Made by a program: the position numbers and the translations under genes. From positions 138,232 through 202,231 of the forward strand of contig JAIXQG010000002.1 in NCBI GenBank assembly GCA_027485835.1: DNA of 64,000 nucleotides, given 5' to 3'. The notes below the pieces were generated by a model. The model had not been told where the DNA came from. It was given only the letters and a program-made list of their open reading frames with translations, and made no database searches. This document shows positions 1 to 64,000 of the stretch, piece after piece. The stretch is from Alphaproteobacteria bacterium. Its GTDB lineage: Bacteria > Pseudomonadota > Alphaproteobacteria > UBA2136 > UBA6156. Numbering within the stretch: the first letter of the stretch is position 1; every line of letters starts with the position of its first letter.

Positions 1-198
1 AAAGGCGAGCAACTGGTGCTGTTCACAACTGAGGCTAAGGCGACGAAAGAGGCCTTCCGTACCTTTGCCAAGGCCAAGGGTGCGGCCGAGCTGATGTTCC
101 CGCGTCACCTGAAAATCATCGATAAGCTACCGACGCTGGCGACGGGGAAAGTGAATTATCCCAAGCTGACGGAGATGGCAGACGAGGTTATTAAGTAA
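1..198 (+). CDS. C-terminal fragment of an AMP-dependent synthetase/ligase (acyl-CoA/acyl-ACP synthetase family); 5' end lies outside the window
   Basis: ORF runs in frame from the window edge. The C-terminal motif 'LPTLATGKVNYPKL' is typical of the AMP-binding-enzyme C-terminal domain. A hairpin + T-run terminator follows at ~214-236. Confidence 0.45.
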   Translation, partial: KGEQLVLFTTEAKATKEAFRTFAKAKGAAELMFPRHLKIIDKLPTLATGKVNYPKLTEMADEVIK

Positions 199-213
199 CC
201 TCTCTATGAAGAA

Positions 214-236
214 ACGGCCCTTTGGGGCCGTTTTTG
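214..236 (+). terminator. rho-independent terminator (aaacggccc-tttg-gggccgttt + T-run)
   Basis: GC hairpin followed by tttttgtt immediately after the stop of the upstream + strand CDS. Confidence 0.5.
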
Positions 237-237
237 T

Positions 238-531
238 TCAGGCACATGTGACGAACCATAATGCGAGGAGACACAGTGCTGCGGTGCCGAGGATGAGCCA
301 GACGATACGGTCAACATTCCTTTTCCACTGTTCACTGCGCTCTGGCGATTGCAGATTTTTCCGAAAGAGAAGGATAAAGACCAAAAGGATAGCCGAAACG
401 ACCAAGCGTATATCGGTATTCGTGGTAACTGGCCAAATAAAGGTGGTAACGACGCATCCCAGCAATACAGATACGATGCCATAACGCATCCTATTCCACC
501 CCTTGGGGCTTAAAGGACTGTTGAGATTCAT
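238..531 (-). CDS. small 3-TM membrane protein (97 aa), translationally coupled to hemB
   Basis: Its ATG (531..529) overlaps the hemB stop as TAATG. The product has three hydrophobic helices. The region is visibly AT-richer than hemB. Confidence 0.45.
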   Translation of the reverse strand: MNLNSPLSPKGWNRMRYGIVSVLLGCVVTTFIWPVTTNTDIRLVVSAILLVFILLFRKNLQSPERSEQWKRNVDRIVWLILGTAALCLLALWFVTCA

Positions 532-1508
532 TATTCAGCCAGCCAGCGCGCCACTTTGGGAGCAAAGTAGGTGATGAGGATGTCGGCACCGGCGCGGCGG
601 AGGGAAGTCATGCTTTCCATCACCACGCGCTTTTCATCGAGGGCGCCTTTTTCAAAGGCGTAGCACATCATGCTGTACTCGCCGCTCACTTGGTAGGCCG
701 CCAGCGGCATGTTGGATTGCTGGCGGATGCGGGCGAGGATGTCGAGATAGAACATGCCCGGCTTGACCATCAGGATGTCGGCGCCTTCGGCTTCGTCCAG
801 TTCCGCCTCTATCAGCGCCTCACGGGCGTTAGCAGGGTCCATTTGGTAGGTTTTACGGTCGCCCTTAAGGTCGCACCCCGCGGCGGCACGGAACGGCCCG
901 TAAAGGCCACTGGCAAACTTGCTGGCGTAGGCCATGATGGGGGTATGCTCGAAGCCTTCGGCGTCGAGGCGTTCGCGAATGGCGGCAATCTGGCCGTCCA
1001 TCATGGCGGAGGGCGCGACAATATCGGCCCCCGCGCGGGCGCAGATGTAGGCCTGCTGGGCGAGATTTTCCAAGGTATGGTCGTTATGCACGTGGCCGTC
1101 AGCGGTTAATACGCCGCAGTGGCCGTGGCTGGTGTACTCGCAGAAGCAGTTGTCGGAGATCACATTCATATCCGGACAGGCATCCTTGGCGCGGCGGATC
1201 ATCCGCGCCAGCAGGCCGTCGTCTTTGAGGCTATCCGACCCCGTTTCGTCTTTATGGTGGCTGACGCCGAACAGCAGAATGCTGCGGATACCGGCGGCGT
1301 AGGCCTCCTTCACGGCCTTATCCATGGTTTTTTCCGGATGGCGGAAAATGCCCGGCATGGAGGAAATCGGTGTGTTTTCCGAGATGCCTTCTTCAATGAA
1401 CATCGGGTAGACCAGCTGGCTGGCGTTCAGCTGGGTTTCGCGCACCATGGCGCGCAGGGTTTCGGTGCGGCGCATGCGGCGCGGGCGGTAGGGCAGGTCG
1501 AAGGTCAT
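531..1508 (-). CDS. hemB: porphobilinogen synthase (delta-aminolevulinic acid dehydratase)
   Basis: 325 aa with N-terminus '[20 protein letters not shown]...[10 protein letters not shown]', the classic HemB signature. Its start ATG overlaps the hemA stop (ATGA). Confidence 0.93.
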
Positions 1509-2728
1509 GAGGCGAGCTTTCGGTTGAGGTTGGATAACTGGATACTGAGCGCTTGCGTCAGCTGCGCGATGTGCGCGGGGGTATGTAGCGGGCCGGGCGT
1601 GAGGCGCAGGCGCTCTTCGCCACGCGGCACGGTGGGGTAATTGATGGGCTGGACGTAGATATCATGCGCGGACAACAGAGCATCCGATAACTGTTTACAC
1701 AGCGCGGCCTGCCCCACGTGCAGCGGCACGATATGGCTGGGCGTTTGCACCACGGGTAAACCGGCATCCGACAGGCTTTTTTTGAGGCGTGTGGCGTTGT
1801 CGTGCAGTTGGGTGCGCAGGTCTTCGTGGGCGCGCACATAACGGATGCTGGCCAATGCCCCCGCCGCGATGCTGGGCGGAATGGCAGTGGTGAAGATGAA
1901 GCCGCCACCAACGCTGCGGATGAAATCGATACACGCCGCGCTGGCGGCAATGTAGCCGCCAATCACGCCAAAGCCCTTAGCTAATGTGCCTTGGATGATA
2001 TCGATACGCTGCGCGAGGCCAAGCTTGGCCGCCACCCCTGCCCCTTGCGGGCCGTAGAGGCCGACGGCATGGACTTCGTCGAGATACGTGAGGGCGCCGT
2101 ATTCTTGGGCGAGGTCGCAGATGGCCTCGATAGGCGCGATATCGCCGTCCATAGAATAAACCGATTCGAAGGCGATGATCTTGGCTTGCTCCTTCGGGTA
2201 CAGCCTCAGCTTGGCTTCCAAATCGGCAAGGCCGTTATGCTGAAACACCTGCTTTTGGGCGCGGCTTTGACGGATGCCTTCAATCATCGAGGCGTGGTTT
2301 TTGGTATCGGAGAAGATGATGCAGTCCTTCAGGTTTTGGCCCAACGCCCCCAATGTGGTGGTGTTGGCCAAGTAGCCGCAGCCGAACAACAGGGCGGCCT
2401 CTTTGCTGTGGAGGTCGGCTAGCTCGGCCTCCAGCTCCACATGAAGAGGTGTGGTGCCGGAGATATTGCGCGTGCCCCCTGCCCCCGCGCCAAAGGCGTG
2501 CAAGGCCTGCTGCATAGCTTGCAGCACCACGGGGTGGCGGCCCATGCCAAGGTAATCGTTGCTGCACCACACGGTGACGTGGGCGGGCGCGGTTTGAGAG
2601 GCTTCTGGCAGGCCATGGAACGCCATGGGCGGCAGAGCCATATCGCGCTGCATGGGGTGGAAATAGCGGTAGCGGCCTTCGTTCTGGATCTGCTCCAGTT
2701 TATCGGCAAAAAACGTCTCGTAATTCAT
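1505..2728 (-). CDS. hemA: 5-aminolevulinate synthase (ALAS, PLP-dependent alpha-oxoamine synthase)
   Basis: Start chosen at [23 protein letters not shown] (ALAS N-terminal signature). PLP-transferase family motifs run throughout. ALAS-type hemA is characteristic of Alphaproteobacteria. Confidence 0.88.
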
Positions 2729-2871
2729 CGTCGGCTTGTTATTTTTCACATCTCTTGGCAACGGCCCCAGCGTAGGAGTCTTTACGGGTGCCCACAATGC
2801 GAAAAACCTTTGCCCGCTTAAGGTGTAATCAGAATAGGGAATTATTCAGAATTCCGCTTGATCTTCATCAC

Positions 2872-2895
2872 ACAAAAACGGCCCCGAAGGGCCGC
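2872..2895 (-). terminator. rho-independent terminator downstream of rplQ
   Basis: Minus-strand reading gcggccc-ttcg-gggccgt followed by ttttgtg directly after the rplQ stop. Confidence 0.55.
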
Positions 2896-2914
2896 TTTTG
2901 GAGAATTCGTCGGA

Positions 2915-3277
2915 CTATTCCGGCAAGCGGGTCAGTTGGATGACGGCCATATCGGCAGCGTCGCCCTGACGGAAGCCAGCCTTCATCACGCGGGTGTAAC
3001 CACCGTTAACGCCAACAAAACGCGGAGCCACTTCTTCGAACAGCTTCTTCAGCAGAACCGGGTTGGTGATGTCCTTAGCTACATCGCGGCGGTTGGCGAC
3101 AGTGTCGACACGGGCCTTGGTGATGAGGGGTTCGATCACGCGACGGAGATCCTTCGCCTTGGGCAAGGTGGTCTTGATGGTGCCGTGCTCGATGATGTTC
3201 ATGGCCAAGCCGCGCAGCAAGGCTTTGCGGGCCGTGGTGTCGCGGCCGAAGTGACGGTGGGATACGCCGTGAGTCAT
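2915..3277 (-). CDS. rplQ: 50S ribosomal protein L17
   Basis: 120 aa with 'HRHFGRDTTARKALLRGLA...KTTLPKAKDLRRV', a bL17 match. An SD (caggagt) precedes the ATG. Confidence 0.95.
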   Translation of the reverse strand: MTHGVSHRHFGRDTTARKALLRGLAMNIIEHGTIKTTLPKAKDLRRVIEPLITKARVDTVANRRDVAKDITNPVLLKKLFEEVAPRFVGVNGGYTRVMKAGFRQGDAADMAVIQLTRLPE

Positions 3278-3367
3278 GGGTATTACTCCTGAATTCTCTA
3301 ATTACTTGGGGCTATATGGGGGGATTTGGCGGGAGTGTCAAGGATTTTTGGTATTAAAATATAAAGC

Positions 3368-3395
3368 TTGACTTAAGGTATACAATAAATATTAT
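3368..3395 (+). promoter_or_regulatory. sigma-70-like promoter (TTGACT-N16-TATTAT) for the inserted membrane-protein gene
   Basis: Read directly from sequence: ttgact at 3368-3373 and tattat at 3390-3395. An SD (acggaga) precedes the ATG at 3432. Confidence 0.4.
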
Positions 3396-3431
3396 CCCAA
3401 CACACATTGACGTGCAAAACGGAGAAACATC

Positions 3432-3827
3432 ATGCAGGTTATTGTTATTCTTCTGATCGGTTGCCTTATATTCAACCTTTTTTGGGGTAGAATTCTGTTA
3501 GCCTTGATGGAATCGCTATCTGATTCTCCGATTCCATACTACCGCACCATCGCACTATCCTCAGTTATTTACATTGGTGCTGTCTTCTATATCCTCGGTA
3601 TCGAAGACTATCACTATTATTACAAGGAAAAAATAATGCCTGTTTTCTTTGTCTTAACGATCTTCGGGCTTTTAGTTTTCACATTCAGAAGACTGATCGC
3701 CCGCTATGCAAGATTAAGTAACGAACACGCTATCATAAACTCACGGTCGGCGATTTATGTCTCGGCAATATGGATCAGTCTTTCTATCTATGTTTTTTGG
3801 TATGAGAACTTGAAAGACTTCATATAA
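3432..3827 (+). CDS. hypothetical 4-TM membrane protein (131 aa), low-GC inserted gene
   Basis: Complete ORF with its own promoter, SD and a downstream bidirectional terminator. Composition is strongly AT-skewed relative to its neighbours. It sits between rpoA and rplQ, which are normally adjacent. Confidence 0.6.
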   Translation: MQVIVILLIGCLIFNLFWGRILLALMESLSDSPIPYYRTIALSSVIYIGAVFYILGIEDYHYYYKEKIMPVFFVLTIFGLLVFTFRRLIARYARLSNEHAIINSRSAIYVSAIWISLSIYVFWYENLKDFI

Positions 3828-3845
3828 AAAACCACGCACAAAAAA

Positions 3846-3870
3846 GGAGCTTTCGCAGCTCCTTTTTTAT
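3846..3870. terminator. bidirectional rho-independent terminator (aaaaaaggagc-tttcgc-agctcctttttt)
   Basis: Perfect hairpin flanked by an A-run on one side and a T-run on the other. It terminates both the + strand insert gene and the - strand rpoA. Confidence 0.65.
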
Positions 3871-3880
3871 TTAACTTTAC

Positions 3881-4897
3881 TTAGAAAGTCTTGTCGAGAC
3901 GACGTGCGAGGTCTTCGATGTTTTCCGGCGGCCAGCTTTCGAGACGCATACCGAGGCCCAGACCCATTTGACCGAGAACGTCTTTGATCTCGTTGAGGGA
4001 CTTACGGCCGAAGTTCGGGGTCTTCAGCATTTCACTTTCGGACTTCTGCACCAGGTCGCCAATGTAAACGATGTTTTCGTTCTTCAGGCAGTTGGCGGAA
4101 CGGACGGACAGTTCCAGCTCGTCCACCTTCATCAGCAGGTGCGGGTTGATGTCGATCACGTCATCGCGGCGGCCAGCGTCGTCGGCGATGTCTTCGAAGT
4201 TAATGAAGACGCCGAGTTGGTCTTGCAGAATGCGGGCGGAGAAGGCCAAAGCGTCTTCCGGAGCCACTACACCGTTGGATTCGATTTCCATGACCAGCTT
4301 GTCGTAGTCGGTGATCTGACCCACGCGGGCGTCGGAGACCTTGAAGCTGACGCGACGGATCGGGCTGTAGATGGCGTCGATCAGGATGGAACCCGGTTGG
4401 CGCTCTTCGCTCTTGCGGTCGGCAGCCGGAGAGTAACCCTTGCCGGTACCTACGGTCAGCTCGATGCGCAGTTCGCCCTTTTCAGCCAAAGTGGCGATCA
4501 GGTGGTTCGGATCGATGATTTCGATATCGTGGGTGGTTTCAATATCGGCAGCAGTGACCGGACCGGCACCCTTCTTGTGCAGGGTTACGGTTTTCGCCTC
4601 GGTGGCGTGGCTGCGGATAGCCATGGCCTTGAGGTTGAGAATGATTTCCGTCACGTCTTCCATCACGCCCGGCAGGGTGGTGAACTCGTGCACAGCGCCA
4701 TCGATCTTGATGGAGGTGATAGCGGAGCCTTGCAGGCTGGAGAGCAGTACACGGCGCAGAGCGTTACCGAGGGTGTGGCCGAAACCGCGCTCGAGCGGCT
4801 CGATGGTGAAGGTGGCAAATTTCTTCGGATCAGTACCAGCGCTCATACCTACCTTGGTGGGTTTGATGAGCTCTTTCCAGTTGGCTTGAATCTGCAT
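3881..4897 (-). CDS. rpoA: DNA-directed RNA polymerase subunit alpha
   Basis: 338 aa with '[16 protein letters not shown]...[43 protein letters not shown]', conserved RpoA NTD and CTD. Confidence 0.97.
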
Positions 4898-4995
4898 GGG
4901 GTATCGCCTTCCTTAGCCTTTTTATATGAATCTTTTGCACCGAAATCTACGTGGTTAGGGCCGTCGGTGCAAGCGGCCCTAACTACGGTCAACCT

Positions 4996-5406
4996 TTAAA
5001 CGCGGCGGCGCTTACGGGGTTGGCAACCGTTGTGCGGGATGGAGGTCACATCGCGGATGGTCACAATCTCAAAACCTTGAGCTTGCAGACCACGCAGTGC
5101 GCTTTCGCGGCCGGAGCCGGGACCACGCAGCAGCACGTCGAGAACGCGCACGCCGTGCTCCTTAGCGGAACGGGCGGCACCTTCAGCGGCCAGCTGAGCA
5201 GCAAACGGGGTGCCCTTGCGGGAGCCCTTGAAACCAGCCTGACCGGCAGAGGACCACGCAATGGCGTTACCCTGAGCATCGGTGATGGTCACGATGGTGT
5301 TGTTGAAGCTGCTGTAAATGTGAGCGGTTGCCGAAGAAATATTCTTACGGTCTTTACGCTTGGTGGGACGGGCGGACGAAGCGCCCTTCTTTTGCGGAGT
5401 AGCCAT
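4996..5406 (-). CDS. rpsK: 30S ribosomal protein S11
   Basis: 136 aa uS11 signature ([18 protein letters not shown]...[14 protein letters not shown]). Confidence 0.97.
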
Positions 5407-5431
5407 GATTCTGTGTCCTTACCTTCTTGGC

Positions 5432-5803
5432 TTACTTCTTCTTACCCGCAACGCCAGCTTTACGCGGGCCCTTACGAGTACGTGCGTTGTGGCGGGTGCT
5501 TTGACCACGGACCGGCAGACCCTTACGGTGACGCAGACCACGGTAGCAACCAAGGTCCATCAGACGCTTGATGTTGAGGCTTACCTGACGACGCAGGTCA
5601 CCTTCTACGATAAAGCTGGCGTCGATCACGTTACGGATACGACTGACTTCATCGTCGCTCAGGGTGTTGACGCGACGGGTCGGTTCAACTTGAGCTGCTT
5701 CTAGAATTTTATATGTGTTTGCCGGACCAACGCCATAGATATAGGTGAGAGCCACCCATACTTGCTTGTCAGTCGGAATATTAACACCCGCGATACGTGC
5801 CAC
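5432..5803 (-). CDS. rpsM: 30S ribosomal protein S13
   Basis: 123 aa with '[26 protein letters not shown]', uS13. Confidence 0.97.
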
Positions 5804-5890
5804 GAGCTACACTCCTACTTTGAAATTAACTTGAAACTGATGCGACACTGTGCCGCACGCAGCCGACCAACTCAGGCAAGCCAACAAGGC

Positions 5891-6058
5891 TTATGCCTGG
5901 GTAACGCTGTAACGACCGGTCTTACCGTTCTTACGCTTGTCGCGCATGACGATACGAATACGGCCCAGGAACTTACCGGCCTTGTTACGGGTACGACGTA
6001 CCACTTGCAGTTTACGGTCGCGCACTTTTTCAGCGCGGATGGACGAGGCGTAACGCAT
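5891..6058 (-). CDS. 55-aa very basic protein in the rpmJ (bL36) syntenic position; possible divergent Cys-less bL36-like ribosomal protein
   Basis: Not in the ORF track (<60 aa). Translated manually: MRYASSIRAEKVRDRKLQVVRRTRNKAGKFLGRIRIVMRDKRKNGKTGRYSVTQA. An SD (aaggaag) precedes the ATG. Codon usage is CGT-rich like the neighbouring r-protein genes. It shows weak pattern similarity to bL36 (MKVRxSVK...RRGR...). Confidence 0.4.
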   Translation of the reverse strand: MRYASSIRAEKVRDRKLQVVRRTRNKAGKFLGRIRIVMRDKRKNGKTGRYSVTQA

Positions 6059-6244
6059 CTTCAATTACTTCCTTACACTAGAGGGTCAGAGGGGGCATTA
6101 ACAGGTAAAAAACATCTTGGCAAGTATAAAAATCATCTTACCCGTGTGGCTTTTTGCCCCTGCTGGTACCAGCTTCCTCAAACCTCTCGGTTTAACTCTT
6201 GAATTTGCGGTGAAACGGTTGATTCACCACACGACATTGCTGCC

Positions 6245-6505
6245 TTATTTTTTGGCGGGAGGAGTAGCCGGCGCGCCGAGCGACGGTTCCTTTTTACGAT
6301 ACGTAATACGACCCTTGGTGAGGTCATACGGAGTCATTTCCACGGTTACCTTGTCGCCTTCCAGAATACGGATGTTATTCTGGCGCATTTTACCGGAAAT
6401 GTGGCACAGCACAGTCGGGCCGTTTTCCAGTTTAACGCGGAACAAAGTATTGGGCAGCGACTCGGTCACTACACCTTCGAATTCGATTACATCATCTTTA
6501 GCCAT
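6245..6505 (-). CDS. infA: translation initiation factor IF-1 with a short Pro/Ala/Lys-rich C-terminal extension
   Basis: The '[29 protein letters not shown]...[32 protein letters not shown]' S1-like IF-1 core, plus a '[15 protein letters not shown]' tail. Confidence 0.9.
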
Positions 6506-6522
6506 GGCGCGGGTTTAACGCA

Positions 6523-6558
6523 GTTTTCCGCATAAAGCAAGGGGCCTTAGGGCCCCCT
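6523..6558 (-). terminator. hairpin (aagggggcc-ctaa-ggcccctt) between adk and infA; attenuator or weak terminator
   Basis: Strong GC hairpin, but the downstream T-run is poor. Confidence 0.3.
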
Positions 6559-6573
6559 TGTTGAAGCGAAGCT

Positions 6574-7221
6574 CTATTTAGCCCCGAGAAGTTGCAGAAT
6601 ATGCTGATAGACATCCTCGATATTGGCCATGCCATCGAGTGTCACCAAGCGCTGCTGGGCCAAGTAATAGCCCAATACCGGCGCAGTCTGCTGGTTGTAG
6701 ACATCCAGACGGTGACGCACCACGTCCGGCTTGTCGTCGTCGCGCTGGATCAGCTTCTCGCCGGATTCATCGCAAATCCCAGCCACTTTCGGGGGGTTGA
6801 AGTCCTTGTGATAGACCTTCTTGCTCTTCGGCGCGTACAAGCGTCCTGCACGGCGCTCAATCAGCGCCTCGTCGTCCACTTTCAGCTCAATTACCTTGTC
6901 TAACTTCAAATGATGGTTCTGTAGCCATACATCCAGCGCCTCAGCCTGCGCCACAGTACGTGGGTAGCCATCTAGAATCACGCCGTTCTGGCAGTCCGGA
7001 TCTTCCAAACGCTCGAACACCAGTCGGTTAACCAGCTCGTCGTTGACGAGATCGCCCGCTTCCATCACCGACTTCACTTCAACACCCACCGGCGTTTCGG
7101 CGGCAATCGCAGCGCGGAACATATCGCCGGTACTTAGCGCGGGAATACCGAACTTTTCCATCAACTTGGCAGACTGGGTCCCCTTGCCGGCGCCGGGGGG
7201 GCCGAACAGAACAATAATCAT
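6574..7221 (-). CDS. adk: adenylate kinase
   Basis: N-terminal P-loop 'GPPGAGKGTQ' followed by conserved Adk motifs. Confidence 0.95.
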   Translation of the reverse strand: MIIVLFGPPGAGKGTQSAKLMEKFGIPALSTGDMFRAAIAAETPVGVEVKSVMEAGDLVNDELVNRLVFERLEDPDCQNGVILDGYPRTVAQAEALDVWLQNHHLKLDKVIELKVDDEALIERRAGRLYAPKSKKVYHKDFNPPKVAGICDESGEKLIQRDDDKPDVVRHRLDVYNQQTAPVLGYYLAQQRLVTLDGMANIEDVYQHILQLLGAK

Positions 7222-7266
7222 AATGCGTCCTTAGTCCTTAATCGCTTGTTCTTATGTTATTTTTGC

Positions 7267-8646
7267 CTAGGATTTCCTGACGGGCGTGCGGATAAGACCA
7301 CCTTTGCCGCCCTTCATGCTGGTTTTCTTCAGCAGGCTTTCGTATTTCTGGGCAATCAGGGCCGATTGGATGCGGGAGACCGTATCGATCGTCACGCTCA
7401 CCATAATCAGCAGCGAGGTACCACCGATATAGAACGGCAGCGTCGCGTCGCGGTGAAGGATATCCGGCACGGCACAGATAAACGCCAGATACAGTGCGCC
7501 AATGGCGGTCAGGCGGGTTGCCACGCCATCCAGATAGCTGGCGGTGCTGGCACCGGGGCGGATACCGGGGATGAAGGCGCCGGACTTTTTGAGGTTGTCG
7601 GCCGTTTCTTCCGAGTTAAATGCTACGGTGGCCACATAGAAGAACGCGAAGAAGATAATCATGGCCACAAACAACGCCAGATACAGCGGTTTACCAGGAG
7701 TGAGCCATGCACCAATGAACTGCGCCCATGCCGACTCCGGCGCGTACGAGGACATCGTGACAGGCACCATCAACAGCGCACTGGCAAAAATGGGCGGAAT
7801 CACACCGGCAAGGTTCAGCTTGAGCGGCAGGTGGTTATTGTCGCCTGCGGTTGCCCCAAACATACCCTGACGCTTGGGATATTGAATGGCGATACGGCGG
7901 GTGGCGGTTTCCATAAAGGTAATGAAGAAGATGGCCGCAACCGCACCGATGGCGATGACAAACACCAGCAATTCGGAAATGGAACCTGTGCGGGCGAGTT
8001 CGAAGATCTGGAACACTGAGGCGGGCATAGTGGCGACGATACCGGCGAAAATCAGCAGCGAAATGCCGTTACCGATACCGCGGACGTTGATTTGCTCGCC
8101 CAACCACATAAGGAACATGGTGCCGGTGGTGATGGTAAGTGCGGTTTGCAACTGGAAGGCCAGACCGGGGTTGGTGACGAGGTTCATCACTTCGCCATTC
8201 ACAATTGCTGTTTGGTATTGAATGCCGGAAGCCAGACCAAAACCTTGCACAAAAGCAAGCACTACGGTGAGGTATCTCGTGTACTGGTTGATCTTACGAC
8301 GACCAACTTCACCTTCCTTTTTCAGCTCACTCAGCGTGGCCGAGGTTGAGGTAAGAAGCTGGATGATAATGCTGGCAGTGATGTAAGGCATGATATTGAG
8401 CGCGAACACGGCCATGCGCGAAAACGCCCCGCCGGAGAACATGTTGAACAGACCGAACAGGCCGTTTTGCAGGTTCTGCTGATAGCTGGCCAGAACAGTG
8501 ACATCGACACCCGGCAGAGGGATGTGCGTACCGAGACGGTAAATGATGAATGCAAACAGCACAAACAGGATGCGGGTGTGCAAACCTTTGGCTTTGGTGA
8601 GAAGTTCGGCGACTTCCGATTGGGAACCGAGACCGAATTGAGCCAT
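7267..8646 (-). CDS. secY: preprotein translocase subunit SecY
   Basis: 459 aa multi-TM protein with SecY motifs (GIxPYIxASII, etc.). Confidence 0.97.
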   Translation of the reverse strand: MAQFGLGSQSEVAELLTKAKGLHTRILFVLFAFIIYRLGTHIPLPGVDVTVLASYQQNLQNGLFGLFNMFSGGAFSRMAVFALNIMPYITASIIIQLLTSTSATLSELKKEGEVGRRKINQYTRYLTVVLAFVQGFGLASGIQYQTAIVNGEVMNLVTNPGLAFQLQTALTITTGTMFLMWLGEQINVRGIGNGISLLIFAGIVATMPASVFQIFELARTGSISELLVFVIAIGAVAAIFFITFMETATRRIAIQYPKRQGMFGATAGDNNHLPLKLNLAGVIPPIFASALLMVPVTMSSYAPESAWAQFIGAWLTPGKPLYLALFVAMIIFFAFFYVATVAFNSEETADNLKKSGAFIPGIRPGASTASYLDGVATRLTAIGALYLAFICAVPDILHRDATLPFYIGGTSLLIMVSVTIDTVSRIQSALIAQKYESLLKKTSMKGGKGGLIRTPVRKS

Positions 8647-8774
8647 GAAACGATAATTCTCCTAACTAAAAATACTTTCCCCTTTTACGCGAAAGGCTTG
8701 GCTACCGCAAGGTTAGTTAGCTGTTTAAGTGGCGCGCGGGTGGTGGAAATTGCGGCACTACCGGCCATAATAGG

Positions 8775-8812
8775 TAGGATAAATAACGAAACGGCGCCAC
8801 GCGGGCGCCGTT
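8775..8812 (-). terminator. hairpin (ggcgcc-cgcgt-ggcgcc) + T-rich tail downstream of the inserted ORF189
   Basis: Minus-strand reading acggcgcccgcgtggcgccgtttcgttattt. Confidence 0.4.
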
Positions 8813-8832
8813 GTTGTTCGCTTCTTAGTTTA

Positions 8833-9402
8833 CTAATGGAGAGGGTCCAGCAAAATAGGCCCCTTCTCGCCCGAGAGGATATCCACAGCTTTTGTGCTAA
8901 ATCCAAACGGATGCCCGACCGCCAAGCTACGTATGAGGGTAAGAGCCTTCGCAAGATACGGATACTCGCGATGATAACTTACTATTAAGTCCTGAATGTC
9001 CGGCGCGACTTTTGATGGATCAGGGAACCGATACACCGCCATAATGGTTGCAAACCAATGCTCCGCTACCTCCGATGACACCGTTTCATATCTCTTCAGC
9101 AACGCGACATTGTCCCGGTAACGATAGATATGCGGCAGATTGGGATAGTCCTCCGGAACAACGTCCGGCTGCCGAAGCCGCCGCGCAAAGGCGTCGTACC
9201 CTTGCCACATAATGCTTTCTTCGCAGAATTTAAATACCGCAGGCGTATCATCCTTCATAAAAATACGGGCAGAGCCCGGTACATGCGCCTGATACCAGCC
9301 ATGGTCTGCTAGAATTCTCCGAAAGGCTTCAGGCGTTTCTTCGCGATACTTATCAAACAGGCTGAGCGCCTGCCATTTCGGAATTTCGGCACGTACAAAC
9401 AT
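8833..9402 (-). CDS. hypothetical cytoplasmic protein (189 aa, aromatic-rich) inserted between rplO and secY
   Basis: Complete ORF in operon orientation. A rho-independent terminator lies upstream and a hairpin downstream. Composition is lower-GC than the flanking r-protein genes. No family recognised. Confidence 0.55.
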   Translation of the reverse strand: MFVRAEIPKWQALSLFDKYREETPEAFRRILADHGWYQAHVPGSARIFMKDDTPAVFKFCEESIMWQGYDAFARRLRQPDVVPEDYPNLPHIYRYRDNVALLKRYETVSSEVAEHWFATIMAVYRFPDPSKVAPDIQDLIVSYHREYPYLAKALTLIRSLAVGHPFGFSTKAVDILSGEKGPILLDPLH

Positions 9403-9454
9403 GCGCTACCCTTTTGAAAACGTTCCTCGTAGACCTTGCTTATCCTTCATTTGA

Positions 9455-9490
9455 AACAAAAAAACAAGCCCCGGTGTACCGGGGCTTGTT
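9455..9490 (-). terminator. rho-independent terminator right after rplO (caagccccgg-taca-ccggggcttg + T7)
   Basis: Perfect 10-bp stem followed by ttttttt on the minus strand. Unexpected inside the spc operon. Confidence 0.6.
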
Positions 9491-9506
9491 GAAAGCAAAG
9501 GGCTAA

Positions 9507-10049
9507 TTACTTAGCGGCTTTGGCCTTTTGGCTGGTTTCAGCGGTGCGTTCTGCCTTGGGCAGGTAGCGGCCGATGTTTTCCTTCTTCTCGATCAGGGTC
9601 AGAGAGCCACCGGCTTTCTTCACCTTTTCGGCAGCGCTGGCAGAGCAGGCTGCAGCAGTAATGGTCAGCTTGGTCTTCAGTTCGCCGTTACCGAGGATCT
9701 TCAGACCGTCGTAACCCTTCTTGGTCAGACCGGAGGCGATGATGCTCTCAACGGTTACCGGCTTGGAGGCATCCAGACGACCGTCTTCGACCATCTTCTG
9801 CAGCGTACCGAGGTTTACGGTCGCGTAAGTGGTGGTGAAGTTGGTGTTGTTGAAACCACGCATCGGCAGACGACGGTAGAGCGGGTTTTGACCGCCTTCG
9901 AACCCTGCACGCACGTTACCGGATTTACGGGCCTTTTGACCCTTTACACCACGGCCGGAGGTTTTGCCCTTGCCGCTACCGATACCACGACCAACACGGG
10001 TCTTGGACTTGTTCGCGCCTTGGTTATCGCGGATTTGGTTTAATTTCAT
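9507..10049 (-). CDS. rplO: 50S ribosomal protein L15
   Basis: 180 aa with 'MKLNQIRDNQGANKSKTRVGRGIGSGKGKTSGRG', uL15. Confidence 0.95.
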   Translation of the reverse strand: MKLNQIRDNQGANKSKTRVGRGIGSGKGKTSGRGVKGQKARKSGNVRAGFEGGQNPLYRRLPMRGFNNTNFTTTYATVNLGTLQKMVEDGRLDASKPVTVESIIASGLTKKGYDGLKILGNGELKTKLTITAAACSASAAEKVKKAGGSLTLIEKKENIGRYLPKAERTAETSQKAKAAK

Positions 10050-10126
10050 GACTCGGTTTCCCTATATTTGCCATTAATAATTTATTTAAGAGAGAGGTAG
10101 GGCGGCGTTCACCGCCCCTGCCCTCA

Positions 10127-10927
10127 CTACTCTTGGGTGCCTTCAGCAGCCGGAGTTTCGGTGGCTGCCTTCATGCTTTGGGCCTTGGTAACGGTAACGA
10201 CCTTCGGCGCGTCGGTGCGGCGGCCAGCGCCAGCTTCACGACGGGGCTTGGAGTCGCCATCCTTGCGGGGACCACGGCCACCATCGCGACCGCCACGGGC
10301 CGGAGCAGCCTTCTTGGCCTTTTGGGCCTTGGCGGCGTTTTCCAGCATTTCCTTCTGGTCGCCCACGCCCTTCACAGCTTCTACAGCGTGCAGGGTCAGG
10401 TCGGTTACCTTGAGACCACGCTTAGCAGCGATGCTGCGCGGGGTTTCAATGGCAGCAAAGGCGGCAAAGGTGGCGCGGATCAGGTTGAACGGGTTGGTAG
10501 AACCCATAGCCTTAGCCACAACGTCCTTGATGCCCATGGCTTCAAAGATAGCGCGCATTGGGCCGCCGGCAATGATACCGGTACCCGGCACGGCCGGCTT
10601 GATGATCACGCGGGTAGCGCCGAAACGGCCTTGCACGTCGTGGTGAATGGTGCGGCCTTGGCGCAGCGGTACACGTACCATGGTGCGCTTGGCTTCGTCG
10701 GTGGCCTTACGTACGGCGTCCGGAACTTCCTTAGCCTTACCTTGACCAAAGCCTACGCGGCCGGCTTCGTCGCCAACAACAACCAATGCACCGAAGGACA
10801 TGCGACGGCCACCCTTAACGGTTTTGGCTACGCGGCGTACGCCAACGAGCTTGTCGACGAATTCGCTGCGTTCACGCTCTTCGCGGTTGTTCTCGCGGCG
10901 GCCTTCAAATTGACGGGGTTCGCTCAT
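10127..10927 (-). CDS. rpsE: 30S ribosomal protein S5 with ~80-aa Lys/Arg/Gly/Ala-rich C-terminal extension
   Basis: Alphaproteobacterial-type N-terminal extension plus the uS5 core ([24 protein letters not shown]...). Extra C-terminal tail '[24 protein letters not shown]...'. Confidence 0.93.
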
Positions 10928-10942
10928 AATCTCTATCCCTTC

Positions 10943-11308
10943 TTAGAATTTCAGGCCAGCGGCACGGGCGGCATCGGCCAGTACGCGGAGGCGACCGGTG
11001 AAGCGGTAGCTACCACGGTCGAAGTACACTTCCGAAATACCGGCTTTGGTAGCACGTTCGGCTACGGTCTTACCGATCACTTCAGCGGCTTCCATACCAC
11101 GGCCGTTCTTGAGGCTGCCACGCAGCTTCTTTTCCATGGTGGTTGCAGAAACCAGGGTTACACCCTTGGTGTCGTCGATGATTTGAACGGCGAGGTTCAT
11201 GTTGCTGCGGTAAACCGACATACGCAGTTTGCCCGGTGCGGCCTGGCGCAGCTTGTGACGCACGCGACGCGCGCGGCGTTCGGTGCTGGTCTCACGAAGA
11301 ATCGTCAT
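10943..11308 (-). CDS. rplR: 50S ribosomal protein L18
   Basis: 121 aa uL18 signature (RLRVxxSxxHIYAQVIDD-like 'RMSVYRSNMNLAVQIIDD'). Confidence 0.95.
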   Translation of the reverse strand: MTILRETSTERRARRVRHKLRQAAPGKLRMSVYRSNMNLAVQIIDDTKGVTLVSATTMEKKLRGSLKNGRGMEAAEVIGKTVAERATKAGISEVYFDRGSYRFTGRLRVLADAARAAGLKF

Positions 11309-11561
11309 ACTATGACTGCTCCTATTCTGGTTAACCCCCCTGCCCTATGCGTGGGGGAAGTTGCCACGGTTCTGCGCCTGCATGGGCACCGACCCGTGGA
11401 AAGAGCAAGGCCAACCCAAAGGTGGCAATGCTTAGCCGGTATATGGCGGTAAATGAAGAGTTTGGCAAGGGTTGTTGTAGGAAATTATGATAAAAACACC
11501 CCAAAACAAAAACCCCGCTTGCGCGGGATTTTTGCATCGCTTGGCAGCGAGTTCCGAAGAA

Positions 11562-12107
11562 TTACTTCTTCTTGCCTTCCTTCATGGAAATGAACTCGTT
11601 GGTGTAGCGTACGCCCTTACCCTTGAACGGTTCAGGTGCGCGGCGGCTACGTACGTTGGCTGCAAATTCGCCAACCTTCTGCTTGTCCATGCCGGAGACG
11701 GTCACTTCGGTCTGGTCCTTCACCTCAACGGACAAACCGGCGGGGATCTTGATTTCGATCGGGTGGCTGTAACCCAGGGTCATGTTCAGCTGTTGGCCTT
11801 GCACGGCAGCACGGTAACCCACACCGATGAGCTTCAGGCTGATGCTGAAACCGGTGGTGGTACCGAGAACCATGTTGTTAACCAAAGCACGGGCGGTACC
11901 CCAAGCGGCGCTGAGCGTGCGGGGGTTACCCTTGGGCTCGAACGTCAGCTCGGTGGTGCCTTCGTTCACTGCGCTGGTGACAGTGATGTCGGCCGGCAGT
12001 TCAGTGGTCAGGCTGCCTTTGGCACCCTTGATGGTGATGCTGCGGCCATTGATGGTAGCTTCGACACCCTTGGGCAGCGGAAGCGGTTTTTTACCTACGC
12101 GGGACAT
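11562..12107 (-). CDS. rplF: 50S ribosomal protein L6
   Basis: Start chosen at MSRVGKKPLPLPKGV (uL6 N-terminus), 25 nt after the rpsH stop. Confidence 0.92.
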   Translation of the reverse strand: MSRVGKKPLPLPKGVEATINGRSITIKGAKGSLTTELPADITVTSAVNEGTTELTFEPKGNPRTLSAAWGTARALVNNMVLGTTTGFSISLKLIGVGYRAAVQGQQLNMTLGYSHPIEIKIPAGLSVEVKDQTEVTVSGMDKQKVGEFAANVRSRRAPEPFKGKGVRYTNEFISMKEGKKK

Positions 12108-12132
12108 AGTGAATTCTCCTCTTCTGTTCCGC

Positions 12133-12528
12133 TTACATAACCTGGCAAAGAACTTCACCACCCACGTTCAGTTCACGGGCCTTGGTGTCGGTAATGACGC
12201 CGCGGCTGGTGCTGACGATGGAGGTGCCGAGGCCGTTAGAGACCATCGGGATTTCTTGTGCTTGGCTGTAAACACGGCGGCCGGGGCTCGACACACGCTT
12301 GAGCGAGGTAATAACCGGTTGGCCTTGGTGATACTTCAGGGTCACGACGAGCGTACCTTGTACGGTGTCGTTTTCCAGCTTGTAGCTCGTGATGTAACCT
12401 TCGGCTGCGAGCACTTCCAGAATGGAGGCCTTCAGCTTGCTGGCCGGCATACGCACGGTTTCGTGCTTTTGTGCCTGAGCGTTGCGGATGCGTACGAGCA
12501 GATCGGCGATCGGATCGGTAACGGGCAT
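12133..12528 (-). CDS. rpsH: 30S ribosomal protein S8
   Basis: 131 aa with 'MPVTDPIADLLVRIRNAQ', uS8. Confidence 0.97.
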   Translation of the reverse strand: MPVTDPIADLLVRIRNAQAQKHETVRMPASKLKASILEVLAAEGYITSYKLENDTVQGTLVVTLKYHQGQPVITSLKRVSSPGRRVYSQAQEIPMVSNGLGTSIVSTSRGVITDTKARELNVGGEVLCQVM

Positions 12529-12543
12529 ATCTGTATCCTTTCC

Positions 12544-12846
12544 TTACCAGCTGGCCTTGCGTACGCCCGGCAGAAGGCCGAGGCTCGCAAGTTCGCGCAG
12601 CTTGTTACGGGAGAGACCAAAGCGGCCGTTGTAACCACGGGGACGACCCGTAAGGCTGCAGCGGTTGCGTTGGCGGGACTTGGAGCCGTTGCGGGCCAGG
12701 TCGGCCAGCTTTTGCGAGAGGGTCATCTTCTCTTCGAGACCTTCGGCGGCCACGATGGCCTTTTTCAGCTCGGCGCGCTTTTCAGCGTCGCGCTTGCCCA
12801 GTTTGGCGCGAGTGTTCTCGCGGTTGATCATTCCAACTTTAGCCAT
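12544..12846 (-). CDS. rpsN: 30S ribosomal protein S14
   Basis: 100 aa with 'MAKVGMINRENTRAKL...RNRCSLTGRPRGY', uS14. Confidence 0.95.
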   Translation of the reverse strand: MAKVGMINRENTRAKLGKRDAEKRAELKKAIVAAEGLEEKMTLSQKLADLARNGSKSRQRNRCSLTGRPRGYNGRFGLSRNKLRELASLGLLPGVRKASW

Positions 12847-12848
12847 GA

Positions 12849-13508
12849 TTATGCACCCTTCACTTCTTGGGTTTGACGGCTGCGACGGAACGGCATGCCA
12901 AAGGCGGCAAGCAGAGCGCGGGCGTCGTCGTCGTTTTGAGCACTGGTGCAGATGATGACATCCATACCACGCACGCGGTCGGTCTTATCAAAGTCGATTT
13001 CTTGGAAGATAATCTGTTCCTTGATACCCAGAGCGTAGTTACCGCGGCCATCGAATGCCTTGGAGCTTACACCTTCAAAGTCGCGCACGCGGGGCAGAGC
13101 GACAGTGATCAGACGATCGAGGAATTCGTACATACGTTCGCCGCGCAGGGTCACCTTGCAGCCAATCGCCATGCCTTCACGCAGCTTAAAGTTGCTGATG
13201 GACTTACGGGCCTTGGTGGCAACAGGTTGCTGACCGGCGATGAGACGCATGTCAGCCATCGCGCCTTCCAGCAGCTTCTTGTCTTCGGCAGCCTTACCTA
13301 CGCCCATGTTCAGGACGATTTTGGTAACGCGGGGCAGTTTCATGGGGTTGGTATAGCCCAGCTCTTTCGCCAGTTGCGGGCGAATTTGCTTGGCGTACAT
13401 CTCGGCAAAGCGCGGGGTGTAGCCTTCCATTTTCGCGTCTACGCCAGAAGCGTTTTCTGCTTTTTTGGAAGCCTTGGCCGGTGCCTTAGCGGGTTGCTTA
13501 GTAGCCAT
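12849..13508 (-). CDS. rplE: 50S ribosomal protein L5 with Ala/Lys-rich N-terminal extension
   Basis: uL5 core (RLKEKY...NPMxxPRVxKIVxNMGVG). The start at 13508 keeps operon spacing tight. An alternative internal start at ~13430 (MEGYTPRF) is possible. Confidence 0.9.
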
Positions 13509-13523
13509 GACTAGTATCCTTTC

Positions 13524-13931
13524 TTACTTGGACTTGGTCTTGGTGGCAGAGGCCTTAGCCTTGCCAGCAGATTGATCTTTAGAACCCTTCTTGATGGTAT
13601 CAAGAACGGTGTTGCTCGCCTTAGCGATACGAACCTTGGAGCCATCGGCCTCAACACGGTAGCCAACGCGGGTCGGCTTGCCGGTCTTGGGGTCCTTCAG
13701 CATGACGTTGGTCACGTTGATGGAGGCTTCGGCCTGGATTTGGCCCGGTTCGCGCTGCATCATCATGGCCTTGCGGGCGCTGAGGAATTTGTTCACGAGG
13801 TTTACGCCTTCGACGTAAACACGGCCAGTAGCAGTGATCACCTTGGTGATTTTGCCGCTTTGGCCCTTGGACTTACCAGAGATAACGATAACCTCGTCAC
13901 CCTTTTTCAGTTTGGACTGCAGTTGAGCCAT
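13524..13931 (-). CDS. rplX: 50S ribosomal protein L24 with Lys/Ala-rich C-terminal tail
   Basis: 'MAQLQSKLKKGDEVIVISGKSKGQSGKI', uL24 KOW domain. Tail '...KDQSAGKAKASATKTKSK'. Confidence 0.95.
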   Translation of the reverse strand: MAQLQSKLKKGDEVIVISGKSKGQSGKITKVITATGRVYVEGVNLVNKFLSARKAMMMQREPGQIQAEASINVTNVMLKDPKTGKPTRVGYRVEADGSKVRIAKASNTVLDTIKKGSKDQSAGKAKASATKTKSK

Positions 13932-13933
13932 AA

Positions 13934-14302
13934 TTAGAGTACCTCCGGTGCGAGAGAAATGATTTTCATGAACGACTTACCGCGCAGTTCACGAGCCACC
14001 GGGCCGAAGATACGGGTGCCGATCGGCTCGTTCTTCTTGTCGATGAGAACAGCGGCGTTCTTGTCGAAGCGGATGGCGGTGCCATCGGCGCGCAGCGTTT
14101 CCTTGGCGGTACGCACGACTACGGCACGGGCAACATCACCCTTCTTTACCTTAGCGCGCGGAATAGCGTCCTTGATGCTGACGATGATGATATCACCAAC
14201 GCGAGCATAACGACGACGGGTGCCGCCGAGTACGCGGATGCACATTACCTCACGCGCGCCGGAGTTATCGGCGACGTCGAGGCGGGTTTCCTGTTGAATC
14301 AC
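13934..14302 (-). CDS. rplN: 50S ribosomal protein L14
   Basis: 122 aa with '[27 protein letters not shown]', uL14. Confidence 0.97.
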
Positions 14303-14324
14303 GGGACCTGCTCCTCTTACTTAA

Positions 14325-14606
14325 TTACGCTTGCACGTCGGAAGCGCTGTCGGAGATGATGTCTCCGGCGGCTACTACGACGCTCTTGAGTTCAAAGCGC
14401 TTCAGCTTGCTGACAGGCGCGCACTCAATGATTTCAACCACGTCACCCATCTTGCCGGTTTCGGCTTCATCATGGGCGTGGAATTTCTTGCTGGTACGTT
14501 GAATTTTACCATAGATCGGGTGCTTGGTGGTGCGCTCGACATTAACCACAATCGTCTTGTGGCCCTTGGTGGAAACAACGGTACCCTGAAGGACGCGACG
14601 GGGCAT
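14325..14606 (-). CDS. rpsQ: 30S ribosomal protein S17
   Basis: '[23 protein letters not shown]', uS17, with a short acidic tail. Confidence 0.95.
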
Positions 14607-14806
14607 TACTTGGACTCCTTCTTGGATTGCTGGACCATTGCGGTCTTTACACGGGCAATGCTCGTGCGCACTTCGCGCCAGCGGTTTACATTGGCAAGCT
14701 GACCGGCGCTCTTTTGGAAGCGCAGGTTCATTTGTTCACGGCGCAGCTGGAGGAGGACTTCCTTCAGCTGAGCGGCAGACTTGCTAACAATTTCAGACAT
14801 TTGCAT
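14606..14806 (-). CDS. rpmC: 50S ribosomal protein L29
   Basis: 66 aa with '[40 protein letters not shown]', uL29. Its stop overlaps the rpsQ start. Confidence 0.93.
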
Positions 14807-14821
14807 AGCAGTATCCTTTCT

Positions 14822-15238
14822 TTACGCGCCGTGGTGACGGGACACGAATTTGGTCTTTACCGGCAGCTTCATGGCGGCCAGACGGAAGGCTTCGCGTGCG
14901 ATCTCTTCGGATACACCCGCAAGTTCGTACATTACGCGGCCGGGCTTAACGCGGCATACCCAGTATTCCGGGGCACCCTTACCGGAACCCATACGGACTT
15001 CGGCAGGCTTGCGGGATACGGGAACATCCGGGAAGACACGAACCCATACACGGCCACCACGGGCAATGTAACGGGTCATGGCACGACGGGCCGACTCGAT
15101 TTGACGAGCGGTTACGCGTTCGGGTTCCATAGCCTTAAGACCGAATTCGCCGAAGCTCACGTCGGTACCGCCCTTGGCGGCACCGTGGATCCGGCCCTTG
15201 AAGGCCTTACGGTATTTAGTTCTCTTTGGTTGCAGCAT
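14822..15238 (-). CDS. rplP: 50S ribosomal protein L16
   Basis: 138 aa with '[24 protein letters not shown]', uL16. Confidence 0.97.
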
Positions 15239-15268
15239 GGCTGTATTCCTTAATATCAGTTGGCGGCT

Positions 15269-15919
<651 letters not shown>

Positions 15920-15920
15920 A

Positions 15921-16412
15921 TTAAGCCTCCGTCTTTTCAGTAGCGGTTTCAGTTTCGGTAGCCGGAGCAGCCTTAGGAGCAGCTACCTTTTTGGCAGCAG
16001 CCTTAGGGGCTTCAGCCTTCTTGGCAACCGGCTTGGCTTCAGGGGCCTTTTCAGCAACCACGATGGTCAGGTGGCAGCGGTGCTTCAGAATCGGGGCGGC
16101 ACGGCCTTTGGCACGTTGCATCCAACGCTTCTGGTAGGCACCCTTGTCGGCGTAAGCGCGAGCTACGACGAGGTTGTCCACGTTAAGTTGGTGGTTGTTT
16201 TCAGCGTTAGCGATCGCCGAAAGCAGCAGCTTCTTGGTGATCGGGGCCAGCTTTTTGCGGCAGAACGTAAGGTCGTTCAGCGCGCGTTCTACACTCTTGC
16301 CACGAATCAATTCGAGGACAAGGGCGGCCTTCATGGTGCTGCTCTTGACATCGCGCAGGGAGGCGATGGCTTCGTTGTCAGCAACCAGGCGTGGGGCGGA
16401 AGATTTACTCAT
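15921..16412 (-). CDS. rplV: 50S ribosomal protein L22 with Ala/Lys/Pro-rich C-terminal tail
   Basis: uL22 core plus tail '[43 protein letters not shown]'. Confidence 0.95.
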
Positions 16413-16423
16413 ATCGTTCTACC

Positions 16424-16711
16424 TTACTTCTTCTTACCCTGAGCCGCAGCCTTCTTGTCCGGGTGGCCATTGAAGGTACGGGTTGGGGCGAATTCGCCGA
16501 GCTTGTGGCCGATCATGTTGTCGGTGATCAGCACGGGCACGAACTTGTTACCATTGTGAACAGCGAACGCCACGCCGACGAAGTCGGGCATGATGGTGCT
16601 GCGGCGGGACCAGGTCTTGATGACCTCTTTACGACCGGAGGTGAGAACCTTTGCGACCTTCTTGGTCACGCTGGCGTCTACAAACGGGCCTTTTTTAATG
16701 GAGCGAGCCAT
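16424..16711 (-). CDS. rpsS: 30S ribosomal protein S19
   Basis: 95 aa with '[19 protein letters not shown]...[16 protein letters not shown]', uS19. Confidence 0.97.
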
Positions 16712-16731
16712 AGTGTATTACCTCTCCTCTT

Positions 16732-17565
16732 CTATCGTTTATCGTTACGGCGACGGATAATCATCTTGCCGCTCGGTTTGCGCATATTGCGGGTCTTCTT
16801 ACCCTTGGTCGGTTTACCCCAAGGCGTCACTGGGTGACGACCACCGGAGGTCTTACCTTCACCACCACCGTGCGGGTGGTCAACCGGGTTCATTACAACA
16901 CCACGTACAACCGGGCGCTTACCCATCCAACGAGCACGACCAGCCTTACCCAGTTGGGTGTTCATGTGGTCGGGGTTAGATACGGAACCGATGGTTGCGA
17001 TGCAGCTTTCGTGCACGCGGCGGAGTTCGCCAGACGGCATGCGGAGCTGAACGTAGGCACCGTCCTTACCAGCAATCTGGATGCTGGAACCAGCGGAACG
17101 GGCCATTTTGCCACCAGCGCCGGGCTTGAGCTCGACGTTGTGCACAACGGTACCAACCGGGATGTTCTTCAGCGGCAGGGCGTTACCGGGTACGATTTCC
17201 GCTTGCGGGCCGGACATGACCATATCGCCAACCTTCATCTTCTGGGGGGCCAGGATGTAGGACTTTTCGCCGTCCTTATAAGTAATAAGGGCAATGAAGG
17301 CGGAACGGTTGGGATCGTATTCCAGACGCTCAACTTGGGCGGGTACGCCAAACTTGATGCGCTTGAAGTCTACCAGACGGTAGCGACGCTTGTGACCGCC
17401 GCTCTTGTTCCAGTTGGTGGTACGACCGGTGTTGCTACGACCGCCGGTCTTGGACAGCGGAGCCGTCAAAGACTTTTCCGGTGCACCCTTGTGCAGATCG
17501 GAACGGTCGACCGTGATCAGCTGGCGACGGCCAGGAGAAGTCGGGTTGTAGGTTTTTAAAGCCAT
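16732..17565 (-). CDS. rplB: 50S ribosomal protein L2
   Basis: 277 aa uL2 with the conserved [12 protein letters not shown]... C-terminal region. Confidence 0.97.
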
Positions 17566-17584
17566 AACAGGTATCCTTCCCTAC

Positions 17585-17887
17585 TTACTTCACGCCTGCG
17601 CTCAGGTCGACACTTTGGCCGTCCTTCAATTGCACAAACGCTTTTTTCATATCGGAACGCGCGCTCAGTGCACGGGTACGCTTCTTGCCCTTTTGGATCA
17701 GGGTGTTGACCTTCAGAACGTCAACGCCGTACAGACGCTCCATCGCTTCCTTGATTTCCGGCTTAGTGGCGTCCAGCAGCACTTCGAAAGTGAGCCAGTT
17801 ACCGCTTTCGGCAACCTTGGTGGTCTTCTCGGTGACGAGAGGACGCACGACGAGTTGGTACATACGCTCGGTGGGAGTCTTGCTCAT
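17585..17887 (-). CDS. rplW: 50S ribosomal protein L23
   Basis: 100 aa uL23. Confidence 0.93.
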   Translation of the reverse strand: MSKTPTERMYQLVVRPLVTEKTTKVAESGNWLTFEVLLDATKPEIKEAMERLYGVDVLKVNTLIQKGKKRTRALSARSDMKKAFVQLKDGQSVDLSAGVK

Positions 17888-17900
17888 AATTTAGCTCTCC

Positions 17901-18656
17901 TTACTCTGCAGATTTCTTGGCGGCCTTAGGGGCAGCCTTCTTAGCCGGCTTTTCAGCAGCTTCGGTTTTGGCAGCCTTGGAGGCAGCGGCCTTTTTGGCC
18001 GCCGTCTTTTCAGACTTAGCTTCGGTCTCAGACTCTTCACCGCTGAAGCGGGCAACCAGCAGGCTTACAGCCTTTTCGGTCAGCACCAGCTTGTCGCGTT
18101 GCAGAATGTCGTAAACGTTGGCACCCGCGGTCGGGATAACCTTGACGTGCGGCAGGTTGCGGCTGGCCAGGTCGAAGTTACCATCGAAGCTGTCGACTAT
18201 GAACGTGGCGTTCAGCGCGCTCAGCTTGGTCAGCTTGGCAGCCAGATCCTTGGTCTTCGGAGCGGCCAGAGCAGCTTCGCTAACAATGATCAGGTTACCG
18301 GCAGCAGCCTTGCTGGACAGAGCGGTTTTAACGGCCAGCGCACGTACTTGCTTGGGCAAGCTGTGGCTGGTGGTGCGGTTACGGGGACCATGGGATGCGC
18401 CACCACCAACAAAGATGTTGGACGAACGGGCACCGTGACGGGCGTTACCGGATTTCTTTTGCGGGCCGTGCTTTTTCTTGGAACGGTCAACTTCGCCGCG
18501 GGTTTTGGTGTGGGCAAGCCACTCGCGGTTGTTGGCCAATTGCCAGTTTACGGCACGGGCGAGAAGGTCAGCGCGGATATCCAGACCAAAAATATTGGTC
18601 GGGAGGTCTACGGAGCCGGTCTTCTTACCGTCGAGGGAGATGATATCGAAATTCAT
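17901..18656 (-). CDS. rplD: 50S ribosomal protein L4 with ~50-aa Ala/Lys-rich C-terminal tail
   Basis: uL4 core (KKTGSVDLPTNIFGLDIRADLLARAV...). Tail 'EAKSEKTAAKKAAASKAAKTEAAEKPAKKAAPKAAKKSAE'. Confidence 0.95.
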   Translation of the reverse strand: MNFDIISLDGKKTGSVDLPTNIFGLDIRADLLARAVNWQLANNREWLAHTKTRGEVDRSKKKHGPQKKSGNARHGARSSNIFVGGGASHGPRNRTTSHSLPKQVRALAVKTALSSKAAAGNLIIVSEAALAAPKTKDLAAKLTKLSALNATFIVDSFDGNFDLASRNLPHVKVIPTAGANVYDILQRDKLVLTEKAVSLLVARFSGEESETEAKSEKTAAKKAAASKAAKTEAAEKPAKKAAPKAAKKSAE

Positions 18657-18666
18657 GTCGCGTCCC

Positions 18667-19332
18667 TTACTTCATAACTTTGGCGGTTTTGGTCTTGGCC
18701 GCATCGCGTACCATTACGAAGCCACCCTTGGCGCCCGGAACGGACCCCTTGAGCAGAATCAGACCCTTGTCGGCATCTACGCGCACAACTTCAAGGTTGT
18801 GGGTCGTAACGTTTTCAGCACCGTAGTGACCGGCCATCTTCTTGTTCTTGAAGACGCGACCCGGATCTTGGCGCTGACCGGTAGAACCGTGGGAACGGTG
18901 GCTGACGGAGTTACCGTGCGAGGCACGACCACCACCGAAGTTCCAGCGCACCATAACACCGGTGAAACCGCGACCCTTGGTGGTACCACGCACGTCGACC
19001 AGTTGACCGGCGGCGAATTGGTCTACCTTGAGCTCGGTGCCCGGGGCTACCAGGTTTTCCGGAGTTACGCGGAATTCCACCAGCTTCTGCTTCGGCTCTA
19101 CGCCGGCTTTGCGGAAGTGGCCGAGTTCCGGCTGGGTAACGCGTTGAGCCTTCTTGGTGAAGGTACCGATTTGAACAGCGGTGTAGCCGTCCTTCTCAAC
19201 GGTACGGTTGGCAACCACTTGGGCGCCTTCCACTTGCAGAACAGTGACAGGAACGTGTTGGCCCAGATCGTTAAAGATGCGGGTCATACCGACTTTTTTG
19301 GCAACGAGGCCGTGACGGATTTGGCTAGGCAT
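18667..19332 (-). CDS. rplC: 50S ribosomal protein L3
   Basis: 221 aa with '[13 protein letters not shown]...', uL3. Confidence 0.96.
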
Positions 19333-19348
19333 ATCTATCCCCTCCCCG

Positions 19349-19669
19349 TTACAGCTTGATCTGCACGTCTACGCCGGAAGCGAGGTCCAGCTTCATCAGC
19401 GCGTCGATGGTTTGCGGGGTCGGCTCGACGATTTCCAGCACACGCTTGTGGGTGCGCATTTCGAAGTGCTCGCGGCTCTTCTTGTCGATGTGCGGGCTGC
19501 GCAGGACGCAGAAGCGTTCGATTTTGGTCGGCAGCGGAATCGGACCTTGAACCTTGGCGCCGGTACGACGGGCGGTTTCAACGATCTCGAGGGTGGATTT
19601 ATCCAGCACGCGGTGGTCGTAAGACTTTAGGCGAATACGGATGTTTTGTGCGGCTTCGGCGTTGGCCAT
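19349..19669 (-). CDS. rpsJ: 30S ribosomal protein S10
   Basis: Start set at [23 protein letters not shown], preceded by an aaggagg SD 8 nt upstream. The uS10 core ([18 protein letters not shown]...HFEMRTHKR) is present. The longer upstream ORF extension is rejected. Confidence 0.94.
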
Positions 19670-19919
19670 GAAGCGTTTCCTCCTTGTGTGCTTACGCTTT
19701 TGCCAGCGCATTGGCACGGTTACGACAAATGCCAAACCCCCTGTTTTGCCAAGGGTTTGGCTTAGACCTGATATTGGCAAACATCTCCAGGTCGCTATCT
19801 TTTTCCTGCCACAGGCATGCATACGCACACGAGGGCTTGGGGGCGATATAGGCGCTGGGGGCCTAGGTGTCAAGCGGAAAACATAGAAAAATGAATGGGG
19901 GTAAGGGATTTTCTTGCGG

Positions 19920-19960
19920 TGGTGGTTTGGGACAAAAAAGAACCTCCCCGTTTGGACCGG
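19920..19960 (-). terminator. rho-independent terminator (cctctccgg-tccaaac-ggggagg + T-run) after the 146-aa hypothetical gene
   Basis: Hairpin followed by ttctttttt on the minus strand, directly after the stop at 19982. Confidence 0.5.
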
Positions 19961-19981
19961 AGAGGTAGTGCGATATTGAGT

Positions 19982-20422
19982 TTAGGCGGTCTGATTGTAA
20001 TGAATGTACAGCAGGGACGACAAATTGTCGCACCACCAACTTCCGATTGCAGAACTCACTTCGACCCTTCTGTTACCCGTAAACATATAGGGATACGGGA
20101 CACTGTCATCCTCCTCCTGAAAGAAGAATGATACCTTCGAAGTCTTGTTGACCGACGCGAGGTAGCTCAGCACGAAGGCATTCAGAGACTCACGTGGAGT
20201 TGGAAGATCGTCAGTCGCATTTTCAGACCCAGCAAGTTCGAGTTCGACGCCGTCGACGAAGATGATTGTATAATCATCCCCACGATATTTCTGTCTCTTG
20301 TCGATAACTTCTATTTTTTTTGCAGCATCCAGAGCTGCAATAAGTTTGTTGCGGTCTGATTCGTTGATCTGAAGGATGGTGCGGATATTGAGAAGGTCGT
20401 CAGCAAACATATCTTTCTCCAT
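19982..20422 (-). CDS. hypothetical acidic protein (146 aa), lower-GC
   Basis: Complete ORF with its own terminator. No recognisable family. AT-richer than surrounding core genes. Confidence 0.45.
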   Translation of the reverse strand: MEKDMFADDLLNIRTILQINESDRNKLIAALDAAKKIEVIDKRQKYRGDDYTIIFVDGVELELAGSENATDDLPTPRESLNAFVLSYLASVNKTSKVSFFFQEEDDSVPYPYMFTGNRRVEVSSAIGSWWCDNLSSLLYIHYNQTA

Positions 20423-20574
20423 TTGTTTTGCTGGTTATTCTGGATACCATCGGCATACCTCACGCGTAATAACAGCCCTTCGGGCCGTACAAACGGTTCA
20501 GATATGTCGATGGCAGAGCCAGTCTACATTCTTATAGCTGCTGGCACATTTTACTTAGCTGACATAAAGAAAAA

Positions 20575-20600
20575 GCCGCCCGAAGGCGACTTTCTCCTCC
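20575..20600 (-). terminator. rho-independent terminator (gtcgcc-ttcg-ggcggc + TTTTT) after the 116-aa hypothetical gene
   Basis: Read directly from sequence on the minus strand. Confidence 0.5.
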
Positions 20601-20615
20601 CCGAAGGGACGTTCG

Positions 20616-20966
20616 TTAAGCTGAGATACCGAGCTTTGCCTTGAAAAAGTTCAAGGCATCGATAGCTTCCTGCAGCGCCCGCTCTGGGCTGAGGCCGAGA
20701 GCGCGGATGTGAACGTCGGTGGAGTGCGCCGCCAGTTCAGCGGCGGCAGCGAGGAAGTCACCACGCGACGCTTGTTCCTGAGCCGCGTACATCGCGGCTT
20801 CAGGGCCGCAATTTGCGGAATCCCAATCCGTCGGTTCGACAGGAGCTGGAATGGCTTTTGTCTTCTTCACCTCATACAGGAAGCGAGCGCGAGCGCCCCC
20901 GCGTACCGGGTAAGAGGTGGCGAAGAACGAAGCGGCAGCGGCAAGATTAACAGCAGTGTTCGACAT
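20616..20966 (-). CDS. hypothetical Ala-rich protein (116 aa)
   Basis: Complete ORF bracketed by a terminator downstream and palindromes upstream. No family recognised. Confidence 0.45.
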   Translation of the reverse strand: MSNTAVNLAAAASFFATSYPVRGGARARFLYEVKKTKAIPAPVEPTDWDSANCGPEAAMYAAQEQASRGDFLAAAAELAAHSTDVHIRALGLSPERALQEAIDALNFFKAKLGISA

Positions 20967-21221
20967 GATTTTGCTCCTATGGCGTTGGTGTCGACAAAAT
21001 GATCAGTCCCTACGGGACAGAAAAACGGCTCAGTACGAGCCAGTTTCCTGTCCCGTACCTAATGGTACTGTAATTCTTTATATACAGCCTCTCCAGCCGG
21101 TTTTGAAGGCGAACTGACAGGCTTTTTTATTCGTTTTATTTCGAGTCTAATTTATTTAAAAACATACAATTAAACCTTATTAAGTATCTACTACATTAGC
21201 TTTACAGCCCTCCTTTCATGG

Positions 21222-21256
21222 TCAAAAAAGGCCCGCCGTTGCTGGCGGGCCTTGTG
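21222..21256 (-). terminator. rho-independent terminator after gcrA (aggcccgcc-agcaa-cggcgggcct + T6)
   Basis: Perfect stem followed by a T-run on the minus strand. Confidence 0.6.
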
Positions 21257-21276
21257 TCGTGATTGTGATTGGTGGT

Positions 21277-21855
21277 TTAGACCATGGGTCGGTAGCGGCT
21301 GAGGCCGCGGTCATGAAGATCCGTGAAGTGACCAATCTTGACCTTGCCATTAGAGGCTTTCAAACGCTCCAAGTGACCGACGCAGATACTTCCACCCTCT
21401 TTAGCGGCTGGGTTGCCGCAGTAGAGAGCCTGTCCGCCCAAGTCAAAGCGGTCATCGCCGGGCATAAGGTACGTTTTGCACTGACCGTCGGCCAGTTCAA
21501 GCAACGTAACCCCCCGACAGGTAAAGCTTGGCTTCGCCTCGTCTTTCTTTGGCTTTCGTGGCGTTTGGCTGCGGGGCACTACCGGTTGCAGCAGGGCGGA
21601 GTATTTGCCTCCCTTCGGACGTTTGGGTTTGGCCGCAGAGTGTGACGACTTGCCTTTTGCCGCAGGCTTTTTGGCAGAACCTGCCGCCCGCTGCTGGGTT
21701 TTGCGTGCCGGAAGCTTGAGACGATACGCCTTACCCACGACGCAATTGACGGATGGCGCCCCTAACTTTTTGGCGATTTCGCTTTTGGAAAGCCCCTCAT
21801 CCCAATACTTTTTCAGATCTTCGACCGCTTCGGCGGTCCATGAGAACTCGGACAT
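21277..21855 (-). CDS. gcrA: GcrA family cell-cycle transcriptional regulator
   Basis: 'MSEFSWTAEAVEDLKKYWDEGLSKSEIAKKLGAPSVNCVVGKAYRLKLPAR' N-terminal domain, a basic linker, and a conserved Cys-containing C-terminal domain. Confidence 0.82.
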   Translation of the reverse strand: MSEFSWTAEAVEDLKKYWDEGLSKSEIAKKLGAPSVNCVVGKAYRLKLPARKTQQRAAGSAKKPAAKGKSSHSAAKPKRPKGGKYSALLQPVVPRSQTPRKPKKDEAKPSFTCRGVTLLELADGQCKTYLMPGDDRFDLGGQALYCGNPAAKEGGSICVGHLERLKASNGKVKIGHFTDLHDRGLSRYRPMV

Positions 21856-21934
21856 GTCTTACTCCTCGTAAAGAGTCATTTAATAGGAGAAACTGGCTGC
21901 GTAGTGAGTGTTTGTAAGATGTATTTGCATAAGG

Positions 21935-21965
21935 TGCAAAAGAAAAGGGGGCTAAAGCCCCCCCT
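21935..21965 (-). terminator. rho-independent terminator (gggggggc-ttta-gccccc + T-run) after the 129-aa membrane-protein gene
   Basis: Read directly from sequence. Confidence 0.5.
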
Positions 21966-21973
21966 TCCCTCAA

Positions 21974-22363
21974 TTAAAATAGAAAACCGCTCACAAATTC
22001 CCAAACGGGCGTAAAAGGCGCCCAAAGAATTTTGATTGTCGCCCATGCGATAAGCAAGGCGCTAAAATGCATAGCTAGTAACATAAAGACACTGCAAATA
22101 TGCACCATTTCAGCCATCACTGCATAAAGCCTGAATGATTCTTCCCTAAAAAGCATCATCAGAGCCAAGAGTATCAGAAGTACTATTAAACAGGCTGAGG
22201 ACTCAATTAACATTGTCCCTCTCTGCCATGCATTTTTCTCAAGAAGTCGGTTCACATTCAGGCATTTGCCTGAGAGCTTATGCTTGCGTTTAAACCCTTT
22301 AGCCACGTTTTTTGCCTTAGAGTTCAGTTGGTTTCTTAGCTCATTTAAGAGTCCTTTTTTCAT
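21974..22363 (-). CDS. hypothetical small membrane protein (129 aa), low-GC
   Basis: Basic N-terminus plus two or three hydrophobic helices. AT-rich. Own terminator. Confidence 0.45.
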   Translation of the reverse strand: MKKGLLNELRNQLNSKAKNVAKGFKRKHKLSGKCLNVNRLLEKNAWQRGTMLIESSACLIVLLILLALMMLFREESFRLYAVMAEMVHICSVFMLLAMHFSALLIAWATIKILWAPFTPVWEFVSGFLF

Positions 22364-22539
22364 GTTGTTTTTTCCTTATGATAGACCCCACGCGCGGCTG
22401 GGGTGTGCGCCGAGAACCGTTCCTCGTATAGATTTCCTTCCGTTTTAGAGGGTTAAAATGATTATAGATTCACGCATTCTAGTTATTAGTATACACAATG
22501 AATACACCAATTCAAGTATACAAATCAGTTTGGTTCCTA

Positions 22540-22572
22540 AAAAAAGGGCCCCGTGGGGCCCCTTCTCGTTGC
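22540..22572 (-). terminator. rho-independent terminator after rpoC (ggggcccc-acg-gggcccttttttt)
   Basis: Hairpin followed by T7 immediately after the rpoC stop. Confidence 0.65.
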
Positions 22573-22578
22573 GGTCTG

Positions 22579-26703
<4,125 letters not shown>

Positions 26704-26718
26704 AGTGCCAGCCTTTCT

Positions 26719-31134
<4,416 letters not shown>

Positions 31135-31386
31135 TCTTCAACACTTGTCTACGTCTAAACAGGTGTTAGCGATTCCTGCCCCTGAAGGAGCCGGAGGGGT
31201 GCTGTGTATTCGTGTACTAGTACAACAGCACGACACCGCGCTAAAATCCGCGGAGATAGACGGTTATTAGGCCTATTGCAACGCCCTGTCAAGCGGCGGT
31301 TTGTGGGATTTTTTTGGTGTATTTTCATCACGCCTTGTGGCAACGTCAAAGTCTTGTAACACCGACCCCCTTGAAAGGAGGTGACC

Positions 31387-31572
31387 ATGCTTTTTCTGCT
31401 AAACTTATTTTCGCCCAATCACTGGGAATGGAAGCCGGAGTTCACGCCTGACACTCCCCTTCATCCGCTCCTAAAGTGGATTGCATGCGCGTTGCTTACC
31501 TATCTCGCCGTCTATCTGGTGTTCCTGATGCAAGCCCCCATCCGTGGCGTTATGAATCTGATTTTCTCCTAA
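31387..31572 (+). CDS. hypothetical small single-TM protein (61 aa)
   Basis: Strong SD (aaggaggtgacc ATG) with a hydrophobic core. Located antisense to the rpoB 5' region. Confidence 0.35.
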   Translation: MLFLLNLFSPNHWEWKPEFTPDTPLHPLLKWIACALLTYLAVYLVFLMQAPIRGVMNLIFS

Positions 31573-31589
31573 CACACGAGGATCATAAC

Positions 31590-31757
31590 ATGTCCCACGA
31601 TATTCCTCCCGACGTGCCGGATAGATATACTATCCGCCTGCCCTTCCTTGGCTGTTTTCGGTCACCGCTACCGGCCAATGTATGGATCTTAGCCGCCATT
31701 TGCGGCGCCACCGTGCTGTATGGCTATAGCGCCATGATGCGCGGCGATTTTTTCTAA
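31590..31757 (+). CDS. hypothetical small single-TM protein (55 aa)
   Basis: SD (gagga) 7 nt upstream of the ATG. Hydrophobic helix. A rho-independent terminator follows. Confidence 0.35.
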   Translation: MSHDIPPDVPDRYTIRLPFLGCFRSPLPANVWILAAICGATVLYGYSAMMRGDFF

Positions 31758-31767
31758 AGTAGCGCGT

Positions 31768-31795
31768 ACGGCCCGAAAGGGCCGCTTTTTTTGGC
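31768..31795 (+). terminator. rho-independent terminator (cggccc-gaaa-gggccg + T7)
   Basis: Read directly from sequence. Confidence 0.55.
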
Positions 31796-31797
31796 CG

Positions 31798-32106
31798 TTA
31801 AACCGCCGCGTTTGGCTTGGCCCCGCGCTTGATGATGGAGAGATACCCGCCATTACCGCGACTGAGAAAGCGCGCGACGCGGGTGACGGTGGCAAGGGCG
31901 ATTCCGGTACGCGAAGCTACGTCCCGCTGGCTAAGACCCTGATGCAGCAAGCGTGCGGCATGCCAGCGGTCGGCAAAGGCGGCAATTTCGGTCGGCGTGC
32001 AGAGGTCGGCCAAAAAGGCTTTTACCTCTTCCGGAGTTTCTAACATCAGAAATGCGGCATAGAGGTCGGATTCCGACGGCTGATGGTGGGCGAGGTCTTT
32101 TTTCAT
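31798..32106 (-). CDS. YerC/YecD-family TrpR-like DNA-binding protein
   Basis: 102 aa with 'LCTPTEIAAFADRWHAARLL.QGLSQRDVASRTGIALATVTRVARFL', a trp-repressor-like HTH. It sits between rplL and rpoB. Confidence 0.7.
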   Translation of the reverse strand: MKKDLAHHQPSESDLYAAFLMLETPEEVKAFLADLCTPTEIAAFADRWHAARLLHQGLSQRDVASRTGIALATVTRVARFLSRGNGGYLSIIKRGAKPNAAV

Positions 32107-32149
32107 TTCTTATATAGTAGCAGATTGACGAAGATGGGATAGTGTATTA

Positions 32150-32171
32150 ATGTAATATTACGTTATTACAT
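32150..32171. promoter_or_regulatory. perfect 8-bp inverted repeat ATGTAATA-N6-TATTACAT in the divergent yerC / small-ORF intergenic region (candidate operator)
   Basis: Read directly from sequence. A TTGACG -35-like hexamer lies at 32129. Confidence 0.4.
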
Positions 32172-32187
32172 GCGGAGATCTGTAAAA

Positions 32188-32358
32188 ATGCATCTATTCT
32201 TTTCCACCCCCCTCAAACCTATTACCTCTAAAGAAGAAGCCGTGCGTCGCGTCAAAGCCATCATGAAGCGCAAGGAGGCGGCCGAGATTTGCGACGTTCC
32301 GGTCACCGACGAGCCTTTGCGCGAGCTTCCCAGTCACCTTCGTGACCGCGGCCTTTAA
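32188..32358 (+). CDS. hypothetical small protein (56 aa)
   Basis: SD ggaga 9 nt upstream. A terminator lies at 32376-32412. Divergent from yerC. Confidence 0.3.
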   Translation: MHLFFSTPLKPITSKEEAVRRVKAIMKRKEAAEICDVPVTDEPLRELPSHLRDRGL

Positions 32359-32375
32359 GCGCCCCTCCCCTTATT

Positions 32376-32412
32376 ACCCCGCAAGAGCTTTCAGCTTCTG
32401 CGGGGTTTTTCT
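32376..32412 (+). terminator. rho-independent terminator (ccccgcaagagctttcagcttctgcgggg + ttttt)
   Basis: Read directly from sequence. Confidence 0.45.
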
Positions 32413-32434
32413 ATCTAAGCCAATCTAACCCTAT

Positions 32435-32462
32435 AAAAAAACGGGCCAGAGGCCCGTTTTCC
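32435..32462 (-). terminator. rho-independent terminator after rplL (aacgggcc-tct-ggcccgtt + T7)
   Basis: Perfect stem plus T-run on the minus strand directly after the rplL stop. Confidence 0.65.
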
Positions 32463-32477
32463 CGAAACCGGTTAGAA

Positions 32478-32843
32478 CTACTTGAGTTCAACCTTGGCGC
32501 CAGCTGCTTCCAGCTTGGCCTTGATTTCTTCAGCGTCCTTCTTGGCAACGCCTTCCTTAACGACTTGCGGAGCGCCTTCAACGAGGTCCTTGGCTTCCTT
32601 GAGGCCCAGACCGGTCAGCTCACGAACAGCCTTGATCACGTCGATCTTCTTGTCGCCAGCGGCGGCCAGGGTCACGGTGAACTCGGTTTGCTCTTCAGCA
32701 GCCGGGCCAGCAGCAGCCATAACAGCTACCGGAGCAGCGGCGGATACGCCCCACTTTTCTTCCAGCATTTTGCTCAGTTCAGCAGCTTCCATAACGGTCA
32801 GGGTGCTGAGGGTTTCTACGATTTGTTGCAGGTTTGCAGACAT
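32478..32843 (-). CDS. rplL: 50S ribosomal protein L7/L12
   Basis: 121 aa with the conserved bL12 CTD '[38 protein letters not shown]'. Confidence 0.97.
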
Positions 32844-32866
32844 TTTAGTTTCCTTTAATTAAGAGA

Positions 32867-33361
32867 TTAGGCCGCAGCGGCTTCCGAGGTCTTCTCGGAG
32901 TACGCCTTGGTAACACGGGCCAGCTGGCCACCCGGCGCTTGCAGCACACCAATAATCTTGGCGCGAGCTTCGTCGAGGGTCGGAAGTTGGCTGATGGTCT
33001 TCACTTCGGCGGCGCTGAGCACCTTACCGTTCATGGAGCCGCCAACGATGACCAGCTTGTTGTTGGTGTCAGCGAACTTCTGGCTGATACGGGACGGTGC
33101 GATTTCGTCCGCGCTGAATGCGAGGACGGTCGGGCCGACCATAATGCTGGAGAGTTCTTCAAAGGCGGTGCCCTTAAATGCCAGCTTTGCCAGACGGTTT
33201 TTAGCCACCTGTACTTCGCCACCGGCTTCGCGCATCTGGCGACGCAGTTGGCTCATTTCCTTCACGGTCAGACCACGGTAGTGGGCCACCACGAGGGACT
33301 TGGCCGATGCGATACGCTCGGACAGGCTGCCGATAAAGGCTTGTTTCTGGGTACGATCCAT
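32867..33361 (-). CDS. rplJ: 50S ribosomal protein L10
   Basis: 164 aa uL10. Confidence 0.95.
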   Translation of the reverse strand: MDRTQKQAFIGSLSERIASAKSLVVAHYRGLTVKEMSQLRRQMREAGGEVQVAKNRLAKLAFKGTAFEELSSIMVGPTVLAFSADEIAPSRISQKFADTNNKLVIVGGSMNGKVLSAAEVKTISQLPTLDEARAKIIGVLQAPGGQLARVTKAYSEKTSEAAAA

Positions 33362-33590
33362 AGAGGATTCCCTTCCACTTGGTTACTTTGCCTACGCACC
33401 CCATGTGCGCATGCACACCAGTCTGAATTTCTGTGGAAACATCGCAGCCCCCTAAACAGGAGTGCGGATATTGCCCCTCGGTTGGAAATTAAGCCCCGCA
33501 ATTCGTTCAACAAATTACGTACCATGGGCGCCAACGGTCTTCAGGTGTTGGTGGCTCTATACGGGCCCACACCTGATATGTAAAGCAAAA
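33362..33590 (-). promoter_or_regulatory. rplJ 5' leader (probable L10(L12)4 autoregulatory leader and promoter)
   Basis: 228-nt untranslated region between a terminator and rplJ. Assigned by position only. Confidence 0.3.
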
Positions 33591-33596
33591 AAAGCA

Positions 33597-33626
33597 CCCG
33601 CATACGCTGCGGGTGCCCTTCTCTAC
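33597..33626 (-). terminator. rho-independent terminator after the PCP-like gene (gcacccgcatacgctgcgggtgc + T7)
   Basis: Read directly from sequence on the minus strand. Confidence 0.5.
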
Positions 33627-33637
33627 TTATATATAGC

Positions 33638-35242
33638 TTAATCCAGCTTGGCTTTTAAAGTCGCCTTGCGCAGCATGCGGGCCAGCGGAGGCACAACTTT
33701 GGCCAAACGGTCTGCCAACTGGCCCAGCAACTGGCGGCGGCTCAGCACAAACTGCATGTTCAGCACCACACCCAGCAGTGGGGCACCTACCAGCAGCAAG
33801 CTATCGGTGGCGCGCTTAAGCTCGGACTGTGTGGTGACACCCGCTTGCGCCAGCAGCAGCGTGCGAGCACTTGCAGAAGCGACAGCAACAGCATCCACAT
33901 TCCCGCGGTTCACGGCGGCCAGCGGGCTACCATCCACAATCACGATATCGGCCATGTCGGTCAGCATATCGAACAGTACCGGCAAACCACCCGCCTCGCC
34001 CAGCTTGCTCAGGGTTTCCGGATGGCGCGGTGCGGCCAGAAGCTTCATATTCTCGTTACCGGGCATGGGTTGCAAAGCATCCCAGCCGCCTTTTTTGGGT
34101 TTGGCGCCCTTCGGCAATTCCCAGTTACCATCGCCCAAGCCCAGCCATTGGCTCAGCATACGGTCACGCAGGTTCATATCGACCAGAATCACGGTTTTAC
34201 CTTGCTCAGATGTCCGTTCCGCCAACAGCAGGGCCAGCGTGCTGCTGCCTTCCGAGCCCTTCGGCCCCAAAACCACTAACGGCCCACGCAGGTTGCGCAC
34301 CAGAGAGCGGTGCAGGCGGCCGAGCTCACTGAACTCCGACGGGCGCAGCTTTTTGCCACCGGCCATCACATGCAGACCGCGCGGGGTAATATTCAGTTTG
34401 CCCAGCCACGGCAGGGTACCCACAACTTGCATATCACTGGCCTTAGTTGCGTCATCTTCACCTTCAATCACCGCACGGTTGGCAAAGGGCAGCTTTTGCA
34501 GCAAGCCGAACAGCAGGCCACCGAGCAGACCCGCCAGAATCATGTTCGCTACAACACGGGCAGTACCTTGCAGCGGCTCACTCATCGTCGCGGTTTCGGC
34601 AAACCATACCAGCGCTTGGCTCCCGTGGCGGCCAAAGGCTAAATTCACACGGCGCAGGTCGCTTTGCAGCTGCACGGTGTCGCCCTGCAATTTTTCGCTA
34701 CGGGCGTTCAATTCCAAGCGGGTCGCTTCGTCGGCACCATCGGAGGTGGCCAAACGACCGACGATTTCTTTCAGCTCCTGCTGGTTTTGCAGAATCATCT
34801 GCTCCAAGCGCATGCGCTCCGGTGCCAGCAAGGCCTGAATAAAGTTATAGGCCAGTGCATCCGTCATCTGCTCCAAACCTTCCGGCTTGGTGCTGCGGTA
34901 GCTGATGGTCATCAAATTGTTGTTAATGACGCGCAGCGAGACCTTATCGGCCTCAATCTTACGGTGTGCATCAGCACCTGTATCTGCTAGCAATTGCGGG
35001 TTGACCAAAATCTGGCGTAAAGCTTCACCCTGACCAGGCGCGCTAATACTCTGTAACAGTGGCGATTTCGCTTGATCCGACTGCACTTGCAACAAGGCGG
35101 TAGCCTCAAATGTGGGCGGCACCTGCACGCTGTAAATTGCCGCCAGCAGAGTGAACACCACTACAGGCACACCTATTTTGACGCGCACGCGCCACATTTC
35201 TGCCAATGTATTCAAGATGATATTCATAGAGCGCGCTTTCAT
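33638..35242 (-). CDS. polysaccharide co-polymerase (Wzz/GumC/ExoP-like) protein with degenerate C-terminal BY-kinase-like ATPase domain
   Basis: 534 aa with N-terminal TM + periplasmic coiled-coil + second TM topology. C-terminal P-loop-like 'VVLGPKGSEGSSTLA' lacks the Walker-A Lys (GKS->GSS). 'VILVDMNLRD' is a degenerate Walker A'. 'DIVIVDGSP' is Walker-B-like. Confidence 0.65.
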   Translation of the reverse strand: MKARSMNIILNTLAEMWRVRVKIGVPVVVFTLLAAIYSVQVPPTFEATALLQVQSDQAKSPLLQSISAPGQGEALRQILVNPQLLADTGADAHRKIEADKVSLRVINNNLMTISYRSTKPEGLEQMTDALAYNFIQALLAPERMRLEQMILQNQQELKEIVGRLATSDGADEATRLELNARSEKLQGDTVQLQSDLRRVNLAFGRHGSQALVWFAETATMSEPLQGTARVVANMILAGLLGGLLFGLLQKLPFANRAVIEGEDDATKASDMQVVGTLPWLGKLNITPRGLHVMAGGKKLRPSEFSELGRLHRSLVRNLRGPLVVLGPKGSEGSSTLALLLAERTSEQGKTVILVDMNLRDRMLSQWLGLGDGNWELPKGAKPKKGGWDALQPMPGNENMKLLAAPRHPETLSKLGEAGGLPVLFDMLTDMADIVIVDGSPLAAVNRGNVDAVAVASASARTLLLAQAGVTTQSELKRATDSLLLVGAPLLGVVLNMQFVLSRRQLLGQLADRLAKVVPPLARMLRKATLKAKLD

Positions 35243-35488
35243 TGCGTTGTGCCTCGTGGGGCTTCTTTTTTACCGAGGGCCAAAGCCCACCTTTGTTGGT
35301 TGGATATTATAGAGAGGTGCACAAGTCTGGCAATGGTGCTGCCAGACATATCGGCAACCACGATGCACAACACCTTCATACGCTTGACACTTCCGCAACA
35401 TCAGCCTATATCGCCCTCACTACACCCGCGCGTTTAGGCGTTTAGCGGTCTGTGTAGGAGTTATATCAACGAACGGAGAGTATTAGCC

Positions 35489-35920
35489 ATGGCTAAGAAA
35501 ATCGCCGGCTTCGTCAAGCTGCAAGTGCCAGCTGGCGCCGCCAACCCGGCCCCGCCCGTAGGTCCCGCTCTGGGCCAAAAGGGTTTGAACATTATGGAAT
35601 TCTGCAAGGCCTTCAACGCTGCCACCCAGCCGCCGAAGTTTGCCGCAGGCACCCCGATTCCCGTCATCATCACCGCATACGCCGACCGTACCTTCACCTT
35701 CGAGCTGAAGACCCCGCCGGCCAGCTGGTACCTGATGCAAGCCGCCAGCATTAAAAAGGGCGCCAAAACCCCGAACGTGCCGATCGGCCAAGTTAAGCGC
35801 GCTGAAGTGAAGAAAATTGCTGAAGCCAAGATGGTCGACCTCAACGCCAACTCTGTTGAGCAAGCCATGAAGATTATTGAAGGCAGCGCCCGCTCTATGG
35901 GCCTGACCGTAGTAGACTAA
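35489..35920 (+). CDS. rplK: 50S ribosomal protein L11
   Basis: 143 aa with '[43 protein letters not shown]', uL11. Confidence 0.97.
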
Positions 35921-35934
35921 GGAAGGACACGACC

Positions 35935-36642
35935 ATGGCTACTAAGAAGTCCACTAAACTCACCTCCGCCAAGCCGAAAAAGGTTTTCCCGGAGTTTGAC
36001 CGCCTGAAGGCCTACAGCCTTGATGAAGCGCTGAAGCTGCTGGCTACCATGCCGGCTGCCAAGTTCGACGAATCCGTCGACGTTGCGCTGAACCTGGGCG
36101 TAGACCCCAAGTATAACGACCAAATGGTACGTGGCGTTGTGTCGCTGCCCCACGGCAACGGTAAAACCGTCCGCGTGGCCGTGTTCGCCAAGGGCGCCGC
36201 TGCCGATGAAGCCCGTGCCGCCGGTGCCGACGTTGTGGGCCTGGAAGATCTGATTGCTCAGGTTGAAAAGGGCGACATCAACTTCGACCGTGTAATCGCG
36301 ACCCCCGACTGCATGCCGCAGCTTGGTAAAATCGCCCGTATCCTCGGCCCGAAAGGCATGATGCCGAACCCAAAGCTGGGCACCGTAACCCCCAACGTGG
36401 CCAAGGCCGTGAAGGACGTTAAGGGCGGGATGATCGAGTTCAAGGTTGAAAAAGCCGGTATCATCCACGCCGGTGTCGGCAAGCGCAGCTTCTCCTCCGA
36501 CAAGCTGGCTGCCAACATCAAGGCCTTGGTAGACGCTGTGAAGGCCGCCAAGCCCTCCGGCGCCAAGAGCAACTACCTGCTGAAGCTGGCGATTACCGCC
36601 ACTCAAGCCCCTGCCATCAAGGTAGACTTGAGCAGCCTGTAA
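35935..36642 (+). CDS. rplA: 50S ribosomal protein L1
   Basis: 235 aa uL1. Confidence 0.97.
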   Translation: MATKKSTKLTSAKPKKVFPEFDRLKAYSLDEALKLLATMPAAKFDESVDVALNLGVDPKYNDQMVRGVVSLPHGNGKTVRVAVFAKGAAADEARAAGADVVGLEDLIAQVEKGDINFDRVIATPDCMPQLGKIARILGPKGMMPNPKLGTVTPNVAKAVKDVKGGMIEFKVEKAGIIHAGVGKRSFSSDKLAANIKALVDAVKAAKPSGAKSNYLLKLAITATQAPAIKVDLSSL

Positions 36643-36652
36643 GGTTCGCTTA

Positions 36653-36690
36653 CTCAAAACCCCGCTTAGGCGGGGTTTTTTGTTAAGTAA
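36653..36690 (+). terminator. rho-independent terminator after rplA (aaaccccgc-ttag-gcggggtttttt)
   Basis: Read directly from sequence. Confidence 0.65.
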
Positions 36691-36738
36691 TCATTCATTA
36701 AAGCCGCCTAAGTTGGCGGCTTTATAAAGCAATTTGAA

Positions 36739-37080
36739 TTAACCGCCCGCCTTTTCCGAAAACATCTCACGCTTGTCTTCGGCGTCGAGGTCAGCCATTT
36801 CGGCAGCCTCAGGCAGCGGGCCCTTGCTTTCGGAAATATTGGGCCAAATGGCGCTATAGCGCTGGTTGAGATTGGCCCAGTGTAGCTCGTTCGGGCCAAG
36901 CTCTTCATCCGACTTAATCGCTTCAATCGGGCATTCCGGCTCGCATACTCCGCAGTCAATGCATTCGTCCGGGTTAATTACCAGCATATTCTCGCCTTCA
37001 TAAAAGCAACTGACCGGGCAAACTTCCACGCAATCGGTATAGCGGCATTTAATGCATTTTCCGGTAACGACGAACGGCAT
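36739..37080 (-). CDS. fdxA: 7Fe ferredoxin (Azotobacter FdxA-type, [3Fe-4S][4Fe-4S])
   Basis: Start at [51 protein letters not shown], preceded by an aaggagag SD. Two Cys clusters. Confidence 0.88.
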
Positions 37081-37211
37081 GATTCTCTCCTTGAATTTCG
37101 GCACATGGTTACCCTCATTCATGCCGCTTGGCAACAGGGGGCACGCTTGCTTGCAGCCTCATATGTGTGAACGCGGGACTTGCCTGCCATTTCGGGGTAA
37201 CTTACCACAAA

Positions 37212-38288
37212 ATGAAACAAAAGCGCCTGACCAGGTCTGTTTTGGCTATGCCGCACATGTTAGCGGCTTTAGCGGTGCTTTTGTGCGTGCCTGCCGCGCC
37301 AGTCTCGGCTTCCAGCGAGCTCTTTGCACCCACCGACGTCACGGTACGCTATAATCCGATTGGGTATGTGAAGAATTTTCTATTCCCCCCAAAGGCAACC
37401 GAGCAGGCCGAAGCCGCGTTACAGACCTATGCCACGATCGAACCGGCCTCCGGCGGTGCAGAACCCAAAGCCGAAGGACATGGCGAAGCCAAAGCGGAGG
37501 GTCATGGTACGTCCAAAGGTGAAGGTGGCGGCCATGGCGAACCCAAAGCTACCGGTAAAAGCGAAGGCAAGAAGAGCTTTAGTGGTAAAACCATTGGCGC
37601 TATACCCGAGCTGCCGACCGTGACTATCGGTGGCAAGTCAGTCATCAGCAAAGCCGAGCAAACTGCGAACGAACTCAATGATACCACTCCGGAAGGGATT
37701 CGCGAACCCATGATGTTACAGCATCTGGACCGGCGCTTTTCCGTGACACCCTATGCCCACAGCCCTAAGCGGGGCGCCAATGGCGCACAAATTACGGCGA
37801 TTGTCTTTACCGACTTTTCCTGTGGTCAGTGCATGCCGGAACTGACCAAGATTGATGCCGCCTTGGCAGGAGTTTCTAATACCGTGCAAACCATTCACAT
37901 CCATGCACCGATGGTGCGGTTTCAGGACACGAACATGCCGGCCTTTTACGGCAAGGTGGCGGCGCGGGGTGGCGTGTTTTGGAAATACCGTGACATGCTG
38001 CTGGCTAAGCCCACAGTTGAGGCCAACGTGTTGTTTGATAACCTGATTGCCAGCGGCATGGATGTGGCCCAAGCCCGCAGCCTGATGCTGACCGACGCAC
38101 GACGCTTTTACCGCGAGTTGGATGCCGACAGCCTGCTCGCGCGCAGCTTTGGCATCACCAACCCGCCAGTTGTGTTTGTAAATGGCATCCGTGTTGGATT
38201 TGGGGGCATCCCGTTAGAAAAATTGAAAGATGTTCTGGATTACCTGCACAAGCGTATTGAACGCGGCATGAATGAACCGCCGAAGTAA
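37212..38288 (+). CDS. secreted DsbA-like thiol:disulfide oxidoreductase with N-terminal (A/E)-K-A-E-G-H-G repeat region
   Basis: Signal peptide (MKQKRLTRSVLAMPHMLAALAVLLCVPAAPVSA). His/Gly repeats 'EPKAEGHGEAKAEGHGTSKGEGGGHGEPKATGKSEG'. C-terminal thioredoxin fold with CxxC 'FSCGQCM'. Confidence 0.68.
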   Translation: MKQKRLTRSVLAMPHMLAALAVLLCVPAAPVSASSELFAPTDVTVRYNPIGYVKNFLFPPKATEQAEAALQTYATIEPASGGAEPKAEGHGEAKAEGHGTSKGEGGGHGEPKATGKSEGKKSFSGKTIGAIPELPTVTIGGKSVISKAEQTANELNDTTPEGIREPMMLQHLDRRFSVTPYAHSPKRGANGAQITAIVFTDFSCGQCMPELTKIDAALAGVSNTVQTIHIHAPMVRFQDTNMPAFYGKVAARGGVFWKYRDMLLAKPTVEANVLFDNLIASGMDVAQARSLMLTDARRFYRELDADSLLARSFGITNPPVVFVNGIRVGFGGIPLEKLKDVLDYLHKRIERGMNEPPK

Positions 38289-38303
38289 CGCGAGGACAGA
38301 CCC

Positions 38304-40322
38304 ATGAGCACCTCCCTTCGCCACGCCATCAACAGTTTTAGCGAGCAATTGCAGCACCGCCAGCAAGAACGGCGCACCCAACGCATTGCCGCCACGCGTG
38401 CGGAGCAAGAAGACTCCACGACCATGGCGTCGATTCCGCTAAGCCCGGATGTAAGGGCCTTCTTCACCCATATCGCCCAAAGCGTTCAACGAGACCGCCA
38501 GCGTTACCATTTAGCTATCGCTATGGGGGTTGAGAATAGCGAACAGAACGCTGCCGCCAACGCTGTGCCAGGAGCGTTGCCAGATGAATCTCCGTTCAGC
38601 ATTGTCGAAGCTCCTGAGAATCAGGATGCCGCCGCGGTTGCACTGGCCCATGTTTCTCCCGGGCCACATGTGCTGTTGCTCTGGGATGAGTGGATGCGCA
38701 ACGAGCGCCTGATACCAAGTGTGGAAGACAGCCAAAGCATGGGCCGCAGCCCCTGCGGAGCCCTGCTGGTGGCAGAACTGAACAAACTGACGCAAGATAC
38801 TACCGCCAAACCTGCCATGGCGATGAGCCTGATTGGCAAAACCAAGCAATCGGTACAAGCGTTTCTGGATGGTCGCACCAATGACGCCGTAACCTTGCTG
38901 AAAAACGCCCTGCAGAGCGACCCCCATAACCACAGCATTCTGATGTCGCTCTCGCAAATCTCCTACTGGCTGGCGACCAAGGGTGTGCAAAACGTATTGC
39001 CGGAAGCCCGTGATTTTGCCCAACGCAGTACCATTTACAGCGAGAAACAAACTCCCTCGCAAATGGCGTTTTATCAATATACGGCGATTGTGACCGAAAG
39101 CGCCTTCGGTCCCGAGCGTACACTCGAATGGCTGCGTGACAGCGGCATGCTGAACACCGATAATTTCTCGGATAACGGAGACTCCCTGCTTGCCGAACGC
39201 GGTCTTTACCTGCGCGCTTGGTACCTGCTTTCCCAAGTACCTGTTGAGCTCTGGCATGAAGCGGAATTCCGGGCCTTGCTCAACCTCGTTACCAAAGTGG
39301 TTGGTGGGGCCACAGTGTATCTTGCATGGTTCCGTACCCCCCTGCTTACCGCAGCCAGCCTAGGGAAAGATATCCCGATTCTGGAAGAAATCGAGAGACT
39401 GGTACATAGCGCATACCGCCTGCATAGCAACCACTATACAGCCTTTCAACAACTTAGTCCGCAAAGTGGCGATAAACCGTGGTTGCTACGGGTACGCTTC
39501 TTAAGTGCTGTCAAGGCGATCATGACAGTGCCGGCTTTCGATCAGGCCGCCCTGCATTTTTCTCTCGACGGCCAGAGCTGGGAGGAGAATATGACTCCCG
39601 ACCCGGAACTGCGCGCCACCACCGGCTTGCGTGAGTTAACCTATTGGCGCCTGTGGGCACTGGTGCTTACGCCGTATAAGGATATCCGGCAACCCTACCT
39701 GATGCCGGCCGAGGAAACCGCCAGTGACCTCAGCCTACTTGCCAGTTGCGAAGAGCTTTTAACAACCCTTGCCACCACCGAACGCAACCTGATTAAAGCC
39801 CACCTGTGGGATGATTTAAAACCTTGGCTGGTGCGCTGGCAGTTAGAGCACCTGTTAGCCGCCAGCACCGGCAGTAACAAGCCCCGCAGCCGTTTTGCGC
39901 CCAGCCTGCCGCCCTACACCCATTTGTACCGTGCTTGGCAAGACCCGCCCATTTCCTCACTTTTGCCGAGCGAAATTATTGCCGAGAATGCCCGACGCGG
40001 TGCGTTTGCCAGTTTCTTTGAAATTACCGCGGCACTGGAAGGCGCCAACCGCCTGATTAACGACCCTGTGCACGGGCTGGTTGCCAGCCAGAAACGCGCT
40101 TTAGCCGCCGCCAACCGTTATAACCCGAAAAAATTCAAAACCGTCGCGCAGGAATTTGGCAGTAGCGGCGGCAGCGGGCTCCTCATGCTGCTGATGCCCG
40201 TGGGCTTGCTGGGGCTGATGGCGGCGGTGTTCACCTTCAGTGCCAACTGGGGCCAAGCACTGGGGCTTATGCTCGCGCTGGGGGGAGTGGCGGGTGTTGT
40301 GGCACTCAATCTCAAGAAATAA
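38304..40322 (+). CDS. hypothetical 672-aa protein, TPR-like alpha-helical, with C-terminal double-TM anchor
   Basis: The start codon lies 15 nt after the dsbA-like stop, so an operon is likely. No recognised catalytic motifs. The C-terminus 'LLMLLMPVGLLGLMAAVFTFSANWGQALGLMLALGGVAGVVAL' is hydrophobic. Confidence 0.55.
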   Translation: MSTSLRHAINSFSEQLQHRQQERRTQRIAATRAEQEDSTTMASIPLSPDVRAFFTHIAQSVQRDRQRYHLAIAMGVENSEQNAAANAVPGALPDESPFSIVEAPENQDAAAVALAHVSPGPHVLLLWDEWMRNERLIPSVEDSQSMGRSPCGALLVAELNKLTQDTTAKPAMAMSLIGKTKQSVQAFLDGRTNDAVTLLKNALQSDPHNHSILMSLSQISYWLATKGVQNVLPEARDFAQRSTIYSEKQTPSQMAFYQYTAIVTESAFGPERTLEWLRDSGMLNTDNFSDNGDSLLAERGLYLRAWYLLSQVPVELWHEAEFRALLNLVTKVVGGATVYLAWFRTPLLTAASLGKDIPILEEIERLVHSAYRLHSNHYTAFQQLSPQSGDKPWLLRVRFLSAVKAIMTVPAFDQAALHFSLDGQSWEENMTPDPELRATTGLRELTYWRLWALVLTPYKDIRQPYLMPAEETASDLSLLASCEELLTTLATTERNLIKAHLWDDLKPWLVRWQLEHLLAASTGSNKPRSRFAPSLPPYTHLYRAWQDPPISSLLPSEIIAENARRGAFASFFEITAALEGANRLINDPVHGLVASQKRALAAANRYNPKKFKTVAQEFGSSGGSGLLMLLMPVGLLGLMAAVFTFSANWGQALGLMLALGGVAGVVALNLKK

Positions 40323-40486
40323 CCCTGTTTTGGGCTGCCTAGCCATGCCAAGGGGTTGACAGCGCGTGGCGGAATGGGCTAAAGGCAGGCAATCGGTGTG
40401 AATTTCGGTTCCACACCCACAGGTATGAACGGCCCCAAGCACCCTGCTTGACGGCCACACAACAGGCTAACAGACAGGATACACAC

Positions 40487-40684
40487 ATGGCAAAGCGCGG
40501 TGGTAACAGCATTTTCATCAAGATGGTCAGCACAGCCCTGAAGGCTGATGGCAAGAAGACCGGTTACTTTTACGTAACCCGTAAGAACCCGAAGAGCGTG
40601 AACACCACCGAAAAGCTGGAAATGCGCAAGTACGACCCGGTTGTTCGCCAGCACGTCATCTTCAAAGAAGAAAAGATGAAGTAG
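40487..40684 (+). CDS. rpmG: 50S ribosomal protein L33
   Basis: 'MAKRGG...[40 protein letters not shown]' matches bL33. Confidence 0.9.
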
Positions 40685-40712
40685 TCGTTCTTACTTGATT
40701 GCAGGGGCCAAC

Positions 40713-40740
40713 ATGGCCCCTTTTTTGTTGCGCAGCAATT
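40713..40740 (+). terminator. rho-independent terminator after rpmG (ggggcc-aacat-ggcccc + T6)
   Basis: Read directly from sequence. Confidence 0.6.
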
Positions 40741-40783
40741 TTATGAGGTATACAAACAGGTTCTCGCCTTTCAGGAGGAACAC

Positions 40784-41074
40784 ATGATCTCGTCTACTGA
40801 AAACTTTGTTATTTCGTGCAATGACGTACCCGTCATCCTGTTTCTCTCCGATGTGGGAGGAATTCAGGGCCATGTGGTCACCGAATTGAACAAAACGGCC
40901 AACAGGAAGTATCCGCAACTCACGCCGCTGATCAAGGCCCATTACTTAGGGGATCAGGTTGTCGGCGATTTGCCCGTTGTTAAGTTGGCAACGCCTCAAG
41001 ATAAGGATGCCGCCATTACTTCCGCTGAGGAATGGCTGGAGAATCACTTCAGCTTGACAGCCTCCCTTCTCTGA
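40784..41074 (+). CDS. hypothetical protein (96 aa)
   Basis: Near-perfect SD (caggaggaacac ATG). A terminator hairpin lies at 41088-41115. No family recognised. Confidence 0.45.
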   Translation: MISSTENFVISCNDVPVILFLSDVGGIQGHVVTELNKTANRKYPQLTPLIKAHYLGDQVVGDLPVVKLATPQDKDAAITSAEEWLENHFSLTASLL

Positions 41075-41125
41075 TACAATCCCACACGATATGCGAAGGC
41101 GCCCCTTACGGGCGCCTTTACGCGT

Positions 41126-41923
41126 TTAGAGTGTCAATTCCAGTACCACCGGAATATGGTCGGACGGTTGTGTTTTGGTGCGTTCGTCCTGGTCGTGCCA
41201 GACATGTGTAACATGCGGCGTGAGTGTGGGGCTGGTAAAGAGGTAGTCAATCCGTGCACCGTTCTTCGGGTTACGGCCGTAGGTGCGGTAGTCGTACCAT
41301 GAGTAGATGCCTGCTTCGGCATTCACTTCACGAAAGCTGTCAGAGAGGCCATTGTTAACCATCAGCTCGGCCAGCCACTGGCGCTCTTCCGGCGTGAACA
41401 GCACGTGTTTTGCGGCTTTTTCGGGGTTCTCAATGTCGCGCTCGTCGGCCGAGATATTAAAATCGCCGCAGATGATGTAACGCGCGTGCTCGGCAAGCCC
41501 ACGCTGCACATAGGCTTGCAGGTGCTGGTAAAATTCGCGCTTGAAGGCGAATTTTTCACTGGTCGGGCTTTCGCCATTCGGCACATAGGCGCTCACCACG
41601 CGGATGCCGCAGGTGGTGGCGGCTATCAGGCGGCTTTGGCTGCCAAATATTTCCGGCAGGCCTTCGGCACCAAAACCCGTTGCGATATGTTCCAGTGGCT
41701 GGCGGCTGGCGATGGCGACGCCGTTGTACGACTTCTGGCCGTGCATAGCTACGTGGTAACCTAGGCTGGTAAAGGCTTCGGTGGGGAACAGGCTATCTTC
41801 AACTTTGGTTTCCTGCAGGCAGAGAATATCCGGCCGATGGGCCTCTAACCACGCGGTAACATGGGGCAGGCGTGTACGAAGGCTGTTGACGTTCCAGGTG
41901 GCGACTTTTATGACTGATGACAT
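41126..41923 (-). CDS. xthA: exodeoxyribonuclease III (AP endonuclease, EEP family)
   Basis: Start at MSSVIKVATWNVNSLRTRLPHVTAWLEAHRPDILCLQETK. The longer upstream ORF extension is rejected. Confidence 0.9.
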   Translation of the reverse strand: MSSVIKVATWNVNSLRTRLPHVTAWLEAHRPDILCLQETKVEDSLFPTEAFTSLGYHVAMHGQKSYNGVAIASRQPLEHIATGFGAEGLPEIFGSQSRLIAATTCGIRVVSAYVPNGESPTSEKFAFKREFYQHLQAYVQRGLAEHARYIICGDFNISADERDIENPEKAAKHVLFTPEERQWLAELMVNNGLSDSFREVNAEAGIYSWYDYRTYGRNPKNGARIDYLFTSPTLTPHVTHVWHDQDERTKTQPSDHIPVVLELTL

Positions 41924-42236
41924 GACCCACTTTAGCAAACCTGCGCCGCTGACGCGAGAGGCCCTGCAAGCCTTATTGGCACCCGCCCTGCCCGGCGCGC
42001 GTTTTGATATGCGCGACGACACCCATAAGCACCTTGAGCACAACATTGAGGTCGACCACCATGGCGCTCACTTCTTTGTGAAAATCGTGTGGGATGGTTT
42101 TAAAACCTTACCGCGCCTCGCCCGGCACAGGCTGGTTTTCAACTTGTTAACCCAACAGTGGAATGCCAAACAAATCCATTCGTTAAGCCTGCGTTTAATG
42201 ACTGAAGAAGAGGCGACAAAGACATTGCGCGAGTAG
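41910..42236 (+). CDS. bolA: BolA family protein
   Basis: 'FDMRDDTHKHLEHNIEVDHHGAHFFVKIVWDGFKTLPRLARHRLVFNLL...IHSLSLRLMTEEE' matches the BolA fold motifs. Its start overlaps the xthA start divergently. Confidence 0.72.
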   Translation: MTDDMTHFSKPAPLTREALQALLAPALPGARFDMRDDTHKHLEHNIEVDHHGAHFFVKIVWDGFKTLPRLARHRLVFNLLTQQWNAKQIHSLSLRLMTEEEATKTLRE

Positions 42237-42269
42237 ATTTGGTGAGCCCTCTGCGGCTACACTTGGTTT

Positions 42270-44336
42270 ATGGCATTTGTGCTTCCATCGGGTTTGACTG
42301 ACCGCATCGCGGGTATTTCTACCGTGCGCTGGCTTATGCTTTTGGCCATATGGGGCATCGCGGTATTCTTATGGGGCACTTTTGGCGCGTGGACCGAGAA
42401 ACGCGGACAAGATGCCGAGCTTCGTTTAGTAACCCCCTATGCCGAACGTGTGGGAGCGTGGCTCACCCAGCAAACCGATATTCTGGACAGCCTGCAAACC
42501 GATACGCGTCTGGCCGAAGGTGCCAGCTTGCCTGCGGGCGTGGAAAGCTTGCCGGTGCAGCGTGTGCTATATGAATTCGCGTACCTCAACCGCATACCGG
42601 ACGTTTATATTCTCGACCTGTTGCAAGGTAAAAACGGCCGCACGGCAGGCGCTGTTGCGCTACCAGAAACCACCTTGAAGCGCTTTGACAGCCTGCCGGA
42701 TCGCGCCGATACGCTGATGCTCGGGCTGGGGTTAGACCGTGCGCAATTGCTGATGCTGCGGCGTGTGAACGCCCCCCTGCCCCAGAAGCTTTATGCGGCT
42801 GTGCCTGTACGGTTCAGCACCCTTGCCAATGCCGTGCCGACTCTGCCGGAGACCTTTCAGGAGCGGACTTCAAGCCTGATTTTCCCCCATACCGAGGGGT
42901 GGGCCCGCTGGAATATGAAAGGGCCGCAGTTAAACTTGATTGAGGAAGAGACCGAAGGTTTAGGCTCTGACGAGGTTGTGCACATCACCACCGGTTCGCG
43001 CCAAACCACCTATGTGCCACTCGGGGGATTACCGGCTGTTGTTCTGGCGGTGGAAGGCCCGCGTGCGCTTACCTCCACTGCCCTATTACCGCGGCTGATG
43101 GTGTTTATCTGGGCCGTCACCATGAGCTTGATGGTATTATGGCAAGAGCCCGGTTTTCAAAAACTACTGGCACAAAGCACCGCCCCCGTTAAGCCCCTTC
43201 TCGGCAAACTTGCACCGTTGGGGGCCCGCATGAAAGGGCTTGGCCGGCTTTTGCCCGTTGACCAGATTGCCCGCGCCTGGCGCGATGCGCGCGGTACGGC
43301 CCCCTTGGTAGAAGGACCCGGCGAGCTTGATGCCAGCGCCTTCCGTTCCTCACCACGGCGTGCATCATCGGGTAAATCTCCGCGAAAGCCTATGTTAAGT
43401 GCACCCGCGCCGGCCGAGTTGGCAACGGCCGGCCCCGGCGCGTTACCTAAACTGGAGCGCCGCAACCGCCGCCGCGGCAGTGCCTTGGCGGCAACTCCTT
43501 CTCGTCCCCACAGCCAAAACGCCAAACCGGCGTGGGTTTCTCCGGAAAAGAAAGCTCCCAAACCTATCTCCTCTCAATCGAGCGACTCTCAGCCCGCGAT
43601 TGATGAGGAAGACTTGCTGGAAGTGGTGAAGGACTGCCTGCGCCAAAAACGGGTTAAGTTGCTGTACCAGCCTGTATATCGCGCCGCCGACAACATGCCG
43701 ATGATCCACGAAGTGTTCGCGCGCCTGGTACGACGCGATGGCAGCCTGATCTCGCCAGGCGACTTTTTGCCAATTGTGTTGAAAAACAAGCTTTCGCTCG
43801 AGCTGGACCTGATGGTGCTGCGCAAAGTGGTGCAGGAGCATTTTGGCCAAGGCCGCGAGCCGCTAACTCCCCTTGCCGTCAATATTTCCAGCAACAGCCT
43901 TGATGGTATTGCCTACCTGCAGGAAATGACCAGCCAAGGCCCACGCGTGCTGCGCCGGATGGGTTTTGAAGTAAGTAGCCAAGAGATGATACGTGACCCC
44001 AAAGCTCTGAAACTTCTCAAAGATTTGCAAAAGCATGGTGGCAATCTGGCGGTCGATTACTTTGGCGGTGGAGAAGCCATGCTGGATGCCAGCAAATCGC
44101 TCGGTTTCAACTACGTGAAGCTCGATTCCGCCAAGTTCATCGAAACGGATGAGGGCAAGAAGAACCTCATCAAGCTGTGCCACTATGCCAATTCCATCGG
44201 GCTACCGATTATTCTCGAAAAAATCGGGCATCGGGATACGGAGGAGTTCGGGCGTCGTGCGGGGGCGCAATTCCTGCAGGGTTATGCCCTGAAAAGCCCG
44301 GATGAAATGCTAACGCTGACGCAATTGGCATCGTAA
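42270..44336 (+). CDS. membrane-anchored sensor protein with C-terminal degenerate EAL domain
   Basis: N-terminal TM + periplasmic region + second TM. The EAL-like C-terminus carries 'EVFAR', 'DYFGGG' instead of DDFGTG, 'EKIG' instead of EGVE, and 'KLD'. Confidence 0.78.
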   Translation: MAFVLPSGLTDRIAGISTVRWLMLLAIWGIAVFLWGTFGAWTEKRGQDAELRLVTPYAERVGAWLTQQTDILDSLQTDTRLAEGASLPAGVESLPVQRVLYEFAYLNRIPDVYILDLLQGKNGRTAGAVALPETTLKRFDSLPDRADTLMLGLGLDRAQLLMLRRVNAPLPQKLYAAVPVRFSTLANAVPTLPETFQERTSSLIFPHTEGWARWNMKGPQLNLIEEETEGLGSDEVVHITTGSRQTTYVPLGGLPAVVLAVEGPRALTSTALLPRLMVFIWAVTMSLMVLWQEPGFQKLLAQSTAPVKPLLGKLAPLGARMKGLGRLLPVDQIARAWRDARGTAPLVEGPGELDASAFRSSPRRASSGKSPRKPMLSAPAPAELATAGPGALPKLERRNRRRGSALAATPSRPHSQNAKPAWVSPEKKAPKPISSQSSDSQPAIDEEDLLEVVKDCLRQKRVKLLYQPVYRAADNMPMIHEVFARLVRRDGSLISPGDFLPIVLKNKLSLELDLMVLRKVVQEHFGQGREPLTPLAVNISSNSLDGIAYLQEMTSQGPRVLRRMGFEVSSQEMIRDPKALKLLKDLQKHGGNLAVDYFGGGEAMLDASKSLGFNYVKLDSAKFIETDEGKKNLIKLCHYANSIGLPIILEKIGHRDTEEFGRRAGAQFLQGYALKSPDEMLTLTQLAS

Positions 44337-44405
44337 CCACCGGCTACCGGAGCGAAGCGTTATTTTGGCAATGACAAAGCCCCTTCCTAAGTATACGATT
44401 AACCC

Positions 44406-45281
44406 ATGACTGACTTGCAGAAGGTTGACCCCGTCGCCGAATTTACCCGCCAGACGCCGCTGGATTTGCGGCTGGTGATGGCGTTGGCTGGCGAGCGCGA
44501 CCTGAATGCGCGCGAGCAGCAGATTGTCGATAAGCTTCAGCAAGAGCGTGGCGAAGGCTTGTTCTCCGACATGCTATATGCCCTCACCCGCAAGAGCTTC
44601 CCCAGCCGCCAAGCTAAGCTGCTGTGGGCGGAAATTGGCGACCATAGAAAGAAGCTGGAAGGCATTTTAAGCCGCGACCCCGGTGTGGCGCTGGCGGCGC
44701 ACGATTATCTGGTGAACGTGAGTGGCCTCCTCAAAACTGCCGGACTGATTGAAGAGCAGAAGTTTCAGGCGCTGGCCACCGTGGCCAGCCGCGACGGTCT
44801 GACCGGCCTTTATGACAAAACCACCTTTGCCCGCCTGCTGGAAGAAGAGCTGGCGCGCCAAGCCCGCTTTGGCCGACCCGTGACGCTGGTGATGATCGAC
44901 ATCGACCACTTTAAGCAACTGAACGACACCCACGGCCACGCCGATGGCGACGTGGTGCTGGCACAGGTAGCCGAGCTGATTAAGCTGCAAGCCCGTAGCA
45001 CCGATAGTTGCGGCCGCTTTGGCGGCGAAGAGTTTGCCGTGGTGCTGCCGGAAGTGGACACCCACGCCGGTACGCTGCTGGCAGAACGTATCCGTATGGG
45101 AGTGGAAAAGGCTTTTATCGGTACACCTTACAGCGTGACCGTGAGCATCGGGATTGCCACGGGCAATAGCGGTGTGAAGGCTGATGATCTTGTGCGTGCC
45201 GCCGACGCCGCGCTGTATGAAGCCAAGCGTGGTGGACGCAATTGCGTGCGGGTGGCGAAGGAAATTGTGACGACTGTCTAA
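44406..45281 (+). CDS. GGDEF-domain diguanylate cyclase
   Basis: Active-site 'GGEEF' with an I-site 'RSTD' five residues upstream. N-terminal ~120-aa domain of unknown function. Confidence 0.88.
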   Translation: MTDLQKVDPVAEFTRQTPLDLRLVMALAGERDLNAREQQIVDKLQQERGEGLFSDMLYALTRKSFPSRQAKLLWAEIGDHRKKLEGILSRDPGVALAAHDYLVNVSGLLKTAGLIEEQKFQALATVASRDGLTGLYDKTTFARLLEEELARQARFGRPVTLVMIDIDHFKQLNDTHGHADGDVVLAQVAELIKLQARSTDSCGRFGGEEFAVVLPEVDTHAGTLLAERIRMGVEKAFIGTPYSVTVSIGIATGNSGVKADDLVRAADAALYEAKRGGRNCVRVAKEIVTTV

Positions 45282-45808
45282 ACGATTTTCAGTGGAAACT
45301 GTTTAAGAGCCTGATAGCGCCCCACGCCTGTACCGTGGGGTTTGTTCGATTTATAGAGTGTCATTGTGTCAGCCGTAAAGTTGGGAATGGTTATATTCTC
45401 AAACATGGAAATATCTACCGATTGAGGTGGATAGCTGGCGAGAGTGATGTGCGGCATGAACTCGGGAAAGACATACGGCGCGATGCCTTGGGCTGTAGCC
45501 GCTGCCTCTTGCAGCTTGTGCAGGTCATAAAGAGGCTCGGTTCGTTCGGTCATCACTACCAGAAAATGAAGGTCGGGAAGCTCGAATATATGCAATTTAA
45601 GAGGACGTATTTCGAGGGCTGACCACTCCCCTGCCGCCAATAATTTGAGGACATGTTCCAACACCTCTGGCGAAGGCTCGCCAAAATATTTCAGGGTCAG
45701 ATGATAATCGTCCGGATGCGTCCAGTTGGCATCCTTGAGATTTGGGCGGATGGTTTGTAGAATCTGCGTAACTTCCGATGGCACAGGCAGTGCGGTGAAG
45801 TAAGCCAT
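45278..45808 (-). CDS. thpR: 2H phosphoesterase family protein (RNA 2',3'-cyclic phosphodiesterase ThpR/LigT-like)
   Basis: Two H-x-T-x motifs (HLTL, HITL). 176 aa. Its stop overlaps the stop of the convergent GGDEF gene. Confidence 0.75.
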   Translation of the reverse strand: MAYFTALPVPSEVTQILQTIRPNLKDANWTHPDDYHLTLKYFGEPSPEVLEHVLKLLAAGEWSALEIRPLKLHIFELPDLHFLVVMTERTEPLYDLHKLQEAAATAQGIAPYVFPEFMPHITLASYPPQSVDISMFENITIPNFTADTMTLYKSNKPHGTGVGRYQALKQFPLKIV

Positions 45809-45810
45809 GG

Positions 45811-47640
45811 CTAATACCCCTCGTGGGCATCCTTAACGTGAATGTCCATCAGCGCTTTACCGTTGAAAGTGCGGGGTTTGGCGGTGATGGCGAGTGTGAG
45901 GGCGCGGCCGTTGCTGTTGGCCAGCAGCGGGCCGAGCGGGCTGTTCATAGCGCCAAAGCACACGGCGTCCAAATTGGTTTGGCCGGTAGCGTCGGACAGG
46001 CGGAGCTTAAGGTGCTCTTGTGTGGCGCCCACGGTTTTGGCGAAGGTGATGCGTGCGCCTTGCAGGGCCAGCACAGGCTCTGGGTTGCCCGGGCCAAAGG
46101 GCGCCAGTTGCTGCATGGCTTGGCACAACGGTTGGGTGAGGCCTGCGGGATTGGTGGTGGCATCTACCTTGAGGCGCGGCGCCAAGCGGTGGCTGAGTGG
46201 CAGGTGGGCGTCTTCGGTGCGGGCGGCCAGCTGTTGGTGCAGGGCTTCGTTCAGTTTGAGACGGAAAGCGGCGAGATTTTGGGCTTCGAGCGTCACACCC
46301 GCGGCCATGGCGTGGCCGCCGCCGGAAAGCAGCGTATCGGCCGCCGCATGCACCGCTGCACCCAAGTTGAGGCCGTGGATACTGCGGCCAGAGCCCTTGA
46401 GGTGGCCGTTGCTGTCGGTGCCCAATACAAACGTGGGCCGGTTGAATTGCTCCTTCACCCGTGCGGCGACGATACCGACGATGCCGGGGTGCCAGTCGTT
46501 ATGGTGCAGCACCAGCGCGAGGGTGTCTTCGGTAAAGGCGTCCTCGGCCTGCTGGCGGGCTTGGGCGAGGATGGTTTTCTCCATCGTCTGGCGTTGTTGG
46601 TTGAGGGTGTTCAGCGTTTCGGCAAACGGGTAAGCCGTGCCGTCATCTTCCGCGAGCAGCAAGTTCAGCGCGGCTTGGGCACTGTCGATACGCCCTGCGG
46701 CATTGAGGCGCGGGGCAAGGCTGAAGCCGAGCGAGGTTGCGGAGATATCGTCCTTCACGCCCGCTACACTGGCCAGCGCGGCCAAGCCACGGTGCTGCCA
46801 TGTGGCCAACTGTTGCAGACCCTTGGCCACCAGCACGCGGTTGGTGCCGGTGAGTTGCATCACATCGGCCACCGTGGCGAGGGCGACGAGGTCAAGCAGG
46901 TGAATCAGGTTCGGTTCGCGCGTACTTGCAAAAAAGCCGTTTTCCCGCAGGTGGCGGTTAAGGGCCATGAGCAGGTAGAAGGCGATGCCACTGCCGCAGA
47001 GGCCTTGCAGCTCGGAGGTATCATCGTAGCGGTGGGGGTTGAGAATGGCGATGGCGGGAGGGAGCGAACCGTCCGGTTGGTGGTGGTCGGTGACAATCAC
47101 ATCTAAGCCCAGCTCCGCCGCGCGGTTGAGGGCGGCGTGGGCGGTGGTGCCGGTATCCACCGTCACCAGCAGTTGGGTGCCCATCTGCTTAAGTTTGTCC
47201 ATAGCGCCGGGGGTTGGGCCGTAGCCTTCGGTCAGGCGGTCCGGGATATACAGCAGCGGCTGCACGCCAAGCTGGCGCAGGTAGCGGGTGAGAATGGCGG
47301 TGGCGCAGGTGCCGTCCACATCGTAGTCGCCAAAAATCGCGATAATTTCTTTGTTGCGAATGGCGGCAATGAGACGCTCCACAGCCTGCGGCATGGATTT
47401 GAGCGTTGCGGGGTCCGGCAGGGTTTTCAAATTGGGACTCAGGAAGGCCGTGGCGGCTGCGCCTTCTGAATAGCCACGGGCTGCCAGAATAGCCGCGGTG
47501 GGGGCGGGTAAACCCGTGGCTTGCGCCAGTGCCGCGCCAAGGCGGTAGGCGTCCGACGACGTGTCCGGCATCAGCCAATACTGGCCAAGCACGGAGAGTT
47601 GTGAGCTGGCGGAGAACGGCTGGCGTGACGAAGTTAACAT
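45811..47640 (-). CDS. recJ: single-stranded-DNA-specific exonuclease RecJ
   Basis: DHH and DHHA1 motifs (DHHQPDG..., GGGH). Confidence 0.9.
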   Translation of the reverse strand: MLTSSRQPFSASSQLSVLGQYWLMPDTSSDAYRLGAALAQATGLPAPTAAILAARGYSEGAAATAFLSPNLKTLPDPATLKSMPQAVERLIAAIRNKEIIAIFGDYDVDGTCATAILTRYLRQLGVQPLLYIPDRLTEGYGPTPGAMDKLKQMGTQLLVTVDTGTTAHAALNRAAELGLDVIVTDHHQPDGSLPPAIAILNPHRYDDTSELQGLCGSGIAFYLLMALNRHLRENGFFASTREPNLIHLLDLVALATVADVMQLTGTNRVLVAKGLQQLATWQHRGLAALASVAGVKDDISATSLGFSLAPRLNAAGRIDSAQAALNLLLAEDDGTAYPFAETLNTLNQQRQTMEKTILAQARQQAEDAFTEDTLALVLHHNDWHPGIVGIVAARVKEQFNRPTFVLGTDSNGHLKGSGRSIHGLNLGAAVHAAADTLLSGGGHAMAAGVTLEAQNLAAFRLKLNEALHQQLAARTEDAHLPLSHRLAPRLKVDATTNPAGLTQPLCQAMQQLAPFGPGNPEPVLALQGARITFAKTVGATQEHLKLRLSDATGQTNLDAVCFGAMNSPLGPLLANSNGRALTLAITAKPRTFNGKALMDIHVKDAHEGY

Positions 47641-47658
47641 GGCATCATCGTACCATAA

Positions 47659-47685
47659 AAAAGCCGCCCGTGGGCGGCTTTGCCT
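47659..47685. terminator. bidirectional rho-independent terminator (gccgccc-gtg-ggcggc flanked by A6 / T-run)
   Basis: Read directly from sequence. On the minus strand it follows the phasin stop. Confidence 0.55.
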
Positions 47686-47703
47686 TTTGGCCAGTCAATC
47701 CGA

Positions 47704-48165
47704 TTACTTGCTGGATGTGCTGGTAGCGGACTTGGTCGCAGCGGTGGCCGTGCTCTTGAAGGTTTCGAGAGTTTGGCTGGTTTGCTGGGAGATGATGTCG
47801 GTGCACTTGGCTTGGGTCTTCTGCCACTGGGTGGAGATTTCCTGAGCGATGCTTTGGGCTTTCTCGGCGCTGCGCTTGGAGATTTCGGTCTGCTTGCTCA
47901 TGTAGTCTTCGATACCTTTGGCGGTAGAAAGCTCACGCAGGGCTTCCACGCAGTCTTCCATGGTGCTTTGGGCGTACTTGAACTGCTTTTCGGTGCAGGT
48001 GGCGATGGTGTCGGTCACGATGGTGCCAACTTGCTTCATGGCTTCCAGATTTTGCTTGCTGGAGGTGGCAGCGCTCGACCAGTCGAAGAACTTCTGCATG
48101 TTCTGCTGCATGGTTTGAGTGTACTGGGAGGGATCGAACATCTTGGAGAAGTCATTCGTGAACAT
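47704..48165 (-). CDS. phasin family protein (PHA granule-associated)
   Basis: Start at MFTNDFSKMFDPSQYTQTMQ. Phasin_2-like helical protein with an Ala/Thr/Ser-rich C-terminus. Confidence 0.65.
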   Translation of the reverse strand: MFTNDFSKMFDPSQYTQTMQQNMQKFFDWSSAATSSKQNLEAMKQVGTIVTDTIATCTEKQFKYAQSTMEDCVEALRELSTAKGIEDYMSKQTEISKRSAEKAQSIAQEISTQWQKTQAKCTDIISQQTSQTLETFKSTATAATKSATSTSSK

Positions 48166-48305
48166 GTGACGCGAACCTTTATTGCGGGTTATTGTTGATG
48201 GTGGGAGTTTGCGAGGTCGCTCTTCTTCTGTCAACACCTTTTGTGCAACGCACAATGTCTGACAAAGGCTTTACCAAAGCGGTGTTTCTTCCGGCATTGG
48301 TCAGC

Positions 48306-49643
48306 TTATTTGAGGGATGCCGTGGTCACCTTGCGGCGTTCCTTGACCTTCACCTTCATTTCGCGTCTGCCCGCATTTTCAACAACGACTTTTTCCACCT
48401 GATTTACCGTGCTGGCATACTGTGGCTTTGGGGTCTCTACCATATTCACGTTTTCCATGTACTCCGGCTTCGGCATCATCATGGAATTATCAATTTCCGG
48501 CGTGGGCTCCTGCCAGTTCAAGCACCCCGGCTGCCGCACAACTTGCCACAAGCCATTGGCAAACCGATTTGGTGCCAATAATTGCACGTTTACCGGTGAA
48601 TCTCCGTGTTCAATATACTCGGCCAGCACATCGGCGGCACCCGCGGCATAGGCGGTGGCACGCCCGCCCCAGCCACTACCAACCAATACCCCCGGCAGGC
48701 CCGGCCACGGGCCAAGGGCGGGGACAAAGTCCGGCGTTAGCCACTCTTGCGAGACCTTGCACGCCACCAAGCCCGCCTGCTGCAGCGTGGGTATTAAATA
48801 CCCCACATGCTGCTGCAAAGCCCTCACCAACTGGCTATTTGCGTTGGTATTGAAGGTGGCTTGGGCAGGGTCGTTCATACCATCGTAATGCACGTTCATG
48901 TGCAGGGGGTCGACCGGCACCATGTAGAGCAGCCCCCGTTGCAAGCGTTGCAGCATAAGTGGCAAGCCATGAGGTTCGGTATTGCGTAACACCAATACGT
49001 GGCTGCGCGCCGGGCGCAATGGCAAGGCCAGCCCCAACGGCGGCAACAGGCGGCGCAAAGCGCGTGCGCTCGTGAAAATAATATGACGTGCCTGAAAGCG
49101 GCTGCCGTCTTCCAAGGTCAGTTGCGGGTGGTCGAGCTCGACAATCGAGAGCGCGGCGGGGTTCATATGCCGTTGCGGAATACCGGCTGCTACGATGGCG
49201 CGCTGCAGTTTCTGTTGCAGGTCCAGCGGTAACAAGGGTGCCCCTTCCCAACACTTGTAGCCTAACGTACCCCGTACGAAGTCCGGCACCCCTTCCTCGT
49301 AGGTCACATGTTCTCCGCCGAGGGCGTCGATCATGGCTTCGTCTTGCAGTTTTTTAGCACGGCCGATACTGGTGGCAAAGTCGTAGGCGTCCACGCTCGT
49401 TAACGGAATATCGACACCAAATCGTTGCAAAGCATCGCGCCAGCATTGCAGCGAGTGCTGATAGAGAGGTGCGAGAGATTCATCTCCGCCGACCAGCATC
49501 AGCTCGCGGTTCAAAGGTGCATGGGTGGGTGGGGCCTCACCGGCCAGAGTTACCTCGATGCCGCGTTTTTTCAGTGCCAGCGCGGTGAGCAAGGCCAAAG
49601 GGCCGCCACCTACCACCAATACCTGCGTTTGGACATCATTCAT
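48306..49643 (-). CDS. FAD-dependent oxidoreductase (DAO/glycine-oxidase-like)
   Basis: Start at MNDVQTQVLVVGGGPLALLTALALKKRGIEVTL (Rossmann GxGxxG). The upstream ORF extension is rejected. Confidence 0.7.
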   Translation of the reverse strand: MNDVQTQVLVVGGGPLALLTALALKKRGIEVTLAGEAPPTHAPLNRELMLVGGDESLAPLYQHSLQCWRDALQRFGVDIPLTSVDAYDFATSIGRAKKLQDEAMIDALGGEHVTYEEGVPDFVRGTLGYKCWEGAPLLPLDLQQKLQRAIVAAGIPQRHMNPAALSIVELDHPQLTLEDGSRFQARHIIFTSARALRRLLPPLGLALPLRPARSHVLVLRNTEPHGLPLMLQRLQRGLLYMVPVDPLHMNVHYDGMNDPAQATFNTNANSQLVRALQQHVGYLIPTLQQAGLVACKVSQEWLTPDFVPALGPWPGLPGVLVGSGWGGRATAYAAGAADVLAEYIEHGDSPVNVQLLAPNRFANGLWQVVRQPGCLNWQEPTPEIDNSMMMPKPEYMENVNMVETPKPQYASTVNQVEKVVVENAGRREMKVKVKERRKVTTASLK

Positions 49644-49693
49644 AGGTCTCAGCGTGGCTTGACATCTGCGGTGCGTCAAGCAAGGGTGCGCCA

Positions 49694-50605
49694 ATGACCT
49701 TAAGCACTGTGACAAGTCGGATTGAAACAACACGCCTTTTGGGCGGTTTGCCGCTGCGTGACCACCTGCTTCAGCAGGCCCGTACCGCCGTTGCCGCTCT
49801 TGGGGCACCGGTACGTTTGTGTATTGTGCAAGTGGGTAACCATGCGCCAAGCGCCGTTTACATCCGTAACAAACAAAAAGCCTGCGCCGCGGTAGGGATT
49901 GCTACCGAAGTAGTTCATTTACACGAGGGGCAAGGCGAACACGCGTTACACGCCACCTTAAAAGCCCTTGCGATAGAGCCGGATGTCACCGCCGTGCTGG
50001 TACAAACCCCCCTGCCCCGTGGTTGGGATGTTCAGGCCGCGCTCGACCTTGTACCTGCCTTTAAGGATGTAGACGGACTTAGCCGTGCCAGTGCCGCAAT
50101 GCGTTTTACGCAGCCGGAACAGGCTTTGTTGCCCGCAACGCCTCTCGGGGTAATGCGTTTGCTTGAAGCGGCAGGGATTGATGTTGCCGGAGCCGCGATT
50201 GCGGTTATCGGCAAAGGTATGGTGGTCGGCGCGCCGCTGCGCGAGATGTTGCATAATGCCGGTGCCCATGTGGTGGAGATTGATAAAGATACCCCACACC
50301 CTGCGAGCCTGACCCGCGATTGCGACGTGATTGTTGCCGCCGCAGGTGTACCGGGATTAGTCACTGCCGAGTGGGTGAAGCCCGGTGCGGTGGTGATTGA
50401 TGTGGGGCTCACCCGCCATGACGGACTCCTGTTAGGAGACGTGAGCCGGATGGAGGTGGAAGGTGTTGCCGGCACCCTCACCCCCGTGCCCGGTGGCGTG
50501 GGCCCCATGACGGTTGCCAGCCTGATTACGAACATTTGCGACGCCGCCTGCCTGCAACTTGGGCGGCCGCGTACCCCTTGGAAGGTTGACGCGGGCGCCG
50601 AGTAA
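49694..50605 (+). CDS. folD: bifunctional methylenetetrahydrofolate dehydrogenase / methenyl-THF cyclohydrolase
   Basis: FolD motifs (PxPxGxDV, TPVPGGVGPMTVA). Confidence 0.92.
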   Translation: MTLSTVTSRIETTRLLGGLPLRDHLLQQARTAVAALGAPVRLCIVQVGNHAPSAVYIRNKQKACAAVGIATEVVHLHEGQGEHALHATLKALAIEPDVTAVLVQTPLPRGWDVQAALDLVPAFKDVDGLSRASAAMRFTQPEQALLPATPLGVMRLLEAAGIDVAGAAIAVIGKGMVVGAPLREMLHNAGAHVVEIDKDTPHPASLTRDCDVIVAAAGVPGLVTAEWVKPGAVVIDVGLTRHDGLLLGDVSRMEVEGVAGTLTPVPGGVGPMTVASLITNICDAACLQLGRPRTPWKVDAGAE

Positions 50606-50640
50606 GCGCAGTCTGGCGGCACTTTAGGAGTGCAAAAACA

Positions 50641-51270
50641 ATGACTAAACGTTTGATTTCCCCCTTCCTTTTGCTCGGGTGCCTATTAGCAGCCCCAGCC
50701 ATTGCGCAAGAGATTTCTGCCACCCGCACAATCGTGAGCGCTACCGCCAGCGCGTTTCAGGTGATTGACGATACCCGCGCTGAAAACCGCGATGAAGACT
50801 TGATGTATATTCAAGCTGCCGTGGCCCGTAATGAAGCCGCGATTGAAGCTGCCAAGGCGATTTTGAAAACCAGTTTTGATGCCGATGTGCGCATGTTGGC
50901 GGGTGACAGCCTGAAGACCCATGACACCGAACTGCGTACCCTCAAGGCATGGCTGCAATTACATGGCCCCAAGGCCGTGGCGGCACCCGCCCAGCCTGCG
51001 CCCGTGACACCGCCTAAAGTTGTTGCCACAGCTACCGAACCTGCGGAGACTGTACCCGTCATGGCCATGCCCGTGAGCCCCAGCTTGCCTGACGCTCCGG
51101 TTAAGCCCCTGCCCGCCGCAACTGAAGTGACGATTACCACACCGCGTGCCGTAAGTGACACCGACCCCTTGCCGGGTGCGCACCTCAGCATGAACCCCGT
51201 GGAAGAACCCACCATGCAGCTGCTGGATGTTCCGCCGGTGCCGGTTTCGTTAACTCCCCTCACCCAATAA
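50641..51270 (+). CDS. secreted DUF305-like protein lacking the HH motif, with Pro-rich C-terminus
   Basis: Signal peptide, helical DUF305-like core (DLMYIQAAVARNEAAIEAAK) and a Pro/Ala/Val-rich tail. Confidence 0.55.
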   Translation: MTKRLISPFLLLGCLLAAPAIAQEISATRTIVSATASAFQVIDDTRAENRDEDLMYIQAAVARNEAAIEAAKAILKTSFDADVRMLAGDSLKTHDTELRTLKAWLQLHGPKAVAAPAQPAPVTPPKVVATATEPAETVPVMAMPVSPSLPDAPVKPLPAATEVTITTPRAVSDTDPLPGAHLSMNPVEEPTMQLLDVPPVPVSLTPLTQ

Positions 51271-51291
51271 CCAACTTAAAGCAATAACGTT

Positions 51292-51756
51292 ATGAAATAC
51301 TCCGCCCTTCTTCTTGCAGCTCTTGCCTCGCTATCTCTTCCCTTACTGGCAGCCGATAAAGGGAGTCATCATGGCCACACGAACCATGTCGCCCATGACG
51401 CTGCCGCCGCTGGCGCGCCCAGCACGCTGGAGCTGCAACAGGCCAACTCCGTGATGCACAAAGACATGGATATTACCTATACCGGCGATGCCGATATTGA
51501 TTTTCTGCGCGGCATGATTGCCCACCACCAAGGGGCTGTGGAAATGGCCCGCGTACAGCTACGCTATGGTCGCGATGCCAAGGTAACCCGCTTGGCGGAA
51601 GAGATTATCCGTGCCCAAAATCTCGAAATCGCGTGGATGCAAAAGTGGCTGACCCAACTGGAGGCGCAACCGCGTAAGCCGATTGTGACCGAACCGCGCC
51701 GCGGGATGTGGAATGACTCCAACTGGAGCGGCAAAACCTGGTTGGGTGAACGCTAA
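51292..51756 (+). CDS. secreted DUF305 family protein (HH-motif metal-binding four-helix bundle)
   Basis: Signal peptide, then 'DIDFLRGMIAHHQGAVEMARVQLRYGRDAKVTRLAEEIIRAQNLEIAWMQKWL'. Confidence 0.72.
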   Translation: MKYSALLLAALASLSLPLLAADKGSHHGHTNHVAHDAAAAGAPSTLELQQANSVMHKDMDITYTGDADIDFLRGMIAHHQGAVEMARVQLRYGRDAKVTRLAEEIIRAQNLEIAWMQKWLTQLEAQPRKPIVTEPRRGMWNDSNWSGKTWLGER

Positions 51757-51759
51757 ACC

Positions 51760-52011
51760 ATGGCCAAACTCCCTTCGCGCTACTACGCGTTTGCCGTGCC
51801 GCTGTTGTTAAGCTTTGTCATGTCCTTTGTGGTTTCCGGCATTTCTACGCTGCGCGGTGTTGGGCTAGCGCCCGATTTTCTGAATATCTGGATGCATGCG
51901 TGGATGGCCTCGTGGATGGTGGCCTTCCCTGTGGTACTGTTTGTGTTACCTGCCGTGCGGAACATTGTCGGCCTGTTTGTGGAAGAGCCGACGCGTCCGG
52001 CGAAAGGCTAA
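51760..52011 (+). CDS. small 2-TM membrane protein (DUF2798-like)
   Basis: 83 aa with two hydrophobic helices. The start lies 4 nt after the previous stop. Confidence 0.5.
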   Translation: MAKLPSRYYAFAVPLLLSFVMSFVVSGISTLRGVGLAPDFLNIWMHAWMASWMVAFPVVLFVLPAVRNIVGLFVEEPTRPAKG

Positions 52012-52017
52012 TTTAGC

Positions 52018-52626
52018 ATGGCGTCTTACTGCATCTTCGATACCGAATACACGACATGGGAAGGCGCACAGGCCACCCGCTGGAACGGGCGCGGGCAGCA
52101 TCGCGAGGTGTTTCAGATAGGTGCGGTACGGGTGGAAGAGGGTAAAGCTTGGGAGGAACTGGAAACGCTCAGCTTGCTGATACGCCCCCAGCTTAACCCC
52201 GTATTAAGCGCTTACGCGACCCAGCTTACGGGCATAACTCAAGACATGTTGGAACGTGATGGGCTGGAGACGCCTGAGGCTTTGGCGCGGTTTGCCGCGT
52301 TTAGCGGTAACTTGCCCGTATTTTCCAACGGCATGGACCTGCATATTGTGGCGGAAACCTGCGGGTTGCAAAAAGTGATCATGCCGTTAGATCCGCGCCA
52401 GTATTTCTCGCTTCACTATCCCCTCTATGCGGCTTTGGATGCGCATTTTGCGTTTGATCACCGCGAGTATGTCTCTGGCCGCCTGCATGAGCTTGCGCGC
52501 CTTGAGCCCCCTAGCAAGATGGGTGGCGTGCATAATGCGCTGCACGATGTGTGGTCGCTTTTTGCGACCTGCGCATGGCTGAAACAGCAGGGTACCGATG
52601 TTATCGGCGACCTTTTGAAGGCTTAA
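52018..52626 (+). CDS. DEDDh 3'-5' exonuclease, ERI-1/KapD-like (paralog 1)
   Basis: Exo I 'IFDTEYTTWEG', 'IRPQLNPVLSAYATQLTGITQDML' (ERI-1-like segment), Exo III 'HNALHDV'. Confidence 0.78.
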   Translation: MASYCIFDTEYTTWEGAQATRWNGRGQHREVFQIGAVRVEEGKAWEELETLSLLIRPQLNPVLSAYATQLTGITQDMLERDGLETPEALARFAAFSGNLPVFSNGMDLHIVAETCGLQKVIMPLDPRQYFSLHYPLYAALDAHFAFDHREYVSGRLHELARLEPPSKMGGVHNALHDVWSLFATCAWLKQQGTDVIGDLLKA

Positions 52627-53037
52627 CTACTTTTTGTCGCAGTTGGCGGTGCACACCGTTTCTTCCGTTACCGTACCGCCGCAGCGCACGTGGGCGGCGC
52701 GGGCCGAGGCCAAGCAGTTTTCCTCGCACTTGCGCGGGCTGCAATCGCGTTCGTCCAGCATGGAACGCTCGTAGCCCCAGCCTGCGCCACGGTAGCCACC
52801 GCTGCCTAAACCGATACTGGTATGGAACCCGCCCGGGTTGTAGCAGCTACGGGCCATTTGGCGGCAGTTTTCGACACAGGTGTTGGACATGATAATGACG
52901 TTGGAACTGCATAAACGGCCACTTTCGGTTGCGGGCTCGTTCAGAGTGTAGTTGGTGCGGTACACGGGGCCGCAGGCGGCTAATACAGATACGAAGGCTA
53001 TAGTACAGATCAAACCTGTGAGACGATGGATGTTCAT
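52627..53037 (-). CDS. Cys-rich lipoprotein (136 aa)
   Basis: Signal peptide with lipobox 'VLAACG' and 12 Cys in the mature part. Convergent with exonuclease paralog 1 with no spacer. Confidence 0.5.
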   Translation of the reverse strand: MNIHRLTGLICTIAFVSVLAACGPVYRTNYTLNEPATESGRLCSSNVIIMSNTCVENCRQMARSCYNPGGFHTSIGLGSGGYRGAGWGYERSMLDERDCSPRKCEENCLASARAAHVRCGGTVTEETVCTANCDKK

Positions 53038-53092
53038 ATCTTCATATTACCATGATTCAGAATTCGTTACGCCCATTTTACCGTAAGAAATT

Positions 53093-53127
53093 TGACATTT
53101 CCTATAGACATATGTATACACGAATCA
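53093..53127 (+). promoter_or_regulatory. candidate promoter TTGACA-N17-TATACA upstream of exonuclease paralog 2
   Basis: Read directly from sequence in the AT-rich divergent intergenic region. Confidence 0.3.
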
Positions 53128-53154
53128 CACGAGGCCTACAGAGGGAATACCACT

Positions 53155-53835
53155 ATGCCTGATGCATCCCATGTTATTTTTGACACTGAATATGCCACTG
53201 ATGAAGGCGCTCGCGATAGCGACTGGGGTTGCCTCGGTCACCACCGCGAAATCATTCGCATCGGTGCAGCGCGCATCGTTCCGGGCCAACCTTGGGAGAG
53301 CTTTGAAACGCTCGACTTGCTGGTTAATCCGGTATTTGCAGCGCATACCGCCTATACCGAACAGATCACCGGCATCACCCAGGAAATGTTGGATGTAGAT
53401 GGTTGTGATGCTGAACGTGCTTTCCGGCAACTTTATATGTTTATTGATGGTTTGCCCGCGCTTTCGAACGGCAATGACATCAACAAGATTGCCGAAACTG
53501 CCGGACTACAGGGATTCGTCATGCCTTTTGACCCCCTCGAATTCGGTAGTGTACTGAAGCCGATGTATCGGGAACTGGCCAAACACGTTGCCCCTGAATT
53601 GCCTGAGCGGCCATGGGTGAACCACTCCTCCGGCACACTCCACAGACTGGTGGGCATTGACCTGCCGGAAGGATTGGGGGAAGTGCACAACCCGTTGCGC
53701 AACGTCTGGTCGATCCACGTCACACTGGAAGCCCTGCACGAAAGGTACAATGCCGACGTCGTTTCGGAAGTTCTGGATGGAATGGCCAAACGAAAGAGTG
53801 CGTTTAATTACCATTATATGCGAATGGACGATTAA
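53155..53835 (+). CDS. DEDDh 3'-5' exonuclease, ERI-1/KapD-like (paralog 2)
   Basis: Start at MPDASHVIFDTEYATDEG. Same motif set as paralog 1 ('EQITGITQEML', 'HNPLRNV'). Confidence 0.78.
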   Translation: MPDASHVIFDTEYATDEGARDSDWGCLGHHREIIRIGAARIVPGQPWESFETLDLLVNPVFAAHTAYTEQITGITQEMLDVDGCDAERAFRQLYMFIDGLPALSNGNDINKIAETAGLQGFVMPFDPLEFGSVLKPMYRELAKHVAPELPERPWVNHSSGTLHRLVGIDLPEGLGEVHNPLRNVWSIHVTLEALHERYNADVVSEVLDGMAKRKSAFNYHYMRMDD

Positions 53836-53837
53836 TG

Positions 53838-53912
53838 ACATGCCCGCCCAGAGACATCTGGGCGGGCATGTCGTTTTGGCGATAACTAAAAAAAGCCCCA
53901 AATCGGGGCTTT
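53838..53912. terminator. two consecutive hairpin terminators (catgcccgccc...gggcgggcatg; aaaaaaagcccc-aaat-cggggcttttttt)
   Basis: The second is bidirectional (A7/T7) and also follows the minus-strand rpoD stop. Confidence 0.6.
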
Positions 53913-53926
53913 TTTTGGTTTTGATT

Positions 53927-55966
53927 CTAGTTCTCGGCGTAGCTCTTGATACCACGGGCGCGGGACGGGTGGCGCAGCTTCTTGAGGGCTTTCGCCTCAA
54001 TCTGGCGGATACGCTCACGGGTCACGTTGAACTGCTGGCCGACTTCTTCCAGCGTGTGGTCGGTGCTCATACCGATACCGAAGCGCATACGCAGCACACG
54101 CTCTTCACGCGGGGTCAGGCTGGCCAGAATCTTGGTTACGCCGTCGCGCAGGTTGGTTTGCACGGCAGCATCCAACGGCATTACGGCGTTGGTGTCTTCA
54201 ATGAAGTCGCCGAGCGTACTGTCTTCTTCGTCGCCCACCGGGGTTTCGAGGGAGATCGGCTCCTTGGCAATCTTCTGCACCTTGCGGACCTTATCGACCG
54301 GCATGTTCAGCTTCTTGGCCAGCTCTTCCGGAGTAGGCTCGCGGCCCAGCTCGTTCATCATCTGGCGTTGGGTGCGGTTCATTTTGTTGATCGTCTCGAT
54401 CATGTGCACCGGAATACGGATGGTACGGGCTTGGTCGGCAATGCTGCGGGTGATGGCCTGACGGATCCACCACGTGGCATAGGTACTGAACTTGTAGCCG
54501 CGACGGTATTCGAACTTATCGACCGCCTTCATCAGGCCGATGTTGCCTTCCTGAATGAGATCGAGGAACTGCAAGCCGCGGTTGACGTACTTCTTGGCGA
54601 TGGAGATCACCAGACGCAGGTTGGCTTCGACCATTTCCTTCTTCGCGACAGAGGCTTCGCGCTCGCCCTTACGGGTGGTGCCGACAACCTGTTTGAACTC
54701 GGAGACAGTCAGACCGTACGGCTTGGTGAAGTCGTTCAGGGCGTTCTGTTGCTTCTTGAATTCCTTTTCGATGCCTTCCAGCTTGGCTACCAGCTCCTTA
54801 ACGCCCTTTTTGGCCTTCTTCGCCATCTTCTCGAGAAGATCATCGTCGTTTTCGTGACCCAGCCAGGTGTCGAGGTAGTCCATACGGTTCACGCCGGCTT
54901 TGTCGACGACCAAGCGCATCAGTTCGCCTTCGGCCTTGGTGAGGTTGCGGGAGACTTCAAACAGCGTCTGCATCAACTCATCGACACGGTTGTTGGTGAG
55001 CGGAATCTCGCGCATGATCGGCTTCATCTTTTCCAGCAGGTCGGCGTGCTTCTTGGTCTGCTTGGGGTCTACCTTGTTACCGGCCAGACGCTTGACGTCG
55101 ATTTTGGCAAGTTCAATCGCCATCGGCTCCAGCTCAGCAAACAGCTCTACCAGTTTCGGCATCAGCTGCGCTTCCATGGCGGCCAGCGACATGATTTCGT
55201 TATCCTCATCAGCTTCTTCGGCGTTCTCTTCTTCCGAATCGGCTTTCTCTTCCTTGTCGTCCTTGTCGGCAGAGCCATCGGCGCTGATGGCAGACGGCTT
55301 GGAATCGACGACATCGTCATCCTTGGCGTTCAAAGCGGCTTCGGCTTCGTCTAGTTCTTCCTGAGACGGACCCAAGGCGGCCGCGAGGTCGACGACATCA
55401 CGCAGGAAGCGCTTGCCGTCTTGCACTTGTTGGAACCACTCCAGCACCTGACCGTAGCACCACACGCTGCTGAAGAGACCGTCGTTCAGTTTGATCTTAC
55501 CGGCTTCAATGCGCTTGGCCAATTCCACTTCGCCTTCGCGGGTCAGCAGCTCGACGCTGCCCATCTCACGCAGGTACATGCGCACGGGGTCGTCGGTACG
55601 GCCGTAGTCATCGGCCACCGCGTTGGCGGGCTGGGCAATAAGGGCGCCCTTGCTGTTGCCAAAGAAGGCCGGGTGCGCGGCCATCATATCGCCTTCGGAA
55701 TCGTCGGCACGCTTGCTGGTCACCGGCGCGCCAACGGCGACGACAACCTGCATTTGGTCATCATCGTCTTCGTCAGTCAGCACGACTTCGTCGGCCGCTT
55801 CCTGTACGGGAGCGTCGTCGATGTCGACAACAAGGATGTCCTCGTCTACGAGGTCTTCCGAGCTGCTGCGGGTGCCAGTGGGTTGCGTCATCGTGCGGGT
55901 CCTTTCCATCGGGCTCTCAATCTCAAGCGGAACATCGTTCAAAACCGCTGCCAGCGCGGCTTTCAT
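53927..55966 (-). CDS. rpoD: RNA polymerase primary sigma factor (sigma-70)
   Basis: Regions 1.2-4.2 conserved ([66 protein letters not shown]). An acidic spacer is present. The true start may be an internal Met (MERTRT or MTQPTG). Confidence 0.96.
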
Positions 55967-56074
55967 CGTCAGTTCAACTCGTTTGTGTAACCTGTCGTTA
56001 CCATGAGCTATTTTTGGTCTGCTTTTGGCATTCCTAACACAGCTTTTAACGGTGTGACAGAGCTTCTGTTCCTG

Positions 56075-57865
56075 CTAGATGGGGCGCCGCGGCGATGGTG
56101 TCAAGTCTGTGGATGAAGTTTCTTTCAATTCCTTGAACTTATTCCAGTTCTCGGGAGAAAACCAATCGGCATTTTTGACAATTTCTGTATACTTAGAACG
56201 ACTTACCGATTGAGCCTGCCAGAGCTGGTGTTGCTCATGGAAAAGCACCAGTGCGTCGGTGTCGTCCGGCAGGGTCATCACCCCCGTGCTGGTGAGCAGG
56301 TCGGCTACCGTGGTGCTATGCGGGCCGAGCTGGAGGTCTTGCGCCAAGTCTTCCGCCGGCAACTTCAGCACCACGTAGGCGCGCACTACGGCTTGCGCCA
56401 GCTCGGCTAGCGGGCCCGCGGCAAAGGTAATACCTCCGAGAACTTCGTCGACTTGCGGCAAAATCTGCGGCCAGCGGCATACCAGCGCTAACAAGGTGCG
56501 CGTAGCGGCATCACCCTGAATGGCCGGTTTGTAGTCGCGCGGTGCTTGCATCACGCTGGCGGTTTTGGGCGTTTTGCTGCCGTTTGCACCGCCACGGGTG
56601 CCGCGCACGGCTTCCCACAGCTTATCCTTCAGGGTTTGGCCGTAGGCGCGGCGGATGGTGGTGTTCTTAATTTCCGCCAGCAGTTGCGCCATTTCGGCTT
56701 CTACTGTGGCGCGACCGTCTGCGGTGGTAACATCCGCAGCACCAGCGAGCTGTTGCCAGAGCAGATTTTCCAGCGACGTGGTTTGCGTGAGGAGGTTGCG
56801 GAAGGTCGCGATACCATCTTTTTGCACCAAGCTGTCGGGGTCTTCTCCCTGGGGTAGGAAGACAAAGCTAAGGGTGCGGCCGGGCTCGAGCACCCCCAAC
56901 GCGCGGTTGGCCATACGCAGGGCGGCGGTGCGGCCTGCGGCGTCGCCATCGAGGCAGACAATCGGGTGCGGGTGTTGCTGCCAGAGAAGCGTGATTTGCT
57001 CGGCGGTGACGGCGGTACCAAGGGGTGCCACCGCGGTTTTGAAGCCGGCTTGGTAGAGCGCGATGACATCCATATAGCCTTCCACCAGCACAATCTGGCC
57101 CGTGGTTTTGATGTGCGGCTTGGCGCGGTGCAGGTTGTAGAGCAGGTAGGATTTATTAAAAAACGGCGTTTCCGGCGAGTTTAAATATTTCGGCTCACCT
57201 TTGCCCATAACCCGCCCACCAAAGCCGACGACGCGGCCTTGATTATCGTGAATCGGGAACATCAAACGGTCACGGAAGCGGTCGTAATCGCGTCCTTTTT
57301 CGGCCGATTTTTCCGACATGGTGGTGAGACCGGTGGATTTTAATAGATCTGGTGAAAAGCCCTCGTTTAACAGTGCGTTTTTGGTGGCATCCCAACTGTC
57401 TGGGGCGTAACCGAGCTGGAACTCCTGCACCGTGCTATCGGTCAGGCTGCGTTTTTCGATGTACGCACGCGAGGCTTCGTTCAGGCTGCGTTGGTAGAAG
57501 ACGGCAGCGCGCTCTAGCGCTTTGTAGCCATCCTGCCGTTTTTGCGCGGCGGCGGGGTCGGCAGGCTCGTTTTCCGGCAATTTAATGCCGATCTGGCGGG
57601 CGAGACGGCCGACCACTTCGCTAAAGGTACCGCCTTGGGTTTCTTGTACAAAGGTAATCACGTCACCGCCCGCGCCGCAGCCAAAGCAGTAGTAGCTGTT
57701 TTGGTCTTCCCGCACGTGGAAGCTGCCGGATTTCTCGTTATGGAACGGGCAGCAGCCCCACCAGGCGCGACCCTTTTTCTTCATGTTGGGCACGACTTTG
57801 CGCACCTCATCGACTATATTGAGGCGGGATTTGATCTGGTCTATGACGTGCGGCGGATACTTCAT
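56075..57865 (-). CDS. dnaG: DNA primase
   Basis: Zn-ribbon CCPFHNEKSGSFHV...YCFGCGAGG, plus a TOPRIM domain. Confidence 0.93.
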   Translation of the reverse strand: MKYPPHVIDQIKSRLNIVDEVRKVVPNMKKKGRAWWGCCPFHNEKSGSFHVREDQNSYYCFGCGAGGDVITFVQETQGGTFSEVVGRLARQIGIKLPENEPADPAAAQKRQDGYKALERAAVFYQRSLNEASRAYIEKRSLTDSTVQEFQLGYAPDSWDATKNALLNEGFSPDLLKSTGLTTMSEKSAEKGRDYDRFRDRLMFPIHDNQGRVVGFGGRVMGKGEPKYLNSPETPFFNKSYLLYNLHRAKPHIKTTGQIVLVEGYMDVIALYQAGFKTAVAPLGTAVTAEQITLLWQQHPHPIVCLDGDAAGRTAALRMANRALGVLEPGRTLSFVFLPQGEDPDSLVQKDGIATFRNLLTQTTSLENLLWQQLAGAADVTTADGRATVEAEMAQLLAEIKNTTIRRAYGQTLKDKLWEAVRGTRGGANGSKTPKTASVMQAPRDYKPAIQGDAATRTLLALVCRWPQILPQVDEVLGGITFAAGPLAELAQAVVRAYVVLKLPAEDLAQDLQLGPHSTTVADLLTSTGVMTLPDDTDALVLFHEQHQLWQAQSVSRSKYTEIVKNADWFSPENWNKFKELKETSSTDLTPSPRRPI

Positions 57866-58007
57866 CCGATAACCTACTTTTAACTCCCCTTACCTTTTAC
57901 CATAGAGGGCTTGCGGCGTGGGGGCAAGTGTGGTTTATTCCGGTAGCGGCTGTTTTAACGGCTGTTTTTATTTGTGGGACTACAAGACAGAGAAGAAAGG
58001 GAACGCC

Positions 58008-58490
58008 ATGGAGCGCGTACCAATGACGGTTTACGGCTATGACCGACTGACTGCCGAACTGAAAGATTTGATTAGCAACCAGCGCCCGGCTGTAATTGCC
58101 GCGATTGAAGAGGCCCGTGGCCACGGCGACCTGAAGGAAAACGCCGAATACCACGCCGCGAAGGAAAAACAGGGCTTTATTGAAGGCCGTATTGCCGAGC
58201 TAGACAGCAAGCTGAGCCGTGCCGAAGTGATTGACCCTCTGAAAATCAACGGTAGTAAAATTGTGCTGGGCGCCACCATTACCTTGGTGGATGTGGACAC
58301 CGACAAGACCGTGACCTACGCCCTTGTGGGGCCGGATGAAGCCGATTTGGAAGCAGGCCGGATTTCCACCACCAGCCCGGTAGGCCGTGCGCTGCTGGGC
58401 AAGACCACCGGCGACGAAGTGACCGTGCAAGCCCCCAGCGGCAAGCGTGTGTATGAGGTGGAGAAGGTTGAGTATAAGCCGATTGCTTAG
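58008..58490 (+). CDS. greA: transcription elongation factor GreA
   Basis: Start at MERVPMTVYGYDRLTAELKDL. 160 aa. Confidence 0.93.
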   Translation: MERVPMTVYGYDRLTAELKDLISNQRPAVIAAIEEARGHGDLKENAEYHAAKEKQGFIEGRIAELDSKLSRAEVIDPLKINGSKIVLGATITLVDVDTDKTVTYALVGPDEADLEAGRISTTSPVGRALLGKTTGDEVTVQAPSGKRVYEVEKVEYKPIA

Positions 58491-58512
58491 GATTAGCTGA
58501 CTTCAAATACGA

Positions 58513-58537
58513 CAGGCCCCGAGGGGCCTGTTTTCTG
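58513..58537 (+). terminator. rho-independent terminator after greA (caggcccc-gag-gggcctg + ttttct)
   Basis: Read directly from sequence. Confidence 0.55.
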
Positions 58538-58549
58538 TCGATCGCGATC

Positions 58550-59116
58550 TTAAAGAATGTCTACTCGGCCGTGAATTTCCTGAAAGCGCTCACGTGTCAT
58601 TTCCCAATACTCCGCTTGCGTTTCACCATTATGAAAAGGCGGCAGTTGCACCCGTAAACCCAAGGGTAAAAAGCCCTGTTTTTCTTTAATGCGTGCAGAA
58701 GCACGGTTGGAAGGCGCATTGCCGGTTACAACGCGGGTCGCTTCGGTGTGGCTAAACAGCCAATGAAGTACACTCATCGAAGCCTCTTCCATATAACGGT
58801 TCCCACGGAACTCGCTGGCCATCCAGAATCCGCGCCGCCATTCGCCGGTTGAGGCATCCTTTTGCTCCACCATCACGGCACCGATTGGTGCGTCATCTTC
58901 CTTGCGATGAATCATGAATTCCATGGCACGTTTGCCCTCCATCGCGGGGAGGATAATCTGGCTGAGATAAAATTTCGCCCCATCGGCGGGGTAAGGGTTC
59001 GGAACCTCCGGAGGCAGGTACTCCAAAACATCCGGCTGACCAAAATGCTGTTGGATAAACGGTGCATCCGCAATATTTACAGGACGCAGATAGAGGCGTT
59101 CGGTCTCAATTTTCAT
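58550..59116 (-). CDS. GNAT family N-acetyltransferase (RimJ/RimL-like)
   Basis: 188 aa with acetyltransferase fold motifs. Confidence 0.75.
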   Translation of the reverse strand: MKIETERLYLRPVNIADAPFIQQHFGQPDVLEYLPPEVPNPYPADGAKFYLSQIILPAMEGKRAMEFMIHRKEDDAPIGAVMVEQKDASTGEWRRGFWMASEFRGNRYMEEASMSVLHWLFSHTEATRVVTGNAPSNRASARIKEKQGFLPLGLRVQLPPFHNGETQAEYWEMTRERFQEIHGRVDIL

Positions 59117-59126
59117 AACTCATCCT

Positions 59127-59681
59127 TTATCTTAACCAGCGTTTTTCCAGCAAGTGAAAAATACGCGACGGCGTGCCGGAGAGTGGTTGAGGGAGAGTAA
59201 GTGCCGGAATGCCGATGGGTACTTCTTCGGCGCGGGTGGCGGGGGGTTGGCCGCTCAAGTTCAGGCTGGTGCTCACAATCGGCTGGCCTGCCGCTTCAAG
59301 ATATTCCTGCATGTAGGCTGGCTGTGGCAGGCGTACAGCGATAGTACCCTTGCCGCCGGTGAGCAGCTCCGGCAGGCTGGCCAGCGCGGGCAGGATGAGC
59401 GTGGTGGGCGGCTGGCCGGCTTGCCAGTAAGTGGCTATAGCCTCGTGGCATTCGTGCGGAAAAGTTGGACAGAGCTGTGTCAGTTGCGCGGTATGGGCCA
59501 CCAGCACGATGCAACCTTTGGTGGGAACGCGGTTTTTAACCTGTAAGACGTTTTCCAGTGCGGCGGTGTTGAAGGGGTCGGCCACGTAGCCGTACACCCC
59601 CTCGGCGGGGGCGGCACAGACCTGTCCGGCGAGCAGCGCGGCGGCCCAAGTTTGCAGTTCGGGTTGGTTCCATGTCGTCAT
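59127..59681 (-). CDS. tsaC: L-threonylcarbamoyladenylate synthase (YrdC/TsaC family)
   Basis: 'EGVYGYVADPFN...KNRVPTKGCIVL...VSTSLNLSGQPP', YrdC domain. Confidence 0.72.
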   Translation of the reverse strand: MTTWNQPELQTWAAALLAGQVCAAPAEGVYGYVADPFNTAALENVLQVKNRVPTKGCIVLVAHTAQLTQLCPTFPHECHEAIATYWQAGQPPTTLILPALASLPELLTGGKGTIAVRLPQPAYMQEYLEAAGQPIVSTSLNLSGQPPATRAEEVPIGIPALTLPQPLSGTPSRIFHLLEKRWLR

Positions 59682-59778
59682 GCTTGCGGTTTAGCAGATT
59701 TTGACGTATTGGCAAGGTACGAGTACATTATTCGTATACAAACAACATTTACCAACGGCAAACCACGCGGAGGTTCCT

Positions 59779-60135
59779 GTGCCGAAACATATAAACGTCC
59801 AGCATCTTGATGAGGAGCATATTTACGGTATCCGTGTCATGCTCCTTGGAAAAGAGGTGATGATTCATCTCCATTTCAGGGAGATACCTATCGATCATTC
59901 TGACCAGAAGTGGGAGATGGCGTCTTGCGTCAGCGAACGCCTTTGCGTGATTTTTGAGAGTGTGGTTCAGAAGCCAATCGAAATTCACACCTCCAACCTG
60001 GTGACAGTGGTTGTGCGGGATTTCTTCCGAGAAACTCCTGATCTGGCAATGTGGACATTCGAGCGCATTTCCCTCGGCGGCGCTAAGCTCGATTCGGAAT
60101 CCCTAATCAAGTTGCGCAGGTCACTTGTAGCCTGA
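59779..60135 (+). CDS. hypothetical protein (~119 aa from GTG; 144 aa if started at the upstream ATG at 59701)
   Basis: ggagg SD 6 nt upstream of GTG 59779. A terminator follows at 60150-60178. No family recognised. Confidence 0.35.
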   Translation: MPKHINVQHLDEEHIYGIRVMLLGKEVMIHLHFREIPIDHSDQKWEMASCVSERLCVIFESVVQKPIEIHTSNLVTVVVRDFFRETPDLAMWTFERISLGGAKLDSESLIKLRRSLVA

Positions 60136-60149
60136 ACGATCAGACTTTC

Positions 60150-60178
60150 CACGATAGCTCCGGTTTTTCCGGAGCTAT
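60150..60178 (+). terminator. rho-independent terminator (agctccgg-ttttt-ccggagct + atttttg)
   Basis: Read directly from sequence. Confidence 0.5.
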
Positions 60179-60186
60179 TTTTGCAT

Positions 60187-60645
60187 TTAACGCAGGGTTT
60201 TGAAGAAATCTTGCAGCAGCGTGCGGCAGCTGTCTTCTTCGATACCGCCGAGGATGTCCGGTTTAAAGTGCATATGTTGAGGCACGCGGGCGCCGTTGAC
60301 GGTGCCGCCGGATTTGGGGTCGTACGCACCGAAAATGACTGTACCGACACGGGCATGGCATAGGGCGGCCATACACATGGCGCAGGGTTCTAAGGTCACG
60401 GCAAGCGTGCAGTCTTCGAAATACCGGCGGTATTGGAGAGCTTGTTGCAGCACCTGCATTTCGGCGTGGGCGATAGGGTTTTGCGCGGTTTCTACCTGAT
60501 TATGGGCTTCGGCTAGCACATTTCCGTCCGCATCTACCAGCACGGCGGCGATGGGAATCTCTCCACAGCTTACGCCCGCCTTAGCAAGTGCTATGGCGCG
60601 GTGCAGGATTGCGCTGACATTGGGCGCTGGCCGCTTGAGGTTCAT
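60187..60645 (-). CDS. tadA: tRNA-specific adenosine deaminase
   Basis: CDA motifs 'HAEM' and 'EPCAMC'. Start chosen at MNLKRPAPN. Confidence 0.85.
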   Translation of the reverse strand: MNLKRPAPNVSAILHRAIALAKAGVSCGEIPIAAVLVDADGNVLAEAHNQVETAQNPIAHAEMQVLQQALQYRRYFEDCTLAVTLEPCAMCMAALCHARVGTVIFGAYDPKSGGTVNGARVPQHMHFKPDILGGIEEDSCRTLLQDFFKTLR

Positions 60646-60668
60646 AGCCGTTGGTATAGGATGATTGG

Positions 60669-61580
60669 ATGAATACGACAAGTACACAACGCACGGTTGG
60701 GATCGCCTTTCCCTCTTACTACATGCCCGCTGATGAAATTGAACAGGCCCACAAGACGCTGAGCGAACTTGGTTTTTCCGTGCGTTTTGCGTCTAACTCC
60801 GCAATGAAGTACGGGCACTTTGCAGGTACCGAGCTTGTGCGTGTGGATGGACTGGCCGAGCTTATGGCCATGCCAGATGTGGATTACATCCTGATGGCAC
60901 GAGGGGGAAACGGTAATTTGCGGATGCTTGCCGAGCTTGACTGGAATGCCTTTACCCAAAACACCCCTTGGATTGGTTTCAGCGATTCCACGGTTTTACT
61001 CAATGCGCGTGCAGCCCGCACCCAACATAGCGGTTGGCACGCCCCGATGTTTCGACAGTTCCGTGGAGGATTGGAGACCGAAGACTTGCGTCTTGTTATT
61101 GATATTTTGAATGGGAACCCACCCAGTGGCTATGGCTCCAAGCATCTTTCACAGGTTAAAGTCCTCAAGCAAGGCGCAACGACGGGGACCCTGTGGGGAG
61201 GGAATGTAGCTAGTATGCGGAGCCTTTGCGGAACACCGAATATGCCCAAGCCACAGCCGGGTGATATCGTGTTTTTTGAAGATTTGTTTACCAATGACTG
61301 GCATGTTGACCGTGATTTAGAGCAACTGGCACAGGCAGGCTTTTTTGAAAATCTCGGTGGCATGATCTTCGGAAACTTTAGCGAAATATTTGAGTACACC
61401 GCCGTCCCCTTCGAATTTACCATGCGCGAGGTATTTGAACGGCATTCCGCACGGATTAACGGGCCGGTGATTATGGATTTCCCCGCCGGACACGAGGGTT
61501 TAAACCTGCCGTTGCCGATTGGCAAAACCGTGACGCTCACTGCCAGAGCCGACGGCACGACGTTAAGCTGGGAGAACTAA
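60669..61580 (+). CDS. ldcA: LD-carboxypeptidase (peptidase S66, muramoyltetrapeptide carboxypeptidase)
   Basis: 'WIGFSDSTVLL' nucleophile-Ser motif and overall S66 architecture. Confidence 0.75.
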   Translation: MNTTSTQRTVGIAFPSYYMPADEIEQAHKTLSELGFSVRFASNSAMKYGHFAGTELVRVDGLAELMAMPDVDYILMARGGNGNLRMLAELDWNAFTQNTPWIGFSDSTVLLNARAARTQHSGWHAPMFRQFRGGLETEDLRLVIDILNGNPPSGYGSKHLSQVKVLKQGATTGTLWGGNVASMRSLCGTPNMPKPQPGDIVFFEDLFTNDWHVDRDLEQLAQAGFFENLGGMIFGNFSEIFEYTAVPFEFTMREVFERHSARINGPVIMDFPAGHEGLNLPLPIGKTVTLTARADGTTLSWEN

Positions 61581-61581
61581 G

Positions 61582-62286
61582 ATGAGTGCGACACGCCCCG
61601 TGATTGGTGTTTGGATGGACTGGACCGCGAAGAGCACGTTCAGCCCGCGGCCGCATTATGCCATTCGTGAAGGGTACTTTCAGGCGGTGTGGGATGCCGG
61701 AGGCATGCCGGTAGGTATTCCGCTGTTGGAAACCGGCCGCGACGATTACCTGCGCCATGTGGCTGGCGTGGTGGTGCCCGGTGGCGACTACCCCAGCCCT
61801 AGCCGCTGGTATGGCGATGGCCATGGCATACGCGACGAACACCCGCGCACGGTGGTGAATGAGCAGTTGATGCGCGACATGCTGGCTATGGACAAACCGT
61901 TTTTGGCGATTTGCGCCGGGCACCAAGAACTGGCTGCCGCAACGGGTGGGCTACTATATTGGCGGGTTAAGGAAAACCTGCCGGGGGCGAAAAACCACCG
62001 TATTGATGCGCTGGAAGAGACGTCTCACGACATAGAGGTAGTGCCTGGCACCCTGTTGCATAAACTGGTGGGCACCGAGCGTTTTGCGGTGAATAGCCAC
62101 CACCACGAGGCCGTGCGCAGCTTGGGCGAAAGCGTGATTGTGAGCGGACGAGCGCCAGACGGTGTGATTGAGGCGATTGAAGTGCCCGGCAAGCGGTTTG
62201 CGCTGGGCGTGCAATGGCACCCGGAGTTCGGGCTGAGTGAGGCGGACCATGCGCTGTTCGTCGGTTTAGTGAATGCTGCACGCTAG
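61582..62286 (+). CDS. class-I glutamine amidotransferase-like / peptidase C26 (gamma-glutamyl hydrolase PuuD-like)
   Basis: 'LAICAGHQEL' (Cys nucleophile) and 'HHE' triad. Its start lies 1 nt after the ldcA stop. Confidence 0.7.
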   Translation: MSATRPVIGVWMDWTAKSTFSPRPHYAIREGYFQAVWDAGGMPVGIPLLETGRDDYLRHVAGVVVPGGDYPSPSRWYGDGHGIRDEHPRTVVNEQLMRDMLAMDKPFLAICAGHQELAAATGGLLYWRVKENLPGAKNHRIDALEETSHDIEVVPGTLLHKLVGTERFAVNSHHHEAVRSLGESVIVSGRAPDGVIEAIEVPGKRFALGVQWHPEFGLSEADHALFVGLVNAAR

Positions 62287-62324
62287 GCTTGCAATTTGAG
62301 GGGTTTGGCCCCACAAGGTGAACT

Positions 62325-63068
62325 ATGCGATTGAATGTGTATCTCCAACGGGCCGGTATTGGCAGTCGCCGCGAGGCCGAGCGGCTGGTGGAATCTGGCG
62401 TTGTCACCGTAAACGGCCAGCAAGCTACTGTGACCACGGCGGTGGAGGACGGCGATGTGGTGGCGGTGGATGGCAAAACCGTAGGCGTGGAAACCGCTCC
62501 CCTGCCCCGCATTTACAAGTACCACAAGCCGGTGGGCGTCATTATTACCGCCCGCGACCACGAAGGCCGCAAGACGCTTTATGAAGCTCTGGCCGAGCTA
62601 CCCGAAGCCAAGGGTATGCCGCGCGTGATGCCGGTGGGCCGCCTTGACCTGAACAGTGAAGGCCTGCTGCTTTTGACCACCGATGGAGGACTGGCGCAGA
62701 CGTTGATGTCGCCCAAAACCGAATTGCGGCGCGAGTACCACGTGCGCGTGTTTGGCGGGCTTTCCGAGAAACAGCTGGAGCAATTCCGCAAGGGTGTGAC
62801 GGTGGACGGCGTGTGGTACCGCGGTGCCGAAGTGGAGCTGTTGAAGACGGGTGATACCGGCAAGAACCGTTGGTACAAGGTTGTGCTGCGTGAAGGTAAG
62901 AACCGTGAGATCCGCCGTATTTTCAACTATTTTGGCTGCGAGGTGAACCGCCTACTGCGCGTGCAATATGGCCCGTTTACGTTGGGTGACATGCCCAAAC
63001 ATGCGCTGGTGGAAGTACCCGCGCGTGAGGTGGAAGCATTAATAGAGGAGTTGAAGGCCCGTGGCTAA
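62325..63068 (+). CDS. S4-domain rRNA pseudouridine synthase (RsuA/RluB family)
   Basis: N-terminal S4 (RLNVYLQRAGIGSRREAERLVESGVVTVNG) and the catalytic 'PVGRLDLNSEGLLLLTTDG'. Confidence 0.85.
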   Translation: MRLNVYLQRAGIGSRREAERLVESGVVTVNGQQATVTTAVEDGDVVAVDGKTVGVETAPLPRIYKYHKPVGVIITARDHEGRKTLYEALAELPEAKGMPRVMPVGRLDLNSEGLLLLTTDGGLAQTLMSPKTELRREYHVRVFGGLSEKQLEQFRKGVTVDGVWYRGAEVELLKTGDTGKNRWYKVVLREGKNREIRRIFNYFGCEVNRLLRVQYGPFTLGDMPKHALVEVPAREVEALIEELKARG

Positions 63069-63606
63069 CGATCTGTTTTACGACCGGATTATTGCGGGAA
63101 CCTTGAAAGGCCGCAAACTGCTGCTGCCGAAGAGTGAGGGCGTGCGGCCGAGCAAAAACCGTGTGCGGCAGGCGGTGTTCAACCTGCTGGGTGCACGTTT
63201 GAATTTGGATGGCCTGAATGTGGCCGACCTGTTTTGCGGCAGCGGGGCTTGGGGTTTGGAAGCCCTGAGCCGCGGTGCTGCCAAGGTGGTTCTGGTAGAC
63301 ATAGACGACCGCACGGCGGCGACCAATGTGAAGGACCTTGCTGCGGCCAACGTTGCTGTTTTTGCAGCCGACGTGCGCCAGTGGAAGCCTATTACGTTGC
63401 TGGATGTGGTGCTGCTGGACCCGCCCTACGGCAAAGGCTTGGCGCAGGGTGTAATTGACCGTGCCGCGTTGATAGGTAAGCCAGATAGCTGGTGGTGCGT
63501 GGAAACCGGCCGTGACGAACCCCTGAACTGGGACGGTTTTGCAGATGTGGAGTACCGGGATTATGGCGGGAGCCGCGTGTGGGTGGCACGCTATTTAGTT
63601 AACTAA
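63061..63606 (+). CDS. rsmD: 16S rRNA (guanine966-N2)-methyltransferase
   Basis: GTG start overlapping the upstream gene. 'DLFCGSGAWGLEALSRGA' and 'DPPY' motifs. Confidence 0.85.
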   Translation: MANDLFYDRIIAGTLKGRKLLLPKSEGVRPSKNRVRQAVFNLLGARLNLDGLNVADLFCGSGAWGLEALSRGAAKVVLVDIDDRTAATNVKDLAAANVAVFAADVRQWKPITLLDVVLLDPPYGKGLAQGVIDRAALIGKPDSWWCVETGRDEPLNWDGFADVEYRDYGGSRVWVARYLVN

Positions 63607-63615
63607 AAACGAAAA

Positions 63616-63645
63616 CGCCGCCCAACGAAGGGCGGCGTTCTTTAT
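63616..63645 (+). terminator. rho-independent terminator after rsmD (acgccgccc-aacgaa-gggcggcgt + tctttat)
   Basis: Read directly from sequence. Confidence 0.55.
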
Positions 63646-63656
63646 CCGATTGCGGT

Positions 63657-63857
63657 TCAGTTATAGCCGGCAGGCAACTGGCCATTCCAGCCAATGGCGC
63701 CTCCGTAACCGTCGCGCGCAAAGTCGCACAGTTCATCATAAGTAATCGCGCCAAAGATCACGGATTCTGATGGCGTTTTACCCAAGGCTTCGTCACGCTC
63801 GGCCTGTTGCCGGGAACGTGAGGTAATAGAGATAATGTTATTGTTTTCCTTACTCAT
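63657..63857 (-). CDS. hypothetical small protein (66 aa from MSKENNN)
   Basis: Internal ATG chosen. The longer ORF to 63947 lacks support. No family recognised. Confidence 0.25.
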   Translation of the reverse strand: MSKENNNIISITSRSRQQAERDEALGKTPSESVIFGAITYDELCDFARDGYGGAIGWNGQLPAGYN

Positions 63858-64000
63858 GCAATTCCCCGTTGCTGCACATGAAAGCGAACGCCGCACTACA
63901 GCGGCGTTCGAGCTCAGCATCTTTTCGAAATGGGTCAGACGCTGCAACAGCCGTCGTCGGCCATCGTGGCGTGCTGATCGGCCGAGGCCGACTTTTCAGT

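Follow-up and report, generated by a model that had tools for sequence, protein, structure and literature searches.

Are the small, low-GC membrane-protein genes that interrupt the core operons of an alphaproteobacterial MAG the product of one recurrent process, and if so, of which? The window analysed here, a stretch of 64,000 nucleotides (56.2% GC) from a GcrA-containing genome, carries nearly all its core genes on the minus strand. According to the original prediction, at least five loci in it (here c1 to c5) encode short membrane proteins, mostly of lower GC, with private promoters and terminators, inserted at junctions of essential, normally contiguous genes, the repetition reflecting an ongoing process: either a mobile small-gene family or selection for membrane micro-proteins. 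We compared 64–80 kb per genome between the window genome and its relatives (V, E, C, J, S and an L series). TM segments were predicted from hydropathy, and promoters and terminators were called as consensus matches, the scan counts of which do not exceed shuffled expectation.

The five loci differ in kind. c5 (51760..52011, plus strand) is an ordinary DUF2798 protein (PF11391; E = 1e-18; score 67.5 bits, gathering threshold 23.5; 57 of the 59 profile positions covered), no different from other members of that family, and falls outside the pattern: its GC content of 56% equals that of the window as a whole, its start lies 3 bp downstream of a DUF305 gene, it lacks both a promoter and a terminator of its own, it is not at an essential junction, and the DUF305–DUF305–DUF2798 operon that holds it is also syntenic in V. 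The interval 31387–31757 is broken by stops in the frame first assigned to it and comprises two tandem small genes, c4a (31387..31572, plus strand; 61 aa, one TM segment, 49% GC, an AAGGAGG Shine-Dalgarno) and c4b (31590..31757, plus strand; 55 aa, 55% GC, one weak TM in the form of a C-terminal hydrophobic segment). Both are divergent from rpoB, and a bidirectional terminator (31768..31790) lies between c4b and a TrpR-like gene and is common to these two. The pair is kept in all V-type contigs, with a 72-aa orthologue of c4a in V (50% identity, dN/dS 0.29) and a 52-aa orthologue of c4b (57% identity, dN/dS 0.25). Finally, c1 (238..531, minus strand), a 97-aa ORF (83 aa per gene callers) with three TM-like segments and 49% GC, fills a 293-bp insertion, specific to the window genome, that separates the stop codon of hemB from the terminator hairpin CGGCCCCAAAGGGCCG (208..236, bidirectional), which is common to hemB/c1 and a convergent aas-like gene. 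In V, 8 bp occupy the position of c1 and the orthologous hairpin stands directly 3′ of hemB. The neighbours of c1 are the convergent hemB and aas-like genes rather than essential contiguous ones, and since the start codon of c1 and the stop codon of hemB overlap (TAATG), c1 has no private promoter.

The two remaining loci come closest to what had been described. c3 (21974..22363, minus strand; 129 aa, basic N-terminus, two TM segments, 41% GC) is located between rpoC and gcrA. A promoter-like site (22488..22515, minus strand; TTGAAT-16-TATACT) lies downstream of the rpoC terminator at 22546–22561, and an intrinsic terminator of c3 (21941..21968, minus strand) was read directly from the sequence. 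The c3 family is clade-restricted, with three homologues at 44–55% identity and the topology kept in the alignment; wherever the neighbourhood could be seen (V, L106) they are followed by gcrA, so that the linkage extends to three genomes including the window. Compared with V, the c3–gcrA segment is far more diverged than its flanks, with saturated pS. c3, c4a and c4b are conserved with pN < pS, the c3 and c4 loci being under purifying selection, and all three would be fast-evolving, clade-restricted small membrane-protein genes.

c2 (3432..3827, plus strand), a 131-aa orphan ORF with three to four TM segments, has 38% GC, less than any other gene in the window; together with c3, it makes up the two lowest-GC genes of about 80, and the TTA/CTA/TCA codons avoided by core genes are used by c3 and abundant in c2. 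It lies in a cassette of 528 bp and 37% GC (3349..3876), for which no DNA homology to the relatives was found and which sits precisely between the terminator of rpoA and the promoter of rplQ. Its promoter-like site (3368..3395, plus strand; TTGACT-16-TATTAT, 10 of 12 matches) is back to back with the rplQ promoter, a properly spaced GGAG Shine-Dalgarno precedes the c2 ORF, and a bidirectional intrinsic terminator (3838..3870) is common to c2 and the convergent rpoA, with orthologous hairpins in V, E, L108 and L109. TTGACA, the putative −35 element of an rplQ-specific promoter (3336..3341, minus strand), occurs in all clade members; the outgroup L013 has neither this element nor the terminator.

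Across 82 alphaproteobacterial loci, the gap between rpoA and rplQ has a median of 75 bp and exceeds 300 bp in only one unrelated genome. Within the clade, four lineages hold four unrelated cargos there: c2, on the opposite strand, in the window genome; a 115-aa soluble ORF on the same strand in V; a 149-aa ORF in E; and, in C, a recognisably mobile-type pair of a 23S-IVP protein (PF05635) and an S24 peptidase. Five relatives are empty at this site (L108, L109 and L110 within the clade, and the outgroups L012 and L013), and the empty in-clade sites all run stop codon, terminator, 12–60 bp, CTTGACA promoter. All four cargos are placed exactly between the terminator and the −35 element; the clade's junction carries a predicted terminator followed by a predicted promoter.

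Variable cargo of this sort is also found at the rplO|secY, rplF|rplR, rplL|rpoB and post-rpoC junctions. A soluble 189-aa orphan between rplO and secY (W_189; 8833..9402, minus strand), absent in V and C, has a 48%-identical homologue in the same slot of L105, and the slot is filled only in these two genomes. The rplF|rplR slot is occupied in V, J, S and L105 and unoccupied in the window genome. Between rplL and the TrpR-like gene lies a small soluble orphan (W_62; 32170..32358, plus strand), in place of which V has a pair of unrelated ORFs (160 and 155 aa, 1464 bp), and the rpsJ–gcrA segment (19916..21295) has been replaced, with orphans of 146 and 116 aa here versus an unrelated 173-aa ORF in V. 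Elsewhere, a class I/II aminotransferase of 430 aa and 60% GC (1505..2797, minus strand) stands between rplQ and hemB in the window genome only, and a 926-bp insertion specific to this genome downstream of rpoD (52981..53906; 87 bp in V) encloses a 247-aa RNase T-like ORF (53092–53835). Over 64 kb, the window and V differ by at least eight indels or replacements, every one at gene junctions, and a comparison covering at least five related genomes indicates that unrelated cargo has been gained, lost or replaced repeatedly and independently at the same slots.

Set against these data, the original observation is partly confirmed, and its interpretation is partly supported but mostly wrong. Small membrane-protein genes were recovered as such at c2 and c3; GC is strongly lowered at two of the five loci, mildly at two more and not at all at c5; a private promoter and terminator combined with deviant composition characterize c2 and c3 but not c1, c4b or c5, of which c1 and c5 have no promoter of their own; and the position at a junction of normally contiguous essential genes holds strictly for c2 and loosely for c4, not for c1 or c5. 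An ongoing process is borne out by the repeated turnover of cargo, though small size, low GC and membrane character are not distinctive of the cargo, which includes the 430-aa aminotransferase, the soluble 189-aa protein, the S24 peptidase and genes of 62–63% GC. The positions of c3, c4 and c5 are kept in relatives, which makes these three loci ancestral within the clade, an outcome that the original prediction itself had named as refuting it; of the five, only c1 and c2 are orphans specific to the window genome.

Although the five loci do not represent one entity, four of them occupy terminator-to-promoter gaps of the ribosomal and RNA-polymerase cluster, as do several non-membrane orphans, and the same core-flanked interval holds different accessory families in relatives, as expected of a turnover hotspot. 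We therefore favour, with some reserve, the view that what recurs is the gap itself, acting as a hotspot of gene turnover without mobile elements. In this uncultured clade, the normally co-transcribed r-protein/RNA-polymerase cluster would have been cut into separately terminated, re-promoted units, leaving short stretches, from a terminator to the promoter that follows or from a stop codon to its terminator, that presumably have no function. DNA landing there would disrupt no gene and cause no polar effects, and such gaps could come to hold unrelated cargo or none, differing by lineage. Cargo probably arrives independently of mobile elements, one conceivable route being illegitimate insertion of foreign or novel DNA, and homologous recombination in the flanking genes, which are highly conserved, could then spread or remove it. 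Window–V dS varies about threefold among genes, and a 300-bp profile of flank identity between the two genomes revealed no near-identical tracts of the kind that mark recent recombination. Elsewhere in these genomes, such slots may be just as common as in the r-protein cluster.

The frequent membrane character of the cargo may have a simpler basis than selection. The coding strands of c1 and c2 are T-rich (T = 0.30–0.36; 0.41–0.45 at codon position 2), and 67% of random ORFs with the composition of c2, versus 10% of those with that of the window, contain one or more TM-like segments. The link between low GC and membrane proteins is thus largely a genetic-code effect of T-rich coding strands: in young, weakly selected strands rich in T, hydrophobic helices would be the default product, and T-rich codons are conversely what TM proteins require. 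Selection for membrane micro-proteins is consequently not needed, because T-rich, low-GC ORFs give TM-like segments by default. Still, a TM or signal-like segment occurs in about half of the approximately 50 ORFs found at junctions across the clade, a share that may be a real enrichment beyond a model of neutral slots.

A bolder version of the preferred view, which we regard as doubtful, is that terminator–promoter gaps in an otherwise invariant cluster are recurrent landing pads and nurseries for orphan genes. If true, highly transcribed and ultra-conserved flanks would expose new ORFs to expression and let orphans spread between diverged lineages by homologous recombination, and the most conserved bacterial gene cluster would be a preferred site of gene novelty.

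The alternative that survives best, and that we consider a distinct if lesser possibility, is that c1 and c2 are cassettes comparable to morons, acquired horizontally from a low-GC donor outside present sampling, for instance a phage, and that c3 owes its low GC to the import of a divergent allele. It would account for the 38% GC of c2 against 56%, its atypical codons and its own promoter, Shine-Dalgarno and terminator, for the absence of the entire 0.3–0.5 kb from empty sites, for the mobile-type cargo that C holds in the rpoA|rplQ slot, for a weak match of c1 to phrog_7460 (E = 3e-5), and for the divergence of the c3–gcrA segment. However, no donor was found for c1 or c2: c2 matched only itself among 1.84 billion cluster representatives (~15 billion proteins), phage and plasmid collections gave no matches to it, and the phrog_7460 match covers a hydrophobic stretch of c1 and may be compositional. 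Such import is compatible with turnover at gaps and does not exclude it.

It is also rather doubtful that certain ORFs, c1 in particular, represent spacer, regulatory or decayed DNA left open by chance rather than genes. The coding status of c1 is weakly evidenced, and it may be no gene: an ORF of its length is expected by chance in a 333-bp segment with P ~0.08, its sole database match is itself, it lacks its own promoter, and its start is ambiguous (97 versus 83 aa). Long chance ORFs are common in the window genome, as exemplified by a 2827-codon antisense ORF over rpoBC. The argument does not extend to c2 and c3, whose lengths are significant (P = 0.004 and P = 0.009, respectively), nor to the conserved c3, c4a and c4b; in addition, c2 has its properly spaced Shine-Dalgarno, and c1, c2 and c3 all figure among independent gene calls.

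That c1 and c2 were born de novo, TM-first, from T-rich non-coding DNA is unlikely, even though both are strict orphans with T-rich coding strands, simulated T-rich composition readily yields TM-like ORFs, and a model of this kind has been published (PMC7005711). The relatives' sites offer no alignable non-coding precursor; as empty sites measure only 8–60 bp, the DNA must be new to the locus, and in situ birth from the spacer is excluded. A 131-codon ORF is, moreover, improbable by chance, and c2 already possesses a complete promoter, Shine-Dalgarno and terminator.

Less probable again is that the small membrane proteins are selected partners of their neighbours, c3 acting with GcrA or RNA polymerase and c4a/c4b forming a toxin-like pair. 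The c3–gcrA linkage, the persistence of the c4a/c4b pair and the purifying selection on both loci are consistent with it, and c4a and c4b fall within the size and TM class of the small hydrophobic toxins of type I toxin–antitoxin systems (single-TM, <60 aa), which are paired with an overlapping antisense RNA. Yet searches with Rfam and PADLOC gave no matches for c4a/c4b, and neither family nor defence-system matches were obtained; c1 and c2 have no conserved partner, and cargo of the same slot is functionally heterogeneous.

Mobility was searched for directly. All-vs-all BLASTP of the five loci, including about 45 other junction ORFs, detected no similarity among them, and BLASTN of the variable segments recovered only look-alike terminator hairpins in common. 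These have a 6–7-bp GC stem, a tetraloop and a T-tract; three near-identical CGGCCC-N3-5-GGGCCG copies lie beside c1, the aminotransferase insertion and c4 in the window genome, and four identical 24-nt copies occur in V. Because such hairpins stand at the 3′ ends of rpoA, rplO, rplL and rpoD irrespective of cargo, they are orthologous terminators evolving by compensatory change. Comparison of filled with empty sites at hemB|aas and rpoA|rplQ revealed no target-site duplications or terminal inverted repeats; no transposase or integrase was found among those flanking genes and cargo that were scanned with Pfam or among the Pfam families listed for the relatives' loci, and the subset of window ORFs that was scanned contained no integrase domain. 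A mobile small-gene family (MITE-, IS- or integron-cassette-like) that inserts membrane-protein genes into core operons is therefore hardly tenable, despite cargo at precise intergenic points beside near-identical hairpins, as the five loci share no protein or flank similarity, the hairpins are present with or without cargo, attC-like sites are lacking too, and c3, c4 and c5 are ancestral.

Among known systems, integron cassettes resemble the cargo described here: both are small units of a single ORF, frequently an orphan, with hairpin-forming repeats at their borders. Typical integron cassettes have no promoter of their own, unlike c2 and c3 with their promoter-like sites; the hairpins here have the canonical form of intrinsic terminators, T-tract included, and stand at the 3′ ends of genes; neither attC architecture nor an array is present, and no intI was found in the scanned window ORFs. 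Hendrix and colleagues reportedly described phage 'morons' as extra transcription units between the genes of phage operons; c2 and c3 are likewise single genes of deviant composition with their own promoter and terminator in an operon-like array, but they lie in a chromosomal core cluster (their neighbours are rpoA, rplQ, rpoC and gcrA), with no phage genes nearby, no prophage and no phage homologues. TM-first emergence from thymine-rich sequence, established in yeast (Vakirlis et al. 2020, PMC7005711), agrees with the short, T-rich, predicted membrane orphans seen here, where composition alone predicts TM propensity, but differs in that the non-coding precursor is absent from orthologous sites and the model comes from yeast, not bacteria. 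The S10–spc–alpha / rplKAJL–rpoBC cluster is among the most order-conserved bacterial regions. The hotspots free of mobile elements that Oliveira et al. (2017, PMC5635113) describe, where the flanking core genes recombine, are similarly core-bounded intervals with differing accessory genes, rapid turnover and no integrase or transposase; their proposed driver is homologous recombination at the conserved flanks. The slots reported here differ from them in being of single-gene scale (0.3–1.5 kb), in lying inside that cluster, and in having an insertion point defined down to the terminator–promoter gap. The pattern would be that of a turnover hotspot without mobile elements, at an unusual place.

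The S10–spc–alpha and rplKAJL–rpoBC clusters are textbook cases of conserved gene order. The original prediction of small genes wedged between such core genes held up in one respect: comparison of insertion sites in related genomes revealed that cluster junctions, each a terminator-to-promoter gap (slot) that either holds cargo or is empty, have been occupied repeatedly and independently by unrelated cargo. The comparison covered V (GCA_005768725.1, 77–93% nucleotide identity to the window), E (L102, rpoA 95%), C (L011, rpoA 81%), J (L099), S (L100), and further L105 and L107–L110, with L012 and L013 (rpoA 72%) as outgroups and ~75 other alphaproteobacteria. The window–V alignment breaks at gene junctions only. 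Window-specific insertions comprise c1 (293 bp vs 8 bp in V), an aminotransferase gene (1365 vs 76 bp), W_189, a 189-aa orphan at rplO/secY (822 vs 105 bp), and an RNase T-like ORF (926 vs 87 bp); V carries insertions of its own at rplF/rplR (1236 bp) and rplL/TrpR-like (1464 bp). The c2 cassette is instead a replacement (528 vs 517 bp in V) with opposite gene orientation and no similarity, and the rpsJ–gcrA segment and others are further replacements.

At rpoA/rplQ, the median gap over 82 alphaproteobacterial loci is 75 bp, with a single unrelated genome above 300 bp. Clade members carry four mutually unrelated cargos here: c2 in the window, a 115-aa soluble ORF in V, a 62%-GC ORF of 149 aa in E that has both a Gly-rich region and a TM segment, and a PF05635 protein together with an S24 peptidase in C. 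Five relatives, three in-clade (L108, L109 and L110) and two outgroups (L012 and L013), have an empty slot. At the empty in-clade sites the order is rpoA stop codon, a GC hairpin followed by a T-tract, 12–60 bp, CTTGACA-N17-CATA, leader and rplQ. Wherever cargo is present, it falls exactly between hairpin and −35 element; the 42-bp gap of L013 contains neither hairpin nor promoter element. Likewise, c1 occupies the interval from the stop codon of hemB to the orthologous terminator, where E has a different 359-bp filler, and different ORFs fill the rplF/rplR slot in V, J, S and L105. A homologue of W_189 (48% identical) occupies the rplO/secY slot of L105 and is absent from V and C. Slot cargo is not limited to small or low-GC genes, since the aminotransferase (class I/II, 430 aa, 1505–2797, minus strand), which has the 60% GC typical of the host, interrupts the rplQ–hemB junction in the window's genome only, against 76–385 bp at this position in V and E.

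The five small-gene loci from which the analysis started are heterogeneous, and their status, orphan or conserved, differs from one to the next. c1 (238–531, minus strand) encodes 97 aa with three TM-like segments at 49% GC; its ATG start and the stop codon of hemB overlap, a terminator follows the ORF, and the probability of such an ORF arising by chance is ~0.08. c2 (3432–3827, plus strand; 131 aa, 3–4 TM segments, 38% GC) has a promoter-like site (10/12 matches), a GGAG Shine–Dalgarno sequence and a bidirectional terminator in common with convergent rpoA, with a chance probability of 0.004. c3 (21974–22363, minus strand; 129 aa, basic N-terminus, two TM segments, 41% GC) lies past the rpoC terminator with its own promoter-like site and terminator. 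The fourth locus (31387–31757) contains stops in the frame originally proposed and is really two genes on the plus strand, c4a (31387–31572, 61 aa) and c4b (31590–31757, 55 aa), each with a Shine–Dalgarno sequence, ending at a terminator in common with the TrpR-like gene. c5 (51760–52011, plus strand) is a DUF2798 gene (E = 1e-18) that begins 3 bp past a DUF305 gene, with neither promoter nor terminator of its own. The proposed pattern of low-GC membrane-protein genes with private promoters and terminators thus fits two loci, loosely fits two more and fails for one; low GC itself applies to c2 and c3, the two lowest of ~80 genes and both below the median intergenic GC of 0.485, is mild in c1 and c4a, and is absent from c4b and c5, which are average.

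Conservation divides the loci as well. c5 is syntenic in V (82% amino-acid identity), and orthologues of c4a and c4b occur in V-type contigs (50–57% identity), with dN/dS of 0.29 and 0.25, respectively. c3 has three homologues (44–55% identity, alignment A1) that conserve a KGFKRKHKL motif and the two TM segments, and in V and L106 the homologue lies directly upstream of gcrA, as c3 does in the window. Judged by homology searches, c1 and c2 are strict orphans: c1 matched nothing but itself in 5.8 billion clusters, c2 nothing but itself when 1.84 billion representatives were searched exhaustively with phmmer, and TBLASTN of c2 against phage and plasmid sequences gave no match. Pfam, PHROGs and PADLOC scans of the orphans returned only sub-threshold hydrophobic matches and one weak match of c1 to phrog_7460, none of which we accepted as evidence of function. 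Identical proteins are encoded on an NCBI contig of 1,022,426 bp and in an independent Logan assembly of SRR16126897, possibly the MAG's own run, which matches the first 9.8 kb of the window, c1 and c2 included, at 100% identity. Outside the r-protein slots, a 96-aa orphan adjoining rpmG (40784–41074, plus strand) is another very fast-evolving small gene, with a positional orthologue in V that is only 30% identical (dN/dS ~0.47).

The window has 56.2% GC and encodes GcrA, which marks it as alphaproteobacterial. The cluster itself, read across the window mostly on the minus strand, runs from an aas-like gene (convergent) through hemB, the aminotransferase gene, rplQ, rpoA, rpsK, rpsM, a 55-aa basic ORF, infA, adk and secY to the 189-aa orphan, then rplO through rpsJ, two orphans, gcrA, c3, rpoC and rpoB, and on to c4a/c4b (plus strand), the TrpR-like gene, a 62-aa orphan (plus strand), rplL, rplJ, wzz, rplKA (plus strand) and further genes. 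It is rearranged at 19350–22580 and 33400–36650: the str operon (rpsL-rpsG-fusA-tuf) is missing from the rpoC–rpsJ interval, where c3, gcrA and orphans are found instead, and rplK–rplA is inverted relative to rplJ–rplL, a Wzz-domain gene separating the two pairs. The TrpR-like gene (YerC/YecD, PF01371; 31798–32106, minus strand) is an unusual occupant of the rplL–rpoB junction, found there in the window and in every V-type contig examined; it has a divergent promoter region of its own, in which a palindrome lies. The 55-aa ORF upstream of rpsM (5891–6058, minus strand; MRYASSIRAEK...) is very basic, occupies the usual rpmJ position and had no match in a Pfam scan. Its amino-acid sequence is 96–100% identical among the window, V-type contigs and E; a 55-aa ORF is also annotated at this position in L105, tblastn detects it in L109 (89%) and L110 (86%), and C has a similar ORF. 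Its very low dS (0.025) raised the alternative of a structured RNA; however, the differences from C, a more distant genome, lie at third codon positions, which shows the ORF to be coding, and it may represent a lineage-specific ribosome-associated protein.

Among the explanations for the loci, a mobile small-gene family is refuted: all-versus-all BLASTP of their ORFs with ~45 junction ORFs from relatives found no match among c1–c5, BLASTN comparison of every variable segment plus 60 bp of flank recovered short terminator hairpins only, and no transposase or integrase was found among the ORFs scanned. Rfam (gathering thresholds) and tRNA scans of the whole window gave no matches; neither a tRNA/tmRNA integration site nor a known r-protein leader is present. 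The repeated hairpins are terminators rather than att or REP sites, because they close the 3′ ends of rpoA, rplO, rplL and rpoD with or without cargo. In V, an identical 24-nt terminator follows these four genes (L002 ~11047–11070, L096 ~19680, L006 ~8500 and L094 ~1464); it reads A5-GGAGCC-TTGC-GGCTCC on the scaffold plus strand, i.e. GGAGCCGCAAGGCTCC then T5 in the direction of transcription, and 1.7 Mb of non-clade loci contain no copy of it. Three near-identical CGGCCC-N3-5-GGGCCG terminators occur in the window (at 215, 2879 and 31769), and the repeats in both genomes suggest that such hairpins are copied or converted within a genome.

In-situ de novo birth of c1 and c2 is not supported, because orthologous sites lack any precursor DNA. 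The GcrA proteins of the window (21277–21855, minus strand) and V share only 55% identity, and synonymous sites are saturated, whereas the flanking rpoC and r-protein genes retain ~90–95% nucleotide identity, which may reflect exchange of the c3–gcrA segment with a more distant lineage. By uncoupling rplQ from rpoA and making similar cuts elsewhere, the clade would have created gaps that could serve as selectively neutral landing sites; cargo would arrive without mobile elements, and recombination through the highly conserved flanks might spread or remove it, a route proposed for hotspots without mobile elements (PMC5635113). No recent recombination tracts were evident between the window and V, nor any direct recombination signal.

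Base composition has consequences for annotation. The codons TTA, CTA and TCA, almost never found in core genes, are used by c2 and c3, as is typical of genes that are young, foreign or weakly expressed. rpoC and rpoB, with only 3 such codons in 2847, thereby leave open a codon-aligned antisense ORF of 2827 stop-free codons (22498–30981, plus strand), which a naive longest-ORF caller would report as a fused giant protein; the suspected rpoBC fusion was ruled out because the ORF is antisense to separate rpoC and rpoB genes. rpoA, recJ and rpoD are likewise shadowed by long antisense ORFs. T occupies codon position 2 in 41–45% of codons of the TM ORFs (34% in c4b), and the c2 coding strand is 36% T. 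Among simulated stop-free ORFs of 130 codons with c2 composition, 67% had one or more TM-like segments and 24% two or more, against 10% and 0.3% with window composition (complementary strand, 7%). Small size, low GC and membrane character thus co-occur for compositional reasons and do not alone indicate a family or mobile element.

A clade whose cluster is split into separately transcribed units, and whose split points have been filled again and again by unrelated orphans, is a clean natural system that could show where new DNA is tolerated and how orphans enter genomes without mobile elements. The advance is modest, because no function is known for the loci and what is seen belongs to the described class of hotspots without mobile elements: these are genuine gene-turnover hotspots with orphan cargo, of an already known type, in an unusual location, the r-protein/RNA polymerase cluster. 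T-rich sequence has been linked to TM propensity in emerging genes, and the relation seen in the TM ORFs of the window agrees with it (PMC7005711).

Follow-up and report, generated by a model that had tools for sequence, protein, structure and literature searches.

The interval between rpoA and rplQ, a junction that is near-invariant elsewhere, is a high-turnover gap throughout the genus studied here, and this is the most informative result of the analysis. What is unusual about the gap is its location between these two genes, the dedicated frame formed by a terminator and a promoter, and a cargo that consists mostly of tiny genes for which neither relatives nor a function are recognised. The cassette that occupies it in the window (the whole 64 kb stretch of DNA that was analysed) is, as an explanation of the locus as a whole, likely to be a recent, lineage-specific accessory gene lodged in this insulated and rapidly changing gap.

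The rpoA–rplQ spacer

The rplQ gene, encoding ribosomal protein L17 (120 aa; positions 2915..3277, minus strand; Pfam PF01196 Ribosomal_L17, E 1.2e-32), and rpoA, encoding the RNA polymerase alpha subunit (338 aa; 3881..4897, minus strand; Pfam PF01000, PF03118 and PF01193), are separated by a spacer of 603 bp occupying exactly positions 3278..3880, with ribosomal-protein and haem-synthesis genes as its neighbours. Most of it is a lineage-specific AT-rich segment of approximately 490 bp (3349..3839, plus strand) that comprises a promoter, a Shine–Dalgarno sequence and an ORF, and has no homology to relatives except the identical L081 contig. On the rpoA side, the boundary would alternatively fall at 3876, if the hairpin described below arrived with the segment.

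An earlier reading made from the sequence only had drawn attention to an AT-rich segment of about 600 bp between the two genes, and every element it described was found again at the same position. The GC deviation it claimed was borne out by calculation: the GC content of 3349..3876 is 0.37, the lowest in the window, where the mean is 0.562 (sd 0.045, 300 bp windows), and only 0.03 % of windows of that length have a GC content as low, every one of them overlapping the spacer site. In the GC profile the spacer lies at 0.37–0.41 versus approximately 0.58 in the flanks.

In the canonical co-transcribed alpha operon (rpsM-rpsK-(rpsD)-rpoA-rplQ), the spacer is short and includes neither a terminator nor an internal promoter. 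The arrangement in the window is not of this type, because the spacer is long, a hairpin terminator follows rpoA and a conserved promoter block precedes rplQ.

Content of the gap in relatives

Relatives were gathered by an RpoA scan of one genome per species, look-ups of exact proteins and a search for RpoA homologues, which together yielded a graded series of contigs. The one-genome-per-species scan produced two close relatives and many distant ones. Scanning metagenome contigs with RpoA returned no close relatives (best 67 % identity), and these contigs served as additional outgroup controls. For orientation, Hyphomicrobiales RpoA is approximately 60 % identical to that of the window. The genus is uncultured and known from metagenome-assembled genomes only. 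The GC-rich DNA of the window holds long antisense ORFs, and such ORFs confounded a greedy ORF map of other gaps.

Loci with an RpoA <76 % identical to that of the window were counted as outside the clade. Among 147 such alphaproteobacterial loci, the median rpoA–rplQ gap is 48 bp and 146 gaps are <250 bp. Hence, the description of this junction as invariant holds outside the clade but not inside it, where no other interval of the locus varies as much as the gap and there are nine unrelated cargoes (559–2080 bp), four cargo-free gaps (45–176 bp) and two states in which the genes are unlinked. The cargo proteins are mutually unrelated by blastp.

The window and L081 (RpoA 100 % identical) share the antisense 131 aa orphan. 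Next are the loci of the sister species (L004/L082-85, L088 and L089; RpoA 99 % identical), which carry in the same place, on the opposite strand, an unrelated sense gene for a soluble 115 aa orphan, and L086, from the same species as L082, with a gap of 176 bp and no ORF. L184 (97 %) has a 133 aa sense orphan. At 96 % RpoA identity are L186, with three antisense genes in 2.07 kb, L170/L171, with an empty gap of 114 bp, L172/L173, with a free-standing 101 aa alpha-CTD-like protein, and L180, with a DUF6524 four-TM protein and a 334 aa secreted protein in 2.08 kb. They are followed by L174-176 (95 %), with an antisense gene for an anchored, disordered protein of 149 aa, and L181 (87 %), with 1.14 kb including a 54 aa TM ORF. 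The 1.73 kb gap of L001 (81 %) encodes a 23S_rRNA_IVP four-helix-bundle protein and an S24/UmuD-like protein. Linkage is lost in L177-179 (88 %), where rpoA is followed by rpmI-rplT-pheS, and in L182 (85 %), where it is followed by glutaredoxin and rpmB, rplQ being elsewhere in both. L183 (78 %) has 169 bp without cargo, and L187 (76 %) a compact gap of 45 bp.

The window and the L082 species are 87–92 % identical in the DNA of their core genes, which makes them sister species, and their RplQ proteins share 100 % amino acid identity. In blastn comparisons, their homology ends at 3877 and resumes at 3348. Of the 15 positions that distinguish two sublineages of the sister 115 aa orphan, 13 are synonymous and 2 are non-synonymous, which indicates purifying selection and therefore that gap cargo can be real, selected genes. 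The 115 aa (L082) and 133 aa (L184) sense orphans may be orthologous, being collinear and 23 % identical by BLASTP, but the match is weak (E 0.31).

A predicted terminator and promoter frame the gap

An intrinsic terminator hairpin with a perfect 12 bp stem, a 5 nt loop, and an A-run and a T-run is predicted by folding at 3840..3868, on both strands. The folding energies are −14.6 kcal/mol (plus strand) and −19.3 kcal/mol (minus strand), with z-scores of −5.1 and −3.7, and no shuffled sequence was equally stable. The perfect bidirectional terminator reported earlier does therefore fold on both strands, but it was assigned to the wrong owner. A homologous hairpin, with the consensus AAAAAGGAGCCGCAAGGCTCCTTTTT, stands directly after rpoA in 9/9 aligned genus members, with compensatory changes in the stem in L172, L180, L184 and the window. 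The empty-gap relative L170 has the same hairpin, likewise flanked by an A-run and a T-run. Judged from this alignment, the predicted hairpin of the window is the genus-wide conserved rpoA terminator and not cassette cargo. As it is present at the empty site, it does not support the self-contained cassette with its own terminator that had been proposed, and rpoA transcripts were probably terminated here before the cassette arrived. The 12 nt between the rpoA stop codon and the hairpin match no relative, and the rpoA-side junction can thus be placed only to 3839–3877.

The stop codon of the orphan ORF lies 12 nt from this hairpin and the orphan is without a hairpin of its own, unlike the antisense cargoes of L174 and L180, which carry a second one. 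The gene in the window probably uses the rpoA terminator in reverse.

At the other end, an alignment of 11 clade members identified a conserved rplQ leader and predicted promoter block (3278..3348, minus strand). On the same strand, it includes a −35 hexamer, CTTGAC (3342..3337), a 17 nt spacer, a −10 hexamer, CCATAT (3319..3314), and the rplQ Shine–Dalgarno sequence AGGAG (3290..3286). Both CTTGACAC and CATA are invariant upstream of rplQ in 11/11 aligned clade sequences, and the spacer between them varies. The block, of the form CTTGACAC-N15-CCATA followed by the conserved leader and Shine–Dalgarno sequence, reaches relatives at 78 % RpoA identity, and the motif occurs once in the window versus 0.03 occurrences expected. 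The −10 hexamer fails an E. coli-style promoter scan. The consensus reported for rhizobial (alphaproteobacterial) housekeeping promoters is CTTGAC-N17-CTATAT, which the CTTGAC-N17-CCATAT of the window fits. A similar motif precedes rpmI in L177, where rpmI follows rpoA.

From this conservation and form we infer that rplQ has a conserved sigma-70-type promoter of its own. Though it had been argued that the insertion created a need for a new rplQ promoter, the block is found in the 11 relatives, including the cargo-free L170, L086 and L183, so that the cassette required no additional one. In the sequences compared, rpoA and rplQ appear to have been already uncoupled in the clade, independently of the cassette in the window. 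The compact L187 and more distant Magnetococcales-like loci have neither the rpoA terminator nor the rplQ promoter block.

The 131 aa orphan

The sole ORF of at least 40 aa within the spacer is that of the orphan (3432..3827, plus strand, 131 aa), which has a T-rich coding strand and encodes three to four hydrophobic helices. The promoter and Shine–Dalgarno sequence previously noted for this opposite-strand gene are present: a sigma-70-like predicted promoter, TTGACT-N16-TATTAT, at 3368..3395 (plus strand; 10/12 matches in a consensus scan) and GGAG at 3421..3424 (plus strand), 7 nt before the ATG, read directly from the sequence. This promoter diverges from that of rplQ, their −35 hexamers being approximately 26 bp apart. 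The GC content at the three codon positions is 0.38/0.31/0.46, and the GC3 of 0.46 compares with 0.52–0.79 in seven neighbouring genes.

Hydropathy analysis of the protein found four hydrophobic segments, three of them strong and the fourth weaker, and the loop at residues 86–104 includes 4 Arg. A single-sequence AlphaFold2 model has four helices at low confidence (pLDDT 62). The four TM segments claimed earlier are thus fair if taken as three to four, the fourth being the weaker. The predicted soluble loops include ESLSDSPIPYYR, EDYHYYYKEK and YARLSNEHAIINSR. The product is, as predicted from its sequence, probably a small polytopic inner-membrane protein.

The orphan has no recognisable relatives. 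A word-indexed search of 5.8 billion proteins and an exhaustive phmmer search of 1.84 billion cluster representatives each returned the protein itself alone, and no profile or sequence match was obtained in Pfam, NCBIfam, PHROGs (none at E <0.02), PADLOC or PDB sequences, the top profile match, to Pfam Abhydrolase_9_N (E 0.089), failing the cutoff. The cassette DNA has no blastn match in plasmid or phage collections, and neither ORF nor cassette has a match among viral contigs. The search among phage and plasmid collections that had been suggested thus gave no match. By blastp, the protein is not similar to any other gap cargo protein, including the DUF6524 protein at the same position. Scanned with Rfam at gathering thresholds, the whole window yielded 0 hits. 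The gene is therefore known from one sequence only, that shared by the window and L081, and as one allele.

The lack of any homologue also fits a different reading, namely that the ORF is of recent origin, perhaps de novo or without function, and opened by chance in T-rich junk DNA, its membrane-like look being compositional. The coding strand is 36 % T overall and 46 % T at codon position 2, the model confidence is low, and de novo membrane proteins from thymine-rich sequence have been documented in yeast (PMC7005711). Shuffled sequences of the same composition have a GRAVY of 0.46±0.22, and 11 % of them include at least three TM-like segments. As the shuffles are already hydrophobic, the membrane character is partly a by-product of composition, but not wholly so, since the GRAVY of the real protein is 0.89, a value that 2 % of shuffles reach and that exceeds 98 % of them. 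An ORF of at least 131 aa arose in only 7/20 000 mononucleotide shuffles and 28/20 000 Markov-1 shuffles of the segment (0.04–0.14 %), and the promoter, the correctly spaced Shine–Dalgarno sequence, the ORF and the terminator are in the proper order and orientation. Purifying selection acts on the orphan that the sister species has at this site, and a chance frame leaves 490 bp of 37 % GC DNA in a 56 % GC genome unexplained except by an outside source. We consider a chance frame unlikely. On its length, expression signals and hydropathy, the ORF is probably coding.

Origin and history of the cassette

The sole other copy of the segment is in the L081 contig, which is 100 % identical over 8.3 kb (Logan SRR16126897). 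The earlier proposal of horizontal acquisition was to be given up if the gene were present at this junction across the whole family or if the GC content did not deviate. Neither is the case, the comparison of the spacer in relatives having found that the gene is not family-wide. As in hotspots of horizontal gene transfer, the same core genes flank different interval content among clade members, and the GC content of 0.37 versus 0.56, together with the absence of the cargo from the sister species, is as expected of a recent gain. Composition and phyletic pattern point to horizontal acquisition after the split from the sister species as the most likely history.

Given that the source is a metagenome assembly and that the composition of the segment is sharply unlike that of its flanks, a chimeric join introduced in assembly or binning was considered. 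It would have to account for the identical 8.3 kb, insert included, in a separately produced assembly (L081, though the reads may be the same), for junctions exactly at the conserved terminator and promoter, and for analogous inserts in more than 10 independent samples, and we regard it as extremely improbable.

What the cassette displaced is suggested by a second terminator, AGAGCCGyCyCGTGCGGCTCTTTTT, that is common to the sense cassettes of L082, L172 and L184, where it lies just before the rplQ promoter. It is wholly absent from the window. L086 retains just its T-run and hence appears to have been derived by deletion. A neighbour-joining tree of RpoA, of low resolution, places the window with L082/L085. 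Because the second terminator is absent from the window and because of this grouping, it is most likely that an older occupant, consisting of a sense ORF and the second terminator, was replaced by the AT-rich antisense cassette in the window lineage. Recent replacement agrees with the unameliorated composition of the cassette. The insertion into the alpha operon that had been proposed is thus supported as a lineage-specific horizontal acquisition, but one that is likelier to have replaced an older sense cassette than to have entered a virgin junction. In the same tree, the compact-gap L187 groups with the split-gap L183, so that the tree gives no firm sequence of events for the deepest part of the clade.

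The gap is occupied in most members of the crown group, so that some occupant may be old, and the 131 aa gene itself could be ancestral to the clade and have been lost or replaced in all other lineages. This is highly improbable: the gene is found in one lineage only, its GC3 of 0.46 against 0.52–0.79 in the neighbours is unexpected after long residence, and the older state is more plausibly the sense ORF with second terminator seen in the sister species and in two other lineages.

As many different single-gene units lie at exactly one position in related species, and some mobile elements target hairpins, the segment might also be a site-specific mobile cassette directed at the terminator hairpin of rpoA or at the promoter of rplQ, for example an integron-type cassette, a MITE or IS derivative, or an element that targets terminators. 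Against this, a repeat search found no terminal inverted repeats, target-site duplications or att-like sites at the cassette, and the sole flanking direct repeat, 22 nt at 77 % identity, is at chance level. There is no attC-like site, no integrase, transposase or other recombinase gene nearby and no tRNA gene in 1..9000, and, whereas integron cassettes are promoterless, this one has a promoter. Apart from the identical L081, no second copy was found in the window or at any compared locus, and the cargoes share no end sequences, host terminators aside. Such an element is accordingly very improbable.

Individual element classes were assessed in the same way. An integron gene cassette was rejected on the absence of an attC-like imperfect palindrome besides the host terminator, the own promoter, and the ribosomal-protein and haem-synthesis neighbours. 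An IS element, MITE or transposon was rejected on the lack of terminal repeats and target-site duplication and on the single copy in the window and all loci. A prophage, satellite or integrative island was rejected on the missing tRNA gene and the lack of PHROG, phage or viral matches. A type I toxin–antitoxin system was likewise rejected, as the ORF has 131 aa and three to four helices, toxins usually being <60 aa, and there is no Rfam hit. The sole antisense signal at the orphan, at 3418..3391, resembles a promoter only weakly (9/12 matches).

The protein, plasmid, phage and viral searches found no donor. The most likely route, by analogy with that proposed for hotspots (PMC5635113), would be illegitimate capture somewhere in the population and then exchange by way of the conserved flanking sequences.

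Comparison with known systems

Hotspots of horizontal transfer flanked by core genes are known, many of them without recognisable mobile-element genes, and exchange is thought to occur via the homologous flanks (Oliveira et al. 2017, PMC5635113). The rpoA–rplQ gap resembles these in that the flanking core genes are constant and the content of the interval turns over fast. It differs in lying within one of the most conserved gene pairs of bacteria and in its tiny cargo, for the most part one to three genes with neither known relatives nor a recognised function, whereas islands of known accessory functions occupy the hotspots. The present comparison is also between species (core DNA 87–92 % identical), and the hotspots were compared between strains of one species.

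Changes inside the transcription–translation operon cluster are rare, and the insertions reported lie mostly between operons (tusDCB, bfd-bfr and ilv-leu), nrdHEF being within the rpoBC operon (PMC8046335). Those analysed in detail are single ancient events involving recognisable genes (PMC8046335). In both that study and this clade small gene sets are inserted and may precede loss of linkage, and two lineages of the clade have lost rpoA–rplQ linkage altogether. Here, in contrast, the break is inside the alpha operon and comes with a terminator and a promoter dedicated to it, and the gap has received new cargo many times over.

In yeast, de novo membrane proteins have emerged from thymine-rich sequence (Vakirlis et al. 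2020, PMC7005711), and the 131 aa orphan is like them in its T-rich coding strand, predicted TM helices and absence of homologues. It is unlike them in that the T-rich DNA is foreign to the composition of the genome and comes with complete bacterial expression signals, and these two features favour capture of an existing gene over de novo birth.

The DUF6524 gene of L180 is, like the orphan, a small antisense four-TM gene adjoining the rpoA terminator, but the two share no sequence similarity, and the L180 gene has a host-like GC content of 0.59 and its own terminator. Immunity and superinfection-exclusion proteins of bacteriocins, phages and plasmids are typically of approximately 100–180 aa with three or four TM segments, encoded by AT-rich single-gene units with their own promoter, and often orphan. 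The 131 aa protein resembles them in gross features only, with no PADLOC, PHROGs or Pfam match, and differs in having no cognate toxin, phage or plasmid context. A role as a stand-alone envelope accessory factor, for example an immunity or exclusion protein, is on this analogy no more than a guess, and unlikely to be right.

Implications for the rpoA–rplQ junction

In the scheme we favour, rpoA would end in the conserved intrinsic terminator and rplQ would start from its own promoter, so that the two form separate transcription units and the few bases between terminator and promoter constitute a transcriptionally insulated gap. In a gap so insulated, foreign DNA could stay without disturbing either essential gene. 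The gap turns over fast, with different cargo in nearly every species, and the conserved flanking genes would be obvious homology arms for the exchange of cassettes. Transcription of the orphan would start at its own E. coli-like promoter, which stands back to back with that of rplQ, and would end at the pre-existing rpoA terminator, used in reverse. Translation from the GGAG Shine–Dalgarno sequence would yield a polytopic inner-membrane protein.

A more speculative view, which we hold to be unlikely, is that the uncoupled gap is a cradle for new genes. Flanked by a strong terminator on one side and a strong promoter on the other, in one of the most highly transcribed chromosomal neighbourhoods, it would let foreign or duplicated DNA persist and be expressed, and orphans would repeatedly arise from it. 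If so, the 131 aa protein would be such a product of very recent date, whether it originated in situ or was captured shortly before its birth, and the free-standing alpha-CTD of L172 would be another, arising via partial duplication of rpoA.

The cassette in the window reveals no new mechanism and is of moderate interest for genome evolution. For annotation, the 131 aa gene should be treated as a private accessory gene, outside the transcription–translation machinery. The gap itself offers a compact, well-bounded place for studying how bacteria gain, replace and possibly give rise to orphan genes. The rpoA–rplQ pair is a textbook case of gene order frozen by co-transcription, and this clade shows the outcome once a terminator–promoter pair breaks the coupling, namely a changeable gap and, in two lineages, loss of linkage. 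It is thus a natural experiment on the conservation of ribosomal operon order, and it points to expression coupling, not position as such.

Other variable intervals in the window and its relatives

The conserved operon cluster is broken at a second junction in the window, between rpoC and rpsJ. The str operon (rpsL-rpsG-fusA-tuf) does not lie 3' of rpoC (22579..26703), and the genes found there instead are a run of low-GC small genes on the minus strand (19982..22363), followed by rpsJ. The run includes a 129 aa TM orphan (GC 0.41), a GcrA-like protein (21277..21855) with an NCBIfam match of 59.5 bits, which is far under the 280-bit cutoff, and orphans of 116 aa and 146 aa that precede rpsJ.

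The rplQ-hemB gap is a second variable interval, because its occupant differs or is missing among the relatives. In the window, it holds a gene for a 430 aa 5-aminolevulinate synthase (1505..2797, minus strand), with an aminotransferase class I/II Pfam match obtained on the identical product of L081, a locus identical to the window over 8.3 kb. In the sister species and in four further clade members (L170, L172, L174 and L186), rplQ is followed directly by hemB with no 5-aminolevulinate synthase gene between them, and the same position is taken by ispG/gcpE in L181 and by a 309 aa membrane orphan in L180. On the other side of hemB, approximately 330 bp of lower-GC DNA (199..530) separates it from an MFS/acyltransferase/AMP-binding fusion gene. 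This DNA includes a small 97 aa ORF with three TM segments (238..531, minus strand) or, alternatively, an 83 aa ORF on the plus strand that was called in L081. Only about 50 bp lies between hemB and the fusion gene in the sister species.

Between infA and rpsM, where rpmJ (L36) is expected, most clade loci, among them L187 (RpoA 76 % identical to that of the window), were called with a very basic ORF of 55–57 aa (window 5891..6064, minus strand). It had no match in Pfam or NCBIfam, including the L36 models, and could be either a highly diverged L36 that carries an insertion or another small protein altogether. A further insertion site in the genus lies between infA and this rpmJ-like ORF; it is occupied in L174 by three secreted orphans of 154–158 aa (738..2563, minus strand), two of which are 34 % identical to each other, and in L186 by one antisense ORF of 124 aa (2188..2562, minus strand).

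In the lineage with 88 % RpoA identity (L177–L179), secY-adk-infA is replaced by a nicotianamine-synthase-like gene and a GNAT acetyltransferase gene (1321..2705) between rplO and rpsM. Here rpoA is followed by rpmI-rplT-pheS (5018..5500), with the same CTTGACAC-type promoter motif upstream.

Taxonomic labels of the relatives

The closest public genome (L004/L082, VAFM01000001.1) is labelled as a 'Blastochloris viridis' MAG. In the RpoA scan, the nearest other relatives were Alphaproteobacteria and Magnetococcales-like MAGs at 72 %, and RpoA of genuine Hyphomicrobiales was only about 60 % identical. Judged from these sequences, the organism is probably misnamed. The labels on other clade members read Pseudomonas, Pseudomonadales or Pseudomonadaceae.

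Content of the rpoA-rplQ gap

In L172, and also in L173, the rpoA-rplQ gap includes a free-standing alpha-CTD protein of 101 aa (L172 5137..5442, plus strand). In Pfam, the L172 protein matches the C-terminal domain of the RNA polymerase alpha subunit (E 8e-8). It shares 34 % identity with RpoA residues 258–336, remaining collinear right up to the C-terminal end, and has the appearance of a partial copy of the rpoA 3' end that has since diverged. Only one outgroup locus is an exception to the short gaps there: L072, an AT-rich MAG from an unrelated alphaproteobacterium, has a 567 bp gap (3852..4415) holding only ORFs of ≤55 aa.

The cassette in the window includes a weak promoter-like match directed at rplQ (TTTGCA-N16-GATAAT, 3391..3418, minus strand; 9/12 with an extended TG, a consensus match only), and its AT-rich end leaves the rplQ -35 immediately preceded by an A/T-rich stretch. 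The promoter-like match or the A/T-rich stretch could each alter rplQ expression.

Follow-up and report, generated by a model that had tools for sequence, protein, structure and literature searches.

Introduction

Bacterial ribosomal protein L36 (bL36), the product of rpmJ, folds into a three-stranded sheet in which strands 2 and 3 form a hairpin around a conserved glycine. Two forms of the protein are distinguished. Type A (C+) bL36, or RpmJ, which is described by the models PF00444 and TIGR01022, carries four zinc ligands (C-x2-C-x12-C-x4-H), while type B (C−) bL36, described by NF002021, is zinc independent and is exemplified by E. coli YkgO (L36p/RpmJ2) and the 41-amino-acid L36 of many Alphaproteobacteria. 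The type B protein is the sole copy in Alphaproteobacteria and a Zur-regulated spare in E. coli. In E. coli, the leader RNA of the alpha operon lies exactly between rpmJ and rpsM. Zinc-free L36 is able to function in ribosomes at the position of bL36. Ribosome entries in the Protein Data Bank (PDB) include a chain named "50S ribosomal protein L36 2" (6i7v) as well as 41-amino-acid bL36 chains. L36 is a late-assembly protein that organizes 23S rRNA, and its place in the ribosome can be taken by L36p (PMC9825181).

Here we examine an open reading frame (ORF) of 55 codons that lies between infA and rpsM in a 64-kb stretch of DNA, which we call the window. The original prediction was that this ORF encodes either a highly divergent bL36 without cysteines or a novel small basic protein. 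We compared the locus with the two known types of L36, with its orthologues, and with the genes that fill the same slot in related bacteria.

Results

A 55-codon gene in the rpmJ position

The ORF is encoded on the minus strand, with its ATG at 6058–6056 and its TAA stop codon at 5893–5891, and its 55-amino-acid product is MRYASSIRAEKVRDRKLQVVRRTRNKAGKFLGRIRIVMRDKRKNGKTGRYSVTQA. The coordinates and the placement between infA and rpsM are as originally given (Table 1); the flanking spacers are 186 nt on the infA side and 87 nt on the rpsM side, and the order of genes in this part of the window is secY, adk, infA, the ORF, rpsM, rpsK, and rpoA. The ORF thus ends the spc cluster just before rpsM, the position in which rpmJ is found. 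In all fetched loci where rpsM is present, the ORF precedes it by 32–262 nt, and infA usually lies on the upstream side. The link to infA is less strict: in three loci infA is absent from the sequence covered, and in others 1.4–2.1 kb of unrelated genes intervene.

Table 1. Features of the window and of the corresponding slot in related loci
Feature	Position	Strand	Description and evidence
secY	7267–8646		
adk	6574–7221		
infA (IF-1)	6245–6505	−	PF01176, E = 5.8e-30
Shine-Dalgarno-like site	6068–6074	−	AAGGAAG (GGAAG core), 9 nt upstream of the ORF ATG; sequence
Enlarged Cys/His-free bL36 CDS, rpmJ-like	5891–6058	−	55 codons + TAA; ORF, conservation, codon-position pattern, similarity to type B L36 pointing to homology
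Residues 1–23	5990–6058	−	Gap-free on type B L36 1–23 (M+x.SS[IL][RK]..K.R.R...VVRR); HMM alignments (24yw_6, 28ye_Z, type B HMM, NF002021 with P0020), hhalign, MAFFT
Insertion 1, residues 24–31 (RNKAGKFL)	5966–5989	−	Gap agreed by hhalign, MAFFT, and hmmsearch
Insertion 2, residues 38–43 (MRDKRK)	5930–5947	−	Translation, alignments
Residues 44–55, NGKTGRYSVTQA	5894–5929	−	Aligned to type B NKTDPRFKAKQG; N44, R49, and Q54 invariant in both families; hhalign, MAFFT
Alpha_RBS-like alpha-operon leader (RF00140)	5771–5887	−	cmscan 30.2 bits, E = 3.9e-4, full model length; gathering score 38
rpsM (uS13)	5432–5803	−	PF00416, E = 1.4e-31
rpsK	4996–5406		
rpoA	3881–4897		
L023, L025, L027, L028	infA-X-rpsM slot		Canonical 37–38-aa Cys/His L36; PF00444
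L026	Same slot		Cys-containing L36, starts MKY, ends KQTQG, plus 45-residue tail
L029	Same slot		49-aa Cys-less L36; PF00444 E = 1.5e-10, NF002021 E = 1e-15
L030	Directly after infA		47-aa ORF MRIANSLRSLKKRDDNLQQVRRRGRIFLVRRNKLKNGTAGRYKSRQG, uncalled at source
L022 (marine TARA scaffold)	infA-X-rpsM slot		56-aa member of the 55-aa family
L021, L024	Typical alphaproteobacterial order secY-adk-rpsM		Neither infA nor L36 there

Signals expected of a translated gene are present. In addition to the Shine-Dalgarno-like site of the window, a purine-rich site (GGAAG, GGAG, or AGGGG) occurs at similar spacing before the ATG in most orthologous loci. An in-frame TTG at 6064, two codons before the ATG, would yield a 57-amino-acid product; the ATG start, in the context M[RK]Y, is found in all 21 homologue clusters (see below) and in all 19 fetched loci. 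The protein contains 12 Arg and 7 Lys (19 basic residues among 55), 3 acidic residues, and neither Cys nor His, as expected from the proposal that it lacks zinc-binding residues. Nine of its 12 Arg codons are CGT (75%) and the other three are CGC; the CGT share is 51% in the neighboring ribosomal-protein genes and 25% in the other long ORFs of the window. Both the Shine-Dalgarno sequence and the CGT-rich, ribosomal-protein-like codon usage that had been pointed out are therefore borne out, the latter on small numbers of codons.

The gene is conserved and under purifying selection

A search of 5.8 billion proteins returned 21 clusters that match the window protein at 67–95% identity, all of them unnamed or called "hypothetical protein." Twenty are exactly 55 amino acids long, and the remaining cluster was called with 11 extra N-terminal residues. 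When one genome per GTDB species was scanned, the gene was present in 18 species-level metagenome-assembled genomes (MAGs), most of which are labeled Alphaproteobacteria; the nearest species-level carrier is VAFM01000001.1, a 1.02-Mb scaffold. Cysteine is absent from all 22 members of the 55-amino-acid family that were aligned.

Among 20 orthologues, mean pairwise differences at codon positions 1, 2, and 3 are 0.18, 0.14, and 0.50, such that third-position substitutions are about threefold above those at the first and second positions. The length, the ATG, and the stop codon are kept in 19 of the 20, the exception being L017, where the stop comes one codon earlier. Since the periodicity of the substitutions follows the minus-strand frame, that frame is real, and positions 5891–6058 are a translated gene under purifying selection. 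Two ORFs on the plus strand, 5762–6202 and 5937–6053, were rejected because the periodicity tracks the minus-strand frame. Conservation in relatives, on which the original prediction had been made to depend, is thus evident from the clusters, the 18 species, and the codon-position bias. The ORF had been described as unannotated, which is not true everywhere: both NCBI and JGI label the gene "hypothetical protein."

Sensitive comparisons point to descent from L36

Curated models do not recognize the window protein: at E ≤ 10 it does not match PF00444, nor does it match TIGR01022, NF002021, or any other NCBIfam model. Its sole Pfam line, Adhesin_Dr, is below threshold (E = 0.046) and was treated as noise. 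One family member (P0020) matches NF002021 with E = 0.0012 and 18.7 bits (cut-off 70), over residues 1–23 only. A profile of the family, searched against 1.84 billion representative proteins, recovered only its own cluster at E ≤ 0.001, with no bridge to L36. Searched against 177,635 distinct PDB sequences, the same profile had as its top two matches 41-amino-acid bL36 chains (24yw_6 and 28ye_Z; E values of 0.027 and 0.13), in which residues 1–23 aligned with residues 1–23.

More sensitive tests detect a relationship along the whole protein. An HMM of type B L36, built from Cys-less L36 sequences retrieved in this analysis, gives a match to each of the 22 family members; p values for single sequences range from 4e-7 to 5e-2, and the alignments are colinear at both termini. 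In hhalign, the family aligns with type B L36 at P = 2.1e-5 and a probability of 77%, residues 1–55 on residues 1–41, with 37% identity over 41 columns. Shuffling the columns gave scores of 9.5 ± 2.1 (maximum 16.9) versus the observed 25.9 (z ~7.7), and because none of 400 shuffles reached the observed score, basic composition is ruled out as the cause of the match. MAFFT independently places both gaps of the alignment as hhalign does, and in the MAFFT alignment M1, S6, R13, N44, R49, and Q54 are invariant across the 55-amino-acid family and type B L36. Similarity to type A (Cys) L36 is marginal in hhalign (P = 0.022) and needs a 3-residue gap at the N terminus; as a calibration, type A and type B L36 match each other in this test with P = 6e-14.

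The 55-amino-acid protein is therefore, to judge from these alignments, almost certainly an L36 homologue, and on sequence comparison its family is a descendant of L36 that lies nearest to type B, the form without Cys. The HMM search suggested as a check of a divergent L36 gave a divided answer, as PF00444, TIGR01022, and NF002021 fail to match the window protein while the more sensitive tests support L36 homology. Failure to score with a curated HMM is an operational matter and says nothing on common ancestry, for which the full-length colinear similarity argues.

How does the protein compare with the known types? Like type B bL36, it is small and very basic and has no zinc-binding set of Cys and His residues. 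The two share identical spacing over residues 1–23 (M+x.SS[LI][KR]..K.R.R...VRR), an N-terminal segment 3 residues longer than that of type A, a G-R-[IV]-x-[IV] strand, and a C terminus of the form N...R[FY]...QG. Unlike type B proteins, which have 41–46 residues and an uninterrupted hairpin (RRKGR[VI]Y[VI]I), it has 55 residues, with 8 inserted after residue 23 and 6 after residue 37, both insertions containing residues that are invariant in the family. It also has a Leu where many type B proteins keep a single Cys17, it falls below the threshold of every curated model, and its gene resides in the main spc/alpha ribosomal cluster rather than in a Zur-regulated ykgM-ykgO pair. With type A bL36 the protein shares the infA-rpmJ-rpsM slot, as seen in L023, L025, L027, and L028, together with an N-terminal MK-x-x-S and a C-terminal QG; it differs in that all four zinc ligands are missing and that, besides having both insertions, it is 3 residues longer where type A has its zinc knuckle. 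Because it departs from type B L36 in the curated thresholds, in length, and in the uninterrupted hairpin, we consider the 55-amino-acid form a variant rather than a typical type B member. In the literature searched, we found no earlier description of this variant.

Two constrained insertions

An internal insertion of ~12 amino acids had been proposed; relative to type B L36, there are instead two, one of 8 residues and the other of 6. Insertion 1 is absent from type A L36, from type B L36, and from a 47-amino-acid intermediate encoded by the related locus L030 (see below). Insertion 2 is absent from 41-amino-acid type B L36 and present in the L030 form. Residues 32–37 (GRIRIV), which separate the two, align with type B GR[VI]Y[VI]I. 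The residues that are invariant in the family (R24, N25, K26, G28, K41, N44, G45, K46, G48, and R49) are concentrated within the insertions and beside them, and the inserted segments are therefore under constraint rather than being loose linkers.

AlphaFold2 models have strands at residues 19–24 and 30–36/38 with an N-K-A-G-K turn between them, which would lengthen the hairpin. Confidence in these models is low, with a mean pLDDT of 55 for the family alignment and 59 for the family together with type B L36, and is highest at residues 21–30. A Foldseek search of these low-confidence models against the PDB returned only noise (E > 4). Since bL36 folds on rRNA, we regard the outcome of AlphaFold2 and Foldseek as uninformative rather than negative. 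Insertion 1 is predicted to lie at the tip of the β2–β3 hairpin, and the low-confidence model is simply compatible with the alignment in this respect.

L36 proteins in the same slot of related bacteria

Relatives were chosen by their uS13 homologues (68–75% identity), and their contigs were then examined for what lies between infA and rpsM (Table 1). The 47-amino-acid ORF of L030 matches NF002021 (type B L36) with E = 4.7e-10 and PF00444 with E = 5.3e-4, both over its full length. It also matches an HMM of the 55-amino-acid family end to end, with p = 6.9e-13 and a single 8-residue gap. As this intermediate is similar to both families, it completes by transitivity the case for homology between the 55-amino-acid family and L36. 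The L030 form resembles the family in its slot, its N terminus, its C-terminal NG.AGRY..QG, and the possession of insertion 2. It differs in lacking the 8-residue hairpin insertion and in being detected by NF002021 and, weakly, by PF00444. Taken together, the hhalign match (P = 2e-5), the shuffle control, the 47-amino-acid intermediate, and the canonical L36 in the slot of relatives favor the first of the two options in the original prediction, a highly divergent Cys-less bL36.

Two of these loci have further peculiarities. The 47-amino-acid L36 gene of L030 (2555–2698) was missed in the source annotation, leaving an apparent gap of 480 nt between infA and rpsM. In L026 (2578–2829), L36 has 83 amino acids in total, and its 45-residue C-terminal tail is of low complexity. 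Of the lineages that retain a Cys-containing L36, that of L026 is nearest to the carriers, and the core of its protein already starts with MKY and ends with TQG like the 55-amino-acid family.

The order in which the enlarged form may have arisen was examined on a neighbor-joining tree of concatenated RpsM, RpsK, and RpoA (616 columns), with 500 bootstraps before and 300 after L029 and L030 were added. Without these two loci, the carriers of the 55/56-amino-acid form are one clade in 91% of bootstraps, and group with L026 in 86%. With L029 and L030 included, carriers plus L030 are recovered in 68% of bootstraps and carriers alone in 32%. In this tree, L030 is sister to the carriers, followed by L026 and L029 as a pair, then L025 and the other type A lineages, with L021 and L024 outside. 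The slot holds Cys-containing proteins of 37–38 amino acids, a Cys-less protein of 49 (L029), a protein of 47 with insertion 2 only (L030), and the proteins of 55/56 with both insertions. With modest bootstrap support, the series is consistent with stepwise growth in the ancestral slot, in which cysteines would have been lost first, insertion 2 gained next, and insertion 1 last, a course that is parsimonious on the tree. The type B-like N terminus may have arisen either in place or through replacement with a type B paralogue.

The names under which NCBI holds the carrier MAGs (L003–L020) conflict and include Blastochloris viridis, Pseudomonas fluorescens, Pseudomonadaceae, Pseudomonadales, Alphaproteobacteria, and Proteobacteria. 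Because the carriers form one clade in the RpsM, RpsK, and RpoA tree, several of these organism labels must be wrong.

An RNA leader-like element downstream of the gene

The spacer between the ORF and rpsM is filled by an Alpha_RBS-like element that begins only after the stop codon of the ORF and extends into the start of rpsM; Alpha_RBS is the alpha-operon leader to which S4 binds. In the window, the match is below the gathering score (Table 1). Elements of this kind were found at the equivalent place in 9 of 10 related loci scanned, with scores above gathering in L023 (2933–3033) and L026 (2954–3033); the other matches are in L022 (2955–3033), L028, L027, L010, L019, L001, and L021. Most such regulatory RNAs of E. 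coli are described as having a narrow distribution, in Gammaproteobacteria (PMC3616713).

A consensus scan of positions 5700–6600 found no sigma-70 promoter. The single terminator-like match in the same interval lies inside the Alpha_RBS element and the start of rpsM and is at the level expected from shuffled sequence; it was rejected. The operon of the carrier MAGs is of the alphaproteobacterial type that lacks rpsD, with rpoA directly after rpsK.

Discussion

We propose that the ORF is the rpmJ gene of the lineage that carries it and encodes a derived, zinc-independent form of the large-subunit protein bL36. Its homology and its position make it very probable that the 55-amino-acid protein is the working, ribosome-bound bL36 of carrier cells. 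It is probably also the sole bL36 of these cells. Scans by tblastn and HMM detected no second L36 within either the 64-kb window or loci L001–L020. Going by what is established for bL36, the protein would need no zinc to fold, like E. coli YkgO/L36B, and would bind the usual bL36 pocket in 23S rRNA near the base of the stalk, joining late in assembly and stabilizing the tertiary structure of the rRNA. Extra contacts with rRNA that are specific to this lineage would be made by the longer hairpin, whose R-N-K-x-G tip is invariant, and by the additional basic loop of the C-terminal part.

Could the protein instead be an L36-derived paralogue that has become specialized or conditional, for example as an alternative component of the ribosome or as an RNA binder outside it, while a canonical rpmJ at another genomic site, probably of type B, supplies the ribosome as in typical Alphaproteobacteria? 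Because the operons of L021 and L024 have no L36, those genomes must encode it elsewhere, and off-operon L36 therefore exists in the wider group. Divergence beyond the reach of PF00444 could reflect relaxed or changed constraint, and pairs of C+ and C− L36 are well known (PMC9825181). However, purifying selection on the gene is strong and its codons are those of a ribosomal-protein gene; it has held the rpmJ position across a clade in which uS13 has diverged to ~65% identity; the nearest sampled relatives, L029 and L030, have a recognizable L36 in the slot that is presumably the working copy; and our scans found no other L36 in the window or L001–L020. We therefore regard a paralogue of this kind as unlikely, and a possible second copy is the main reservation about our proposal.

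The two remaining alternatives deny that the ORF is a form of L36 at all. An unrelated small basic protein, associated with the ribosome or not and akin to the second option of the original prediction, might have displaced rpmJ and resemble L36 through composition or chance, as could be argued from the lack of any Pfam or NCBIfam L36 match, of a fold match, and of hits beyond its own cluster among 1.84 billion proteins. Against this speak the column shuffles, the colinear alignment from first to last residue by three independent methods, and the 47-amino-acid L030 form, which is significantly similar to both families; we consider displacement very improbable. Least credible is that the ORF is a chance frame within the leader RNA of the alpha operon, a reading suggested by the Alpha_RBS-like element immediately downstream and by the fairly long spacers of 186 and 87 nt. 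The RNA match starts past the stop codon, the excess of third-position substitutions is about threefold, and 55 codons with their ATG and stop are kept in 19 of 20 orthologues.

If the ORF encodes bL36, as we favor, why is the protein enlarged? One tentative and rather doubtful idea is that the two insertions, the best-conserved parts of the protein, reflect a lineage-specific remodeling of the region of the 50S subunit that surrounds bL36, namely the helices of 23S rRNA close to the stalk base and the periphery of the peptidyl-transferase center. The hairpin would then stand in or compensate for an rRNA element that has changed or a neighbor that has been lost. Were this so, these uncultured bacteria would have a structurally distinct large subunit, and the series of proteins in the slot would record how a zinc ribbon was dismantled and regrown as a larger RNA-binding hairpin. 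New rRNA contacts are what the invariant hairpin tip predicts.

Since PF00444, TIGR01022, and NF002021 miss the 55-amino-acid form, a universal bacterial ribosomal protein is labeled "hypothetical protein" across a clade of MAGs. In surveys of ribosomal proteins and estimates of completeness from marker genes that use these three models, L36 would be falsely recorded as missing. The graded series in the slot is a concrete case of the loss of a zinc ribbon, which has recurred among ribosomal proteins, and here the smallest protein of the large subunit then grew by about one-third. The finding extends the known range of bL36 and leaves the current understanding of it standing.

Finally, we note several features of the surrounding genes. 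The junction between infA and the L36-like gene is a hot spot for insertion in relatives (L004, 330–2450; L015, 7950–9720; L014, 8606–10000), with the L36-like gene staying beside rpsM. The insert of L004 contains three small ORFs of 154–158 amino acids on the opposite strand, with hydrophobic, signal peptide-like N termini, and that of L015 contains a 379-amino-acid ORF with a similar signal-like N terminus as well as a 205-amino-acid ORF. Linkage of the L36-like gene to rpsM is broken on a single contig, JBAQUW010000024.1, to which both L002 and L018 belong: in L002, an extra 107-amino-acid ORF (3589–3912) lies between infA and the L36-like gene, and a reverse-strand DUF6776-like gene (4314–5087) then replaces rpsM. 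InfA of the window is 86 amino acids long and has a C-terminal tail of ~14 residues rich in Pro, Ala, and Lys. The tails of InfA in L004 and L015 are similar, and InfA of L001, L002, L022, L023, and L025–L030 has 71–73 amino acids and is tail-less.

Follow-up and report, generated by a model that had tools for sequence, protein, structure and literature searches.

A predicted kinase-like gene in the variable rplO-secY slot of uncultured Alphaproteobacteria

The genes of the S10-spc-alpha cluster are commonly regarded as a fixed block that is transcribed together. In the stretch of alphaproteobacterial DNA analysed here (64,000 nucleotides, hereafter the window) the cluster has the order S17-L14-L24-L5-S14-S8-L6-L18-S5-L15-SecY-Adk-IF1-S13-S11-RpoA-L17, and the remainder of the window is made up of housekeeping genes. 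The gene order of the E. coli spc operon (rplN...rpmD-rplO-secY-rpmJ) is kept, but rpmD is absent, terminator-like hairpins follow rplF and rplO, and secY has a promoter-like element of its own. Furthermore, three gaps (rplF|rplR, rplO|secY and rpoA|rplQ) hold variable accessory ORFs in the clade. In the window the gap between rplO and secY is occupied by an open reading frame for a protein of 189 amino acids (ORF189), which raises the questions of what its product might be, whether it was recently inserted into the operon, and whether it is what places secY under separate control.

Layout of the rplO-secY interval

The whole locus lies on the minus strand, and the interval between rplO (10049..9507; ribosomal protein L15/uL15, 180 aa; Pfam Ribosomal_L27A, E 4e-23) and secY (8646..7267; 459 aa; Pfam SecY, E 4e-107) corresponds exactly to positions 8647-9506. 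A first-pass annotation of this DNA had described a low-GC, aromatic-rich ORF and two hairpins in this interval, and all of these elements were found again, though on the minus strand. ORF189 (9402..8833) starts with an ATG, carries AAGGG 6 nt upstream, and has a GC content of 51.2% (55-56% in the flanking genes) and a GC3 of 0.54 (0.66-0.73 in the flanks), while phenylalanine, tyrosine and tryptophan together account for 13.8% of its residues. That the arrangement is unusual, as was also proposed, is borne out by 78 other alphaproteobacterial genomes, in which the gap between rplO and secY has a median of approximately 98 nt and a maximum of 438, contains a terminator-like hairpin in only 7 cases, and never holds an ORF189 homologue. 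The clade that carries the gene consists of uncultured Alphaproteobacteria with contigs of up to about 1 Mb, and the window comes from a deep-branching member of the class, for which the best SecY identity among the GTDB species-representative matches listed was 56%. Its genome matches metagenome run SRR16126897 and is related to the assemblies GCA_005768725.1 and GCA_003241595.1.

Hairpin 1, together with its T-run (9456..9490), lies directly 3' of rplO. Its stem-loop, AACAAGCCCCGG-taca-CCGGGGCTTGTT (9490..9463), begins 17 nt past the rplO stop codon and runs into TTTTTTT (9464-9458), with a predicted folding energy of -22.8 kcal/mol (z -5.0 against shuffles), and it ranks first among the terminator-like sites in 17 kb. 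The structure is kept in six genomes, with compensatory double changes at 8 of 13 pairs. A G+C-rich stem followed by a T tract after a stop codon, and conserved in structure, is what characterizes an intrinsic terminator, and hairpin 1 can be classed as intrinsic-terminator-like on these grounds; the seven T residues reported before were correct, but the stem is not one of 10 bp made of GC, having 12 pairs of which 8 are G-C. A small RNA at this site was considered and rejected, as only sub-threshold Rfam matches were obtained there, which correspond to terminator-like stems; over the window Rfam gave no match at the gathering level. The second hairpin reported ahead of secY was likewise located (hairpin 2, 8812..8790), 20 nt past the ORF189 stop and 143 nt ahead of the secY ATG at 8646. 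It is formed by AACGGCGCC-cgcgt-GGCGCCGTT (9 pairs; -19.8 kcal/mol; z -3.2 against shuffles) and is followed by a weak, interrupted T tract, TCGTTATTTA. The hairpin 2 stem can be formed in each genome, with an imperfect alignment register, and in alignment A4 it is orthologous to the sole post-rplO hairpin of those genomes in which the site is empty.

Further downstream, a conserved box, TGCCGCAATTTCCACCACC (8739..8757), precedes a putative secY promoter composed of TTGCGG (8710-8705), a 17-nt spacer and TAAAAG (8687-8682), which is followed by a Shine-Dalgarno sequence, AGGAG, at 8663-8659. Both hexamers are invariant in six genomes, the spacer varying in L090 and L093, and the box is near-invariant in six genomes, empty-site ones included. 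A structured or riboswitch-like leader was ruled out, since the secY leader folds no better than shuffled sequences (z +1.2), and its conservation fits a promoter better than a structured RNA. A weak promoter may also precede ORF189 (CTTGTT, 9468-9463; 18-nt spacer; GATAAG, 9444-9439), with the CTTGTT overlapping the 3' arm of hairpin 1. Each of the six occupied slots has a (C/G)TTG..-N16-18-(T/G)ATA.. pattern at the corresponding position, and a consensus promoter scan of the window did not call the ORF189 element.

ORF189 is a genuine gene, as indicated by its substitution pattern and by a confident AlphaFold model (pLDDT 90). In comparison with the homologue of genome L003, dN was 0.455, dS about 2.4 and omega about 0.19, the last being approximate since dS is saturated. 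It might be argued, from the tiny size of the family, its lack of annotation and the atypical codon composition, that the ORF is either a remnant that no longer functions or a spurious reading frame in a widened intergenic spacer. That reading is effectively refuted by the same omega and model, by a properly spaced Shine-Dalgarno sequence, and by conservation of the family at full length in more than eight genomes, down to 21% identity, with six invariant residues (K58, Y69, P87, L89, P90 and W116).

History of the slot and control of secY

A comparison of rplO-secY synteny, as the first-pass annotation had proposed, gave three kinds of outcome. The ORF189 family is present in the slot in five genomes, with SecY identity down to 78%; the order rplO-ORF-secY is found in the window, L003, L093 and L096, and in L002 the family member follows rplO. 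The close relatives L084 and L091 have no gene in the slot, and in L089 and L090 it is filled by an unrelated ORF of 131 aa; no relatedness to ORF189 was found either for this ORF or for the other small slot ORFs. The rplO product carries a C-terminal tail of 12 aa that is absent from the empty-site relatives. This long L15 tail (...KAERTAExSQKAKAAK) is also found in the outgroup L093, only the empty-site genomes lacking it, and therefore the empty sites are most simply explained as a derived deletion.

The flanking genes evolve very differently from the gene between them. ORF189 shows an amino acid identity of 50% where the flanks show 98%, its dN is 12-35 times that of the flanks, and its tree is incongruent with the flank trees. 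Because of this incongruence it seems that slot alleles have been exchanged between lineages, or that paralogues have been sorted, a conclusion which is approximate since dS is saturated. In the proposed history one sublineage would have lost the slot gene by deletion, and in another an unrelated ORF would have taken its place. Such a combination of fast divergence, tree incongruence, and deletion or replacement is typical of accessory or conflict genes.

The first-pass annotation had regarded the ORF as inserted and secY as separately controlled in consequence. In its strongest form, this would mean that a recent foreign cassette, bringing its own terminators, split the spc operon and left secY-adk-infA-rpsM-rpsK-rpoA newly separate. 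The low GC and GC3 of ORF189, the empty slot in L084 and L091, the lack of any gene at rplO-secY in other Alphaproteobacteria, and an incongruent tree, which implies that cassettes move, would all be expected from such an event, but so deep a distribution of one family in one slot (down to 78% SecY identity) would not. The polarity of the L15 tail points instead to deletion in the empty-site genomes, and ORF189 is not flanked by repeats or mobility genes; no target-site duplication, terminal inverted repeats, transposase or integrase were found at the locus, only short chance repeats. Moreover, the hairpin and T-run directly after rplO, the secY promoter-like element and its upstream box are all kept in the empty-site genomes. 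We therefore consider a recent cassette distinctly unlikely. Since the empty-site genomes have the post-rplO hairpin and an identical secY element, ORF189 is not what uncouples secY, and the putative separation of secY is a property of the clade and not a consequence of the gene. On these comparisons ORF189 is to be read as a long-standing but exchangeable occupant of a variable slot and not as a recent operon-splitting insertion. The first-pass annotation had also allowed for a conserved, lineage-specific operon member of known function; conserved and lineage-specific the gene is, but a known function was not found.

Taken as a clade feature, the proposed order is rplO, hairpin 1, the slot gene where present, hairpin 2, the conserved box, TTGCGG-N17-TAAAAG and secY. 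Transcription of the ribosomal-protein genes would probably be largely halted at hairpin 1. Low-level expression of the slot gene would then depend on read-through, or on the possible weak promoter overlapping the 3' arm of that hairpin, and the slot-gene unit would end at hairpin 2. The secY-adk-infA genes and those downstream would then start at their own promoter, whether the slot is filled or not. Such a self-contained unit of a possible promoter, gene and terminator between conserved genes, whose content varies among close relatives, some having the same family, some an unrelated ORF and some nothing, is reminiscent of phage morons and accessory hotspots. Unlike these, it lies in a cellular ribosomal-protein cluster, consists of a single small gene and is accompanied by neither integrase nor repeats.

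Fold of ORF189 and its relation to the T7 gp0.7 kinase

The description of ORF189 as a protein of unknown family holds at the sequence level, as no significant match was found in Pfam, NCBIfam, PHROG or PADLOC. Only about 10 sequences make up the family. A word-indexed search found 3 family proteins among 5.8e9, and an exhaustive profile search gave 8 matches among 1.84e9 representatives, two of which are probably spurious repeat proteins; 6-7 members among the 1.84 billion are credible. The Pkinase, APH and RIO models of Pfam gave no match at E <= 1 in any of 9 family members, a PDB sequence-profile search returned no kinase at E <= 10, and neither tblastn against 50,697 phage genomes nor a metagenome contig scan with query A1 gave a match. 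A relation to HicA toxins was also tried and rejected. A HicA toxin would be marked by an above-threshold Pfam match together with the catalytic His in a GSH motif. The HicA_toxin match obtained (E 0.05; score 14 bits, cutoff 27) covers residues 28-55 only, a segment that forms part of the kinase N-lobe in the model, and the PDB HicA matches had an E of 1.4.

Structure prediction, which had been suggested in the first-pass annotation along with remote-homology search, gave a kinase-like fold, nearest to the T7 gp0.7 type. With 3 sequences the AlphaFold model of ORF189 was unusable (pLDDT 47.7), and the distant members recovered by the exhaustive profile search corrected this, giving an AlphaFold2 model with a pLDDT of 90.1 and a pTM of 0.84 from only 9 sequences. 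In a fold search of a viral structure library the model matched "protein kinase" proteins of T7-like phages (E 3.6e-7 to 1e-5; TMq 0.5-0.6). Foldseek against the PDB placed APH(2''), APH(3''), APH(3') and MphH on top (E 2e-3 to 2e-2), with RIO2 among the matches (probability 0.96). The modelled fold is thus protein-kinase-like.

When the 9-sequence ORF189 profile was compared by hhalign with a 12-sequence profile of the gp0.7 kinase domain, the two aligned end to end over 181 columns with a probability of 85% and an E of 6.4e-6; the score of 43.6 exceeds those of all shuffles (column shuffles, 13.2+-2.8; block shuffles, 22.1+-2.5, the highest being 31.9). The result depended on a diverse gp0.7 profile, as the single T7 gp0.7 sequence gave a non-significant probability of 3.8%, and HMM-to-sequence searches between the two families were not significant (best E 0.75). 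The precomputed Pfam field of the ORF189 family is empty, whereas homologues of the T7 kinase (T7K) carry PF27024, a model that ORF189 escapes. The relation is founded on comparisons of profiles and of structures, whose scores are moderate (85% probability), and it suggests that ORF189 is a remote, C-terminally truncated homologue of the T7 gp0.7 kinase domain.

Like gp0.7 (PF27024; kinase domain 1-242), ORF189 would comprise an N-lobe and a minimal C-lobe that ends shortly past the metal-binding motif, and the T7K-ORF189 motif pairs are collinear (VIKV/VFKF around the lysine, AAYxAF/GYDAF, GIPxVY/NLPxIY, VVLDxL/ALLKRY, IRxFF/LIRxL). In this register K58 corresponds to K93, Y69 to Y105, D174 to N200, and D186-P187-L188 to D213-P214-V215. 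The beta3 lysine (VIKVG in T7K) is present as K58 in 9 of 9 family members. In the place of DFG, both proteins have a DP(V/L) motif, DPV being described as a hallmark of T7K (PMC13645617); across the ORF189 family the consensus reads DP[LVI], two distant members having E-P and E-T instead. Other parts of the active site differ. The glycine-rich loop LGxGxFSAA is absent, the aligned segment being AHVPGSARIF in the window and variable across the family, and in T7K residue G76 of this loop is essential, the G76F mutant being catalytically dead (PMC13645617). Of the T7K catalytic loop FDxHxGN, D195 is replaced by S169 and H197 by K171, neither of them conserved in the family, and N200 is replaced by D174, which is conserved except for a Q in P0017. 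A more canonical relative, P0014, carries DDVLQRADGT. Furthermore, ORF189 ends 3 residues past the DP and has no C-terminal shut-off/DNA-binding domain, its N terminus is about 50 residues shorter, and it is encoded in a cellular ribosomal-protein operon and not in a phage or prophage.

The translation machinery is the target of the RIO kinases and Bud32, and the OspG/NleH effectors of Shigella are proteins of about 196 aa. Like ORF189, all of these are small kinase-like domains with neither an activation loop nor substrate-binding C-lobe helices, but they retain the P-loop and the canonical catalytic Asp/Asn. The likeness is one of analogy only; there is no Pfam-level match, and OspG was not among the listed structural matches.

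Possible roles and significance

The explanation that we favour, and which we regard as reasonably probable, is that ORF189 is a lineage-specific slot gene encoding a truncated T7K-like kinase with a possible partner in translation. The product would be a 22-kDa, cytoplasmic, C-terminally truncated kinase-like protein, predicted to bind ATP-Mg through K58 (the ATP anchor), D174 (at the metal-binding Asn position) and D186-P187-L188. Since the lysine and DP are kept but the glycine loop is lost, together with the catalytic Asp and His, it is likely an atypical, weak kinase or ATPase, or a nucleotide-binding pseudokinase, and would not be a hyperactive kinase in the style of T7K; with the glycine loop and catalytic Asp missing, it could even bind no nucleotide at all. 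In 8 of 9 cases the family member directly follows a translation gene (rplO, infB or miaA), and from this we speculate that the partner may belong to the translation apparatus, but the link may be no more than hitch-hiking in operons that are conserved and highly expressed.

A ribosomal-protein context would also suit an antibiotic phosphotransferase of the APH/Mph type that shields the ribosome from aminoglycosides or macrolides, and it is APH and MphH structures that head the Foldseek PDB list; the alternative slot gene of L090 has in addition a sub-threshold match to TipAS, a thiopeptide-recognition protein (E 0.0017). However, T7K-type kinases match better by several orders of magnitude, none of the 9 family members has a Pfam APH match, the HGDxxxxN catalytic loop is absent, and a protein ending 3 residues past DP has no C-terminal helical substrate-binding subdomain, so that we hold a resistance enzyme to be very unlikely. 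A role in conflict, either for a domesticated phage-kinase relative that serves against phages, such as a decoy or sensor of their T7K-like kinases, or for a secreted minimal-kinase effector of the OspG/NleH kind in a host-associated bacterium, with the operon position being incidental, differs from the favoured explanation in biological role and not in molecular nature, and the two overlap. [quoted passage not shown] Homology to such an anti-defence kinase is what a conflict gene might show, as are the very fast evolution, the incongruent tree, and the presence, absence and replacement among close relatives; one family member adjoins a FliQ/type III export gene, and contigs of about 1 Mb are suggestive of a small-genome, possibly dependent lifestyle. 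Yet 8 of the 9 contexts are translation operons and not defence islands, PADLOC gave no match, no defence or secretion genes lie near ORF189 within the window, and no signal peptide was evident by eye. We thus consider a dedicated conflict gene unlikely, although less so than a resistance enzyme. Somewhat more credence, though still a doubtful measure of it, may be given to the idea that a cellular lineage domesticated a phage T7K-like domain in translation operons (behind rplO, infB or miaA), where it would act on translation or secretion as a nucleotide-dependent regulator or pseudokinase, or else as a phage-kinase decoy, with the gaps rplF|rplR, rplO|secY and rpoA|rplQ serving as exchangeable slots, each bounded by a terminator and a promoter.

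Returning to the favoured explanation of a truncated T7K-like slot gene, the ORF189 family would be a remote, catalytically remodelled branch that extends the T7K family to cellular genomes. As a natural minimal version in which the lysine and DP are kept, it may be useful in probing what a DPV-type active site needs. The immediate impact is moderate, the family having about 10 sequences and its function being proposed only. The gene appears to be maintained at the rplO|secY position even though lineages seem to exchange its alleles, and the S10-spc-alpha cluster can, in this clade, apparently carry conserved terminators, internal promoters and variable accessory genes. Should the more doubtful idea of domestication with exchangeable slots be true, those slots would represent a kind of genome plasticity not described before, within what is the most conserved gene cluster of bacteria.

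The rplO-secY gap and its surroundings

The ribosomal-protein cluster of the window lies on the minus strand in the order S10...L6-L18-S5-L15-[ORF]-SecY-Adk-IF1-(55-aa ORF)-S13-S11-RpoA-L17. As the first-pass annotation had proposed, a 189-aa ORF (ORF189; 9402..8833, minus strand) flanked by a hairpin on either side was confirmed between rplO (10049..9507, minus strand) and secY (start 8646, minus strand). Hairpin 1, AACAAGCCCCGG-taca-CCGGGGCTTGTT (9490..9463, minus strand), lies 17 nt past the rplO stop and is followed by seven T's as had been described, but its stem comprises 12 pairs (8 G-C) and is not a 10-bp GC stem. It is the top-scoring terminator-like site within 17 kb, with a folding dG of -22.8 kcal/mol (z -5.0). 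ORF189 has an ATG start with AAGGG 6 nt upstream, and 20 nt past its stop lies hairpin 2 (8812..8790, minus strand; 9 pairs, weak T tract, dG -19.8 kcal/mol, z -3.2). The low GC content and aromatic richness attributed to the ORF also held, since its GC is 51.2% compared to 55-56% in the flanks (GC3 0.54 compared to 0.66-0.73) and aromatic residues make up 13.8% of the protein.

An arrangement of terminator and variable ORF resembling that of rplO-secY was also found at rplF-rplR and rpoA-rplQ. In the window the rplF-rplR gap (11309-11561) carries a hairpin, CCCGC-gcaa-GCGGG, with a T-run after rplF, followed by a non-coding stretch of 253 nt; in loci of related genomes (L003, 256-702; L084, 746-1915; L089, 640-1278; L091, 1233-1824; L093, 3007-3772) the slot holds differing small ORFs, several of them hydrophobic, of which only some are interrelated (L084/L085 and L089, ~40% identity). 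The rpoA-rplQ gap of the window contains a strongly hydrophobic 131-aa ORF running counter to the operon (3432-3827, plus strand), adjoining a bidirectional hairpin (3838-3870), while L084 has an unrelated 115-aa ORF on the same strand as its operon (8898-9245) and L089 has none; the rpoA-rplQ ORFs had no Pfam matches.

Other features of the cluster were recorded. The very basic 55-aa ORF in the infA-rpsM gap (5891-6058, minus strand) is 94-100% conserved in L003 and L090 and by eye resembles an extended L36 (rpmJ), with no Pfam match. The rpmD gene (L30) is absent between rpsE and rplO (10050-10927, minus strand; gap 77 nt), and S5, of unusual length at 266 aa, carries a basic C-terminal extension of low complexity (~75 aa), the end of which vaguely resembles an L30 N-terminus. 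A 2827-aa antisense ORF (22498-30981, plus strand) spans rpoB and rpoC because TTA, CTA and TCA codons are almost wholly avoided there (none in rpoC, 3 in rpoB), and long antisense ORFs likewise cover rpoA, secY and the S5-L18 genes. No tRNA genes or gathering-level Rfam RNAs were found in the 64-kb window.

A variable slot and the probable separate control of secY

The rplO-secY slot holds a member of the ORF189 family in the window and also in L003, L093 and L096 (SecY 98%, 83% and 78% identical, respectively; the L096 contig is 1.1 Mb long). In L002 a family member follows rplO and is in turn followed by a second, distant paralogue (1057-1356; 27% identity, HMM E 4e-8), which lies behind its own terminator directly 3' of the first copy; tandem duplication of the family is therefore possible. 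Elsewhere, members lie directly after infB (L097, L109), after miaA (L107), or, in L095, next to fliQ but on the other strand, so that in eight of the nine contexts a translation gene lies immediately upstream. Of the closest relatives (SecY 90-96%), L084 and L091 have an empty slot (rplO, 176 nt, secY), and in L089 and L090 it is filled by an unrelated 131-aa ORF. This ORF (L090, GCA_003241595.1, 3443-3838) matched the antibiotic-recognition domain TipAS below threshold (E 0.0017; 19 bits, cutoff 23.8). Some close relatives were deposited as MAGs under the evidently wrong names "Pseudomonas fluorescens" and "Blastochloris viridis"; among the GTDB species representatives listed as matches to the window SecY, the best reached 56%, from assorted Alphaproteobacteria.

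It had been suggested that the ORF was inserted into the spc operon. However, the same family is present in the slot down to a SecY identity of 78%, and the flanks of ORF189 showed neither a target-site duplication nor terminal inverted repeats nor a mobility gene. Furthermore, a 12-residue L15 tail (...KAER|TAExSQKAKAAK) occurs in the outgroup L093 as well as in the window, L003 and L090, and only the empty-site genomes lack it; the empty state is thus most simply read as a derived deletion. ORF189 therefore appears to have resided in a variable slot for a long time, and not to be a recent insertion. What stood of the original interpretation is that the arrangement is unusual, as in 78 other alphaproteobacterial genomes (SecY at most 56% identical to that of the window among the matches listed) the rplO-secY gap had a median of ~98 nt and a maximum of 438, a terminator-like hairpin in seven and an ORF189 homologue in none.

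The hairpins and promoter-like elements are conserved across genomes. Hairpin 1 was found in all six occupied genomes, with compensatory double changes in 8 of 13 pairs. The claim that insertion of the ORF placed secY under separate control was not supported, as the empty-site genomes also carry a hairpin and T-run directly 3' of rplO (GGAGCC-gcaa-GGCTCC-TTTTTGGTTTT), which aligns with hairpin 2 of the occupied genomes, and a promoter-like pair before secY. This pair, TTGCG(G)-N17-(CG)TAAAA, is the putative secY promoter; in six genomes (window, L003, L084, L090, L091, L093) its hexamers are invariant, and its spacer differs in L090 and L093. In the same six genomes a nearly invariant box, TGCCGCAA[T/A]TTCCACCA(CC) (window 8739-8757, minus strand), precedes the putative -35 hexamer by about 30 nt; it is kept even where its surroundings diverge and might bind a regulator or act as an UP element. 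The secY leader showed no significant secondary structure (z +1.2) and no Rfam match. All six occupied slots also have a weaker pattern, (C/G)TTG..-N16-18-(T/G)ATA.., that overlaps hairpin 1 at its 3' arm and may drive the slot gene; a consensus promoter scan did not call it in the window. Judged from these sequences, hairpin 1 would stop most upstream transcription, the slot gene would form its own unit with low expression, and secY and the following genes would start from their own promoter. With the same kinds of element present in the empty-site genomes, the uncoupling of secY would be a property of the clade and not due to ORF189.

A small, fast-diverging family with a kinase-like fold

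ORF189 had been described as a protein of unknown family, and indeed no significant match was obtained in Pfam, NCBIfam, PHROGs or PADLOC. The family is very small. A word-indexed search of 5.8e9 proteins returned only ORF189 itself and two relatives (59% and 48% identity), an exhaustive HMMER profile search of 1.84e9 representatives returned eight proteins, of which six are credible members (177-201 aa) and two, long repeat proteins, are probably spurious, and an alignment-seeded search added one further member. Nevertheless, ORF189 is a real coding gene under constraint. Compared with its L003 orthologue, dN was 0.455 and dS ~2.4 (saturated), and the resulting omega of ~0.19 indicates purifying selection; nine columns (F16, L31, G35, K58, Y69, P87, L89, P90 and W116) are invariant among members 17-59% identical, and K58, D174 and D186-P187 are conserved across ~20% sequence identity.

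Between the window and L003, nucleotide identity is 85-100% in the flanks and only 44-65% in the block from ~9500 to 8790; at the protein level S5, L15 and SecY are 98% and Adk 93% identical compared to 50% for ORF189, and dS is 0.20-0.88 in the flanks compared to ~2.4. The nearest relative of ORF189 (59%) is in L002, although the L15 fragment of L002 is only 67% identical to that of the window (same region: window-L003 95%, window-L093 82%), so that the tree of the ORF conflicts with that of the flanks. This would reflect either allele exchange between lineages, perhaps by recombination via the conserved flanks, or differential sorting of ancient paralogues; L002 still has two family copies.

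An AlphaFold2 model built from nine sequences (pLDDT 90.1, pTM 0.84) consists of two N-terminal helices, a beta-hairpin bearing K58, a helix, two strands, three helices and a terminal beta-hairpin, the chain ending 3 residues past D186-P187. The predicted fold is kinase-like, as the 50 Foldseek matches listed from the PDB were protein-kinase-like folds only (E from 2e-3, probability up to 0.98), including APH, RIO2, CK1, MEK1, FN3K and choline/ethanolamine kinases. Far better matches were found among predicted viral structures (E from 3.6e-7, TMq 0.5-0.6), mostly "protein kinase" proteins of T7-like phages and small uncharacterised phage proteins; the best, A0A7L7SMK1, has been treated as a homologue of the phage T7 gp0.7 protein kinase (T7K, PF27024) (PMC13645617). 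When the family was aligned by hhalign to a gp0.7 kinase-domain profile (T7, T3, six diverse phages and four database homologues), the match ran end to end over 181 columns (probability 85%, E 6.4e-6), with a score of 43.6 against 13.2+-2.8 (maximum 21.0) for column shuffles, 22.1+-2.5 (maximum 31.9) for block shuffles and 9.7 for the reversed profile.

In this register T7K K93, Y105, GIPxVY, N200 and D213-P214-V215 correspond to K58, Y69, NLPxIY, D174 and D186-P187-L188 of ORF189. The T7K kinase domain comprises residues 1-242, a G76F change is catalytically dead, and DPV in place of DFG is a hallmark of the homologues (PMC13645617). Like T7K, ORF189 has the kinase fold and the DP motif; unlike T7K, the family lacks the glycine loop and the shut-off domain, and the catalytic-loop residues D195 and H197 are replaced by S169 and K171, which are not conserved in the family. 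HMM-to-sequence searches between the two families were not significant and no ORF189-family member carries a PF27024 annotation. On these grounds we consider ORF189 a remote, remodelled relative of T7K and not a bona fide member of its family.

Possible role of the slot gene

ORF189 would bind ATP-Mg via K58, D174 and D186; since the glycine loop and catalytic base are missing, it would be an atypical weak kinase or ATPase, or a nucleotide-binding pseudokinase. The eight of nine contexts next to translation genes suggest, speculatively, a partner in the translation apparatus. An alternative, also speculative, is that it serves in conflict, for example as a decoy or an effector; its fast evolution and its pattern of presence, absence and replacement would fit this. 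The family is tiny, and its kinase-like role is predicted from fold and motifs. ORF189 is described here as a truncated T7K-like kinase fold that is encoded by a cell, embedded in an operon and placed in a slot of the ribosomal-protein cluster whose contents are exchangeable. This is surprising given that T7K homologues are reported almost exclusively in phages (PMC13645617) and that the spc operon is presumed to be rigid.

Follow-up and report, generated by a model that had tools for sequence, protein, structure and literature searches.

Gene content of the interval between rpoC and rpsJ

The window, i.e. the whole stretch of 64,000 nucleotides that was analysed, carries on its minus strand the order rpoB-rpoC, a gene for a 129-aa membrane protein, gcrA, open reading frames for proteins of 116 and 146 aa, a promoter with a leader of about 175 nt, and rpsJ-rplC. 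The genes rpoC and rpsJ are about 2.9 kb apart, and the following features can be distinguished, listed in the direction of transcription.

22579..26703, minus strand: rpoC (1374 aa), recognized from its ORF and translation; intrinsic terminator at about 22540-22566, seen as an inverted repeat and in the predicted fold
21974..22363, minus strand: gene for a small membrane protein of 129 aa (X); terminator at about 21942-21967, -24.9 kcal/mol
21277..21855, minus strand: gcrA, GcrA family (Pfam PF07750), 192 aa; terminator 21228-21253
21113..21222, minus strand: AT-rich spacer downstream of the gcrA terminator, 76% identical to the nearest relative (L081)
21002..21112, minus strand: highly conserved element of about 110 nt; TTCAAA-N17-TATATA at 21107-21079 resembles a promoter and is accompanied by a 47-nt hairpin
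20616..20966, minus strand: ORF of 116 aa, Ala-rich and all-helical; AGGAG Shine-Dalgarno sequence; terminator at about 20566-20597, -25.5 kcal/mol
19982..20422, minus strand: ORF of 146 aa, acidic; terminator 19942-19966
19839..19915, minus strand: predicted S10-operon promoter block; TTGACA (19873-19868) and TATATC (19850-19845) are 17 nt apart, with T-rich DNA upstream
19664..19838, minus strand: 5' leader of about 175 nt ahead of rpsJ, structured, with many TGGCA/TGCCA pentamers
19349..19663, minus strand: rpsJ, first gene of the S10 operon (Pfam Ribosomal_S10, 132.9 bits)

According to the ORF list, rpsJ is followed by rplC, rplD, rplW, rplB, rpsS and the rest of the S10 operon. Few gene orders in bacteria are as well conserved as rpoBC-str-S10-spc, which is believed to be maintained by the joint transcription of adjacent operons. 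Here the str genes are missing upstream of rpsJ, as the initial annotation had claimed. The gene map shows no rpsL, rpsG, fusA or tuf anywhere in the 64 kb, and tblastn searches of the same 64 kb with E. coli RpsL, RpsG and EF-Tu gave zero matches. The gap is filled by a GcrA-family gene and by small genes that are terminated separately: a GC-rich hairpin followed by a U-run is present 3' of rpoC (predicted fold -20.5 kcal/mol, with a U7 run) and of each of the four small genes, with energies from -15.8 to -27.6 kcal/mol.

The description of this DNA as a low-GC island has to be qualified. The 129-aa gene (40.8%), the 146-aa gene (46.3%) and the spacers (43-52%; 42.9% for the entire region between gcrA and the 116-aa ORF) are indeed low in GC, but gcrA (56.6%) and the host-like 116-aa ORF (59.5%) match the window mean of 56.2%. 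Codon usage is atypical in the 129-aa gene (CAI 0.33) and in the 146-aa gene (CAI 0.46). Nor is the region one single island upstream of rpsJ, since at least three or four related genomes have orthologues of the 129-aa gene and of gcrA at the same position.

Residents and turnover in related genomes

The key relatives were found through exact look-ups of RpsS and RplP; look-ups of the 146-aa protein, GcrA and RpsJ gave no match. The frame rpoC-X-gcrA-[variable]-rpsJ recurs in independent assemblies from NCBI (L092), ENA (L094), Logan (L093) and JGI (L081). In L001, whose RpoC is 86% identical, rpsJ lies 2.75 kb after rpoC, again without str genes, and the interval holds three different opposite-strand genes. 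A chimeric join of the rpoBC and S10 regions during assembly could be considered, the source being a single genome whose proteins are database singletons, but the common frame in four independent assemblies and the same rpoC-to-rpsJ adjacency in L001 reduce the probability of such an artefact to practically nil.

Two genes of the frame are retained. In L092 and L093 the gene directly after rpoC encodes a protein (151 and 134 aa, respectively) that is 44-47% identical to the 129-aa protein; homologues of the 129-aa gene in relatives have 51-52% GC. The protein has hydrophobic helices, in keeping with its initial description as membrane-like, and belongs to no family in Pfam, NCBIfam, PADLOC or PHROGs. 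Positional orthologues of gcrA (37-66% identity) occur in L081, L092/L094 and L093. Both genes are residents of this position in the clade; being positional orthologues across the clade, they are not cargo.

The gcrA product matches Pfam PF07750 over residues 5-161, covering both domains, with 81.8 bits (cutoff 26.9), but stays below the NCBIfam equivalog for the cell-cycle sigma-70 cofactor (NF050816; 59.5 bits against a cutoff of 280). It combines a canonical N-terminal DNA-binding domain with a derived C-terminal domain that has a six-residue insertion. GcrA of Caulobacter crescentus is a sigma-70 cofactor and cell-cycle regulator; members of the equivalog bind sigma-70 and promoters with methylated GANTC. 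The N-terminal domain (residues 3-47) aligns with its structures (7ye1_G, E = 1.5e-10; 5yiu_A, E = 2.5e-9), and the C-terminal Cys, Gly and His positions are retained. However, the proteins are only weakly similar overall (7ye1, 44.7 bits), the canonical C-WP-GDP motif is missing although it is still present in the L093 orthologue, and only in the present clade does the gene lie next to rpoC and rpsJ. The CtrA half-site that had been proposed for the gcrA promoter region did not hold up. The sequence TTAA-N7-TTTAC is found upstream of gcrA at 21868-21883, but when the box TTAA-N7-TTAAC was searched with one mismatch allowed, 8 occurrences were counted in the window against 7.5 expected. The pattern is thus at chance frequency, and it is not shared by three relatives: in an alignment of the sequences upstream of gcrA, the corresponding positions read CTAAGTGTCTAGTCAC in L081, TTTATTGTCTAGTCAC in L092 and GGTATGTCCAGTCAC in L093.

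Turnover is confined to the DNA that separates gcrA from the S10 promoter; DNA similarity to the relatives starts at 19915-19975. In the window this slot contains the 116-aa and 146-aa ORFs; in the nearest relative it has an unrelated gene for 133 aa, in two assemblies an opposite-strand gene for 173 aa, and in L093 no called gene, with a GC-rich stretch and then a T-run just before the S10 promoter block. These contents are unrelated from genome to genome. In other members of the clade the break lies elsewhere: unrelated genes follow rpoC in L003 and L005, and in L006 an opposite-strand 412-aa gene separates rpoC from rpsL-rpsG, after which comes a gene other than fusA. In a wider sample, rpsL is retained after rpoC in 47 of 67 alphaproteobacterial loci. 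The gene order is thus not kept family-wide, in agreement with the initial annotation. Additional terminator/promoter cuts with orphan inserts are found within the spc operon of this genome and its relatives, at L6|L18 and L15|secY.

Orphan reading frames and the hairpin element

The initial annotation correctly described the 116-aa protein as Ala-rich and the 146-aa protein as acidic (24 D/E against 15 K/R). Public annotation starts the latter at the second Met, which gives 142 aa. Among 5.8 billion clusters the 116-aa protein matched only itself, and its gene is missing in all relatives examined; its interpretation as a diverged homologue of the 133-aa protein of L081 was rejected (E = 2.9). 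The 146-aa protein likewise returned a self-match only. A full HMMER scan with this protein gave weak, repeat-inflated matches to giant adhesin-like/cadherin-like or repeat proteins, which were treated as spurious. Neither protein has a match in Pfam, NCBIfam, PADLOC or PHROGs. Single-sequence AF2 models reached pLDDT values of 36.9 (146 aa) and 50.8 (116 aa) and were too poor for fold searches for that reason.

Rather than a functional pair, the two predicted orphan genes are most likely young genes or dispensable accessory ones. The initial annotation had proposed that they form a two-gene module such as toxin/immunity or a regulator pair, and they are indeed adjacent, small and on the same strand, with one product acidic. 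Co-transcription is contradicted by the intrinsic terminator (-25.5 kcal/mol) and the 193-nt spacer between the genes. Neither product matches a known toxin, antitoxin, immunity or defence family in the four collections mentioned or has a credible homologue, and no relative carries both genes, the slot being occupied by an unrelated gene, an opposite-strand gene or none. A module of this kind is thus very improbable.

The palindromes noted upstream of the 116-aa gene, GTCCC-GTA-GGGAC (21006-21018) and GTACC-ATTA-GGTAC (21055-21068), are present and mark either end of a longer inverted repeat, whose arms of 21 nt (21011-21031 and 21037-21057) form the 47-nt hairpin (21011-21057), with small hairpins that overlap it as alternatives. 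Both palindromes are kept in the nearest relative. An RNA fold of -39.3 kcal/mol (z = -4.0) is predicted here. The element of about 110 nt to which it belongs is 99% identical to L081 (one mismatch and a 3-nt loop insertion), whereas the flanks are 76-78% identical, and its position coincides exactly with the border of the DNA not shared with L081. It was not found in L092, L093, L094 or L097. Searches of Rfam with this element and with the S10 leader gave no match at gathering thresholds and sub-threshold noise only at E-value thresholds. Conservation of 99% beside a variable stretch is a poor fit to simple neutral turnover.

It can be asked whether one or both orphan ORFs are genes at all; the stretch might instead be regulatory and non-coding, as DNA or as RNA (a small RNA or an attenuator, for instance). 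The promoter-hairpin element would then drive an RNA, and the 116-aa ORF would be a chance frame in GC-rich DNA. The hairpin has a terminator-like core (GGCUC-GUACU-GAGCC-G-U5) right after the promoter-like site, a 97-aa antisense ORF with similar GC3 overlaps the 116-aa ORF, the orphans lack homologues and have low-confidence structure models, and the L093 slot, with its GC-rich stretch and T-run before the S10 promoter, has no called gene. However, both ORFs have a properly spaced Shine-Dalgarno sequence and a terminator at most 40 nt past the stop codon, both are present in public annotation, and the foreign composition of the 146-aa ORF suits an acquired gene. We consider the non-coding reading unlikely.

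There is a slim chance that the element is a new functional element, either a small RNA or attenuator gating the slot gene, or a hairpin used by an as yet unknown insertion mechanism. The latter mechanism would seed orphan genes into the ribosomal-operon junctions of the clade; similar inserts are present at L6|L18 and L15|secY.

The region could also be a mobile-element remnant (a prophage, an integrative island or an integron-like cassette array) with the 47-nt hairpin as recombination site. The low GC and atypical codon usage of the 129-aa and 146-aa genes, the cassette-like genes with their own terminators, the start of variable DNA immediately 3' of the highly conserved hairpin, and the presence of GcrA-like genes in phage-like contigs (L082) would be consistent with this. 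On the other hand, no integrase, transposase, tRNA gene, or long or flanking direct repeats were found, and searches of phage and plasmid collections gave no similar DNA. The hairpin has no match in viral contigs, occurs once in the window, and is missing in other relatives whose slots vary regardless; gcrA and the 129-aa gene are positionally orthologous across the clade. An integron cassette array was rejected specifically: there is no integrase ORF, the hairpin is single and lies 5' of the variable DNA, and the 3' ends of the supposed cassettes are ordinary terminators. A mobile origin of the region is accordingly quite improbable.

The S10 leader and the break in the supercluster

The promoters were read by consensus, from sequence alone. 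The S10 promoter block is common to the window, L081, L092, L093 and L097, and its hexamers also occur in L001; it is absent from the promoter-scan output because the -10 hexamer ends in C. The leader that follows has a predicted fold of -65.9 kcal/mol (z = -3.1), in which its 5' end pairs with the Shine-Dalgarno region. It is nearly invariant in five close relatives, and the hairpins are kept in L001. Compensatory changes (CG/GC; CG/UA/UG) were found at two pairs of the hairpin just 5' of the Shine-Dalgarno sequence, in a set of six sequences of which five are nearly identical. The repeat richness noted initially was confirmed: the 182-nt leader has 6 copies of TGGCA/TGCCA where 0.62 would be expected, a count that no other 182-nt stretch of the window reaches. 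This DNA is better described as the 5' UTR of the S10 operon, structured and conserved, than as inverted-repeat-rich leader DNA. In loci where tuf-rpsJ is kept, the spacer is just 20-125 nt (23 of 24 loci). A sigma-54 promoter within the TGGCA-rich leader was rejected on sequence, since the spacing is wrong by one nucleotide.

The E. coli S10 leader is autoregulatory and is bound by L4. The present leader resembles it in being a long, conserved and structured 5' UTR ahead of rpsJ. It differs in having no Rfam match and in being found only in the present clade, where tuf no longer precedes rpsJ. Most E. coli ribosomal-protein leaders are restricted to Gammaproteobacteria (Fu et al. 2013, PMC3616713).

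The observations at the locus and in its relatives are probably best explained by a lineage-specific break of the rpoBC-str-S10 supercluster that left a permissive insertion slot. Such a break can be described in four steps. In the first step, which concerns an uncultured alphaproteobacterial clade, the str block (rpsL-rpsG-fusA-tuf), which is absent from the rpoC-rpsJ interval, would have moved to another location; we read these genes as moved and not lost because they are essential. As a second step, rpoC would have come to end at its own terminator and the S10 operon to start from its own sigma-70-type promoter and the structured leader of about 175 nt. This leader, which is structured and conserved, would presumably supply both the expression and the feedback control formerly provided by read-through from tuf. 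Thirdly, the small membrane-protein gene and the clade's gcrA, which reside there according to their positional orthologues, would have settled between both operons. Finally, the DNA from the gcrA terminator to the S10 promoter would be a transcriptionally insulated, insertion-tolerant slot for small promoter-gene-terminator units. Its content does turn over; this may proceed by illegitimate insertion of foreign DNA or by de novo emergence of ORFs, followed by loss.

A break of this kind would make the clade a natural example of supercluster decay and of harmless settling sites for new or foreign small genes, in which insulated junctions, some of them inside the spc operon, gather different orphan genes in close relatives. 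It also adds a rapidly evolving variant of GcrA and a candidate for a new S10 leader RNA. The rearrangement is real but fairly ordinary in kind, and current understanding stands.

Phage morons are autonomous promoter-gene-terminator units inserted between conserved genes. The small genes described here are similar in being self-contained with a terminator, in having conserved neighbours and in their variable presence, and some share an atypical composition. The setting is different, being a chromosomal ribosomal-gene cluster, and phage similarity was not found in PHROGs, phage collections or viral contigs. Rickettsia prowazekii, also an alphaproteobacterium with a broken str/S10 linkage, reportedly has rearranged fus and tuf genes with tuf split from the str operon, an observation said to go back to Syvanen et al. 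in 1996. In that organism tuf presumably still precedes rpsJ, whereas neither tuf nor fusA is nearby in the present case.

[quoted passage not shown] The features that define a supercluster disconnection event (Brandis 2021) were all found here: unrelated inserted genes, lost concatenation and restriction to a clade. As in the published cases, a few unrelated genes without mobility functions separate two operons, concatenation is broken, and gene order decays further in related lineages afterwards. The present junction differs in that the whole str operon is gone between rpoBC and S10, in that the clade is alphaproteobacterial with an orphan-gene slot that differs even among close relatives, and in that more cuts are present inside the spc operon.

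Gene order between rpoC and rpsJ

The str genes (rpsL-rpsG-fusA-tuf), usually located between rpoBC and the S10 operon, are missing upstream of rpsJ, as the initial annotation had noted for tuf and fusA. They are absent from the whole window and not just locally, since the E. coli RpsL, RpsG and EF-Tu sequences had no tblastn match anywhere in the 64 kb and the EF-Tu query also caught EF-G in other loci, so that the negative result was taken to cover the str-operon genes. The junction is organized as follows.

Genes at the rpoC-rpsJ junction (window coordinates)
26719-31134, minus strand: rpoB
22579-26703, minus strand: rpoC
21974-22363, minus strand: 129-aa ORF, a small membrane-protein gene (X)
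21277-21855, minus strand: GcrA-family gene
20616-20966, minus strand: 116-aa ORF
19982-20422, minus strand: 146-aa ORF
19349-19663, minus strand: rpsJ, then rplC, rplD, rplW, rplB, rpsS, rplV, rpsC, rplP and the rest

A GC-rich hairpin with a U-run is found within ~40 nt after rpoC and after each of the four small genes (−15.8 to −27.6 kcal/mol). These folds confirm that every small gene has its own intrinsic terminator, and predict that rpoC and the four small genes are transcribed separately, as five units from the same strand. The description of the region as a low-GC island applies to the 129-aa gene (40.8%, CAI 0.33), the 146-aa gene (46.3%, CAI 0.46) and the spacers (43-52%), compared to 56.2% for the window, but not to gcrA (56.6%) or the 116-aa gene (59.5%).

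When the last 400 residues of RpoC were used as a query, 80 alphaproteobacterial loci came up, with six MAGs close to the window (73-85% identity) and the remaining loci at 60% or less. In 47 of the 67 loci that have at least 3 kb downstream of rpoC, rpsL comes next (within 700 nt in 35 of those); about 18 are without it. Other close MAGs are broken at different points, with other genes after rpoC in L003 (lpxC and ftsZ), L005 (unrelated genes) and L006 (an opposite-strand 412-aa gene, next rpsL-rpsG and last a non-fusA gene). Only one locus in this set, L001 (RpoC 86%), has rpsJ less than 3 kb from rpoC without str genes, and in its 2.75 kb gap there are three unrelated genes, all on the opposite strand, and non-coding DNA of ~1 kb. 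Two of these genes (L001 11620-12885) encode a 235-aa protein whose C-terminal domain is serum-amyloid-A-like and which has an HPNCQC motif, and a CarG-like protein of 185 aa. The two may be a pair of the toxin/immunity type, and are followed by the non-coding DNA, which is GCC-rich and of low complexity.

Nearer relatives were found through the closest GcrA homologue (L081, JGI) or by exact-sequence match to the RpsS and RplP of the window. The order is rpoC, 151 aa, GcrA, opposite-strand 173 aa, rpsJ in L092 (NCBI GCA_005768725.1) and L094 (ENA); rpoC 3′ end, 134 aa, GcrA, ~500 nt without a called gene, rpsJ in L093/L102 (Logan); and GcrA, 133 aa, rpsJ in L081. In L097 an opposite-strand ketoacyl-synthase-like gene adjoins the S10 promoter on the upstream side. 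The X homologues of 129, 151 and 134 aa are 44-47% identical, and the GcrA proteins of the window and relatives align over their full length (37-66% identity). Because of these homologies the frame rpoC-X-gcrA-[slot]-rpsJ, in which the slot runs from the gcrA terminator to the S10 promoter block, is a property of the clade. An assembly artefact is ruled out by the shared frame.

GcrA, the variable slot and a conserved 110-nt element

The window GcrA scores above threshold for the Pfam GcrA family, and there is a good alignment between its N-terminal domain and the Caulobacter domain of known structure, but at 59.5 bits the protein is far below the NCBIfam equivalog cutoff of 280. In the window, L081 and L092 the C-terminal domain is derived (CKTYLMPGDDRFDLGGQALYCGNP...) and carries a six-residue insertion. 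L093 has a positional orthologue (923-1459) that keeps the canonical C-WP-GDP...FCG...YC..H pattern. The orthologues differ sharply in this sigma-70-interacting domain; the neighbouring rpsJ DNA is 93-96% identical. The gcrA of the window is the clade's own fast-evolving gene and not cargo of an island. A GcrA-like gene also occurs in a phage-like contig (L082 8001-8636), where its neighbours match SNF2, N6_N4 methyltransferase, PAPS-reductase-like, DnaB and HNH families.

The CtrA half-site proposed for gcrA (21868-21883) is among 8 sites in the window that fit the pattern with one mismatch, where 7.5 are expected, and is not kept in the aligned gcrA upstream regions of L081, L092 and L093; with chance frequency and no conservation, the proposal is unsupported. 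Those upstream regions share a TTGCA-type −35 and a CTACAA/TTACAA −10. Downstream of promoter-like hexamers, a CACTACGCAGCCARTTT block is present in the gcrA 5′ untranslated region of the window (21885-21905) and of the same three relatives.

Within the slot BLASTN detected no DNA shared with relatives other than L081, and similarity picks up again at 19915-19975. The 116- and 146-aa proteins encoded here have no counterpart in any relative examined, show no resemblance to the L081 133-aa protein, and hit no family in Pfam, NCBIfam, PADLOC or PHROGs. No credible homologue of either turned up in searches of 5.8 billion clusters or of 1.8 billion representatives, and their structure models were unusable. 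In addition, a terminator stands between the two genes. The suggestion that they constitute a toxin/immunity or regulator pair is unsupported. Searches for marks of mobile elements found neither an integrase nor a tRNA, no direct repeats that were long or flanking, and no similarity to phages, plasmids or viruses. The terminator upstream of gcrA in L081 (3-35) is 85% identical to the one downstream of the window 146-aa gene (19933-19965), so that different units may be bordered by terminator modules of a similar kind.

The two small palindromes of the initial annotation mark the two ends of an inverted repeat whose arms are 21 nt long (21011-21057, 86% complementary; hairpin sequence CGGGACAGGAAACTGGCTCGTACTGAGCCGTTTTTCTGTCCCG). 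It is enclosed by a ~110-nt block (21002-21112), single-copy in the window, whose differences from L081 are one substitution and an insertion of 3 nt in a loop; identity around it is 76% in the AT-rich spacer, 78% in the gcrA 3′ half and 57% in the gcrA 5′ half. The palindromes are thus conserved in L081 within this block, but the element is absent from L092, L093, L094 and L097.

The block contains a promoter-like TTCAAA-N17-TATATA with hairpins directly after it, the core GGCUC-GUACU-GAGCC-G-UUUUU being terminator-like. As minus-strand RNA it folds at −39.3 kcal/mol (z = −4.0), where the single substitution leaves G-U pairs, against an A-C mismatch on the opposite strand. Folding is good for the plus strand as well (z = −3.65), with a weak hairpin and T6 at its end. 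It is also possible to read the block as the final 36 codons of an ORF on the plus strand (window 20917-21117; L081 903-1121 (-)): the C-terminal RDRKTAQYEPVSCP[V/A]PNGTVILYIQPLQPVLKAN is identical at 35/36 residues and the 3-nt indel is in frame, while the N-terminal parts of these opposite-strand ORFs are unrelated. Our best guess for the element is a small RNA or an attenuator, or else a 5′ hairpin with a stabilising role for the first gene of the slot.

The S10 promoter and leader

The predicted promoter, TTGACA-N17-TATATC (19873-19845), and a T-rich upstream stretch are conserved in the window, L081, L092, L093 and L097, and L001 has the hexamers too. Over ~175 nt the leader shares 95% identity with that of L081, and it is almost unchanged in five relatives; L001 retains its two central hairpins. 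Its predicted fold (−65.9 kcal/mol, z = −3.1) pairs the 5′ end with the Shine-Dalgarno region. The hairpin just upstream of the Shine-Dalgarno occurs with three stem versions, all paired (UGCGCU/AGCGUA, UACCUU/AAGGUA and UACCUU/AGGGUA), and RNAalifold identified compensatory changes in two pairs.

The reported richness in TGGCA/TGCCA is real (6 against 0.62 expected, unique in the window) and originates from the leader stems and loops, but it is not a deeply conserved sequence motif, as the count falls to 1 in L001. No Rfam family matched the leader. Where tuf-rpsJ is kept, the spacer is 20-125 nt in 23 of 24 loci. We infer from these comparisons that the leader is clade-specific and replaces read-through from tuf; as a candidate function, it may be autoregulatory. 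This leader and the conserved 110-nt element are the sole parts of the locus that might repay more work.

A fragmented ribosomal supercluster

In view of the above, the locus is likely a lineage-specific supercluster break, in which X and gcrA are resident, the S10 promoter and leader have newly become autonomous, and two orphan genes of probably dispensable function occupy a permissive slot. The initial annotation was largely correct in its observation, and its interpretation is supported in part.

Cuts and inserts occur at further positions. The spc operon is cut in the rplF/rplR gap (11308-11562) by a terminator hairpin with a T-run, by TTGCCA-N17-TATACC, which is promoter-like, and by a leader of ~130 nt; relatives have here a conserved secreted Gly-rich ~139-aa gene (L092 15739-16158, L093 10237-10653, L103 4038-4460; 46-74% identical) and extra small ORFs, which the window lacks. 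Between rplO and secY (8646-9507) lies a terminator-flanked 189-aa orphan ORF (8833-9402) matching no Pfam family, and L092 and L093 have no gene at this position. A 102-aa TrpR-family (Trp-repressor) gene is found between rplL and rpoB (31798-32106), and a Wzz-like 534-aa gene (33638-35242) replaces the usual rplKA upstream of rplJ. Several insulated junctions thus fragment the ribosomal supercluster, and the one at rpoC/rpsJ is among them. Among the encoded proteins, L4 (17901-18656) and L22 (15921-16412) carry Lys/Ala-rich C-terminal extensions and RpoB has a Lys/Ala/Glu-rich insertion of ~60-70 residues (about 27900-28150).

Reconstructions for Gammaproteobacteria and Bacilli describe operon concatenation broken by small insertions and then further disconnection, the sole neutral insertion point being between the stop codon of one operon and the promoter of the next (PMC8046335, PMC6735719). 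The process at the window junctions is the same as in these published supercluster breaks, and the rpoC/rpsJ break is a fresh example of an already known type of event.
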